From assembly GCF_002075285.3 (NCBI RefSeq), contig NZ_CP021983.2, forward strand, positions 4,350,001-4,382,000: a stretch of 32,000 bases of DNA, read 5' to 3'. Every line of letters starts with the position of its first letter. Position 1 is the stretch's first letter. The position numbers and the translations under genes were made by a program. The stretch is from Halomicronema hongdechloris C2206. Its GTDB lineage: Bacteria > Cyanobacteriota > Cyanobacteriia > Phormidesmidales > Phormidesmidaceae. Positions 1 through 32,000 of this stretch are shown here, piece after piece. The notes beneath the pieces were generated by a model. The model worked only from the letters and a program-made list of their open reading frames with translations. It searched no databases and was not told the origin of the DNA.

Positions 1-66
1 GGCAGGCGGTGCCACCCACAGTCCCATCAGGGCCAACAGCGAAATCAGGGAGGTGCGCTTGATCAC
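1..66 (-). CDS. 5' end (22 codons) of a minus-strand gene running off the left edge; signal-peptide-like N-terminus
   Basis: The reverse complement reads GGAAGtaacaccGTG ATC AAG CGC ACC TCC CTG ATT TCG CTG TTG GCC CTG ATG GGA CTG TGG GTG GCA CCG CCT GCC, i.e. V/M-IKRTSLISLLALMGLWVAPPA. It has an SD-like GGAAG upstream, a basic start and then a hydrophobic core. It is too short for a family call. Confidence 0.25.
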   Translation of the reverse strand, partial: MIKRTSLISLLALMGLWVAPPA

Positions 67-167
67 GGTGTTACTTCCGAACTCACGACGGTGAATGGCC
101 TGAAGTTAGCTTAGACGATATTACGGTCAATTGTTGGCCCCAGTGCTAAGACATCCCCGCATAGAAA

Positions 168-1118
168 TCAGGGATTTCCCAGGGCGGCTCGGGCATTGCG
201 TCGCCACATCTCAGGCTTGATGCGGCGCAGGGCCGAGGCCGTGAACCGGCGGTTCCACTCGGCTTCCGATAGGGTAGCTAACTCGGCTAGGGAAGGGGCC
301 ACGTTTTCAGGATAAGGGCGAAATTCGACCGTGTCAGTTTCTTGGGCAAAGCGCTGGTTCCAGGGACAGACATCTTGGCAGATATCACACCCAGCCACCC
401 AGTTGTGGAGATTCTTCTGAATCTCGGCCGGCAAGGTGTCGGCCCGATTTTCGATGGTGTGGTAGGCGATGCAGCGGTTGGCATCCACCACGAAGGGGTG
501 AGGAATGGCGTTGGTAGGGCAGGCCTCTAGGCAGCGGGTGCAGCTGCCGCAGTGTTCGGTGTGGGGGCGATCGGCAGCCAGCTCTAAATCGCTGAGAATT
601 TCCCCCAGAAACACCCAGGAGCCATAGTCGCGGGTGATGAGGTTGCCGTTTTTGGCAATCCAGCCCAGCCCCGCCTGCTGAGCCCAGAATTTATCTTGCA
701 CGGGGCCGGTGTCGACGTAGTAGCGCAGCTGACTGCTGGGGGCTTGCGATCGCATCCAGCCCACTAACGCCTTCAGCTTCTGGGTCATGACTCGGTGGTA
801 GTCCCGGCCCCAGCCGTAGCGGGAGATCTTGCCGTAGGCGTCTCCTGGGGGCCGCTCATGATCGGTGTAATAGTTGAGGGCGACGCAGACGAGGGAGCGT
901 ACCTCCGGCATCACCTGATGAATATCCTGGCGCTTGGGATTGGCCATCCAGGCCATATCGGCCTGATAGCCCTGGGTCAACCAACGCTGTAGGGCGGTGC
1001 GCATCTGGGCGATGGCCTCGCCCTCAGCCTCAGGTGGCGGCACGGCGGCAATCCCCACCCGATGAAATCCCAAGGTTTTGGCCTGCTGTTTGATGGCCTC
1101 AGCGGTTAAGGCACTCAT
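168..1118 (-). CDS. queG: epoxyqueuosine reductase QueG (tRNA queuosine biosynthesis, 4Fe-4S/cobalamin enzyme)
   Basis: This is the 316 aa product from the internal ATG at 1116-1118 (MSALTAEAIKQQAKTLGFHRVGIA...). QueG signatures present: ISRYGWGRDYH, GSWVFLGEI, ferredoxin motifs CGSCTRCLEACPTNAI and GCDICQDVCPWN, and CIAYHTIE. The 127 codons upstream in the 443 aa track ORF are low-complexity (P/S/L-rich) and cross a tandem repeat, so they are not taken as coding. Confidence 0.9.
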   Translation of the reverse strand: MSALTAEAIKQQAKTLGFHRVGIAAVPPPEAEGEAIAQMRTALQRWLTQGYQADMAWMANPKRQDIHQVMPEVRSLVCVALNYYTDHERPPGDAYGKISRYGWGRDYHRVMTQKLKALVGWMRSQAPSSQLRYYVDTGPVQDKFWAQQAGLGWIAKNGNLITRDYGSWVFLGEILSDLELAADRPHTEHCGSCTRCLEACPTNAIPHPFVVDANRCIAYHTIENRADTLPAEIQKNLHNWVAGCDICQDVCPWNQRFAQETDTVEFRPYPENVAPSLAELATLSEAEWNRRFTASALRRIKPEMWRRNARAALGNP

Positions 1119-1205
1119 GGTCTTGCCAGTTGCGATGATCGAAGATCGGCCCCGGGGGCCATCGCAGCTTCCGTTGTTGGCATCATAACGTCTTGGCAGG
1201 ACGGA

Positions 1206-1243
1206 GAGGGAAGAGGGAAGAGGGAAGAGGGAAGAGGGAAGAG
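1206..1243. repeat. perfect heptanucleotide tandem repeat (GAGGGAA)x5 plus partial unit, STRR-like
   Basis: Direct reading gives GAGGGAA at 1206, 1213, 1220, 1227 and 1234, then GAG. The repeat lies 88 nt upstream of the queG ATG, inside the queG / metalloprotease divergent intergenic region. A second small tandem, GGGGTGAT x2, sits at about 1279-1297. Confidence 0.9.
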
Positions 1244-1602
1244 TGTAGGGTGTTGGCGGAGCCTGCCCGCAGGGCTTAGGGGTGATGGGGTGATGGGAAA
1301 GCAAGAAAGTAGCGTGGGTCGTTTTACTTAAGCGAGGGAGGTTATGAGTGACCAGGGAAGGACCCACGGGGAAAGGCTGAAGGCAAAAGGCAGAAGTCAG
1401 AAAGGTCCATCGCGCCCTGCCGATACGACGCGATGCCAACCAATAAGCCTGGAGGGCATAGGGTGGGGGGTTGGGTATTGGCGAAGGGCAGAAAAGCAAA
1501 GACTTCTGCAGACTCTGTTCGACAGCAGAGACGGCTGGTTAAAGTAAGAGCAATCCCAAATACGCATCTCCATGGAGTCGGGCTGCAATGATGCTAACCC
1601 CT

Positions 1603-4442
1603 ATGATCAGGCTGGGCAGTGTGTTCTGTAGTGCCGTGGTCTTAGCCATGGCTGCCCCATCCCTGAGGCGAAATCCCAAGCGCCTCCAGAGTCAGCCCCG
1701 CCGAGGCAACCGCTGAGGATGCTCCTGAGGCAGAGGCGGGGTCTTCCCCGATGCGGCCCTTTGAAGAGGTGATTGAGGGCTTTGAGCAACAGGCTGGCCT
1801 CTTTACCACCTATCACCAGCCCGACACTGGCGAAACCTATCTAGCCATTCAGCCGGAGCAACTCAACCGCGACTTTCTGCTGATTGCCACCCTCGAGTCT
1901 GGGGTGGGGAGGCAGGGTTATTTAGCGGCTGGCCCATCAATGACCTACTCATTCAATTTCACCGTGCCCCTGGCGACAAGGTGCAGCTAGTGGTGCCTAA
2001 TCTCTACTTTCGCGATACGCCCCCGTCGCGATCGCAACCACTCCTGCAGCGCTCCTTCAGTGACTCGGTGCTCTATGCCCTGCCCATCGTCAGCATTGAT
2101 CCCAGCACTGATGCCCTCCTGATCGATCTCGGCGATCTGCTGCTCAATCGGGATCCGGCCAATCTGATGGGAGCTTTTCCTTGGGTGCTGAGCAGCTACG
2201 CCCCTAACCCCGACACCTCTTATCTAGAGAGTATTCAGGCCTTCCCCGAGAACCTAGAACTCTCAACCCAACTAGGCTTCACTGGCGGTGGTGTCAGCAG
2301 CGATCCCTTCGCCGCCCTCTTTGCCTGGTCCCTGGCCAGCGTCCCCGATCCACGCGCCTTCAGCTTAACAGTGCGCTACAGCCTCTCCAAGCTGCCCCTC
2401 AACCCCCGCTACCAACCCCGCCGAGCCGATGAGCGGGTAGGCTACTTCCTGACCGCCTTCCGCACCCCCGCCCAAGCTCAGCGGTCCACCGCCTTCGTCC
2501 GCTATATCAACCGTTGGCACCTGGAAAAGCAAGACCCCCAGGCTGCCATTTCCCCCCCGAAAGAGCCCATCGTGTTCTGGATCGAGAACACGGTGCCACC
2601 GCAGTATCGCACCGCCATTCGTGAGGGCGTGCTGATGTGGAATCAAGCCTTCCAGCAGGCGGGGTTTCAAGGGGCGATTGAGGTGCGGCAAATGCCCGAC
2701 GATGCCGACTGGGATCCGGCGGATGTGCGCTACAACGTGATTCGCTGGTCCGATTCCTTCAGCACTTGGGCCATTGGCCTGGGTCCCTCGCGAGTGAACC
2801 CTTACACCGGCGAAATCCTCGATGCCGACGTCATCCTCGACGCCAACGTCATCCGCCTACTGTATCAGCAATATCAGAGTCTCGTGGCTGCCACGGCTCC
2901 CCCTACCAGCCTCTATCTGCAGCTCTGCGGGCACCGCTTTCAACCCCTCTACCTGCAATGGCTGAGCATCCAGGCGGGGGCCGATCCCCGGCAGGTGCTA
3001 CGGCCAACAGCAAAGGCCTGGGCCTGAGCAGGGCATCCTCGCACAAGGTTCCGACCACTGTGCTGGGTTTACGGCCGCCCAACAGGCTGCCTTTGGGGCC
3101 TTGGCCACTAGCCTATTGAGTGATCCCCTAGCCGATGACGACGCCCTAGACACCTATATTTATCAGTATCTCAGAGCCCTAACCGCCCATGAAGTAGGCC
3201 ATGTACTGGGGCTGCGGCACAACTTTCTAGGCAGCACTCTGCTGGCTCCAGAGGAGTTAAATGATCGCGCCGCCACTCGCCAACGGGGCCTAGTCAGCTC
3301 CGTGATGGACTACTTTCCGCCCAATTTGGCTCCCCCTGACAGCGAGCAAGGAGACTACTTTCCGGTGACGGTGGGTCTCTATGACCAGTGGGCCATCGAG
3401 TATGGCTATCGCCCTTTCCCCCAAGCCTTACCCCACCAAGCCCAGCAGCAATTGCAACAGATTGCCCAGCGCAGCCCCGCCCCAGAGCTGGCCTATGCCG
3501 CCGATGAAGATATCTGGAATTTTATCGACCCCATGGCCAATGCCTGGGACCTCCAGCAGTGATCCCCGGCGCTATGCCCAGTGGCAACTGGACAACTCCC
3601 ACCACATTTGGCAGCGGCTGAGTCGATTTTCCCTACGGCCAGGGAGGGCTATGGCGATTTGCGGCAGCGGTTTAACCTGGTTTTCTTCAATTACTTAAGC
3701 CAGTCTATGACCATTGCTAACTATATCGGGGGGCAGCGCTTCACCCGCCTAGATCCCTGGCCAAACCGATGGCCAACGCCCCTTTGAGCTCATCTCCCGA
3801 GACGAACAGCGGCAGGCGTTACAGACTTTGGACACCTATGTCTTTGATGCCGATGCCTTTCAGTTTTCGCCGGAGTTGCTGAATCAATTGGCTCCCGATC
3901 GCTGGAGCCACTGGGGTAGTCAGCTCACGGTCTACCCTCTCGACTACCCGATTTATAACCAGATTCTTTTTGTCCAGGGCCTGGTGTTGAGTGATGTCTT
4001 CTATGCCGATCGCTTGGCCCGACTACGGGATGCGGAGTTGAAGGCTGGGGGACAAGAGGTGCTGACCCTGGCCGAGCTGTTTGAGACCGTGCAGCAATCG
4101 GTGTGGTCAGAGGTGCTGCCAGACTCGCCGCAGCCTGCTGCTATCTCTAGTCTACGACGGGGGTTACAGCGTCATCATCTGGCCATTCTCTCGAATTTAG
4201 TGCTGCGCGGCTACGGCGGTATCGAGCAGGCCCAGAGCTTGATGGAATTTTTAGCGGCGGCAGGGACCATCGGTGCTCCTGACGATGCCCGGGTGCTGGC
4301 CCGACATCAATTGCGACAGCTACAGGCTGCTGTGGATAGCCGTTTGGGTCAAGACTCCCTAGAACTAACTACGCGGGCCCACCTGGAGGATGTTCGCGAT
4401 CGCATCGCCAAGGTATTAGACGCTCCCTTGCAAGGCTATTAG
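1603..4442 (+). pseudogene. secreted zinc-dependent metalloprotease (HExxH; DUF5117/DUF4953-type), broken into at least 7 frame segments
   Basis: A signal peptide (MIRLGSVFCSAVVLAMAAPS) starts at ATG 1603. The track ORFs 1751-1990, 1981-3027, 3101-3562, 3381-3698, 3581-3787 and 3828-4442 read as one continuous protein when frames are switched, for example ...ESGVG|EAGLFSGWPINDLLIQFHRAPGDKVQLVVPNLYFRD... and ...ANAWDL|SSDPRRYAQWQLDNSHHIWQRLSRFSLRPG|EGYGDLRQRFNLVFF.... The zinc motif is TAHEVGHVLGLRHNF. The family name is from memory of similar proteins. Confidence 0.75.
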
Positions 4443-5043
4443 GGGTGGGCCTCAAACCCTAGGGTTGTGCCGCGGCCAGCGTGGGCTAACGCCAGCTGGT
4501 GGTATTTCTGGGCGTGGGCAATCTGCTCCGCAACATCTGTCTCGGTCACGGCGCGGACTACTTTGCCGGGAATACCCAGCACTAAGGACTGGGGCGGCAC
4601 ATCTTTGGTCACCACGGCCCCAGCCCCAATGGTGCTGCCGGCGCCAATGCGCACGCCATTCAGGACAATGGCACCAATGCCAATCAGACAGCCCCGCTCG
4701 ATGTGGGCGCTGTGAATCACAGCCCGATGGCCGACGGTGACATAGTCTGCCAAGACTGTGGGTTGGCCTGGATCACCATGAATGACGGCCCCATCTTGGA
4801 CATTGCTATAGGCCCCCACAGCGATGCGTTCCACATCCCCCGCAATACCGCGGTATACCAGATGCTGGTGCCGGTGGCTAATTCTACCTGCCCTAACACC
4901 GTGGCATTGGCGGCGACAAAGGCGGCTTGGGAGCAGTCTGGCACGGACAGAGCCGCTGCTATCTCTGAGTTGGGAAACGATTCAAATGGTTGCGGATGAC
5001 TCACACGGATAGGGTTAACAACGTCACAATGGAAGCGGGGCAA
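4439..5043 (-). pseudogene. gamma-carbonic-anhydrase-family / left-handed beta-helix (hexapeptide) protein with one frameshift
   Basis: The N-terminal part lies in ORF 4717-5043 (...SQAAFVAANATVLGQVELATGTSIWYTAVLRG). The remainder lies in ORF 4439-4834 ((D)VERIAVGAYSNVQDGAVIHGDPGQPTVLADYVTVGHRAVIHSAHIE...). The two join exactly at the C5 run 4837-4841. The start codon is uncertain (TTG 5043 or GTG 5004). Confidence 0.75.
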
Positions 5044-5127
5044 CTGAGGCAGTGGAGCCCCACGGTTATAATACGGCTACCAGAGACCGTAGATTATCGT
5101 TACGAGGAGTTGTCTGGTTCGTACCCA

Positions 5128-5633
5128 ATGGTCAACCCAGCCCTGCAGTATCCGATTTTTGGACCGGAAATTCAGTGTCCCCACTGTCGTCAGGAGATTC
5201 CCGCCCTGACGCTGACGGATACGTACCTCTGTCCTCGCCATGGGGCCTTTGAGGCGAATCCGGACAATAAGGAGTTAGTCCACTTGCAGTCAGGACGCCA
5301 TTGGCGTCAGTGGGAGGGGGAATGGTATCGCCAGCATACCCATCCCGATGGCATTCGCTTTGAGATTCATGAGGCCCTCGATCGGCTCTACACCCAGGGT
5401 TACGGGCCACGCGGGTGATCATTGCTCGACGCTATCGGGAGTTGGTCAATGCCTATCTCGAGCGAAGTCCCCCCTGGCGAGGTCAGTTGGATACGATCAC
5501 CCCACGCCTCTATGGTCTGCCGGTGGAGTTTAGTCCCACCCCAGAAGAGGAGCCCTGCTGGGCGGTGATCAACTTTGACCTGGAAAAGGAACCAGGGGTG
5601 CCGGTGCGGTATCCCTATTTTCGTCTGTTTTGA
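5128..5633 (+). pseudogene. conserved cyanobacterial Cys-rich protein (CPHC...CPRHG; probably the TIGR02652 family) with one frameshift
   Basis: MVNPALQYPIFGPEIQCPHCRQEIPALTLTDTYLCPRHGAFEANP...DRLYTQGY (frame of ORF 4990-5418) continues as RATRVIIARRYRELVNAYLERSPPWRG...PYFRLF (frame of ORF 5415-5633). The length is 506 nt, which is not a multiple of 3. The break is at about 5401-5406. The family name is recalled, not searched. Confidence 0.55.
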
Positions 5634-5639
5634 GTAGCT

Positions 5640-6059
5640 ATGCACCATGCCTCTATTCGCACGGCGGATATCCATCGTGCGATCGCATTTTTACGAGCAC
5701 CTAGGCTTTACCGTGCAGGAACGCTTTACCGCCGGCATTACCCTAGCCTGTTGGCTGGAAGGGCTGGGGGACGCATCGAACTCATGCAAGTGCCTCAGCC
5801 TCGTCCCGCTGCCGATGCCTTCGCCGATGAGCATTACACCGGTTACTATCATCTGTCCTTCGATCTCACTGACCGAGTCGCTAGCTTGAGCGAATGGCTG
5901 AGCCAACTGCAACACCAGTTTGACCAGGCCAGTCAGCCTCTGATAGTACTGCTATCACCCCAACAGCAGATGATTGGGGCCACTGTGTACGAAGTCATGT
6001 TTCTCGCCGACGCCGATGGCTTACCTTTAGAGTTTCTGCGGGAGATGGGGCATGGCTGA
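5640..6059 (+). pseudogene. VOC (glyoxalase/bleomycin-resistance/dioxygenase fold) protein with a compensating +1/-1 indel pair
   Basis: The open 139 aa frame reads MHHASIRTADIHRAIAF, then a scrambled stretch, then GRIELMQVPQPRPAADAFADEHYTGYYHLSFDL.... The typical VOC segment YEHLGFTVQERFTAGITLACWLEGLG is encoded in the other frame (ORF 5647-5889) between the T5 run 5688-5692 and the G5 run 5766-5770. Confidence 0.65.
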
Positions 6060-7425
6060 GACGGCGACGCCCTTCGCCGATAATTGGGCCTACCTAAAAA
6101 CCGAATTGGCCTGGCTCGACCGGCTGTTACTGTTGGCTGTGTCCCGTCAGCAACAAGAGCATAAAGCCATCGAGCGGGTGGCTCGTTCCAGTGGTGATCG
6201 GGTGGGGCAACACTGGTGGAAAGGCATTCTCACCCTACCCCATACCAACCGCTACCACGAGTGTCCGACCCCTAAGCCCCCATACTCCACTCGCAAGTAC
6301 GGCCAGCAGCTCCAGGCCCGCATCTGCGCCAGCCAGGCCCGAGGCATCTGCTTAGCCCTGCCCCACCTGCAAGCACAGCTCCAGCTCAGCAGCTTCGAGA
6401 AAAATGTCATCCTGATGGCCTTAGCCCCGGAAGTCAACCAACGGTTTGGTCGGCTCTACAGCTACCTACAAGCGCCGGAGCTGCCGACCACTCCCGAGTT
6501 ACCAACCGTGGCTCTCTGTCTGCGCCTCCTCTGTCGCGATGACCAAGCCTGGCGCCAGGCCCGGCCCCAGTTAGCTCCCACCGCGCCTCTTTTTCAGACC
6601 GGCTGTCTGCAATGGTCAACCCAGAGCACCGAAGCCCTGCTGGGACGGCAGGTGAAGCTGGCAGATGACCTGGTCACCTACCTATTGGCAGACGCTCCCA
6701 ATGTTTCTGGAGTGCCCTTCCTAACCAGGGCCATGGCCACCGCCACTGCGCCCCTACAAACGGCGTCAGGGGTAGATTGGTCCCAGCTGATATTGCCCCC
6801 AGCCACGCTCAAGCAGCTACAGACCCTAGCCCAGATAAGTCATCATGGTCCTGGCCAGATTGCCCTACTCATCGGCGAGACTGGCACTGGCAAGCTGATG
6901 ACGGCGCGAGCCCTGGCCCAACACTGGGGGACATCGGTGACCTGGTTGGACTTAGCTGCCCAGCCTCAGGCTCCCCTGCCTGACTTAACTGAGGCAGTCC
7001 TACTGGTAAAATCAGCCCAGCATTGGTTGGGACGGCGGACCAGGGTGAGCGAGGCTGAGTTGCGGCAATGGTTGCAACGACGCCGCCAGCGGCCAGGGCT
7101 CACCCTACTAACCCTCCATCCCTGGCAGACCATACGACCACGCTGGCGCTCCCAGATAGATGCTGTCATCACCCTGCCCCGGCCAGATCAGAGGGCTCGT
7201 CATCGTCTCTGGCAACAGGCACTGCCCGCTGACAGTGCCGTCGAAGCAGACCTGGACTGGGCTCAAGTGGCTCGGGACCTGCCGTTGACCGGGGGCCAGA
7301 TCCAGACCCTGGCCCGACAAGCCCTGGCCCTGGCCGGCTCGGCTCCCTTGACTCGCGACCATCTGCAACAGGCGCTGGCCCTACAACACCCAACCCTGAC
7401 GCTAAAATCGTCTCGATGGTCTTGA
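6052..7425 (+). CDS. AAA+ family ATPase-like protein (Walker A present, Walker B apparently degenerate)
   Basis: The 457 aa product has Walker A LLIGETGTGKLMTARALA. Its C-terminal region resembles the AAA lid (ITLPRPDQRARHRLWQQALP...LTGGQIQTLARQALALA). Where hhhhDE is expected, the sequence is AVLLVKSAQHW. The start overlaps the upstream stop by 8 nt (ATGGCTGA). Confidence 0.75.
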   Translation: MAETATPFADNWAYLKTELAWLDRLLLLAVSRQQQEHKAIERVARSSGDRVGQHWWKGILTLPHTNRYHECPTPKPPYSTRKYGQQLQARICASQARGICLALPHLQAQLQLSSFEKNVILMALAPEVNQRFGRLYSYLQAPELPTTPELPTVALCLRLLCRDDQAWRQARPQLAPTAPLFQTGCLQWSTQSTEALLGRQVKLADDLVTYLLADAPNVSGVPFLTRAMATATAPLQTASGVDWSQLILPPATLKQLQTLAQISHHGPGQIALLIGETGTGKLMTARALAQHWGTSVTWLDLAAQPQAPLPDLTEAVLLVKSAQHWLGRRTRVSEAELRQWLQRRRQRPGLTLLTLHPWQTIRPRWRSQIDAVITLPRPDQRARHRLWQQALPADSAVEADLDWAQVARDLPLTGGQIQTLARQALALAGSAPLTRDHLQQALALQHPTLTLKSSRWS

Positions 7426-7453
7426 TGATGCAGTCGCTCCCTCAATAAGCACT

Positions 7454-8074
7454 ATGGGCCTATACGGTGAGATTATTTTCCCGCGGCTGTTGGATTGGAC
7501 CATGGCTGGTGAATTGTTTGCCACCTATCGCCGTCAGGTGTTGGCCCAGGCCCAGGGCAAGGTGTTGGAAATTGGCTTCGGCACCGGTCTGAATCTGGCC
7601 TATTACCCCGAGGCGGTCACCCATCTGACCGTGATCGAGCCGAATCGGGGGGCAGGTGCGATCGCACGCAAACGGCTAGCCCAGAGTCCTCTACCTGTAG
7701 ACAGTCACCCCATCGGCGGTGAACACCTACCCATGGCCGATGCTAGTTTTGATACCGTTGTCAGTACCTGGACTCTCTGCTCCATTGCTGCCGTAGAACA
7801 GGCACTGCGGGAAGTGTATCGAGTCCTAAAACCTGAAGGTCGCTTTCTCTTCATTGAGCATGGCCAAAGTCCAGATCCTGGGGTGCGCCGCTGGCAGACC
7901 CGACTAACGCCAGTCCAGAAGATCATTGCCGATGGCTGTCATCTCAATCGACCCATTGGCAAATTAGTCGCAGAGGTTTTTCCACAGGTCAGCCTGCAAG
8001 AATTCTACGGAAACGGCTGGCCCCAGATCGCTGGCTACCTCTATCAGGGTCAGGCCACGAAGCCTGCTAGATAA
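7454..8074 (+). CDS. class I SAM-dependent methyltransferase (Methyltransf_11-like)
   Basis: The 206 aa product has SAM motif I VLEIGFGTGLNLAYY, the acidic loop TVIEPN, and post-I/II motifs FDTVVSTWTLCS and LKPEGRFLFIEHG. Confidence 0.85.
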   Translation: MGLYGEIIFPRLLDWTMAGELFATYRRQVLAQAQGKVLEIGFGTGLNLAYYPEAVTHLTVIEPNRGAGAIARKRLAQSPLPVDSHPIGGEHLPMADASFDTVVSTWTLCSIAAVEQALREVYRVLKPEGRFLFIEHGQSPDPGVRRWQTRLTPVQKIIADGCHLNRPIGKLVAEVFPQVSLQEFYGNGWPQIAGYLYQGQATKPAR

Positions 8075-8247
8075 TAAGCGCTCAGAGGATATACCAACGC
8101 CTCGTACCAGTTCTCGCGGGTAATGCTAGCAATGGCTTGCCGAGGAGCGAGGGAATTGAAGGGGCAGAACGTGTTACTGCCATTTAGAGCATGGATCAGT
8201 ATGAATATTAGCTACTCCCAACCCGTAACGTAGCCAGGGAGAGGCAA

Positions 8248-8273
8248 CACGCTAGGGGGATTGCCCTAGCGTG
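8248..8273. terminator. perfect 10-bp stem / 6-nt loop hairpin between convergent genes (possible bidirectional terminator; no U-tract)
   Basis: CACGCTAGGG-ggattg-CCCTAGCGTG, abutting the stop codon (8274-8276) of the minus-strand gene and 174 nt downstream of the methyltransferase stop. Neither side has a T-run, so it is not a canonical intrinsic terminator. Confidence 0.35.
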
Positions 8274-8765
8274 CTAGGAATCCTGAAGATTAGGATGGAG
8301 AGCCCGATCGAGGACCTGGCGAGCCGCTTCTGCCCGGGATCGGGCCTCCCGATAGCGTAAATTTTGTTGAGCAAAACTCTTCAGTACCTTAAACCCGTCT
8401 TTGATACTGCCCAATTGCTCCTCGCTCATGGGCTCATCGGTAAAGAGCAAATCTACTAATTCCCTGGCTTCCATGGCCACTTTACGGGAATCCTGTAGCT
8501 TCATTTTCAGGTTGGCCAGATGACTGAGCGCTTGTACTGCCTCAACCACAGCGTCCTCCTGCTGCTTCAGGTTGGGAGTGGGATGGGGTTCCTTCACTTC
8601 AATCAGCTGGTGCGGGCCAAAGCCATCTGAGAGGGCTGTCGGCAGCTCACCAGCATCCATTAACTCAATGAGTTGATCCATAGCTCGTTCTCGAGCTTTT
8701 TGGGAATCCTTACCAGAGACAGACAGAATCACCTCTGGACTTTGGGCCAGCGTGTACTGAACCAT
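8274..8765 (-). CDS. hypothetical protein, helical/charged, no recognisable family
   Basis: A 163 aa ORF with an ATG start and no competing long ORF on the other strand. Composition is intermediate: a hand count of the 60-nt line starting at 8401 gave 45% GC. Confidence 0.55.
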   Translation of the reverse strand: MVQYTLAQSPEVILSVSGKDSQKARERAMDQLIELMDAGELPTALSDGFGPHQLIEVKEPHPTPNLKQQEDAVVEAVQALSHLANLKMKLQDSRKVAMEARELVDLLFTDEPMSEEQLGSIKDGFKVLKSFAQQNLRYREARSRAEAARQVLDRALHPNLQDS

Positions 8766-8914
8766 GGCATCAGTAAATACGTACTAAATTAGTGTATCCC
8801 ACAGAGCATCTGGCCAGGCCCTCTGTGGAGACCTCGAGAACAATGAATTTTTGTAAAGAGGGGCCTGTCTGTGTCTCTGGCGACCGACGACAGCTTTGGG
8901 ATTTGAGATGGTCA

Positions 8915-9352
8915 ATGACTGTGAGAGTTAAGGGTAGTAACGTGACGATTGCAAAACGGGTCGGATGGAGTTGTGTAACCGCAGGCATGATCTTGGCATC
9001 AGCCTTGCCAGCACTGGCAGCTAGGCTGGCCTTTATAGGTAAGGTCATGGTAGACGAGCAAGTTGATCGACCCTTGCCTGGTGTACGGGTGCACATCGAG
9101 TTCCACGGTCACGAAGTCGGGATTCATGAGTACACCACGACCCGCTCTACCCGAGTGACGACGGATGAAAACGGTAATTTTGCCGTTGCCCTGAAGATGT
9201 CGGAATATCGTTACCACTGGACCCATGCCACCGTCGAGATTCCGGCGACGGAGCAGAGCAAAGCCATGGTACGGGTAATTCCAGTGGAAAATGACGGTCA
9301 AGGCGGTTGCGTGGGCTTCAAGCAGATCGAAGTGCCTCCCCTGCAGCCGTAA
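8915..9352 (+). CDS. small secreted protein, possibly with a carboxypeptidase-regulatory-like beta-sandwich
   Basis: The frame of ORF 8792-9352 contains a signal-peptide-like segment KRVGWSCVTAGMILASALPALAA, followed by GKVMVDEQVDRPLPGVRVHI...TTDENGNFAVAL. Candidate starts are ATG 8915 and GTG 8942. Two minus-strand ORFs (8770-9096 and 8999-9379) overlap it, so the strand choice is not certain. Confidence 0.5.
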   Translation: MTVRVKGSNVTIAKRVGWSCVTAGMILASALPALAARLAFIGKVMVDEQVDRPLPGVRVHIEFHGHEVGIHEYTTTRSTRVTTDENGNFAVALKMSEYRYHWTHATVEIPATEQSKAMVRVIPVENDGQGGCVGFKQIEVPPLQP

Positions 9353-9391
9353 TCGGGGGCAAAGAATTAAACGGACCACGCTGTGAGCTCA

Positions 9392-9443
9392 ATCTAGAGA
9401 AGAGCCAGTCATTCTATATCTAGAGAAGAGCTAATTATTCTAT
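9392..9443. repeat. imperfect tandem duplication, 2 x 26 bp (23/26 identical)
   Basis: ATCTAGAGAAGAGCCAGTCATTCTAT (9392-9417) is followed directly by ATCTAGAGAAGAGCTAATTATTCTAT (9418-9443), at the left edge of the compositional shift. Confidence 0.85.
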
Positions 9444-10184
9444 CAAATCCAACACAATCAGCTAAGAGGATATTTGGAAAGTACCCTGCAACCTTGCTCC
9501 AGACTGGATTCTGGCCAACAGAGCCATACGCTCTAAAACGCTTACCCTGCAGGGCTTTCAGCCGAGTTTTCAAATGTCCTCTAAAGGTGTGTCGCTGTGC
9601 CGTTATTACGTCAGTGCACTCGGACCGACACCTTAATAGCGGCACAGTGTTTGCCCATCACCAGGTATCAACTCTTCAAGGGGTGATGCGATTACGCGTC
9701 CCGCCGATTATGGGCATCGTGAGGCAACTCTCAGAGCAAGTGCGCCTGAAGATGAGTCATCACACCGATGGCCTCATCCTCTCTAAGTAACCTGAAGCCT
9801 CAACACGCCTAAACAGCCGTCTCTATGTCGACCATGGCGAGGGTTGGCCCATTGATTGCACAGGTCAACCAACGTTCATCAGTCAACCAACTGCACGTCT
9901 ACCTGTGCCAGCTTGCCAACCAGATTGAGTAGCTTTTTCACCTTTTACAGAAAATAAGCCTTAGAAACTACATAAAAGGACTGATTCTATACAAAGATTT
10001 GATGAAACCCTAGGTAGACCTCTCATCTGCAAGAATCCACATGATAGAGTTTTTGAGTCATCTTGATTGGGTTGAGTCTCTTAAATCTTCACTAGTCTGC
10101 AACGGCTTTTTAAAGAATACATTTTTCTCGATTAGCCGAAATTTAAATGCTTCAAACTAGCTTGATATCGTTTTTCACCTAGTA

Positions 10185-11282
10185 ATGGTATTTGTAAAGA
10201 TTAATACTGACAGACCAGCTTGGAGTCGCGTCATGAAAACCGTTAATCATACATCAAAGGAAGTATCTCAATCTCATTCTAAAGGCATATCTTATGAAGA
10301 TATGGAGCATGGAAAATATTCGGATGTAGCGCCTTATGACTTGTCACTGGTCATCCCTATTTACAATGAAATAGATAGCATTCCAAAATTGCTTCAACGC
10401 ATCACGACAGTTTTCGAAAAAAGCCGATTAAGTTATGAAATCATCTGCGTTGACGATGGCTCAGTGGACGGCTCAGCCAGCTTTTTGATTGAGCAAGCAA
10501 AAGTACGCTCAGATTTACGCGTCATAGCCTTACGCCGAAACTATGGTCAGACTCCAGCAATGGCCGCTGGATTTGAACATGCTAGAGGGAGAGCAATCGT
10601 AACCTTAGATGGTGATTTACAAAATGACCCTGCCGACATACCGACTTTGCTATCAAAGTTGAGCGAAGGCTATGACCTGGTATCAGGTTGGCGAAAGAAT
10701 CGCCAAGATGCAGCATTGACGCGGTTATTGCCCTCTAAGATCGCAAATTGGTTAATTGGGCGCATAACAGGAGTTAAATTGCATGATTATGGATGTTCTC
10801 TGAAAGTATATCGCTCAGAACTGATTGCTGACATAAGATTATATGGTGAAATGCATCGTTTCTTGCCAGCCATAGCCTTTACGGAAGGGGCTCGAATTGC
10901 CGAAGTACCAGTCCGCCATCATGCTCGCAAATTTGGTCACAGTAAGTATGGATTAGGACGAACACTGCGAGTTCTGGCAGATTTACTGACTGTCAGCTTC
11001 ATGCAAACCTTCCTAACGAAACCAATGCACGCTTTTGGATTCGCCGGCCTTTTTTCAATCTTTTTGGGAGTTATTCTGGCAAGTTACTTAGCTTTCTTGA
11101 AAATATTTTTGGACCAAGGAATCGGCGATCGCCCTCTACTTTTATTAGCTGTGGTGCTATTTTTGGCAGGCATACAAATGTTCAGTTTCGGCCTACTAGC
11201 AGATTTACTGATGCGCACTTATCATGAATCTCAGAATAGGCCAGTTTATCGTATACGGCAGTTGGCAGGCTTTCGAAAGTAA
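10185..11282 (+). CDS. GT2 polyprenol-monophosphate glycosyltransferase (DPM1 / GtrB / ArnC-like) with two C-terminal TM helices
   Basis: GT-A motifs are present: LSLVIPIYNE, YEIICVDDGSVDGS, RRNYGQTPAMAAGFEHARG, TLDGDLQNDPADIP and VSGWRKNRQD. The C-terminus has hydrophobic helices FGFAGLFSIFLGVILASYLAFL and LLLLAVVLFLAGIQMFSFGLLADLL, then RTYHESQNRPVYRIR. The true start may be an internal Met (10233 or 10302). Confidence 0.9.
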   Translation: MVFVKINTDRPAWSRVMKTVNHTSKEVSQSHSKGISYEDMEHGKYSDVAPYDLSLVIPIYNEIDSIPKLLQRITTVFEKSRLSYEIICVDDGSVDGSASFLIEQAKVRSDLRVIALRRNYGQTPAMAAGFEHARGRAIVTLDGDLQNDPADIPTLLSKLSEGYDLVSGWRKNRQDAALTRLLPSKIANWLIGRITGVKLHDYGCSLKVYRSELIADIRLYGEMHRFLPAIAFTEGARIAEVPVRHHARKFGHSKYGLGRTLRVLADLLTVSFMQTFLTKPMHAFGFAGLFSIFLGVILASYLAFLKIFLDQGIGDRPLLLLAVVLFLAGIQMFSFGLLADLLMRTYHESQNRPVYRIRQLAGFRK

Positions 11283-11822
11283 AGTCTATGGTCAAACCTC
11301 CATTTCTATGCCAGGCCGACCATCTCGATGTACTTGATTCTGGTCGAGCGCCTCGATGCCAGCAGCAAGCGCCCCCATCGTCCACTCTGGCTCATGGCTA
11401 TCGGCGAAGACCTGCCCCCGTTAGAGGTACTCTGGCAACTCTACTTGTGGCGCTTCTGTGTTGACCATTGGTATCGCTTCATCAAGCAGTGTCTCCATTG
11501 GCCGCATCTGGCCACCGCCGAACAAAGTGAGCGTTGGAGTCACCTGATGCCGCTGATGACTTGGCAACTCTGGTTGGCTTGCCAGCAGGGTGCTCAGCAC
11601 TGTCTTCCTTGGCAGAAACTTATGACACAACCTGCCCCAGGACGAGTAGCCAATGGCTTCGCGGCGATTTTAGTCGCAGTTGGTACACCCGCCTCATCCC
11701 CCAAACCTAGAGGAAAATCTCCTGGTTGGCCAACGGGGCAGCAGCGCGCGCTAAGACCCCGCTTTCCCTCCGTCCGAAAGCGCTATTCCAAGCCCAAGAA
11801 AACAGCTCAGAATACTGCCTGA
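11283..11822 (+). mobile_element. 5'-truncated transposase gene remnant (C-terminal ~180 codons), backbone-like GC
   Basis: The frame is open from the base after the GT2 stop codon: SLWSNLHFYARPTISMYLILVERLDASSKRPHRPLWLMAIGEDLPPLEVLWQLYLWRFCVDHWYRFIKQCLHWPHL...SPKPRGKSPGWPTGQQRALRPRFPSVRKR. This looks like the C-terminal third of cyanobacterial DDE transposases with a basic tail. No N-terminal or catalytic part is present. The family cannot be assigned by eye. Confidence 0.7.
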
Positions 11823-11978
11823 CCCTTCATCTTCATCTCAGTTCGACTGCTGCCTCGTGGCTCAAGCGATTGGGCCAACTTAGCCATGCCTGTTACTGGT
11901 TTGTCTAAACTCCAGGTCAAGGGCACTGGCCAGCTAAAGGATGATGGCTAGAATGAGTAAGCAGCCACTGTTTTAGCC

Positions 11979-12560
11979 ATGCCTTGTCCCCACTGCCAAA
12001 GCGAATCCGTTGTCAAAAACGGGACTCGTCGCCTTCAAGACAACCGTCCGCCAGTGCAACCGAAGTTCCAATGAGCGTACAGGCACACCTATGGCCCGCT
12101 TACGGACCCCCTCCAGCATGGTTCACTTCAGTCCTGAATATCGGGCAGCTCTGGATGTTTGCCGTCAGAGCGTATTAGAGCAAACCATTGTGGAGATTCC
12201 GCCGTTGAGCTCTCGAGTGATTCGCTTACGTACGTATCGCAATCAGTGTGAGGCCCGTCAACAGCCAGTACGTTCTCAGCATCCGTTGCAAGTGTCCACC
12301 GCCGGAGGCGCAACGGGAACCCAACTGGGGTCGCGTGCGGTCAGTTTGGCAAGTTATCTGAATAAGCACCTAGAGCTGCCTGTGCGCCAGACCTGCGACG
12401 TCCTCCATCAAACGGTGGGCCTAACGGTCAGTCCGGGGGGGATATACCAGGAAATAGCCCGTGCTGCGTTACTGTTTAGCCTAGATTCCAGGAAGCCTTT
12501 CTTGGCTACGGGTGCTCTTTGCTACTTTCAAAATATCCTCTCAGGTACTGGCGCATCGCT
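11979..12560 (+). mobile_element. degenerate, frameshifted transposase remnant(s): IS1/IS1595-type N-terminal zinc ribbon followed by an IS66-like central segment
   Basis: ATG 11979 encodes MPCPHCQSESVVKNGTRRLQDNRPPVQPKFQ* (31 aa). It continues in another frame as ...RQCNRSSNERTGTPMARLRTPSSMV..., then ...IPPLSSRVIRLRTYRNQCEARQQPV...QLGSRAVSLASYLNKHLELPVRQTCDVLHQTVGLTVSPGGIYQEIARAA (ORF 12010-12696). The frames are broken, no complete transposase is present, and the block is GC-rich. Confidence 0.5.
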
Positions 12561-12628
12561 GCGCCTACCTCAACGGTATGATTGGCTTAAAAAGATGACA
12601 TGCTCCCATATTATATTTCTTATTGTCG

Positions 12629-14170
12629 TCATTCATCTTCGTTGGATGAAATGGTGTCGTAGCCAGGTTCAAATAGGAACACATGAATGCCTTTAGTAAA
12701 TTTTCGGTAGTTCCTTTTATAGAGTTTGTTAGAGGAAAAAATCTGTTCCAAGCTTTCAATAGAGGGTTGATCACGGCAATACCTGAAGCAAATTATCCAG
12801 AGACGCTTACTTGCAGAAATAATCTCATGAATAGTTGATGTATTATCAGAGCCTTCTAACTCTTTCTTAAGAGCTATGTGCTGCTGATCATTTGTTTTAG
12901 AATTCTCTAAATAGACACTGTTAATCAGGAAATGAAAGGGAATCGTTCTATCATGGTAGTGGGCTATGGCCGGCAGAACTTTCTCAACATTTGTATATAG
13001 TATAAAAGCATCGTTAGCTTGCTTATTTGTCTTAATGAACTGTATTGCTCCACGCCAATCCTCATGATTAGGCAGACTATAATAGTAGTATAAGCCTCCG
13101 CCCACGCCCAAAGTATAAATTACTACAATTACAGATGCAATGATAGCCTGGAAGTGCCAGACCCGAATAAAACTTGCTGCTAAAAGTATGAAAACATAAG
13201 GACAAACTAATAGAAGATATCGATCGAGCCAAATGGAACTCGATATGTAAGAAATAAACAAGATTGAGGCGGACGGTAAAACTGCCCATGCCGTAACCCA
13301 ATTAAGATTTTGTGAACGATGCTTTAGCAATAAGGCAAATGGAAGTAAGAAAGTCGCTAAAATAGTACATATCTTATAAAAGTAATTTAATGGCTCAGAA
13401 AGTGCTGACGAATAAGGTGGATGAAAAAGGAATTCTTTTAGGATGATTAAGATCTCTTTTAGTCCTGGCTTCATTCTTGTAACTACGCCAGAGGAAGCCA
13501 TAAAGTCTGGCCCACTTTTAGTTAGTAGTGTAAATGCCGCCGGAGCACAGATTAATCCTGTAATCACTAGTCCTTCAATAAAAGATAGAAGTTTGCGCCC
13601 CTGTTTATGAAACTGACACCAGATAATCGTAGCATCTGGCAATAGGAGTACCACATTCAACGGTGTAGTCAGTATTGCTAAAGCTCGCAGGATGGCCCAT
13701 GAATAAAGAAAGAGCCGTTGCGGACATTGAAGAGCATATGTCAGTACAAGTGTCCCAAACAGATTCAAGAAAACACTTAAGGAGTAAAATCTTACCTCTT
13801 GGACATGATTAATAAACAGAGGCGAGAGAGCGAGAAGAAGCGCTGCTACTAAGCCAACAGATCTATTAACTAAGCGTTGACCAATCAAATAAGTTATGAG
13901 AATGCTACCTAGGCCGAAAGGGATGGATAATCCCCGCAGCCATACTTCGCTTTCACCAAATACCATCCAAACTTTTAGAAGTGCGTAGTAGAGTGGCTTC
14001 ACATGATACAAAATTCGGGGTATCTCTAGGTTTATGTTTTGAGCATCATGTATGCTATAAAGTTCGTCTACCCATAAGCTTTCGGATCCTAGTTTGTAAA
14101 GATAGAGTGCGCAAGAAATTAGCAAAATAAATGTTAGGGGAAATAGTTCCTTTATTTCTTTCCTAATCAT
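12629..14170 (-). CDS. GT-C fold membrane glycosyltransferase (ArnT / PMT_2, GT39/GT83-like) with a C-terminal soluble domain
   Basis: The 513 aa product has the first-loop acidic motif SLWVDELYS after TM1, followed by about 10 or more hydrophobic segments and a soluble C-terminal tail of roughly 130 aa. It is convergent with the GT2 gene. Confidence 0.85.
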   Translation of the reverse strand: MIRKEIKELFPLTFILLISCALYLYKLGSESLWVDELYSIHDAQNINLEIPRILYHVKPLYYALLKVWMVFGESEVWLRGLSIPFGLGSILITYLIGQRLVNRSVGLVAALLLALSPLFINHVQEVRFYSLSVFLNLFGTLVLTYALQCPQRLFLYSWAILRALAILTTPLNVVLLLPDATIIWCQFHKQGRKLLSFIEGLVITGLICAPAAFTLLTKSGPDFMASSGVVTRMKPGLKEILIILKEFLFHPPYSSALSEPLNYFYKICTILATFLLPFALLLKHRSQNLNWVTAWAVLPSASILFISYISSSIWLDRYLLLVCPYVFILLAASFIRVWHFQAIIASVIVVIYTLGVGGGLYYYYSLPNHEDWRGAIQFIKTNKQANDAFILYTNVEKVLPAIAHYHDRTIPFHFLINSVYLENSKTNDQQHIALKKELEGSDNTSTIHEIISASKRLWIICFRYCRDQPSIESLEQIFSSNKLYKRNYRKFTKGIHVFLFEPGYDTISSNEDE

Positions 14171-14315
14171 GACTTTGTACGTGGGTTTTTCTAAGATTTT
14201 CCTGATGATTTATAAAGTCTAGGAAGGGCAAGGAGTGCATCCCACTTTCGTAACCCTCATTCTAGGGCAAGCTACTAGGCACACATAAGTCCTGAAGCCC
14301 TTGCGGTTAGAGCGT

Positions 14316-14426
14316 CTCCCTCATCCCCCAACCCCTTCTCCCGCTCTGGGAGAAGGGGAGCCGGAAAGCCTTTTATGGCCTCCCCCTCGCCCATTTTTGG
14401 GAGAGGGGGACTGAGGGGGTGAGGGC
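14316..14426. repeat. GC-rich nested-palindrome element (MITE-like small dispersed repeat) in AT-rich spacer
   Basis: Inner perfect hairpin: CCCCTTCTCCC (14332-14342) / GGGAGAAGGGG (14348-14358). Second, imperfect hairpin: CCCCTCGCCCA ttttt TGGGAGAGGGG (~14383-14408). Outer arms: CCCTCATCCCCC (14318-14329) / GGGGGTGAGGG (14415-14425). It accounts for the spurious ORF 14321-14524 (…SPSPKNGRGGG…GEGVGG). Confidence 0.7.
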
Positions 14427-15476
14427 AAACTTGCAAAACTGGGATGCTCCCAAGGGCAAGTACAATATGCCGTGTTTATTCTCATCTTAAGATAAAAGAT
14501 TGGCAGCAATAGGAGATAAATCATTAAGACCTCTTGTTCTCTTGGTTAAAGTACTGCGATTCATTAACTAGTTTTGTTGATGCAATACTAGAAATCTATC
14601 CAGATAATTCTTCGGATCTTGATTTTTTTAACGAAATAGGGTGCCCGCAAGACTCTGGGGTTTGACTTAAACAAGCTGTCTGTTCTTGCCTTAACTCTCA
14701 TTTTCTTGGAGAGAGAAACTGGTCCACTTGCTCGTTCTCTCTTCCTTCAGCAGAGGATTAGGGCAAGAAGCTTTTGGGCATTAGTCTAGATATTTTGTCA
14801 GTTGATCAGGTTCCTAAGTCTTAACTTGGTCAGAACTTTGCGATCTAAGTAAAAGCACGTAGATCTTTATGCTAGAACACTATAGTCTGAACTGACTTTA
14901 CATACAGTTGCCATCAGCTGAACTTTACCGAAGCTTCAAGATTTGAAAACAATTATAAAGGTCAAGAAGTGAAGTCATGGCTTCATACAACCTTTTCCAC
15001 CTCCCTTGATTTAGGTAAATGTCTCGAGTTCCTCGGGTGTCACTATTAGGTATATCTTATATTGGGACTGAATAAATCTACAAAGTTGACTCACTCAGCC
15101 ATTCAGAGAGTGGTAATAATAGGTGTACTATTTCCCAAAAGGTAGAGGCCATTATACTTTAGAATAAATTAATTAAGCTGCTTCGTATATGAAATTTTCA
15201 CTAAAACTAGTGTCGGTACTTGCATTATCTCGACTGTGCGCGGTACTTATTACGCATATCTACTATGTTCATCGGAAAATTTTTCTTTTTTAAGAAGCTG
15301 CATCATTAAATTGATTTATTTCCTTGCTCCTTATTGGATATAAAAGTCCGGACAATTTTCTGAAAGGGCACTGAACCCCTTGATGTCTCGTTCCCATCCA
15401 CCTGGCAAAAGATAACTGAAACCCTCATTCTGTCGTTAGCTCTCAAAAACTGTCCGGAGTATTGTGGATACTAATC

Positions 15477-16037
15477 ATGAATATTCTATTTTTGTCTCCT
15501 CAGCCCTTTTATCAAGACCGAGGCACGCCAATCGCTGTGCACATGGTTCTTCAGACTTTGTCCCATCGCGGTAATCGAGTTGATGTTGTAACTTACCCAG
15601 AGGGAAGGGAAATGGTTTACGAGCATGTAAGTATTCATCGTGCACCTAAGCTTCCCTTAATTAAGGGTATCCGTCCAGGATTCTCTTGGACAAAGATTAT
15701 ATACGACTTGTTTATGCTATTTCAAGCATTTAGTCTAGTGACTAAGCAAAAATATCATCTAATTCATGCTGTTGAAGAAGCAGTATTTATAGCTCTATTA
15801 ATCAAAATTTTGTTCAAGATTCCTTATGTTTACGATATGGATTCTTCTCTTCCCCAGCAGTTGATCGAAAAATGTCCATATTTATCTATAGTTCTTCCTT
15901 TACTAAATTTTTTTGAAGGTCTTGCAGTAAAAAATGCAAAAGTGACAGTTCCTGTTTGTCTTACTCTAGCAAACAATGTTAGAGCAAAATACGGCTCCAC
16001 AAAAATTGTGCTTCTACCTGATGTTACTCTCGTATAA
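15477..16037 (+). CDS. GT4 glycosyltransferase, N-terminal (acceptor/Glyco_trans_4) half only
   Basis: MNILFLSPQPFYQDRGTPIAVHMVLQTLSHRGNRVDVVTYPEG...HAVEEAVFIAL...VPV... ends at TAA 16035-16037, at the position of the inter-domain linker. The ATG at 15477 is preferred to the TTG at 15462. Confidence 0.7.
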   Translation: MNILFLSPQPFYQDRGTPIAVHMVLQTLSHRGNRVDVVTYPEGREMVYEHVSIHRAPKLPLIKGIRPGFSWTKIIYDLFMLFQAFSLVTKQKYHLIHAVEEAVFIALLIKILFKIPYVYDMDSSLPQQLIEKCPYLSIVLPLLNFFEGLAVKNAKVTVPVCLTLANNVRAKYGSTKIVLLPDVTLV

Positions 16038-16072
16038 TTTTCAATCACTGTAAAGTCTGATAATGCTGATAT

Positions 16073-16720
16073 ATGCTAATTCCACATGCCTCTAATAATT
16101 TAAAGAAGCAGTTCTATATTAAAGGCTGCTTAGTAATGTATGTTGGGAATCTTGAAGCCTATCAAGGGATTGACTTATTGCTAGAGAGCTTTTCCCTTGT
16201 CCTTAAAGAGCTTGCTGAAGCAACTTTGGTCATCATTGGAGGTGATCCCAACCATATTCAGCGGTATCGTGGACAAGCCAAATATCTTGGTATCGAAGGC
16301 AGGGTTCATTGGTTAGGTTCAAAGCCCGTTGAAGCCCTGCCAAGCTACCTCTCGCAAGCTGACATCTTGGTTTCTCCAAGAGTCCAGGGAGTAAATACAC
16401 CAATGAAGCTTTATTCATATCTTGGTTCAGGAAAAGCAACTCTAGTGACAGATCTTCCAACCCATACTCAGCTAGTTGATGAGACCGTTGCTATGATTGC
16501 TGTACCTGAACCAAAGGCCTTTTCTAAGGGTATGCTTTCTCTGATAAGGGATGCTAATCTTAGGAGTCGTTTGGGAATAGCTGGTCAAAAGCTAATCGAA
16601 GAGAACTTTTCCCGTCAGGCTTTTTGCGATCGCTTAAACTCACTATATGATTGGCTAGAGAATGAAATCGGATATGTTTCCTCTAGAACTCGTGAAAAAT
16701 CTTCGATTTCAAATATCTAA
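16073..16720 (+). CDS. GT4 glycosyltransferase, C-terminal (donor/Glycos_transf_1) half only
   Basis: ...CLVMYVGNLEAYQGIDLLLESF...LVIIGGDP...VHWLGSKPVEALPSYLSQADILVSPRVQGVNTPMKLYSYLGSGKATLVTDLPTH... It is in a different frame from the N-half. All three frames contain stops between 16035 and 16069. Confidence 0.7.
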   Translation: MLIPHASNNLKKQFYIKGCLVMYVGNLEAYQGIDLLLESFSLVLKELAEATLVIIGGDPNHIQRYRGQAKYLGIEGRVHWLGSKPVEALPSYLSQADILVSPRVQGVNTPMKLYSYLGSGKATLVTDLPTHTQLVDETVAMIAVPEPKAFSKGMLSLIRDANLRSRLGIAGQKLIEENFSRQAFCDRLNSLYDWLENEIGYVSSRTREKSSISNI

Positions 16721-16744
16721 AAAATATCTCAGAGATTGGCTATC

Positions 16745-18460
16745 ATGAAGCGAGATTTATCAGAGCTTGTAGGAAAAACCTATGATCTCCTAGTGATCGG
16801 TGGAGGCATATATGGAGCTTGTGTAGCTTGGGAGGCTAGTCTGAGAGGATTGTCAGTTGTTTTAGTGGAAAAGGGAGATTTTTGTTCAGCAACTTCTGCA
16901 AATAGTCTCAAAATAATTCATGGAGGTTTGAGATATCTCCAGCATGGAGATTTTTCTAGGATGAGGCAGTCGATCAAAGAGCGGCAGGCCTTATTAAAAA
17001 TTGCGCCTCACCTAATTCACCCTTTGCCAGTTTTGGTACCTACATATGGACATGGTCTAAAGGGAAGAGAAGCCTTAACCTTTGCACTTTTGGTTAATGA
17101 CCTGGTGAGTTACGATCGAAATCATTGTCTTTCAGATCCTCAAAAACATATCCCATCAGGTCGCACACTGTCCAAAGATGACGTCCTAAAGCTAGTCCCA
17201 GGCATTTCTGATACTAACTTAACTGGGGGTATACTTTTTCATGATGCACAGGTTTATAATTCTGAACGCCTGACGCTAGCCTTTCTTCACTCTGCTACAC
17301 AAATAGGGGCAAAGATCGCTAACTATGTTGAAGTGACTAGCTTCCTTCAGATAAGGAATCAGGTGAGCGGTGTTGTGGCAAAGGATCATTTAACAGGCTG
17401 CAAATTTGATATCCAGGCGAAAGCTGTTGTTAACACTAGCGGTCCATGGGTGAGTCAAATATCAAATTTGCTTCATAAGAAAACCTCGTCGCTTACTATA
17501 CCACTTGCTAAGGCGGTAAACATAGTGACTCGTCCTTTATTCAAACACCCTTATGCAGTAGGCCTTTCGGGCCATGTAGCTCACCAAAAAACAGAACCAA
17601 TAGAAAGTCAAGGTAGCCGCCTATTTTTCATAGCACCTTGGCGAGGGAAGTCGATGGTTGGTACGGCTTATTTCCCCTACGAAGATAGTCCAGATTCTCT
17701 TGCAGTAACCGAGCAAGAGGTTATGGAATTTATTGGGGATATCAATCGAGTCTATCCAGCTGCCAAGCTTCAGTTGGAAGATGTTTGCTTTGTTCATCGG
17801 GGATTACTCCCTTGCGCTAATGTTGATCCTAAGGCAGGGAACGTTAAGCTGACTAAGCGGTACCAACTCTATGACCACTGCCAAGATGGATTAGCCGGAC
17901 TATTATCAGTAGTGGGAGTTAAGTACACGACAGCGAGGAATGTTGCTCATAAAGTGGTCGACTGGGTTATGCAAATATGTAGCCAGGAACCGAGTCAGTC
18001 CGCCTCTTCCCTGACACCTCTCCATGGAGGAGAAATTGAGAACTTTAATGAATTCTTACGAACTGCGCAAAAAGAATATGCTTCAATTTTATCGGGAAAA
18101 GCAATTCAAGATTTAGTTTATAACTATGGCTCTAGTTATTCAAAAGTCTTAGAATATCTTGATGATTCAGCAGCTGTAAGCAAGAGCATTGGAGACGAAC
18201 TTCCTATTGATAGTTTTGCAGTTCTGAAGGCGGAGACACGATATGCTGTTAATGAGGAAATGGCCCAAAAACTCACTGACTTAATTTTGAGGCGTACATC
18301 TTTAGGTTCGGCTGAACGGCCCACCAATCAGGAAATGCAGATTTGTGCAGACGTTATGGGAAAGGAACTTGGATGGGGACTGAAAAAAGTTCAAGAGGAA
18401 CTTCAAGCAGCAATAGACTTCTTTGATACTAATTTTTCTTCCTGCAAATCATCACTGTAA
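16745..18460 (+). CDS. FAD-dependent oxidoreductase of the glycerol-3-phosphate dehydrogenase/oxidase (GlpD/GlpO, DAO + DAO_C) family
   Basis: The dinucleotide fold YDLLVIGGGIYGACVAWEASLRGLSVVLVEKGDF is followed by SATSANSLKIIHGGLRYLQHGDF, as in GlpD. The C-terminal helical domain contains ETRYAVNEEMAQKLTDLILRRTSLG. The ATG at 16745 is preferred to the TTG at 16736. Confidence 0.85.
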   Translation: MKRDLSELVGKTYDLLVIGGGIYGACVAWEASLRGLSVVLVEKGDFCSATSANSLKIIHGGLRYLQHGDFSRMRQSIKERQALLKIAPHLIHPLPVLVPTYGHGLKGREALTFALLVNDLVSYDRNHCLSDPQKHIPSGRTLSKDDVLKLVPGISDTNLTGGILFHDAQVYNSERLTLAFLHSATQIGAKIANYVEVTSFLQIRNQVSGVVAKDHLTGCKFDIQAKAVVNTSGPWVSQISNLLHKKTSSLTIPLAKAVNIVTRPLFKHPYAVGLSGHVAHQKTEPIESQGSRLFFIAPWRGKSMVGTAYFPYEDSPDSLAVTEQEVMEFIGDINRVYPAAKLQLEDVCFVHRGLLPCANVDPKAGNVKLTKRYQLYDHCQDGLAGLLSVVGVKYTTARNVAHKVVDWVMQICSQEPSQSASSLTPLHGGEIENFNEFLRTAQKEYASILSGKAIQDLVYNYGSSYSKVLEYLDDSAAVSKSIGDELPIDSFAVLKAETRYAVNEEMAQKLTDLILRRTSLGSAERPTNQEMQICADVMGKELGWGLKKVQEELQAAIDFFDTNFSSCKSSL

Positions 18461-18480
18461 TTCTAAGCTGAATAAAATAA

Positions 18481-19029
18481 ATGCCTTCACCAATTGCTCA
18501 TTCAGTTGCTGGATATGTTTTGTCAGTGATCAAGTCTAGAGAAATCAATCTACTTACTTGGAAAAAAATATGGCGAACAGATACATTTTATGTGGTCTTT
18601 ATATCAAATGCACCTGACTTAGATTTCCTTATCCAGGCTTTCTCGAACGAGAAAATACATCGAGGGTTTACTCATAGTATCACAGCCGCTTTGGGAGTAA
18701 GTCTCTTTGCTGTTATTGCCAGCCATATTTTTCATAAGCTATCACACTTTAAATCCCTATTCTGGGTAACGTTGATGCTCTACAGTCTTCATTTATTTTT
18801 AGACTACTTCACGGCTGGTGGCCCGGGTATGCAATTGCTTTGGCCTTTCACCAATGAATTTTATCGCTCCTCAGTTTCCTTATTTCCTGGAGTACATCAT
18901 TCCCGCGGAGTTTTAGACTGGAGCCATATCCAATTCGTTAGCTATGAATTGATATTCTCAGGATTACTGATATGGGGCTTAAAACATTGGAAATCTTATA
19001 GAAAAGATAGTAAAAAGTCATTAACTTGA
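18481..19029 (+). CDS. membrane-bound metal-dependent hydrolase, YdjM-like (PF04307-type)
   Basis: The 182 aa product begins MPSPIAHSVAGYVL, and has APDLDFL, HRGFTHSI and 4-5 hydrophobic helices. It starts 20 nt after the upstream stop. Confidence 0.7.
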   Translation: MPSPIAHSVAGYVLSVIKSREINLLTWKKIWRTDTFYVVFISNAPDLDFLIQAFSNEKIHRGFTHSITAALGVSLFAVIASHIFHKLSHFKSLFWVTLMLYSLHLFLDYFTAGGPGMQLLWPFTNEFYRSSVSLFPGVHHSRGVLDWSHIQFVSYELIFSGLLIWGLKHWKSYRKDSKKSLT

Positions 19030-19083
19030 TTAGCTAGATATTCATATTTATAGTTGATTCTTAATATGAGGACTACTAAATAA

Positions 19084-19896
19084 ATGTCTTCTGTTGCACT
19101 TATAGATGCACATGTCCACATTCATAACTGCTTTAAACTAAGACAGTTACTAGATTCTGCTCGGGAAAACTTTTGTCGAGCTCAGCCTTTGCACCCGGAA
19201 AACTGTTTAGGAGTCTTGATTATTACGGATATCGGTCCTCGAAGTTGGTTTCAAGAACTTAGTCAAAATCTCTTTACATGTGATGCCTCGACTTCTTGTA
19301 GGGTCGGCGAACAGTGGCTCATTACAAGAACTCAAGAGTCATATTCTCTAATGGCTCAACATTGTCAAGGTCAGAAAATGATTTTGCTCTTGGGACGTCA
19401 AATTGTAACTCAGGAAGGAGTTGAGATTTTAGCTCTGATAACTGAGAATGATTTTCCAGATCATTTACCTTTAGAAATAACTGTTCAATCTATTCTGTCT
19501 GCTCAGGCTTTGCCAGTATTGCCTTGGGGAGTAGGTAAATGGATCGGACCACGGGGCTCTTATATCCAGCGTTTTTTGGACACTCACTATGCATCTCATA
19601 TCTTTTTGGGAGACAATAGTGGCCGACCGAGTTTCTGGCCTCGGCCGAGCCATTTCAAGCAAGCCGAACTAAAAGGTGTTCGTATATTGCCAGGCACAGA
19701 TCCCTTGCCTTTAGAAAATGAGTATCGCCGACCCGGTAGTTTTGGATTTAAGCTTTTATGCTCTTTAGATCAGAACTCTCCAGGAGAAGATTTAAAACGG
19801 CTATTGCTGAATCCCTCTACGGTAATTCAGCCTTACGGCGACTTAGAGAATCCACTCCGATTTCTTCGAAACCAATGGATGCTTAGATTCAAATGA
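19084..19896 (+). CDS. hypothetical protein with N-terminal HxH metal-binding motif (amidohydrolase/PHP-like?)
   Basis: The 270 aa product begins ALIDAHVHIHN at its N-terminus. Later conserved-looking patches are LPWGVGKWIGPRG, FLGDNSGRPSFW and ILPGTDPLP. I do not recognise a named family. Confidence 0.55.
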   Translation: MSSVALIDAHVHIHNCFKLRQLLDSARENFCRAQPLHPENCLGVLIITDIGPRSWFQELSQNLFTCDASTSCRVGEQWLITRTQESYSLMAQHCQGQKMILLLGRQIVTQEGVEILALITENDFPDHLPLEITVQSILSAQALPVLPWGVGKWIGPRGSYIQRFLDTHYASHIFLGDNSGRPSFWPRPSHFKQAELKGVRILPGTDPLPLENEYRRPGSFGFKLLCSLDQNSPGEDLKRLLLNPSTVIQPYGDLENPLRFLRNQWMLRFK

Positions 19897-19977
19897 CCTA
19901 AAAAACCCGCTTATTTAACCAATTTTAGTGTAAAATCCATATCTTAATAGTCTAAGTAGCCGGAGAATTTAAAATTT

Positions 19978-20964
19978 ATGGCAAAGGTTTTAGTCACAGG
20001 TGGCAAGGGATTTCTAGGTAGCCACTTGGCAGCTAAGTTAGCAAAAACAGAGGATCAAGTTCGTATTTTTTCCCGTCAAAAAGGTACGAATAGTTCAATT
20101 TTAAGAGATTCTAATTATGAATTCTCTTGGGGTGATATTAGAGATTCAAGGGCTGTTGAAAATGCAGTTGAAGGGGTTGATTACATTATTCACACAGTCT
20201 CTAATTTTCGCAAAGGAGGCTCGGATAAAGATGACGCTTACTCTACAAATGTTGAAGGCACTGAGAACATACTGAGAGCAGCAGAAAAGCATAATGTTCA
20301 ACACATAATTCACTGTAGCACGATTGGTGTGCATGGCACAGTTTTAGAAATCCCTGCAAATGAAGATACTCCATTCAATCCAACTGATCTCTATCAAGAA
20401 ACAAAGTTGATTGCAGAAAAGAAGGTTTGGGAATTCTATCAGAAAACCAAATTACCGATCACCGTCATTCGCCCTATCTCTCTCTTTGGAGCGGGCGATA
20501 TGCGGATGCTTAAGCTTTTTCGTCTGATTAAGCAGGGAAAATTTATTATCGTAGGAGATGGAGAGGTATTATTTCATCCCGCCTATATCGATGATGTAGT
20601 TCAGGGATTTCTCCTTTGCCTAGGTAATGAGAGAGCTTTTGGAGAAGCATTCATCATCGGAGGGGAAGGATATTTGACATTGAATGAACTATGTGGCCTG
20701 ATTGCAGAAGAGTTGAAGGTTCGTCCTCCAAAACTTTATGTGCCGATGGTACCAGTGCTAGCTCTGGCAACTCTCTGCGAGAAAATTTGTGTGCCTTTGG
20801 GAATTGAGCCACCCTTGCATAGACGGCGAGTCAGCTTTTTTCAAAATAATCGAGCATTTTCCATCGATAAAGCGAAACAGATTTTAGGATATCAACCCCA
20901 ATTCTCTCTGGAAGAAGGTATTCAGAAAACAATCCAATGGTATCAGGCACAAGGATGGCTATAG
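19978..20964 (+). CDS. NAD-dependent epimerase/dehydratase (extended SDR)
   Basis: The Rossmann motif is KVLVTGGKGFLGSHL and the catalytic YxxxK is LYQETKLIAE. The 328 aa length is typical of sugar-nucleotide epimerases, dehydratases and reductases. Confidence 0.9.
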   Translation: MAKVLVTGGKGFLGSHLAAKLAKTEDQVRIFSRQKGTNSSILRDSNYEFSWGDIRDSRAVENAVEGVDYIIHTVSNFRKGGSDKDDAYSTNVEGTENILRAAEKHNVQHIIHCSTIGVHGTVLEIPANEDTPFNPTDLYQETKLIAEKKVWEFYQKTKLPITVIRPISLFGAGDMRMLKLFRLIKQGKFIIVGDGEVLFHPAYIDDVVQGFLLCLGNERAFGEAFIIGGEGYLTLNELCGLIAEELKVRPPKLYVPMVPVLALATLCEKICVPLGIEPPLHRRRVSFFQNNRAFSIDKAKQILGYQPQFSLEEGIQKTIQWYQAQGWL

Positions 20965-20974
20965 GTTAGATACT

Positions 20975-21772
20975 ATGAGTAATATAGAAAATTTCTCGAC
21001 TCATGAACCATTGACTATTCAAAAGAATGAAGAGATTCAAAAAACTGCACTTCAAGCAGCATTAATTGATTCTAAAAAGTCAGCCTTACAGAAATATCAA
21101 GACTTTGCCGTTGGGTCTTCTAAGTTATCAGCGTTACTGAAATATGAAATATTAACAGGGATATTTGGACCAATTCCTGGAGCACTCGGATTGGTCTTAC
21201 GTAAACGGTTTTATAAATCTTTGTTTGGTAGTATTGGTCGAGGTGTGGTTTTTGGCAAGTCGATAACAATTCGCCATCCCCATAAGATTCACATTGGCGA
21301 AAACGTTATCATTGACGATTATGCTGTTTTGGATGCCAAAGGGACTGATAACCAAGGAATCACCATCGGTAATAATGTCATGATTGGTAGGAATTCAGTG
21401 ATTAGCTGCAAGAATGGCGATATCACGATTGGTGATAACACTAATATTGCAATGAACTGCTTTATTCAATCTGCCAAAACTGTTCATATTGGCGCAAATG
21501 TCTTGATTGCACCATACTGCTATGTGATTGGTGGTGGAGATCATGAAACAGTTAGAACTGATATTCCAATCATCGCTCAGGGGCAGATTGTGAAGGGAAT
21601 CATAATTGAAGATAACTGTTGGCTTGGCGCTGATGTAAAGGTCTTAGACGGGATCAAAATTGAACGAGATAGTATTATTGGGACGGGTGCTGTTGTCACT
21701 AAATCCCTTCCGGAATTTAATGTTGCTGTTGGTATACCTGCAAAGGTAATTAAAATTAGAAAAAACGGCTAA
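20975..21772 (+). CDS. left-handed beta-helix (hexapeptide) O-acetyltransferase, WcaF/EpsM-like, with ~70 aa N-terminal extension
   Basis: Repeated [LIV]-G-x4 turns are present: IHIGENVIIDDYAVLD, ITIGNNVMIGRNSVI, ITIGDNTNIAMNCFI, VHIGANVLIAPYCYV and IIIEDNCWLGADVKVLDGIKIERDSIIGTGAVV. Confidence 0.85.
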   Translation: MSNIENFSTHEPLTIQKNEEIQKTALQAALIDSKKSALQKYQDFAVGSSKLSALLKYEILTGIFGPIPGALGLVLRKRFYKSLFGSIGRGVVFGKSITIRHPHKIHIGENVIIDDYAVLDAKGTDNQGITIGNNVMIGRNSVISCKNGDITIGDNTNIAMNCFIQSAKTVHIGANVLIAPYCYVIGGGDHETVRTDIPIIAQGQIVKGIIIEDNCWLGADVKVLDGIKIERDSIIGTGAVVTKSLPEFNVAVGIPAKVIKIRKNG

Positions 21773-21842
21773 TTTAGCTTTTGTTCTAAATAATTGTTCG
21801 AGGTTTTTTAGGTTACTTAATTAAGTCACTATCGTTTTAATC

Positions 21843-23030
21843 ATGAAAGCAGTTTCTATACAAAATATTGAGCAGACAGATGATGTCATGGCCTCTAGAT
21901 CTCTAGACCGACATATTCATGTGATGCATATTATTGACAAGCTAAGTGTTTCTGGATCAGGAGTTCATGGAGTTGGTAGAGCAATTGAGTGGTGGATTCC
22001 CCGATTTGATTCTAATGAATTTCGATTCAGTATTTGTAGTTTACGCACGCCTGAAGCTGCTGGAAAAGTTTTTGAGGAACAGGGAATACCTCCTTTTTTC
22101 CTTGGCAGAGGGAAGTTTGATGTGAGAACCGTTTTAGATCTAGTTAAGCTGATTAAAAGAGAGAGACCACATGTTCTCCACCTGCACGGTTATGGAGCTA
22201 CAAATTTCGGACGAATTGCAAGTTTCTTGACAGGCACTCCTAATATTGTCCATGAGCACACAGTAATTGATAATCAACCGCTATATCAAACTATAGTTGA
22301 CACATTTCTATCACCGCTGACGAGTAAGGCGATTGCTATTTCTCAACCTGTATACGAATTTATGATTCGTCACCGCAAAATAGATCCAGCGAAACTAGAT
22401 GTATTCTTTTATGGCATCCCGCTTTCTGAATTTCAAGCACCTGAGCAAAGAGAAATTCAAGAAAAGAGGAGTAAATTAAATATTGACCCAGACGAACATG
22501 TTATCTGTAATGTTGGTCGCTTAGATACACAAAAGGGACAAATTTATTTGTTAAAAGCAGCAATCCTCGTTCTTAAAGAACTACCTAATACGCGATTCCT
22601 AATTGTTGGGGAGGGTCCAGATCGAGAGATGTTAGAGTCTTTCGCTAGGGAAAACGGTATTAGCGATCGTATCATTTTTACTGGATTGCGTAAAGACGTT
22701 CCTACATTACTTGCCTTATCTGATTTAGTTGCGATTCCATCTTTATGGGAAGGAGGTCCGTTAACTCTATTTGAAGCAATGAACCTTAGCAAACCAGTTA
22801 TTGGCACTCCTGCTGGAATGATGGGTGAAGTTATCAGTAATGGTAAGACAGGTTTCCAAGTTCCGTTGCGGAGCGTAGATGAATTAGCTGAGAGAATAAT
22901 TTATTTGCTCAAGAATCCAACTATAGCAAAGCGAATGGGTGGAAGGAGTTGGAAAGTTTGTCAAAATTATGATATCTCAGCATCAGTGAGACGTCTTAGT
23001 GAAATCTACAGAGAGCTCTTTAGAACTTGA
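21843..23030 (+). CDS. GT4 glycosyltransferase (intact)
   Basis: VGRLDTQKGQIYLLKAAILVLKELPNTRFLIVGEGPDRE...FTGLRKDVPTLLALSDLVAIPSLWEGGPLTLFEAMNLSKPVIGT contains the E-x7-E region. The start could be an internal Met (such as 21888). Confidence 0.9.
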   Translation: MKAVSIQNIEQTDDVMASRSLDRHIHVMHIIDKLSVSGSGVHGVGRAIEWWIPRFDSNEFRFSICSLRTPEAAGKVFEEQGIPPFFLGRGKFDVRTVLDLVKLIKRERPHVLHLHGYGATNFGRIASFLTGTPNIVHEHTVIDNQPLYQTIVDTFLSPLTSKAIAISQPVYEFMIRHRKIDPAKLDVFFYGIPLSEFQAPEQREIQEKRSKLNIDPDEHVICNVGRLDTQKGQIYLLKAAILVLKELPNTRFLIVGEGPDREMLESFARENGISDRIIFTGLRKDVPTLLALSDLVAIPSLWEGGPLTLFEAMNLSKPVIGTPAGMMGEVISNGKTGFQVPLRSVDELAERIIYLLKNPTIAKRMGGRSWKVCQNYDISASVRRLSEIYRELFRT

Positions 23031-23085
23031 GCAATTTAAGTAAGTGAACCAAATATTTACTTAGATAAATTTATTTCTAATATGT

Positions 23086-24483
23086 ATGAAAAAGCTTCTC
23101 AACCGTCTAGATTTATCATATCTATATGCTTTTATTGGAGAGGCAACTCTAGGCTTAACATTTGTTTTTTACATTCTATTAGCAAGGATATTAGGTCCTG
23201 ATCAATACGGAGTTTTCGCAGCAGCTACAGCATTGGCTGGCATCTTATCGTTTTTCATTCAATTTGGTTTGCCAGCTTTGTTGACGCGAGAAGTTGCAGC
23301 TCATCCTGATAGAGGACCTAAAGAAACATCAACATTTCTAGTTTTAGAAGGTTTGCTTTCTATCCCTGTTCTGTTACTACTACCCTTTTTAGCTGGCATA
23401 TTCAAATTTGATAGCAATGGGCTTGTCGTGTGTTACATTGTTGTGCTAGCCGAGGTATGCCGTAGTGCTAAGCAAACATTAAGGGGAGTGATTCGCGGAT
23501 TGGGGCAGTTTCGGACGGAAACAACTTCTGTAGCACTTGAGCGTTTTTTATCAGTTGCATTCGCAAGCCTTACATTATTTTGGACTGAGAATTTAATTTG
23601 GGTTGTCGGCATTTTTACGATAATACGAATCCTGGATATTATAGGATTAATTTTCTACTTATGTCGAAAAACAAAAATCTGGTCTAGGCTCAGCTTGAAG
23701 AGTTTATGGCATTCATTACGAATTTCTTATCCATTTGCTCTTTCAAGTGTTTTGTGGATTCTTTATTACCAAATCGACATATTGATGTTGAAAGGATTAG
23801 CACAAACTAGTGATGTTGGTTTTTATAATGCTGCTTATCGAATTATCGAAGTTTTTGGTTCAGTCCCTCGTGTAGTTTTTCTCGTTTCATTTACTCGCAT
23901 GGCTAGGTGTCATGAAAATCATCCAGAAAAACTATCAACTGAACTCTATAAAACAGCTTACCTGCTTCTGTTGTCGACGTTGCCACTACTTATTGTTTCT
24001 GGCTTTGGCCAACAAATTATCATAAATACTCTCTATGGTAAAGACTACTATCTTGCAGGTGCCTCATTAGCAATCTTATTGCCAAGCTTGGGGATCAAAA
24101 TGTTCGGAACTTTAGTTGAATACTTTTTACAAGCAACTCAACGAGAACACCTTCTTCCTATGCTATTGGGAGTCACTGTTGTCTTAAATACTACTTTAAA
24201 TGCTGTTCTTATACCTTACTTAGGAGCAGTTGGTGCTGCTTTAGCAACTCTATCTAGTGAAATTGTATTAGCTATCTTTGGACTTTGGATAATGGCTCGA
24301 GTCGGATTTGCTCAAGTAGGTCGAACGCTTCAAATTATTTCATTATTTAGTTTATTAGCGGCGGCCACTCCCTCTTTTCTTTTGAATGGTCTTAATCCTT
24401 TGATATGTTTGGGGATACTCTTAATGAGTATTGGCATAATTGTCTCATTTTCTGCAAAAAACTTTTGTAGAAGTTTATCATAA
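23086..24483 (+). CDS. Wzx-like oligosaccharide flippase (MOP superfamily, Polysacc_synt)
   Basis: The 465 aa product has about 12 or more hydrophobic helices. Its N-terminus (LTFVFYILLARILGPDQYGVFAAATALAGILSFFIQFGLPALLTREVA) is typical of polysaccharide flippases. Confidence 0.8.
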   Translation: MKKLLNRLDLSYLYAFIGEATLGLTFVFYILLARILGPDQYGVFAAATALAGILSFFIQFGLPALLTREVAAHPDRGPKETSTFLVLEGLLSIPVLLLLPFLAGIFKFDSNGLVVCYIVVLAEVCRSAKQTLRGVIRGLGQFRTETTSVALERFLSVAFASLTLFWTENLIWVVGIFTIIRILDIIGLIFYLCRKTKIWSRLSLKSLWHSLRISYPFALSSVLWILYYQIDILMLKGLAQTSDVGFYNAAYRIIEVFGSVPRVVFLVSFTRMARCHENHPEKLSTELYKTAYLLLLSTLPLLIVSGFGQQIIINTLYGKDYYLAGASLAILLPSLGIKMFGTLVEYFLQATQREHLLPMLLGVTVVLNTTLNAVLIPYLGAVGAALATLSSEIVLAIFGLWIMARVGFAQVGRTLQIISLFSLLAAATPSFLLNGLNPLICLGILLMSIGIIVSFSAKNFCRSLS

Positions 24484-24740
24484 CTCTAGATACTTTGATC
24501 AAACATGAATCTAATATTTCTAAATCATAATTTCATTCAATAAAAGTAACAAGGTAACTTCAACCTTTAATATATGTCGAAAAATGTTTGCATTGTATCT
24601 ATATATTCTTTAATCTTTCATAAACAAATTTTCTGAGGAGAGAAACTGAATGTTCTCATAACCTTATTAAAATACTCTAACTTTTAGTCAAACGGGCATT
24701 TTCTACAGTTTTTTTACTGTTTATCAGTTTAAGTTTGAAA

Positions 24741-26345
24741 ATGAAACGTAATCACCTAATTCATAAGACGTATCTATTTATAATTTTACTGAGTTTTTTT
24801 AATCTATCATGCACTTCCCAGCATGAGAATCAGTCCAGTAGCTATCCAGCTGTTTCAGAACCCACAGGCAATGACTTAGGCAAGCGAAATGCAATGTTGT
24901 GGGAGCATGAAGATTGGGATTTGAATAATCCTTCCTGGAAGGATAACCCGTTTGATTTAGTCGCTACAGTCAGCTTCGAACATCAAAATAGCAATGCCAG
25001 TCACACTACGGAAATGTTTTATAGAGGTGATAATACGTGGGGATTTCGCTTTACTGGAACTCATTTAGGTCAGTGGAATTTCACTACGATCAGTAATGAT
25101 CCCGATCTAAATGGTTATTACGGAAGTATTATCGTTCGACATAATTCAAACCCAAATCTTGCCGGTTTCATGACTAATATTGGTAATAAATTTGCTTTGC
25201 AAACGACTGATACCGAAACGCTTCGACCATACTTATTTAATGCCTATATGAATCAGCAAAGCTTTGAGGAAAGTGGCTTTGTTGGGAATTGGACTGATAC
25301 TCAAGATACAAGTATTTATCTGCAGGATGCAAAAGAGCACGGTTTCGACACAATTTTATTTGCCATTAACAATAGCTGGTTTGAATTTGGAAGTTCGGGA
25401 TGGGATGAACATAATAGCGTCAATCCTGACATTGAAACCTTTGAGATTCTCGAAAATCTAATCATTAATACACATCGCCAAGGCGGGCGGGTTCATTTGT
25501 GGGCTTGGGGTGATGAAGAGCGTAGATGGACACCTATTGGGGTTGGATGTAACAGGCTTACTCGCTTTCTGGAGTCTTGTGATGGTGGTATCAATGGTGA
25601 GGCAGACCGCAGGCTGCAACGCTACATTGCTGCGCGCCTAGGTCCTTTGCCAGGATGGACGATGAATTATGGCTTTGACTTACAAGAATGGGTCAGCGAA
25701 GAGCAAACAGGGCGGTGGGCTGATTACTTACGAGAGCATATGGGCTGGCCCCATTTATTATGGGCTAGAGGTCGGTTTAACTCTAACCTAAGTGTGGCTT
25801 CTTATTCTGGAATGGGTCATACTTACGAGGATGCAGTTAGCAATCTGGAAGCGGATCCCACACGGCCTCATATTTTTGAAGAGCGTGATCTTTACTTGCG
25901 CGAAGATTTTCACACCATGGATTGGACTCGCCAACACCTGTGGCGATATACCCTGGCTGGAGGACATGGCGGATTTTGGGGTGTCGGCTTGGATGATGAT
26001 GCGAAGCCATACCCAAACCCTGAACAACTACGGACGCATCAGCAATTTTGGTTAGAGGAAAAGCGGTTTCTATTTGCGATGAGACCTGCCAATAGTCTGG
26101 TGACTACAGGTGATGGATATGTTCTAAAGATACCAAGCAACGCCAATTATGTTGTCTATCAAGAAGATACAGATGTAATTCGAGTAGATTTGTCAGAGAT
26201 GCAGGGAGAGCAACTCGCGATCGCTGTGAACACGAAAAATGAATACGACGAAATCGACTTGGGGATTTTAGAGCCAGGACAACAGACTTTAGAACTACCT
26301 GAAGTTTCTGACTGGGCGATCGCCGTAGGAAAATTCAATCAATAG
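24741..26345 (+). CDS. lipoprotein with N-terminal DUF5060-like beta-sandwich and TIM-barrel glycoside-hydrolase-like domain
   Basis: The lipobox is LLSFFNLSC|TS. NPFDLVATVSFEH...EMFYRGDNTWGFRFTGTHLGQWNFTTISNDPDLNGYYGSI matches my memory of DUF5060. It is followed by ...FDTILFAINNSWFE... and HRQGGRVHLWAWGDEER. GC is intermediate and the gene holds two HIP1 sites (26217, 26316). Confidence 0.55.
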   Translation: MKRNHLIHKTYLFIILLSFFNLSCTSQHENQSSSYPAVSEPTGNDLGKRNAMLWEHEDWDLNNPSWKDNPFDLVATVSFEHQNSNASHTTEMFYRGDNTWGFRFTGTHLGQWNFTTISNDPDLNGYYGSIIVRHNSNPNLAGFMTNIGNKFALQTTDTETLRPYLFNAYMNQQSFEESGFVGNWTDTQDTSIYLQDAKEHGFDTILFAINNSWFEFGSSGWDEHNSVNPDIETFEILENLIINTHRQGGRVHLWAWGDEERRWTPIGVGCNRLTRFLESCDGGINGEADRRLQRYIAARLGPLPGWTMNYGFDLQEWVSEEQTGRWADYLREHMGWPHLLWARGRFNSNLSVASYSGMGHTYEDAVSNLEADPTRPHIFEERDLYLREDFHTMDWTRQHLWRYTLAGGHGGFWGVGLDDDAKPYPNPEQLRTHQQFWLEEKRFLFAMRPANSLVTTGDGYVLKIPSNANYVVYQEDTDVIRVDLSEMQGEQLAIAVNTKNEYDEIDLGILEPGQQTLELPEVSDWAIAVGKFNQ

Positions 26346-26374
26346 GTAAAACGCACTATTCAACCGACGCAGGG

Positions 26375-27229
26375 TTATTCTTCCTGAGCCTGTAGCTGTT
26401 CAAAGCGTCGTAGGGCCATAGTGCTATTGCGGCGGTAAGCCTCGACTCGTTCCTGGGCGACAGAGTAGCGGTTGTCGCTGGGGGCGACCTCAGCCATTAG
26501 GTCTGAGGCTCGCTGCCAGCGATTGGCTAAATCGAGCCATTCGGTGGCGGTGGCAGCAGTTTGACCATCGGCAGCGGCCTGTTCAGCAATGCGTACTGCT
26601 TGGGCAAAAGCATCTTGAGCCGAGGGATCAGTGGCGGCGGATATGGACTCGGTTTCAGTGGGGTTGGAGTCGGATGAGAGCAGTTCTATGCCCAACCAAT
26701 CTTTGAGCCCCCACCCTACTAACACTAGGAATAGACAGAGGCTGGCCCCGCCTAATAACCCTCGCCAAAACCAGCGCTGACTGGCATCTCCTCGCAGACC
26801 ATTACGCGTAATGCTGGGCGGTGGCGCAAATTTCTTTCGAGGTAAGTTGCGGTCTTGCCAGAGTCGTACCAGAGGATTGGGACGTCTGAGACGAATCAGT
26901 TGTGACCACAGGAGTTGCTTCTGAGGATCACTCTTGATTTCTTCCAGCCAGAGCAGTTGCTGCTCTTTGATGATGCGACCGTTGATGTTGACCTTGGAAA
27001 TGTGGCGGGGACCAATCGTCTCTAGAATCTGCCTGACTTGTTCAACGACGGTCTGTTGCTCGAGCTGCTCGGGACGTTGGGCTTCACACAACAATTGCAA
27101 TACGCCCTGATCTAAGACGGCTCGACTGCGGATGCCGTCATCGGCCAGGCGCGTGTTGAGAATTTGAATGATGGCGGCGACGCTTCCCTGGCGCGCTTGG
27201 CTACTGATATCGTCAATCGATTGCATCAT
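26375..27229 (-). CDS. conserved cyanobacterial hypothetical membrane protein (single TM)
   Basis: The 284 aa product has an N-terminal domain QGSVAAIIQILNTRLADDGIRSRAVLDQGVLQLLCEAQRPEQLEQ...INGRIIKEQQLLWLEEI of a kind I recall from many cyanobacterial proteins. The TM segment is WFWRGLLGGASLCLFLVLVGWGL. GC is backbone-like. Confidence 0.7.
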   Translation of the reverse strand: MMQSIDDISSQARQGSVAAIIQILNTRLADDGIRSRAVLDQGVLQLLCEAQRPEQLEQQTVVEQVRQILETIGPRHISKVNINGRIIKEQQLLWLEEIKSDPQKQLLWSQLIRLRRPNPLVRLWQDRNLPRKKFAPPPSITRNGLRGDASQRWFWRGLLGGASLCLFLVLVGWGLKDWLGIELLSSDSNPTETESISAATDPSAQDAFAQAVRIAEQAAADGQTAATATEWLDLANRWQRASDLMAEVAPSDNRYSVAQERVEAYRRNSTMALRRFEQLQAQEE

Positions 27230-27299
27230 GATTGGGCCGGGAATTTATCCCCATAGCCGAACGGTGTTATTCATCCTAGCAAGAGAGATCCCAGAAAGG

Positions 27300-27986
27300 T
27301 CATTGCTGTCTGAGATGCTGACTGTCGTTGAAGTGACGGATTTGCCACAGAATGCTGTTGAGGCGGTTGGTGTCGGTATTATGCCAGCGACTGCGATCGC
27401 ACCAAAATTCGAATAGGGCGGTGTTAGCCATAGGGATTTGCCAGGTGCGATCGCATCCTAAGATTTCCGCAATCAGGTGCTCTAGCAACCAATGATGGCT
27501 GATCACCCACAGCCGCTCACCATTGCCATGGTGGGTTAACACATGCTGCCAAAAACGACGGCTGCGGGCTCGACCCGCCGCCAAGCTTTCTGCCTGGGGG
27601 ATGGGAATCCAGTCGAGGCTGGTCATCATGCGATCGCACAGGTCTGGATATCGTCGGCAGGCCTCTGCCCAAGTCAGGCCGGAGAAAATGCCATTATCAA
27701 ACTCCTGCAGATCAGGAGTCAGCTGCACCGGCACCGGAGGCTGTGCCTCCACAGTCATGCCATGGCCCAGGCCAGCCACCATATGGGCCAGGGTGTCTAC
27801 GGCCCGTTGCAAAGGACTGCAATAGATTTGGCTAGGGGGCGCCATAGTCGCCAACCGGCGCCCCAAGCAAGCTGCCTGCCACCGCCCCAGCCCAGATAAC
27901 GGCGTCGATTGGCCTCCTTCCATTTGCCCCAACGCATTCCCCACCGACTCGCCATGACGCATCAACAGAATCTGTAAGTAATCCAT
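27300..27986 (-). CDS. histidine phosphatase family protein (phosphoglycerate-mutase-like)
   Basis: The catalytic RHG motif lies near the N-terminus (ILLMRHGESVGN). Later motifs are LSGLGRWQA and ...VISHH.... The product is 228 aa. Confidence 0.85.
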   Translation of the reverse strand: MDYLQILLMRHGESVGNALGQMEGGQSTPLSGLGRWQAACLGRRLATMAPPSQIYCSPLQRAVDTLAHMVAGLGHGMTVEAQPPVPVQLTPDLQEFDNGIFSGLTWAEACRRYPDLCDRMMTSLDWIPIPQAESLAAGRARSRRFWQHVLTHHGNGERLWVISHHWLLEHLIAEILGCDRTWQIPMANTALFEFWCDRSRWHNTDTNRLNSILWQIRHFNDSQHLRQQ

Positions 27987-28092
27987 GTGCTATTGACTAA
28001 TCACCCTGGCAACCATCCACTGATTTCATGCCTGGAGAGGAAGCCTAGCCTTTACAATAAGTAACCGTAGCTTGTGAAGGCCAATACTGCCG

Positions 28093-28461
28093 ATGCTGCT
28101 TAAGTCAACCACCCGTCATGTCCGCCTATTTGCCGCTGAAATTCGAGACAATGAGCTGGTTCCCAGTGACAGTGTGCTGACCCTAGATGTCGATCCAGAC
28201 AATGAATTCAACTGGAGCGAAGAAGCATTGCAGCAGGTCTATCGTGAATTTGATCGCCTCGTGGAACTCTACGATGGGGCTGAGCTGGTCGACTACAACC
28301 TGCGCCGCATTGGTTCTGACCTAGAGCACTTCATCCGTACCCTGCTGCAGAATGGTGAGATCAGCTACAACTTAAAGAGTCGCGTCATGAATTACAGTAT
28401 GGGATTGCCTCAGGTTGTCACTAATCAGTCTGATCAGGCTGATCAATCTGAGTCATCCTAA
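28093..28461 (+). CDS. ndhM: NAD(P)H-quinone oxidoreductase (NDH-1) subunit M
   Basis: [58 protein letters not shown]...[41 protein letters not shown] closely matches the NdhM consensus as I remember it. NdhM is specific to cyanobacteria and plastids. Confidence 0.9.
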
Positions 28462-28477
28462 GGTTCTTTAGCGGCCA

Positions 28478-30730
28478 GTGGGCCTAAGCATTGTGATCGA
28501 GTGCCCCAATCCCGGCTGTCACGCATCAAATCCCGAGACACACCAGATGTGCCAGGTGTGTCAAACGCCATTGCTCCATCGCTATCTCTGGAGCACGGGG
28601 CCTCAACCAATTACCCTGCCAGAGGGGACCCGCCTGGCGGATCGCTATCAGGTTAAGGCGGGGGGAATTGTCCTAGATACTCGCCCTGGTCTGGCCCCCG
28701 AGCCCGTGGATGAGGTCCCCGACTTCTGCTTGCCCTATCTTCAGCTCTCGGACTTTCCGCTCCATGTCCCGCGCCCCTATGCCCTCGTCCCCGCTGTCCC
28801 TGAGCTATCCCTTCATGCCCCAGTGGTGCTACTGGAAGAGGCGGCCATCAGTACAACCGCAGGCACCCCTGAGGTACTGCCCGGCTTGGCCCAGGCTTGG
28901 GCAACGGCCCCCGGCTTGCGGCAACTGAATTGGCTCTGGCAAATGGCTCGCCTATGGCAGCCCTGCGTGACTCAAGGGGTAGGCACTACCCTGTTAACCC
29001 CCGACGTCTTACGAGTCGACGGGGCGCTGATAAAATTCCTAGAGCTGCGGGCAGATGCCAACCCTCTTGCTGAATCGCCTCAACTGTTAGGGTCGCAGTG
29101 GCAATCCCTGATTCCCGCGGCCCATGCTTCCCTACGCCCCTACCTGGAACGCCTGTGTGATCAACTCAGCACCGGACATATTGCCACCGCCTCTGCCCTA
29201 GTGGCCCAACTGGAGCGGGCTCTCTTGGCCAGCACCGAGGACCAGACCGTGACGCTGGCCCTAGCCACGTACACTGATCAAGGCCCCACCCGACAGCGCA
29301 ACGAAGATGCCTGCTATCCAGATGGTGGCACCGCGACTGCCCTAACGTTTGGGACCGGCCAGACGGATCAGCCTTGGCCTCTGATGATTGTCTGTGATGG
29401 CATCGGCGGCCATGAGGGCGGTGATGTGGCCTCTCACCTGGCCATCACGACCATCTGCCAAGAGCTACAGTCCCTACGCCAGGAAGCCGTCAGCCGTTCA
29501 ACTAGATTAGAACCAGCTACCGTTACTAATCATCTCCATCGAGCCATCCGAGTCGCCAACGACGCCATTGCCCAGCGCAATGATCGGGAGCAGCGCCAGG
29601 CCCGCGAGCGCATGGGCACAACCCTAGTCACCGCCTTGATCGCTCCTCCCTTTCTCTACATTGCCCATGTGGGGGATAGTCGAGCTTATCGCATTACGGC
29701 CCATGGCTGCCGTCAAGTTACCCTGGACGACGATGTCGCCACTCGAGAGATGCGCCTGGGCTATGGCTTTTATCAACAAGCGCTGCAACAGCCTAGTGCT
29801 GGTTCCCTGATTCAAGCCTTAGGCATGGGCAGTTCTCAGGGCATTTATCCGACTGTGCAACATTTTCTCCTGGAGGGGGAAGCACTCTTTTTGCTGTGTT
29901 CGGATGGGTTGAGCGACAACGATCGGGTTGAGTCTTTCTGGCAGATTGAACTGCAGCCCATCCTGGCTGGAAAACGCTCGGTTAAAAAAGCAGGCCAACA
30001 TCTGATTGACTTAGCCAATCTCTGCAACGGTCATGACAATGTCACCGTAGGCTTGCTGCAGCTACAACCAGCTCCCTGTGAGCCCGATCCGCAACGGTTA
30101 CTGGCAGCAGCAGCCATAGCGGCGCCCGAGCCGTTGGTGATGCCGTCTCCTGAGCAAGTGCCGCCACCAGCCCAGCGACTGAGAACGATATTTTGGGGAG
30201 GGCTGCTGGCCCTTGGCGTCGGGGCCGGGGCCGGGCTTTGGTGGTGGCATTGGCAGCAACGGCAGGCCCTCATGCCTCGCCAGTCGCCTACGGCGCTCGC
30301 CCCTGCCGAGGATAGTCTGCCGCGACCGAGTTCGTCGGTGTCAGCCGGCAAACTTCTGCAGGTGAAACAACCTATGGCAGTCAATGGGGCCTCTGGATCG
30401 GCTCGATTCCTCGAGGTACACTCAACCCCTACGGCGGGTCCCCTAGATCAGGCTCTGGCTCATATCCCCCCAGGGAGTATTCTGAAGGTAGAGAAACGGC
30501 AAGTCATTGCGGATAGTACTGCCTGGATAAGTATTGTTGTGTGTTCGGTGCCAGGGAGCAGCGCCTCTCCTGAATCAGCATCAAGGTCCGATTCTCCTGG
30601 AGGTGCCTCTACTAGCGGCGTTTTGGCAACTCCTGGGCCGCCACTGGGGCCAGGAGACCAAGGGTGGATCCCAGAAGCCACCTTGATGACGCTGACTGAA
30701 TCAACGCTAACTACTCCAGCCTGCCCCTAA
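28478..30730 (+). CDS. multidomain PP2C serine/threonine phosphatase: 4-Cys zinc-ribbon prefix, kinase-like (probably inactive) region, PP2C, TM helix, C-terminal SH3-like domain
   Basis: The 4-Cys prefix is CPNPGCHASNPETHQMCQVCQTPL. PP2C motifs are TDQGPTRQRNEDA, MIVCDGIGGHEGGDVAS, GTTLV...HVGDSRAY and LLCSDGLSD...NGHDNVTV. The TM helix is IFWGGLLALGVGAGAGLWWW. The C-terminus reads ...ILKVEKRQVIADSTAWISIVVC...GWIPEATL. The start is GTG, 16 nt after ndhM. Confidence 0.85.
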   Translation: MGLSIVIECPNPGCHASNPETHQMCQVCQTPLLHRYLWSTGPQPITLPEGTRLADRYQVKAGGIVLDTRPGLAPEPVDEVPDFCLPYLQLSDFPLHVPRPYALVPAVPELSLHAPVVLLEEAAISTTAGTPEVLPGLAQAWATAPGLRQLNWLWQMARLWQPCVTQGVGTTLLTPDVLRVDGALIKFLELRADANPLAESPQLLGSQWQSLIPAAHASLRPYLERLCDQLSTGHIATASALVAQLERALLASTEDQTVTLALATYTDQGPTRQRNEDACYPDGGTATALTFGTGQTDQPWPLMIVCDGIGGHEGGDVASHLAITTICQELQSLRQEAVSRSTRLEPATVTNHLHRAIRVANDAIAQRNDREQRQARERMGTTLVTALIAPPFLYIAHVGDSRAYRITAHGCRQVTLDDDVATREMRLGYGFYQQALQQPSAGSLIQALGMGSSQGIYPTVQHFLLEGEALFLLCSDGLSDNDRVESFWQIELQPILAGKRSVKKAGQHLIDLANLCNGHDNVTVGLLQLQPAPCEPDPQRLLAAAAIAAPEPLVMPSPEQVPPPAQRLRTIFWGGLLALGVGAGAGLWWWHWQQRQALMPRQSPTALAPAEDSLPRPSSSVSAGKLLQVKQPMAVNGASGSARFLEVHSTPTAGPLDQALAHIPPGSILKVEKRQVIADSTAWISIVVCSVPGSSASPESASRSDSPGGASTSGVLATPGPPLGPGDQGWIPEATLMTLTESTLTTPACP

Positions 30731-30759
30731 TCGGCTGTTTGTTATTAGAGTCGCCCCAT

Positions 30760-32000
30760 ATGTCTTTGTCTGAGCCCCTCTCGCTTCAGCTTGCCATCGA
30801 TCGGCTGACGGTTGCCGCAGAAGACCGCTACGCCATCTGGGTCCTGGAAAGTCCCTATCCAGGCGGCTATGTCCATCACGACCGGATTTGGGACGAGGCA
30901 CTGTCTAATCTGTGGAGGAATTGGCAAGATTTTTTCTCGCTGCGGCCCTTACCGCAGGTTCCCCATGTCCCGTCTACCTATGTGCCTCAGTTTGATCGGG
31001 AGCGACTGTCCTCTATGGCCAACGGGGGGGAGCGACCTCGGGGCTATACCAGTCGTCTGATGCAGGATCTGGGCATTGCCCTGTGGCAATGGTTGTTTGA
31101 TGGCCCGATTCAGCAGAGTTTGGAGCGCAGTTTAGGAATGGCTATGGGCCAGGATAAGCCCTTGCGGATACGACTAGATATTCGCACGCCGGCTCTGATC
31201 AATGTGCCCTGGGAGATCATGCAAGCTCAGTCGGGGCGTCAGGCCATCGCCCTAAGCCAGCAAATTCTCTTTAGCCGCACCACTAGTGCGGTGGATCCGC
31301 TGCTGCCACAACGTCTGGATGGCGCGCTGCGCATTTTGCTGGTGTTAGGCCAGGATGAGGCTCTGACTGGCGATGGCCCTAACGCCGCAACACTGCAACT
31401 GCACGAAGAGGCCCAGGTGCTGAAGGAGCTGTTGGAGCAGGGGACTTCGGGTTTGAGAGACAGCAGCGACAAGGCCTTTTGCCAGGTACATACGCTGCTG
31501 CAACCCGAGCCGGCTGAGCTCATCCAGCAGTTGGAAACGGGGAATTACAATGTGTTTTTCTATGCTGGCCATGGCATTCCGGCTCCCGATGGCGGTCTGC
31601 TGTTTTTGCGGCCAGGGTCACCCCTCAATGGGACGGAGTTAGCCCAGGTATTGACCCGGCAGCGGATTAAACTGGCCGTGTTTAATGCCTGTTGGGGGGG
31701 ACAACCCGATCAACGTCCCCAGCGCACTATGGCCCGCAGCAGTCTGGCCGAGGTGCTGCTGCATCACGGGGTACCGGCGGTGTTAGCCATGCGGGACTCG
31801 ATTGCCGATGAGGAGGCGCTGAGCTTTATTCAGGCCTTTGCCCAGGCATTGGCGGAGCGTCGACCGGTGGAAGAGGCCGTTGCGATCGCACGCCAGCAGC
31901 TGCTCACCCTATACAAATTCAATCAACCGGCGTGGACTCTGCCGATGCTGTACATGCATCCCAGCTTCGATGGCGTCATCCTCAATCCGGTCGTCGACGA
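30760..32000 (+). CDS. CHAT-domain (caspase-like) protein, 3'-partial (runs off the window)
   Basis: This ORF is not in the supplied track. I translated frame 1 from ATG 30760 by hand and found no stop to position 32000 (413 codons). The sequence runs MSLSEPLSLQLAIDRLT...LRIRLDIRTPALINVPWEIMQ...LRILLVLG...YNVFFYAGHG...RIKLAVFNACWGG...VPAVLAMRDSI. It has the His (YAGHG) and Cys (NACWG) dyad typical of CHAT/caspase-fold proteases. Confidence 0.8.
   Translation, partial: MSLSEPLSLQLAIDRLTVAAEDRYAIWVLESPYPGGYVHHDRIWDEALSNLWRNWQDFFSLRPLPQVPHVPSTYVPQFDRERLSSMANGGERPRGYTSRLMQDLGIALWQWLFDGPIQQSLERSLGMAMGQDKPLRIRLDIRTPALINVPWEIMQAQSGRQAIALSQQILFSRTTSAVDPLLPQRLDGALRILLVLGQDEALTGDGPNAATLQLHEEAQVLKELLEQGTSGLRDSSDKAFCQVHTLLQPEPAELIQQLETGNYNVFFYAGHGIPAPDGGLLFLRPGSPLNGTELAQVLTRQRIKLAVFNACWGGQPDQRPQRTMARSSLAEVLLHHGVPAVLAMRDSIADEEALSFIQAFAQALAERRPVEEAVAIARQQLLTLYKFNQPAWTLPMLYMHPSFDGVILNPVVD

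Follow-up and report, generated by a model that had tools for sequence, protein, structure and literature searches.

A low-GC surface-glycan gene island, probably horizontally acquired, in the cyanobacterium Halomicronema hongdechloris C2206

Within the 32,000-nt window of the Halomicronema hongdechloris C2206 genome analysed here, positions 9911–26345 form an island that was probably (about three chances in four) acquired horizontally from a low-GC (~35–40%) cyanobacterial pool and would, judging from its domains, encode part of a surface-glycan pathway. The evidence supports a laterally exchanged, serotype-type glycan island that is mosaic inside, as a first-pass annotation of the window had suggested; it comprises four independent results, namely the foreign composition of the island, the host-like GC of the same gene cassette in other genomes, a contrast in synonymous divergence from a sister species, and the absence of the island in five relatives.

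The island is foreign to the window flanks in GC, GC3, and tetranucleotide composition. In 1-kb windows, GC is 0.55–0.62 in the flanks and 0.34–0.45 between ~9.5 and 25.5 kb, with a bump of 0.51–0.56 at 11–12.5 kb. The ranges for 500-nt windows do not overlap between the island (mean 0.397 ± 0.037, maximum 0.492, n = 29) and the flanks (0.583 ± 0.028, minimum 0.516, n = 27; Mann-Whitney p = 1.4e-10), which bears out the earlier description of an AT-rich glycan-gene island in a GC-rich cyanobacterial backbone. Island genes have a GC3 of 0.27–0.39 vs 0.55–0.67 in backbone genes, and the tetranucleotide L1 distance is 0.63–0.68 between island and flank vs 0.17–0.19 inside either class. The mosaic interior was also found, with insertion sequence (IS) debris at GC 0.546 and a terminal DUF5060 gene of intermediate GC (GC3 0.39).

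At the right edge, the DUF5060 gene ends at 26345 and the stop codon of the convergent backbone gene for a 284-aa protein (hyp284) occupies 26375–26377, exactly the gap first reported. The left edge had been drawn at 9353, at a ~830-bp non-coding zone (9353–10184, 832 bp) with a 26-bp tandem duplication (9392–9443, copies 88% identical); both features exist, but the boundary lies at ~9911. Because matching to the left flank of the sister species (contig L107) stops at 8067 and high-identity island homology begins only at ~9911, the filler in between lies outside the island proper. It holds a singleton 163-aa ORF (8274–8765, minus strand; the only member of its protein cluster), a doubtful ORF (8792–9352), and a ~120-nt dispersed repeat (9462–9582) that matches sister-species contig L112 at 17279–17399 and 15937–15996. 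As stated at first pass, a Pfam search of the island ORFs found no integrase, initiating phosphoglycosyltransferase, Wzy, or Wzz, no tRNA was found across the window, and no long direct or att-like repeats were found flanking the island; an Rfam search gave no match either. The mobility of the island is not accounted for by any integrase, tRNA, att-like repeat, or intact transposase.

Table 1. Features of the island and its surroundings (window positions; "." marks features without strand).
Feature	Position	Strand	Evidence or remarks
Filler, H. hongdechloris lineage only	8068–9910	.	GC 0.52; between backbone and island
Low-GC island proper	9911–26345	+	~16.4 kb; ~93–96% nucleotide identity to sister species
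GT2 polyprenyl-phosphate glycosyltransferase, ArnC/GtrB/RgtE type	10185–11282	+	PF00535, E 1.2e-27
IS fragment, C-terminal third of NF041680-family transposase	11328–11822	+	NCBIfam E 1.3e-48, model 281–438/439
IS66-family transposase fragment	12178–12471	+	NCBIfam NF033517, E 2.7e-7, model 43–134/387
GT-C fold glycosyltransferase, PMT_2, ArnT/RgtD-like	12629–14170	-	PF13231, E 7e-6, 26.8 bits (cut-off 26.1)
Palindromic MITE-like insertion	14233–14451	.	GC 0.58; gap in L112 alignment, not in sister species
GT4a N-domain gene (Glyco_transf_4), first half of split GT-B	15462–16037	+	PF13439, E 1e-8
GT4a C-domain gene (Glycos_transf_1), second half of split GT-B	16073–16720	+	PF00534, E 6.9e-22
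GlpD/GlpO-like FAD-dependent oxidoreductase, 574 aa	16736–18460	+	PF01266, E 6e-46; PF16901, E 6.5e-18
YdjM-family inner-membrane putative metal-dependent hydrolase	18481–19029	+	PF04307, E 1.4e-18
270-aa protein, PHP-like phosphoesterase fold	19084–19896	+	AF2 and Foldseek; large unannotated family
SDR nucleotide-sugar epimerase/dehydratase-type enzyme	19978–20964	+	PF01370, E 1.9e-40
Hexapeptide-repeat O-acetyltransferase, WcaF/WbbJ type	20975–21772	+	PF00132, E 3.8e-19
GT4b glycosyltransferase, intact GT-B	21843–23030	+	PF00534, E 1.1e-39; also PF13439
Wzx-type MOP flippase	23086–24483	+	PF01943, E 1.8e-27
DUF5060-domain protein, putative secreted glycoside hydrolase	24735–26345	+	PF16586, E 1.9e-11; terminal gene
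Right junction	26346–26374	.	29-nt gap, convergent stops; identity to sister species ~95% to ~82%
XM38_041520 (hyp284), 284 aa, backbone	26375–27229	-	Right-side anchor; conserved in Nodosilineales

The GT2 ORF (365 aa; 349 aa in the NCBI gene model) aligns over its full length with NCBIfam PRK10714 ArnC (230 bits, E 3e-68; equivalog cut-off 529 bits), and its best matches, at 65–78%, are all cyanobacterial. The GT-C gene, which is divergent from the main operon and named GT39 by NCBI and RgtA/B/C/D-like in UniRef, has best homologues in other genomes that are only 33–43% identical. The IS fragments, of the NF041680 and IS66 families (the latter in ORF 12010–12696), had been rightly described as debris with backbone GC; the segment 11449–12613, which overlaps them, is absent from the sister species, where another fragment (IS5/DDE_Tnp_4) takes the IS66 spot. 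The MITE-like insertion (predicted DNA fold −51.4 kcal/mol, z −5.7) is likewise backbone-like in GC and differs between the two lineages.

The gene list of the first-pass annotation was right in naming GT2, GT-C, SDR, acetyltransferase, GT4, Wzx, and a hydrolase-like protein, but it missed the GlpD-like oxidoreductase, YdjM, and the 270-aa protein. Its statement that every gene is glycan-related has Pfam or NCBIfam support for most genes, but not for these three. One of the two GT4 enzymes it counted is intact and the other is naturally split into two genes, as in 48 of 91 homologous loci; dN/dS is 0.22 for the N-domain gene and 0.12 for the C-domain gene, and a broken gene was rejected. The flavoenzyme, encoded by the largest gene of the island, scores 258.6 bits against NCBIfam GlpD (cut-off 360). 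Like glycerol-3-phosphate dehydrogenase/oxidase (GlpD/GlpO), whose PDB entries 3da1, 2qcu, and 2rgh are its nearest structures, it has DAO and DAO_C domains and can be aligned end to end. Unlike those enzymes, its family carries "GLLP", with Leu in place of the Arg of G-[LV]-R-P that is present in 4/4 solved enzymes, and the gene always lies in glycan clusters adjoining GT4, not in glycerol catabolism. The 270-aa protein had no match in Pfam, NCBIfam, or PDB sequence searches and belongs to a family with 2169 representatives at E<=1e-10; its AF2 model (pLDDT 93.9) has PHP phosphoesterases as top Foldseek matches, 7rty (E 1.9e-6) and then 2anu. The acetyltransferase falls under the cut-off of the NCBIfam WcaF family (E 2.3e-27), and the DUF5060 protein weakly matches PDB 4n0r, a "putative glycoside hydrolase".

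The sister species is known from metagenome contigs, of which L112 and L001 (2155-bp overlap at 100% identity) tile the island, while its left junction is seen in one contig, L112. The same low-GC island adjoins the same right-flank gene there. The first-pass annotation had held that a relative with the same locus, site, and composition would point to old vertical inheritance; on the right side this is literally what is found, but divergence tells against that conclusion. Island dS is 0.083 (Wzx) to 0.245 (GT2), with 0.165 for the DUF5060 gene, a pooled pS of 0.145, and an outlier of 0.46 in the GT4a C-domain gene, vs 0.40, 0.57, 0.74, 0.77, 0.81, 1.10, and 1.26 in the backbone. For hyp284, dS is 0.735, the protein being 100% identical to that of H. 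hongdechloris C2206 and 85% to that of the sister species. Because synonymous divergence in the island is thus 4–6 times under that of the backbone, the locus does not appear to be an old vertical inheritance despite the shared site and GC. All island genes are under purifying selection (dN/dS 0.09–0.42). Nucleotide identity drops from 0.93–0.97 to 0.66–0.88 within 26300–26400, a step at the right boundary, and the high-identity tract does not extend past the island edge. Simple flank-mediated homologous recombination predicts high identity into the right flank, which is not seen.

The core cassette, which consists of the split GT4, the GlpD-like flavoenzyme (its signature gene), YdjM, the PHP-like protein, SDR, and the acetyltransferase, recurs in >60 genomes of cyanobacteria, Nitrospirales, and Chloroflexi. 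The GC of the cassette differs from that of its flanks by −0.005 ± 0.024 in 67 other genomes (host GC 0.33–0.60) and by −0.19 here; since the cassette is host-like elsewhere, the low GC was imported and is not intrinsic to these genes. A second outlier, with the same gene order, is an Acaryochloris MAG (L074; −0.106). Best matches point to different cyanobacteria, in keeping with a mosaic of cyanobacterial origin: Coleofasciculus/Moorena for GT2 (69–70%), Dactylococcopsis for the flavoenzyme, YdjM, and PHP-like protein (61/60/56%), Pleurocapsales/Hyella/Dapis for SDR and acetyltransferase (73–74%), Symploca for GT4b and Wzx (69/62%), and the Acaryochloris MAG for DUF5060 (50%). The SDR occurs elsewhere as two allele types, 70–74% or 35–40% identical. 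Outside the sister species, top identity is 78% for GT2 and <=74% for the other genes, and these per-gene matches yielded no close donor. Beside hyp284, the island is absent in five further relatives (L103, L104/L105, L106, L115), whose flank protein is 56–63% identical. Two Leptolyngbyaceae (L095 and L093) have a host-GC cassette copy ~7 kb from the hisPhos-hyp284 pair, which may reflect an old association of the cassette with this neighbourhood.

Independent gain by both lineages from the same unsampled donor population, at the same spot beside hyp284, is unlikely. It would fit the sharp step in identity and composition without spill-over into the flank, the left flanks that differ between the lineages, and the Acaryochloris MAG, where this architecture recurs at low GC, but not the junction spacer that is alignable between both lineages, nor the dispersed repeat that both carry beyond the left end of the island, similarly spaced and oriented; moreover, neither a close donor nor an integrase, att repeats, or a tRNA target was found. 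Quite improbable is an old vertical locus that lay beside hyp284 in the common ancestor, was kept AT-rich by selection, and changed more slowly than the backbone. The genes, right junction, and GC of the sister species, the GT4a split junction identical in both lineages, and the nearby cassettes of L095 and L093 speak for it. Against it stand the low synonymous divergence and the comparably low divergence of the non-coding stretch 14452–15340 (16%; 84% identical), which together mean that protein constraint does not explain the slow change of the island, as well as the host GC of the cassette in the 67 other genomes and the lack of an island beside hyp284 in five relatives closer than L095. 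An artefact, whether from chimeric assembly or from contaminating DNA fused to the backbone, is barely credible, since the source is one 5.58-Mb contig, three metagenomes independently yielded the right junction, and two to three more, whose overlaps are 100% identical, yielded the entire island; nothing specific favours an artefact, although several frameshifted genes in the left flank of the window could reflect indel errors.

Horizontal acquisition, the preferred reading, places the island among the "glycotype" islands, a known kind of replacement flexible genomic island that occurs in Alteromonas, Pelagibacterales, and other aquatic bacteria (PMC4898812, PMC4033161, PMC11898729). As in those islands, a surface-glycan cluster that is mosaic inside and probably has its source outside the genus is closely similar in two genomes with far more divergent cores, which indicates exchange between species. 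Unlike them, only one locus version is seen here, without alternative gene sets, the left flank is not conserved, the right flank has no recombination peak or tract, and the GC contrast (0.40 vs 0.58) is unusually large.

Enterobacterial O-antigen (rfb) clusters, located between galF and gnd, are low-GC and serotype-specific. The island resembles them as a laterally exchanged low-GC operon of glycosyltransferases, sugar-modifying enzymes, acetyltransferase, and Wzx in a higher-GC chromosome, but lacks Wzy, Wzz, an initiating transferase, and a nucleotide-sugar synthesis set, whereas rfb clusters lack the GT2/GT-C periplasmic glycosylation pair and the flavoenzyme/PHP/YdjM trio. The surface islands of marine picocyanobacteria (Prochlorococcus, Synechococcus) carry many glycosyltransferase genes and have been linked to phage resistance; they share with this locus a cyanobacterial host, atypical composition, glycosyltransferase content, and presumed surface variation, but here the host is filamentous and belongs to the Nodosilineales, and the cassette is a defined one, also present in Nitrospirales and Chloroflexi. 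The GT2 and GT-C genes, which adjoin each other in many homologous loci, recall ArnC/ArnT, GtrB/GtrC, and RgtE/RgtD in the full-length ArnC likeness of GT2 and the PMT_2/RgtA-D-like domain of GT-C, but both are under the equivalog cut-offs and no small flippase (GtrA, ArnE/F) accompanies them.

Long after the chromosomes diverged, the island was probably exchanged between H. hongdechloris and the sister species, or came to both from a common source. Each lineage then picked up different IS fragments in the interval separating GT2 from GT-C, the MITE entered H. hongdechloris, and the left flank was rearranged in one lineage. As far as its domains tell, the island would supply some of the steps by which a cell-surface glycan is assembled or decorated. 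The operon 15462–26345 would contribute the split GT4, GT4b, SDR, O-acetyltransferase, Wzx, and secreted hydrolase-like protein, together with the GlpD-like flavoenzyme, YdjM, and PHP-like phosphoesterase, three enzymes that may or may not act in glycan synthesis. The upstream GT2/GT-C pair would attach a sugar at the outward-facing side of the membrane, and genes for the initiating transferase, the polymerase, and export would lie elsewhere. If other bacteria are a guide, a swap of this locus would change the surface that phages and grazers meet.

GC, GC3 and tetranucleotide usage all set the low-GC block, hereafter the island, apart from the 14 kb of flanks in the window that served as the compositional baseline, which bears out the island claimed in the first-pass annotation. 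In 1-kb windows, GC lies at 0.55-0.62 in the flanks and falls to 0.34-0.45 from about 9.5 to 25.5 kb, and the 500-nt values of flanks and island are fully separate (flanks 0.583 ± 0.028, minimum 0.516; island 0.397 ± 0.037, maximum 0.492; Mann-Whitney p = 1.4e-10). Tetranucleotide distances are 0.63-0.68 between flank and island and 0.17-0.19 inside each class, while GC3 is 0.27-0.39 in the island genes and 0.55-0.67 in backbone genes.

The gene calls in the table rest on Pfam and NCBIfam searches. The glycan-related genes listed earlier were right, but the largest gene and two more had been left out. Gaps between genes are short throughout the plus-strand array that runs from the N-domain gene of the glycosyltransferase GT4a to the DUF5060 gene (15462-26345). 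We refer to the split GT4a, the GlpD-like flavoenzyme, YdjM, a 270-aa protein, the SDR and the acetyltransferase as the core cassette. No enrichment of promoter-like or terminator-like sites was found, and an Rfam search of the window gave zero matches. Upstream of GT4a lies a stretch of about 125 nt, 77% like a segment of a sister-species contig (L112, 15204-15327) inserted there upstream of GT2; it is another small mobile or regulatory repeat in the island.

Features of the low-GC island and its flanks (window coordinates)
Feature	Position	Strand	Remark
queG ORF	168-1499		443 aa
DUF5117/DUF4953 zinc-metalloprotease	1981-4442		at least five overlapping ORFs
Hexapeptide-repeat gene, 168 aa	4439-5043		two ORFs
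Lineage-specific filler	8068-9910		
Tandem duplication, 26 bp	9392-9443		in filler
Dispersed repeat, about 120 nt	9462-9582		
GT2, ArnC/GtrB type	10185-11282		
NF041680-family transposase fragment	11328-11822		
IS66 transposase fragment	within 12010-12696		
GT-C/PMT_2 enzyme	12629-14170	minus	
Intergenic region, 1.3 kb	between GT-C and plus-strand array		
MITE-like element, 219 nt	14233-14451		GT-C/GT4a intergenic
Segment upstream of GT4a	15342-15465		
GT4a N-domain	15462-16037	plus	
GT4a C-domain	16073-16720	plus	
GlpD/GlpO-like FAD oxidoreductase	16736-18460	plus	574 aa
YdjM	18481-19029	plus	
270-aa protein	19084-19896	plus	no family match
SDR	19978-20964	plus	
Hexapeptide acetyltransferase	20975-21772	plus	
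GT4b	21843-23030	plus	
Wzx	23086-24483	plus	PF01943, E 1.8e-27
DUF5060 protein	24735-26345	plus	
hyp284, 284-aa right-flank gene	26375-27229		XM38_041520

The core cassette is widespread. With the flavoenzyme as query, the best 80 of 426 matching GTDB species and 19 metagenome contigs proved to share this core, to which GT4b, Wzx, GT2, GT-C and DUF5060 are added in varying combination. Cyanobacteria, from dozens of genera, make up most of the carriers (Coleofasciculus, Moorena, Symploca, Okeania, Dapis, Calothrix, Lyngbya, Pleurocapsales, and also Acaryochloris marina MBIC11017 and Leptolyngbya PCC 7375); outside this phylum the core occurs in Nitrospirales, Chloroflexi and Cytophagia. Literature searches found no description of it. 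Across genomes the SDR and the acetyltransferase come in two allele types, at 70-74% or 35-40% identity, as expected of a variable surface-type locus. In the 67 loci whose flanks measure 5 kb or more (hosts 0.33-0.60 GC), cassette GC minus flank GC is -0.005 ± 0.024, while the difference in the window is -0.19, about eight standard deviations off that mean. Because the cassette matches host GC in other genomes, the low GC of the island was brought in from outside rather than being a trait of its genes. The only other outlier, with a difference of -0.106, is an Acaryochloris sp. MAG (L074), a higher-GC cyanobacterium whose low-GC cassette at 7473-21580 (0.30-0.45 against a flank of 0.48-0.50) has the gene order of the window, DUF5060 included. 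The top matches of the individual island genes lie in differing cyanobacteria, at 78% identity at most; the island is mosaic and its donor unsampled.

Five relatives at a greater distance (L103, L104/L105, L106 and L115; flank protein 56-63% identical) have unrelated genes, and no island, next to their hyp284 homologue; synteny at that distance is poor, and the term "empty site" is approximate. In two Leptolyngbyaceae loci (L095, 1-21374, and L093), a cassette of host GC lies about 7 kb from hisPhos-hyp284, separated from it by a herA-like gene, queA, UPF0102 and dnaG. This proximity could mark the ancestral site as a trace of an old neighborhood, or it could be chance; the intervening housekeeping genes, and the closer relatives without a cassette there, make an ancestral site less certain.

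The hyp284 protein is 100% identical to that of H. hongdechloris C2206, a chlorophyll-f model organism placed in the Nodosilineales, whose assembly is a single 5.58-Mb contig. A homologue 85% identical, with next matches at no more than 63%, occurs in JGI metagenomes and belongs to a sister species. In three independent assemblies, this homologue lies between DUF5060, Wzx and GT4b on one side and hisPhos, ndhM and PP2C on the other, as in the window, and the GC of the relative drops from 0.55-0.60 to 0.34-0.38 at this junction. The remainder of its island, found by way of the 90% cluster to which the GT-C protein belongs, lies on a 93.8-kb contig, so that the locus of the relative is fully tiled by two contigs overlapping by 2155 bp at 100% identity. 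Window positions 9911-11448, 12614-14232 and 15462-24531 align to the 93.8-kb contig at 93-94%, and the non-coding stretch 14452-15340 aligns to the relative at 84%. A homology search with GT2 gave no copy near the identity of the sister species (best non-self match 78%), and the metagenome scan with the flavoenzyme missed this species, with all matches at 63% identity or less (61-63% on partial-length matches only, about 49-55% at full length).

Nucleotide identity to the relative is 93-96% in the island and 76-88% in the flanks. In 500-nt windows it is 0.91-0.97 across 22377-26376 and 0.76-0.90 past 26376, and 100-nt windows place the fall between 26300 and 26400. Synonymous divergence (dS, Nei-Gojobori; eleven island genes compared on L112 and DUF5060 on L001, the second island contig of the relative) is 0.083-0.245 in ten of the eleven L112 genes, 0.463 in the GT4a C-domain and 0.165 in DUF5060, against 0.40 (ndhM), 0.57, 0.74 and 0.77 in the right backbone and 0.81, 1.10 and 1.26 in the left. 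All genes compared are under purifying selection (dN/dS 0.09-0.42), but the low divergence of the island does not come from protein constraint, because its non-coding divergence (16%) is in line with the pooled pS of the eleven L112 genes (0.145). Along the island, identity varies in patches, from a background of 94-98% to 80-87% at 16202-16451, 17952-18201 and 18952-19451, a pattern that fits repeated small recombination events. A relative with the same locus at the same site and of the same composition had been named beforehand as a sign of an old, vertically inherited locus; such a relative was found as far as the right side is concerned, but these likenesses alone are not proof of vertical descent, which is contradicted by the dS contrast. 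The lateral exchange proposed at first pass is supported by atypical composition and codon usage, by patchy distribution and by an island divergence that disagrees with that of the backbone.

On the right, the 29-nt gap between convergent stop codons at 26345 and 26375 is as described; on the left, so are the 832-bp non-coding zone starting at 9353 and the 26-bp tandem duplication, which sits outside the shared island and gave no sign of a function. The left flank of the window, from queG to a methyltransferase gene, is syntenic with a separate 154-kb contig of the relative only up to 8067, past which that contig carries toxin-antitoxin, CHAT and Fic genes, and the relative's island has IS fragments, DUF2973 and an ABC transporter as its left neighbors (GC 0.52-0.61). 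Because these neighbors differ, the left side has been rearranged in one lineage, and the sequence before the shared island is lineage-specific filler. The dispersed repeat of about 120 nt has copies at 15937-15996 and 17279-17399 of L112, one of them at a similar distance and in a similar orientation outside the left end of the island; it may be a shared-junction remnant, an IS end or a recombination substrate. Farther out, the broken metalloprotease gene (a single 955-aa gene in the sister species) and hexapeptide-repeat gene are either pseudogenes or assembly indel errors. The queG ORF is longer than its sister-species counterpart (329 aa) and is probably over-extended, because its extra N-terminal part begins with TTG and coincides in part with short tandem repeats (such as AGAGGGA x5.6 at 1205-1243).

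The reported IS debris of backbone GC is indeed present between GT2 and GT-C as the NF041680 and IS66 fragments (GC 0.546), where the relative has an IS5-type fragment instead. The GC-rich, palindromic MITE-like element, which ends in inverted repeats and is predicted to form strong hairpins (-51.4 kcal/mol, z -5.7), occurs in the window only. The IS fragments and this element came from the host and were inserted once the island versions had separated, and they are the only signatures of mobility: Pfam searches of the island ORFs gave no integrase domain, and neither a tRNA target nor a flanking repeat of 25 nt or more was found, in agreement with the first-pass annotation. Flank-mediated homologous recombination, documented for "glycotype" replacement islands (PMC4033161, PMC4898812), predicts that raised identity spills into the flank; the right flank has no raised tract, and identity is at the level of the backbone, about 18% divergent from the relative, straight after the junction. 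Fragments of IS elements lie both at the left edge and within the island and hint at IS-mediated events, with no intact element left. Had the island been inserted independently from a common donor, a site-specific mechanism would have been needed, for which no gene or repeat was found.

The domain matches, namely GT2, GT-C, two GT4, SDR, O-acetyltransferase and Wzx, would fit the synthesis of a putative exposed glycan. Of a Wzx/Wzy-dependent locus only the Wzx is present, and, as previously stated, no initiating phosphoglycosyltransferase, Wzy or Wzz chain-length regulator is found among the ORFs of the window. GT2 has a full-length match to ArnC (230 bits; cut-off 529), and the ArnT/RgtD-like GT-C protein matches PMT_2 at 26.8 bits against a cut-off of 26.1; both are under equivalog cut-offs, and no small flippase partner was found for the pair. 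Judging from what is known of these families, the pair would load a sugar on polyprenyl phosphate and then transfer it at the outer face of the membrane. The GT4s, SDR, O-acetyltransferase and Wzx of the predicted operon fit a role in assembling a lipid-linked oligosaccharide in the cytoplasm and flipping it. The DUF5060 protein is hydrolase-like by a weak match to PDB 4n0r, and its N-terminus, judged by eye, resembles a signal peptide.

The two GT4a ORFs could be taken for a pseudogene frameshifted through a small tandem repeat at 16057-16077, but the junction and two-ORF arrangement are identical in the sister species, each half is under purifying selection (dN/dS 0.12-0.22), and the domains are likewise encoded separately in 48 of 91 homologous loci and fused in the other 43 (L004-L102). 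As judged from these comparisons, GT4a is a naturally split GT-B glycosyltransferase and not a broken one. The neighboring flavoenzyme aligns to GlpD end to end at 258.6 bits, below the family cut-off of 360, and its family has G-L-L-P at residues about 354-359, whereas each of the four solved GlpD/GlpO structures shows G-[LV]-R-P there. Because Leu replaces, family-wide, the Arg that we take to bind the substrate phosphate in GlpD/GlpO glycerol-3-phosphate dehydrogenases, the motif suggests that the substrate is likely other than glycerol-3-phosphate.

Profile and sequence searches of Pfam, NCBIfam and PDB sequences with the 270-aa protein gave zero matches. Its family is large, with 2169 cluster representatives (50% identity) at E ≤ 1e-10. 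Its AF2 model is confident (pLDDT 93.9; 36 for the single-sequence model), and Foldseek matched it to PHP-family metal-dependent phosphoesterases, namely 7rty (E 1.9e-6), 2anu, EndoQ and RNase AM, with probability 1.00 and TM 0.49-0.59 for 7rty and 2anu. D8, H10 and H12 are invariant, and the predicted structure combines the PHP fold with the N-terminal H-x-H metal motif; the protein is thus confidently predicted to have a PHP-phosphoesterase-like fold and is a putative phosphoesterase. As speculation only, a GT4 beside a phosphoesterase recalls two-step glycoside synthesis via a phosphorylated intermediate. We would give a chance of roughly three in ten to the tentative reading that the core cassette is an undescribed pathway adding an unusual, perhaps polyol- or acid-derived, substituent to a surface glycan through a phosphorylated intermediate, its low-GC version moving between cyanobacteria as a surface-type cassette.

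The locus belongs to a well-known kind, the low-GC, laterally exchanged surface-glycan loci, which include the O-antigen clusters of enterobacteria, the cell-surface islands of picocyanobacteria and, in Alteromonas and Pelagibacterales, the "glycotype" replacement islands. It differs from them in lacking polymerase and initiation genes and in its uncharacterized core cassette. With the "glycotype" islands it shares a near-identical version in genomes with divergent cores; those islands, however, occupy a fixed site with varied gene sets, whereas here the right flank is conserved, the left is not and one locus version was seen, and their flanking recombination tracts or substitution peaks are absent at the right flank of this locus. 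To our knowledge, such islands are far less studied in filamentous cyanobacteria than in picocyanobacteria or enteric bacteria. Compared with the first reading, the intact but split GT4a, the GlpD-like flavoenzyme with its Leu and the large PHP-like family without a Pfam model are new; the cassette, the split GT4 and this family are useful leads rather than surprises, and the GT4 and the protein family merit biochemistry. The evolutionary pattern is clean but expected. Current understanding stands, and the locus provides a clean case of the exchange of a surface-glycan island between species of filamentous cyanobacteria.

What the first reader, a model, noticed from the sequence alone, without database searches (positions are those of the whole stretch)
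16745..20964. Unusual tailoring module inside the glycan operon: GlpD-like FAD oxidoreductase + YdjM-like membrane metallohydrolase + unknown HxH protein + SDR
Four co-directional genes are separated by only 20, 54 and 81 nt. They sit between glycosyltransferases and directly upstream of an acetyltransferase, a GT4 and Wzx.

A glycerol-3-phosphate dehydrogenase/oxidase-family flavoenzyme (with its DAO_C tail) is not a standard component of Wzx-type loci. Neither is a YdjM-type membrane hydrolase, and the 270 aa HxH protein has no family I can name.

The same island also encodes a polyprenol-P GT2 and a GT-C enzyme, which suggests two precedents. In the DprE1 (FAD) / DprE2 (SDR) route, oxidation then reduction epimerises a polyprenyl-phosphate sugar that GT-C enzymes then use. 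In the Arn pathway, ArnC (GT2) is followed by a metal-dependent deacylase (ArnD) and then ArnT (GT-C). DprE1 belongs to a different flavoenzyme fold, so this is an analogy only.

A third possibility is formation of a glycerol/dihydroxyacetone-phosphate-derived substituent. Any of these would be an undescribed route in cyanobacteria.
Basis: inference. Interest (0 to 1): 0.72.

Follow-up and report, generated by a model that had tools for sequence, protein, structure and literature searches.

The report
Conserved glycan-tailoring cassette, chemistry unknown
The four genes are real and form part of a gene cassette found next to polysaccharide-export genes in hundreds of bacterial species; it pairs a mis-annotated "glycerol-3-phosphate dehydrogenase" whose substrate pocket has been rebuilt with a large enzyme family that has never been described, so it probably makes an unknown sugar modification.

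Summary
The ORFs lie at 16745-18460, 18481-19029, 19084-19896 and 19978-20964, with gaps of 20, 54 and 81 nt, and the family calls hold.

The window is from Halomicronema hongdechloris, in a 41% GC island within a 57-59% GC genome.

- The genes co-occur widely. In 43 loci with full flanks, the HxH gene is accompanied by the flavoenzyme in 39, an SDR in 41, a GT4 in 41 and an acetyltransferase in 36.
- The flavoenzyme is not housekeeping GlpD. All 194 clade members examined keep the FAD site and the catalytic His, but R317, H233 and D272 are replaced by L/V/I, N and Y/H/Q.

The "HxH" protein founds a family of about 2,570 sequence clusters with no Pfam or NCBIfam model. Its predicted fold is PHP-like. 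It overlaps the flavoenzyme gene by 4 nt in Rhodobacterales and is fused to a methyltransferase in 13 loci.

YdjM is an accessory gene, mostly cyanobacterial. The GT2 and GT-C genes are only loosely linked to the cassette.

Best reading (inferred, not shown): a cytoplasmic oxidise, process, reduce, acetylate tailoring line acting on a phosphate-linked sugar or polyol. This resembles the mycobacterial DPA route but uses unrelated folds. No published description was found.

The parts
10185..11282 (+). ArnC/GtrB-like polyprenyl-phosphate glycosyltransferase (GT2 with two C-terminal TM helices). Island context, loosely associated with the cassette.
   Evidence: Pfam Glycos_transf_2 97 bits. NCBIfam ArnC model 230 bits, below the 529 cut-off. 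TM segments at 287-305 and 312-330. Orthologs lie within 10 kb of HxH in 13 of 43 full-flank loci.
11328..12696 (+). Two transposase fragments (11328-11822 and 12010-12696), remnants of mobile elements inside the island.
   Evidence: NF041680-family transposase, C-terminal part only (166 bits against a 440 cut-off), and a weak IS66-like match. The close relative L081 has a DDE_Tnp_4 gene at the same position.
12629..14170 (-). GT-C fold membrane glycosyltransferase (PMT_2/ArnT-like), transcribed divergently from the operon.
   Evidence: Pfam PMT_2 26.8 bits against a 26.1 cut-off. At least 7 hydrophobic segments. Orthologs near HxH in 11-12 of 43 full-flank loci.
14171..15461 (.). 1.3-kb divergent intergenic region with no ORF of 80 aa or more; presumed promoter region for the rightward operon.
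   Evidence: ORF lists. The promoter scan was not above shuffled controls, so the promoter itself is not located.
15462..16037 (+). GT4 glycosyltransferase, N-terminal (acceptor) half, encoded as a separate ORF. Cassette member.
   Evidence: Pfam Glyco_transf_4. GT4 orthologs are next to the cassette in 73 of 80 loci and 41 of 43 full-flank loci. The gene is split into two ORFs in 38 loci, with gaps from -4 to 265 nt in all three frames. L081 calls the N-half from the ATG that corresponds to 15477.
16073..16720 (+). GT4 glycosyltransferase, C-terminal (donor-binding) half. Cassette member.
   Evidence: Pfam Glycos_transf_1 78 bits. Best solved relatives of the unsplit ortholog are MshA (3c48/3c4q) and PimA, over the C-domain only.
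16745..18460 (+). GlpD-clade FAD flavoenzyme with a remodelled substrate pocket; not a canonical glycerol-3-phosphate dehydrogenase. Core of the cassette.
   Evidence: DAO plus DAO_C. GlpD equivalogs score 258.7 (cut-off 360) and 236.7 (cut-off 352). In E. coli GlpD numbering, H50, R54, Y55, T270, K354 and R359 are kept, while H233 becomes N, R317 becomes L and D272 becomes Y. The same pattern holds in 74 of 74 locus orthologs and 120 of 120 database homologs. The canonical residues are present in 2QCU, 3DA1 and 2RGH.
18481..19029 (+). YdjM-family small membrane protein (predicted five-helix bundle with invariant His/Asp). Accessory to the cassette.
   Evidence: Pfam YdjM 67.5 bits. Invariant residues: H7, D46, D48, H60, H65, H104, D108, E156. 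AF2 pLDDT 87.9. No fold match in the PDB. Present in 43 of 80 loci, all of the cyanobacterial type-A arrangement, plus a divergent copy in L083.
19084..19896 (+). 'HxH' protein: founding member of a large unannotated family with a PHP-superfamily-like (beta/alpha) barrel. Core of the cassette.
   Evidence: No Pfam, NCBIfam or PDB sequence hit. The family has 2,574 clusters at 50% identity. AF2 pLDDT 82.8, pTM 0.85. Foldseek top hits are PsfC, the TM0559 PHP phosphoesterase and EndoQ, at probability 0.99-1.00 and query-normalised TM about 0.5. Invariant in 80 sequences: D8, H10, H12, E85, E111, E114, K152, R157, D177, R181, D206.
19978..20964 (+). Extended SDR (3beta-HSD/HpnA/OleD-like), the predicted ketoreductase partner.
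   Evidence: Pfam Epimerase 139 bits, 3Beta_HSD 113 bits. Best NCBIfam matches are HpnA (167.6, cut-off 367.65) and OleD. The TGxxGxxG motif and S114/Y139/K143 are conserved in 78 orthologs. Best PDB match is 3WJ7, a putative oxidoreductase. Present in 41 of 43 full-flank loci.
20975..21772 (+). Hexapeptide-repeat (WcaF-like) acyltransferase. Cassette member.
   Evidence: Pfam Hexapep. WcaF family 95.8 bits, below the 192 cut-off. Present in 36 of 43 full-flank loci. It co-varies with the SDR type.
21843..23030 (+). Second GT4 glycosyltransferase of the operon.
   Evidence: Pfam Glycos_transf_1 136 bits plus Glyco_transf_4. Orthologs of 58-69% identity follow the acetyltransferase in L007, L014, L024, L035, L041, L053 and L079.
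23086..24483 (+). Wzx/MOP-family flippase.
   Evidence: Pfam Polysacc_synt 96.9 bits. 11 hydrophobic segments.
24735..26345 (+). DUF5060-domain protein with a lipoprotein-type N-terminus; putative periplasmic glycan hydrolase and last gene of the operon.
   Evidence: Pfam DUF5060. The N-terminus ...LLSFFNLSC reads as a lipobox (sequence). The Nitrospira locus L054 has DUF5060 fused to a GH5 cellulase domain.

Best explanation
The four genes are the centre of a conserved, horizontally mobile tailoring cassette found in Wzx-type exopolysaccharide loci. Its order here is GT4 (two half-genes), a remodelled GlpD-clade flavoenzyme, a YdjM-like membrane protein (accessory), a new PHP-fold metalloenzyme ('HxH'), an extended SDR and a hexapeptide acyltransferase. 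The deepest core is the HxH plus flavoenzyme pair.

Most likely mechanism. The steps below are inferred; only gene content, conservation and residue patterns are shown. The cassette works at the cytoplasmic face of the membrane and passes through a keto intermediate.
1. The flavoenzyme keeps FAD binding and the catalytic His of GlpD/GlpO. It has lost the Arg/His/Asp that define the G3P pocket (now Leu/Asn/Tyr). It therefore oxidises a secondary alcohol next to a phosphate-linked carbon on something bulkier or less charged than free G3P, either a carrier- or phosphate-linked sugar or a glycosylated polyol.
2. The PHP-fold enzyme acts on the same molecule, either removing a phosphate or rearranging the keto/enediol form.
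3. The SDR reduces the ketone, giving an epimerised or otherwise altered residue.
4. The free hydroxyls are capped with acetyl (this window) or methyl (variants in which a methyltransferase is fused to HxH).
5. The GT4 builds the unit into the glycan, and Wzx exports it.

This is the logic of the mycobacterial decaprenyl-phospho-arabinose route (transferase, phosphatase, FAD oxidase, NADH reductase), built from unrelated protein folds.
For: Conservation:
- HxH relatives occur in at least 583 species genomes.
- In 43 loci with full 10-kb flanks, GT4 is present in 41, SDR in 41, the flavoenzyme in 39 and the acetyltransferase in 36.
- The same set appears in rearranged order in Nitrospirota, Gammaproteobacteria and Syntrophia, and on 4 of 4 alphaproteobacterial replicons.
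- HxH and the flavoenzyme overlap by 4 nt in L083 and L084.

Flavoenzyme:
- H233N, R317L/V/I and D272Y/H/Q are seen in 74 of 74 locus orthologs and 120 of 120 database homologs, with H50, R54, K354 and R359 kept.
- Canonical GlpD and GlpO keep H, R and D at those positions.
- It scores below the GlpD equivalog cut-offs.
- The His equivalent to H50 is the proposed catalytic base in MpGlpO (PMC10726252).

HxH:
- PHP-like fold.
- Invariant acidic and His residues sit at the C-terminal ends of the strands, together with invariant K152, R157 and R181.
- It is fused to a SAM methyltransferase in 13 loci, and the methyltransferase lies directly downstream in about 19 more.

SDR: intact catalytic triad and a 3beta-HSD/OleD-like ketoreductase type.

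Location: no TM segment or signal peptide in the flavoenzyme, HxH, acetyltransferase or GT4 C-half.

Context: always EPS loci. The Nitrospira locus has Wzz, a BY-kinase, a Bac_transf priming transferase, a porin, a deacetylase and sulfotransferases. The Rhodobacterales loci have a Wzy-like ligase, an export protein and a BY-kinase.

Precedent: the DPA pathway steps, and a cytoplasmic SDR epimerase acting on an Und-P-pentose, are described in PMC11127046. In L036 a xylose-isomerase-like TIM barrel, a family that handles alpha-hydroxyketones, sits next to the flavoenzyme.
Against: - There are no biochemical or genetic data for any member.
- The substrate is not identified.
- The roles of R317, H233 and D272 in GlpD are recalled from the primary literature, which I could not open.
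- The PHP assignment is by fold only, at a modest TM-score of about 0.5, and only two His are invariant, so the metal site differs from classical PHP enzymes.
- The closest structural neighbour, PsfC, is an oxidative diiron enzyme and not a hydrolase.
- The SDR is not adjacent to the HxH-flavoenzyme pair in two alphaproteobacterial replicons, so reduction may not be obligatory.
- The polyprenyl-P GT2 and the GT-C are near the cassette in only 18 of 43 loci.
- Gene order does not prove reaction order.
Confidence: 0.45

Rival explanations
1. A glycerol-phosphate-derived unit. The GT4 glycosylates sn-glycerol-3-phosphate (or a similar C3 phospho-metabolite), in the way MshA or sucrose-phosphate synthase glycosylate phosphorylated acceptors. 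HxH is the dedicated phosphatase. The flavoenzyme no longer needs the anion-binding Arg and oxidises the now-neutral glyceryl C2-OH. The SDR re-reduces it, and acetyl or methyl groups cap the freed hydroxyls. The product is a glyceryl or dihydroxyacetone-type aglycone or substituent on the EPS.
For: - The flavoenzyme descends from G3P enzymes.
- Loss of R317 goes together with an obligatory PHP-fold partner; most PHP enzymes are phosphoesterases.
- HxH has invariant K/R/R residues suited to binding an anion.
- HxH is immediately adjacent to the GT4 in the non-cyanobacterial arrangements.
- The HxH-methyltransferase fusion fits methylation of a hydroxyl unmasked by dephosphorylation.
- The GT4's nearest solved relatives, MshA and PimA, use polyol-phosphate acceptors.
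- FkbH-domain genes, which use 1,3-bisphosphoglycerate, recur in 9 loci.
Against: - The MshA/PimA match covers only the donor-binding domain.
- No glycerol-containing EPS is known for these organisms.
- A soluble glycoside has no obvious route into a Wzx-exported polymer.
- R54, Y55, K354 and R359, which could still bind phosphate, are retained.
- The purpose of an oxidation followed by a reduction on glycerol is unclear.
Confidence: 0.25
2. An Arn-like route. A polyprenyl-phosphate sugar made by the ArnC-like GT2 is deacylated by a metal hydrolase (HxH or YdjM), re-acylated by the hexapeptide transferase, flipped, and transferred by the GT-C.
For: - The GT2 scores 230 bits on the ArnC model, and a GT-C is in the island.
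- HxH and YdjM carry metal-ligand-like invariant residues.
- PHP and amidohydrolase barrels share an HxH motif on strand 1 (general knowledge).
Against: - No cassette protein is a NodB/ArnD-type deacetylase.
- Foldseek finds PHP proteins, not amidohydrolases.
- GT2 and GT-C are absent from most loci within 10 kb.
- This route does not explain the universally coupled flavoenzyme.
Confidence: 0.06
3. HxH is a regulatory PHP-type protein phosphatase (like CpsB/YwqE) that controls a BY-kinase, or a PAP phosphatase that serves the sulfotransferases. The flavoenzyme and its neighbours would then be unrelated tailoring genes.
For: - PHP-like fold.
- BY-kinases and sulfotransferases occur in some loci.
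Against: - There is no BY-kinase or sulfotransferase in this island.
- CpsB/YwqE and PAP phosphatases are not among the Foldseek hits.
- Only two His are invariant.
- HxH is translationally coupled to the flavoenzyme and fused to a methyltransferase, not linked to a kinase.
Confidence: 0.05
4. An ordinary housekeeping glpD that sits by chance among unrelated polysaccharide genes.
For: - Databases name it 'glycerol-3-phosphate dehydrogenase'.
- It has the DAO plus DAO_C architecture.
Against: - It scores below all GlpD/GlpO/GlpA equivalog cut-offs.
- It has lost R317, H233 and D272 in 194 of 194 clade members.
- Synteny with HxH, GT4 and SDR is conserved across phyla.
- It lies in a horizontally acquired low-GC island.
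Confidence: 0.02

Closest known systems
GlpD / GlpO (FAD-dependent sn-glycerol-3-phosphate dehydrogenase/oxidase; PDB 2QCU, 3DA1, 2RGH)
   Same: DAO plus DAO_C domain architecture. About 30% identity over the full length. GxGxxG FAD motif. HGGxRY motif with the catalytic His. K354 and R359 equivalents retained.
   Different: Scores below the equivalog cut-offs. The invariant H233, R317 and D272 are replaced by N, L/V/I and Y/H/Q throughout the clade. Always embedded in EPS loci next to HxH, not in glp operons.
Mycobacterial decaprenyl-phospho-arabinose route (Rv3806c transferase, Rv3807c phosphatase, DprE1 FAD oxidase, DprE2 reductase, then flippase and GT-C)
   Same: The same four catalytic types sit in one conserved cassette: a transferase, a phosphoesterase-fold enzyme, an FAD oxidase and an NAD(P)-dependent SDR. 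A polyprenyl-P GT2, a flippase and a GT-C are also present in this island (pathway as described in PMC11127046).
   Different: Every fold differs. The flavoenzyme is DAO/GlpD-type, not VAO-type like DprE1. HxH is PHP-like, not PAP2. The transferase is a GT4 or GT2, not a PRPP-dependent UbiA-like enzyme. The link to GT2 and GT-C is facultative. The substrate is unknown.
Three-component periplasmic glycosylation systems (GtrB/GtrA/Gtr*; C. youngae PPPRS, MATE flippase and GT136, with an auxiliary SDR epimerase)
   Same: The island encodes a GtrB/ArnC-like GT2, a MOP-family flippase and a GT-C, plus cytoplasmic redox enzymes that could alter the lipid-linked donor.
   Different: The cassette occurs without GT2 or GT-C within 10 kb in 25 of 43 full-flank loci. 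It adds a flavoenzyme and a PHP-fold enzyme that are not part of the described systems.
PHP superfamily metalloenzymes (TM0559 phosphoesterase 2ANU, PsfC 7RTY, EndoQ 5ZB8)
   Same: Predicted beta/alpha barrel with an HxH motif at the end of strand 1 and acidic residues at the strand ends. These are the top Foldseek matches, at probability 0.99-1.00.
   Different: No detectable sequence similarity. TM-score is only about 0.5. Only two His are invariant, so there is no classical trinuclear His-rich site. Function is unknown, and PsfC shows that the fold also supports non-hydrolytic chemistry.
Glycoside-phosphate synthase plus phosphatase pairs (MshA/MshA2, SPS/SPP, GgpS/GgpP); general knowledge
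   Same: A retaining GT-B (GT4) gene lies immediately next to a putative phosphoesterase gene. The GT4's nearest solved relative is MshA.
   Different: Known partner phosphatases are HAD-family enzymes, their products are soluble solutes, and none involves a flavoenzyme or an EPS locus.
Arn (L-Ara4N) pathway
   Same: An ArnC-like GT2 (230 bits) and an ArnT-like GT-C are in the island.
   Different: Both score below or only at family level. There is no ArnA, ArnB or ArnD homolog, and no NodB-type deacylase in the cassette.

Membership tests
GlpD/GlpO (FAD-dependent G3P dehydrogenase/oxidase) | DAO FAD-binding/substrate domain plus the DAO_C C-terminal domain | tested here: met
   PF01266 158 bits; PF16901 65.3 bits
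GlpD/GlpO (FAD-dependent G3P dehydrogenase/oxidase) | Score above the curated equivalog cut-off | tested here: not met
   NF008899 258.7 against 360; NF009906 236.7 against 352; GlpO type 1 225.6 against 840; GlpA 144 against 553
GlpD/GlpO (FAD-dependent G3P dehydrogenase/oxidase) | Catalytic His in the HGG(L/I)RY motif (H50 in EcGlpD, His51 in MpGlpO) | tested here: met
   H50, R54 and Y55 conserved in 73 of 74 and 119 of 120 sequences. Role of the His per PMC10726252.
GlpD/GlpO (FAD-dependent G3P dehydrogenase/oxidase) | Pocket residues R317 (the 'G-x-R-P' Arg), H233 and D272, invariant in solved GlpD/GlpO | tested here: not met
   L/V/I, N and Y/H/Q in 194 of 194 clade members. R, H and D are present in 2QCU, 3DA1 and 2RGH.
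GlpD/GlpO (FAD-dependent G3P dehydrogenase/oxidase) | Oxidation of sn-glycerol-3-phosphate to DHAP | not testable with these tools
   Needs an enzyme assay
YdjM (PF04307) | Pfam gathering score and conserved His/Asp positions | tested here: met
   67.5 bits against 29. H7, D46, D48, H60, H65, H104 and D108 are invariant.
YdjM (PF04307) | Metal-dependent hydrolase activity, as the family is annotated | not testable with these tools
   No solved structure resembles the model. The E. coli YdjM equivalog scores 22 against 216. The label is untested.
PHP superfamily | Distorted (beta/alpha)7 barrel fold | tested here: inconclusive
   The top 11 Foldseek hits are all PHP-type proteins at probability 0.99-1.00, but query-normalised TM is only 0.47-0.53. 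The model has pLDDT 82.8.
PHP superfamily | HxH motif at the end of strand 1 | tested here: met
   D8-x-H10-x-H12 is invariant in 80 sequences and lies at the end of strand 4-12
PHP superfamily | Full set of His/Asp/Glu ligands for the two- or three-metal site | tested here: not met
   No invariant His other than H10 and H12. Candidate ligands are E85, E111, E114, D177 and D206 only.
PHP superfamily | Sequence match to the Pfam PHP models | tested here: not met
   No Pfam hit at E<=10 for 22 members. No PDB sequence hit.
Extended SDR (NAD-dependent epimerase/dehydratase, PF01370) | TGxxGxxG cofactor motif and Ser-Tyr-Lys triad | tested here: met
   T7, G8, G11, G14, S114, Y139 and K143 conserved in 78 orthologs. 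PF01370 139 bits.
Extended SDR (NAD-dependent epimerase/dehydratase, PF01370) | Membership of a named NDP-sugar epimerase/dehydratase or HpnA equivalog | tested here: not met
   HpnA 167.6 against 367.65; GalE 83.7 against 262; RmlB 89.6 against 365
DprE1/DprE2 epimerase system | DprE1-type (VAO/FAD_binding_4) flavoenzyme | tested here: not met
   The flavoenzyme is DAO/GlpD-type
DprE1/DprE2 epimerase system | Flavoenzyme paired with an NAD(P)-dependent SDR reductase | tested here: met
   SDR present in 41 of 43 full-flank loci. It is absent next to the pair in L083 and L084.
DprE1/DprE2 epimerase system | Polyprenyl-phosphate sugar substrate consumed by GT-C enzymes | tested here: inconclusive
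   GT2 and/or GT-C lie within 10 kb in 18 of 43 loci, and both in 7 of 43. The substrate itself cannot be tested.
Arn pathway | ArnD-type (NodB) deformylase and ArnA/ArnB homologs | tested here: not met
   None among the island proteins

The most novel reading that the evidence does not exclude
A GlpD-family flavoenzyme has been recruited as a DprE1-like oxidase of a lipid- or phosphate-linked sugar. Together with a new PHP-fold enzyme family and an SDR, it forms a convergent, DPA-like epimerisation and tailoring pathway. That pathway installs an as-yet-unidentified residue in the exopolysaccharides of cyanobacteria, Nitrospirota, Proteobacteria and Chloroflexota.
Probability: 0.3. Interest if true: 0.85.

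Novelty: new variant of a known kind. Interest (0 to 1): 0.62.

Why it matters
- Thousands of database entries called "glycerol-3-phosphate dehydrogenase" appear to be something else.
- A family of about 2,570 sequence clusters has no annotation at all, yet it has a clear genomic partner and a predicted metal site.
- The cassette marks EPS loci in ecologically important mat- and bloom-forming cyanobacteria, nitrifiers and marine Roseobacter-group bacteria. It probably encodes a sugar modification that cannot be predicted from known nucleotide-sugar pathways.
- If the DPA-like logic holds, redox epimerisation of carrier-linked sugars would be shown to be widespread and to have arisen more than once.
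- The hypothesis is directly testable with four soluble recombinant proteins and with EPS composition analysis.

Tried and rejected
**Searches that gave nothing**
- HxH against Pfam, NCBIfam and PDB sequences.
- HxH profile against the PDB: only spurious light-harvesting-protein matches to a 'PG-DPL' motif.
- Pfam at E<=10 for 22 HxH members: nothing.
- The exhaustive profile search returned only close family members, so it gave no sequence bridge to PHP.
- Foldseek of the YdjM model: no match.
- tRNA and Rfam scans of the window: empty.
- Promoter and terminator scans: below shuffled controls, uninformative.
- An inverted-repeat search of the 14171-15461 spacer at a minimum length of 14: nothing.

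**Literature**
- I could not open Yeh et al. 2008 or Elkhal et al. 2015 on GlpD/GlpO residue roles, so those roles are marked as recalled.
- The first PsfC search was wasted on clinical fosfomycin papers.
- Two searches for any description of the cassette found nothing.

**Ideas considered and dropped**
- Hormogonium polysaccharide (hps) genes: far below cut-offs.
- SqdB/SqdX sulfolipid genes: no such family hit.
- Phosphonate tailoring, suggested by PsfC: no PepM-like family among the neighbour families present in 5 or more loci.
- HxH as a PAP phosphatase for sulfotransferases: sulfotransferases are absent here and in most loci.
- HxH as a CpsB-like tyrosine phosphatase: see the rival explanations.
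- The split GT4 as a frameshift pseudogene: rejected, because the split recurs in 38 loci with different gaps and frames.

Full report
**1. Observation**

The ORF listing shows four co-directional ORFs on the + strand:

| Coordinates | Length | Identity |
|---|---|---|
| 16745-18460 (an upstream TTG lies at 16736) | 571 aa | flavoenzyme |
| 18481-19029 | 182 aa | YdjM-like |
| 19084-19896 | 270 aa | "HxH" protein |
| 19978-20964 | 328 aa | SDR |

The gaps between them are 20, 54 and 81 nt, exactly as reported. Gene calls in a close relative agree with these starts (L081).

Pfam and NCBIfam confirm the family assignments:
- The first protein has DAO plus DAO_C.
- The second is a YdjM-family protein (67.5 bits against a cut-off of 29).
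- The third matches no family.
- The fourth is an extended SDR. Its best matches are HpnA, OleD and 3beta-HSD-like models, all below their cut-offs.

The neighbouring genes are also as described:
- Downstream lie a hexapeptide acetyltransferase, a GT4, a Wzx flippase and a DUF5060 lipoprotein.
- Upstream is a GT4, encoded here as two ORFs.
- Further left are a divergently transcribed GT-C, two transposase fragments and an ArnC-like GT2.

**2. Source and setting**

The HxH protein is identical to XM38_041460 of Halomicronema hongdechloris C2206.

The genes lie in an island of 41% GC (operon 40%) between flanks of 59% and 57% GC. A metagenomic relative with 86% HxH identity has the same island between the same flanking genes (His_Phos_1, NdhM, PP2C), also with a transposase between the GT2 and the GT-C. 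The operons most similar to this one sit in cyanobacterial genomes of 34-39% GC. The island was therefore most likely acquired horizontally.

The 1.3-kb stretch 14171-15461 has no ORF and separates the leftward GT-C gene from a rightward operon of about 11 kb, 15462-26345. Promoter and terminator scans were not informative.

**3. The cassette is conserved**

A pattern scan of one genome per species found at least 583 genomes that encode an HxH relative, and the best 80 loci were fetched. I analysed these by tblastn with all island proteins and by clustering all ORFs in the loci.

| Gene | Present in 43 loci with full 10-kb flanks |
|---|---|
| GT4 | 41 |
| SDR | 41 |
| Flavoenzyme | 39 |
| Acetyltransferase | 36 |
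| YdjM | 27 |
| ArnC-like GT2 | 13 |
| GT-C | 11-12 |
| GT2 and GT-C together | 7 |

Three arrangements recur:
- **Type A (most cyanobacteria, and this window):** GT4, flavoenzyme, YdjM, HxH, (methyltransferase), SDR, acetyltransferase.
- **Type B (Planktothrix, Lyngbya and some Gammaproteobacteria):** HxH, GT4, AsnB-type amidotransferase, flavoenzyme, SDR, acetyltransferase.
- **Type C (Nitrospirota, Thiotrichaceae and others):** HxH, GT4, flavoenzyme, SDR.

On four of four alphaproteobacterial plasmids or chromids (Antarctobacter, Leisingera, Rhodobacteraceae S2214, Indioceanicola), HxH and the flavoenzyme again occur together. In two of them the HxH stop overlaps the flavoenzyme start by 4 nt. 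The deepest core is therefore HxH plus the flavoenzyme.

A YdjM profile found the gene only in the 43 type-A loci. One divergent copy also lies next to the pair in Rhodobacteraceae S2214 (25.3 bits).

**4. The flavoenzyme is not GlpD**

It aligns over its full length with E. coli GlpD (2QCU), the B. halodurans enzyme (3DA1) and Streptococcus GlpO (2RGH). However, it scores below every GlpD, GlpO and GlpA equivalog cut-off.

| Position (E. coli GlpD numbering) | Canonical GlpD/GlpO | 74 locus orthologs | 120 database homologs |
|---|---|---|---|
| H50, R54, Y55, T270, K354, R359 | conserved | kept | kept |
| H233 | H | N in 72, S in 2 | N in 120 |
| R317 | R | L/I/V/Q in 74 | L/V/I in 120 |
| D272 | D | Y/H/Q | Y/Q/H |

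The three canonical enzymes all have H, R and D at those positions. The alphaproteobacterial copies carry N233 and I317.

The His equivalent to H50 is the proposed catalytic base of MpGlpO (PMC10726252). As I recall from the primary literature, which I could not open here, the Arg of the "G-x-R-P" motif binds the anionic group of the substrate across the D-amino-acid-oxidase superfamily.

My inference is that the enzyme is still an alcohol-oxidising flavoenzyme, but its substrate is not free G3P. Public databases nevertheless label the clade "glycerol-3-phosphate dehydrogenase/oxidase".

**5. The HxH protein**

- It has no Pfam, NCBIfam or PDB sequence match, even at E<=10 and even with a profile.
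- The family is very large: 2,574 clusters at 50% identity, of which 1,932 score at E<=1e-30.
- An AlphaFold model built from 22 sequences is confident (pLDDT 82.8, pTM 0.85) and shows alternating strands and helices.
- Foldseek against the PDB ranks only PHP-type proteins at the top: PsfC 7RTY, the TM0559 phosphoesterase 2ANU and EndoQ 5ZB8, at probability 0.99-1.00 and E down to 2.4e-5, but with query-normalised TM-scores of only about 0.5.
- Across 80 sequences from several phyla the invariant residues are D8, H10, H12, E85, E111, E114, D177 and D206, plus the basic residues K152, R157 and R181. The acidic and His residues sit at the C-terminal ends of the predicted strands. That fits a metal site with an anion-binding pocket, but with far fewer His than classical PHP enzymes.
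- PsfC is a dinuclear non-heme-iron enzyme that is not a hydrolase (PMC12871164), so the fold does not fix the chemistry.
- In 13 of 80 loci HxH is fused to a class-I SAM methyltransferase, and in about 19 more that gene follows within 2-77 nt. This argues that both act on one substrate.

**6. The other members**

- **YdjM-like protein.** It is predicted as a five-helix bundle (pLDDT 87.9) with invariant His and Asp residues. It has no structural relative in the PDB, so "metal-dependent hydrolase" is an untested label.
- **SDR.** It keeps TGxxGxxG and the Ser-Tyr-Lys triad. Its nearest solved relative is a putative oxidoreductase, 3WJ7, not an NDP-sugar epimerase. Two SDR/acetyltransferase variants exist. 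This window has the type that follows HxH directly (70-74% identity to 9 loci). The more common type follows the methyltransferase (36-38% identity).
- **GT4.** It is encoded as two half-size ORFs in 38 loci, with gaps from -4 to 265 nt in all three frames, and as one gene elsewhere. Its nearest solved relatives are MshA and PimA, over the donor domain only.
- **Location.** A hydropathy scan finds no membrane segment or signal peptide in the flavoenzyme, HxH, the acetyltransferase or the GT4 C-half. The chemistry is therefore cytoplasmic or at the inner face of the membrane.

**7. Context is always polysaccharide biosynthesis**

- The Nitrospira locus L054 has Wzz/GNVR, a BY-kinase, a Bac_transf priming transferase, a porin, a DUF3473 deacetylase, a sulfotransferase, APS kinase, FkbH and a DUF5060-GH5 protein.
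- Recurrent accessory families are an XrtA/PEP-CTERM-type AsnB amidotransferase (21 loci), flippase-like HpnL-type proteins (13), FkbH-domain proteins (9), sulfotransferases, Acyl_transf_3 and a PgaB-like deacetylase.
- The alphaproteobacterial loci contain a Wzy-like ligase, export proteins and a BY-kinase.
- No nucleotidyltransferase or kinase recurs that would point to a dedicated activated precursor.

**8. Mechanism**

What is shown: the gene set, its conservation, the remodelled pocket, the predicted fold, the gene fusions and the predicted cytoplasmic location. What follows is inferred.

- The simplest reading of a conserved pair of an alcohol-oxidising flavoenzyme and a ketoreductase-type SDR is oxidation to a ketone followed by reduction, which amounts to epimerisation or tailoring through a keto intermediate.
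- In G3P the oxidised carbinol is next to the carbon that bears the phosphate ester. The C2-OH of a polyprenyl-phosphate- or nucleotide-linked sugar has the same relationship to its phosphate, and that is the position DprE1 oxidises.
- The cassette core uses the same four catalytic types as the mycobacterial DPA route (PMC11127046): a transferase (Rv3806c), a phosphatase (Rv3807c), an FAD oxidase (DprE1) and a reductase (DprE2). All the folds differ.
- The same paper shows that a cytoplasmic SDR can epimerise an Und-P-pentose in a three-component system made of a polyprenyl-P-sugar synthase, a MATE flippase and a GT-C. This island also contains an ArnC/GtrB-like GT2, a MOP flippase and a GT-C.
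- GT2 or GT-C lies within 10 kb of the cassette in 18 of 43 loci. By a rough estimate this is well above what a few copies per genome would give by chance, but it is far from obligatory.

I therefore favour keto-intermediate tailoring of a phosphate-linked sugar or polyol before export (confidence 0.45). In this model HxH either removes a phosphate or processes the keto/enediol form. In L036 a xylose-isomerase-like barrel, from a family that handles alpha-hydroxyketones, sits next to the flavoenzyme.

The main rival (0.25) is a glycerol-phosphate-derived unit. Here the GT4 glycosylates G3P, HxH dephosphorylates it, the Arg-less flavoenzyme oxidises the neutral glyceryl group, the SDR reduces it, and methyl or acetyl groups cap the freed hydroxyls.

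The other readings have little support:
- Arn-like deacylation: 0.06.
- A regulatory or PAP-phosphatase role for HxH: 0.05.
- Housekeeping glpD: 0.02.

**9. Comparison and novelty**

The flavoenzyme is a member of the DAO/GlpD structural family, but it fails the equivalog and pocket tests for GlpD itself. HxH resembles PHP enzymes by fold only. The system works like the DPA route in outline but is not a member of it.

Two full-text searches found no description of the cassette.

I classify it as a new variant of a known kind: a glycan-tailoring module built from one repurposed family and one undescribed family. It matters because of its breadth, because of the systematic mis-annotation of the flavoenzyme, and because it is directly testable.

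**10. Limits**

- All functional statements are inferences from sequence, predicted structure and gene context.
- Loci were limited to 10 kb on each side, and many contigs were truncated, so the co-occurrence figures are lower bounds.
- The residue roles in GlpD rest on recalled literature.

Noticed in passing
window 15462-16037 and 16073-16720; loci L002-L070: The cassette's GT4 (a GT-B fold enzyme) is encoded as two separate half-size ORFs, an acceptor domain and a donor domain, in this window and in 38 of 80 related loci. The gaps range from -4 to 265 nt and fall in all three relative frames. Other loci carry it as one gene. It looks like a recurrent, functional split similar to Alg13/Alg14, not a pseudogene.
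   Followed up: partly
L007, L013, L015, L020, L024, L039, L044, L045, L046, L050, L051, L053, L055 (HxH ORFs of 529-569 aa): HxH is fused at its C-terminus to a class-I SAM methyltransferase in 13 loci. In about 19 more loci the methyltransferase gene follows within 2-77 nt. This window's variant has no methyltransferase and carries a different SDR/acetyltransferase pair.
   Followed up: yes
window about 10000-26350; transposase fragments at 11328-11822 and 12010-12696: The whole glycan island is 41% GC in a 57-59% GC genome. It contains two transposase fragments (NF041680-family C-terminus and IS66-like). The same island, in the same flanks, is present in a metagenomic relative (L081). This indicates horizontal acquisition, probably from low-GC filamentous or pleurocapsalean cyanobacteria.
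   Followed up: partly
database entries P0268-P0387: Public records name the remodelled flavoenzyme clade 'glycerol-3-phosphate dehydrogenase/oxidase' or 'aerobic glycerol-3-phosphate dehydrogenase', although all 120 lack the GlpD-invariant Arg, His and Asp. This is probably a systematic mis-annotation. The clade also occurs in Chloroflexota/Anaerolineae.
   Followed up: yes
window 24735-26345: The last gene of the operon encodes a DUF5060 protein with a lipoprotein-type N-terminus (...FFNLSC). In Nitrospira locus L054 the same domain is fused to a GH5 cellulase domain. It is probably a periplasmic glycanase that processes the polymer.
   Followed up: partly
window 14300-14430: A short GC-rich element with nested imperfect palindromes sits in the otherwise AT-rich divergent intergenic region; one example is CCCCTTCTCCC-gctct-GGGAGAAGGGG. 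It yields similar Pro/Gly/Glu-rich pseudo-ORFs on both strands. It may be a small cyanobacterial repeat or MITE-like element. The repeat tool at a minimum length of 14 did not report it.
   Followed up: partly
L036 2778-3920: In a Syntrophaceae locus a xylose-isomerase-like TIM-barrel gene (AP_endonuc_2) lies between the flavoenzyme and a methyltransferase. That family acts on alpha-hydroxyketones, which hints that the flavoenzyme product is such a ketone.
   Followed up: no
L085 680-2175 and 7001-7821 (Leisingera sp. NJS201 plasmid): Both the flavoenzyme and the HxH gene are annotated as two adjacent or overlapping CDSs each, so the cassette may be decaying (frameshifted) in this strain.
   Followed up: no
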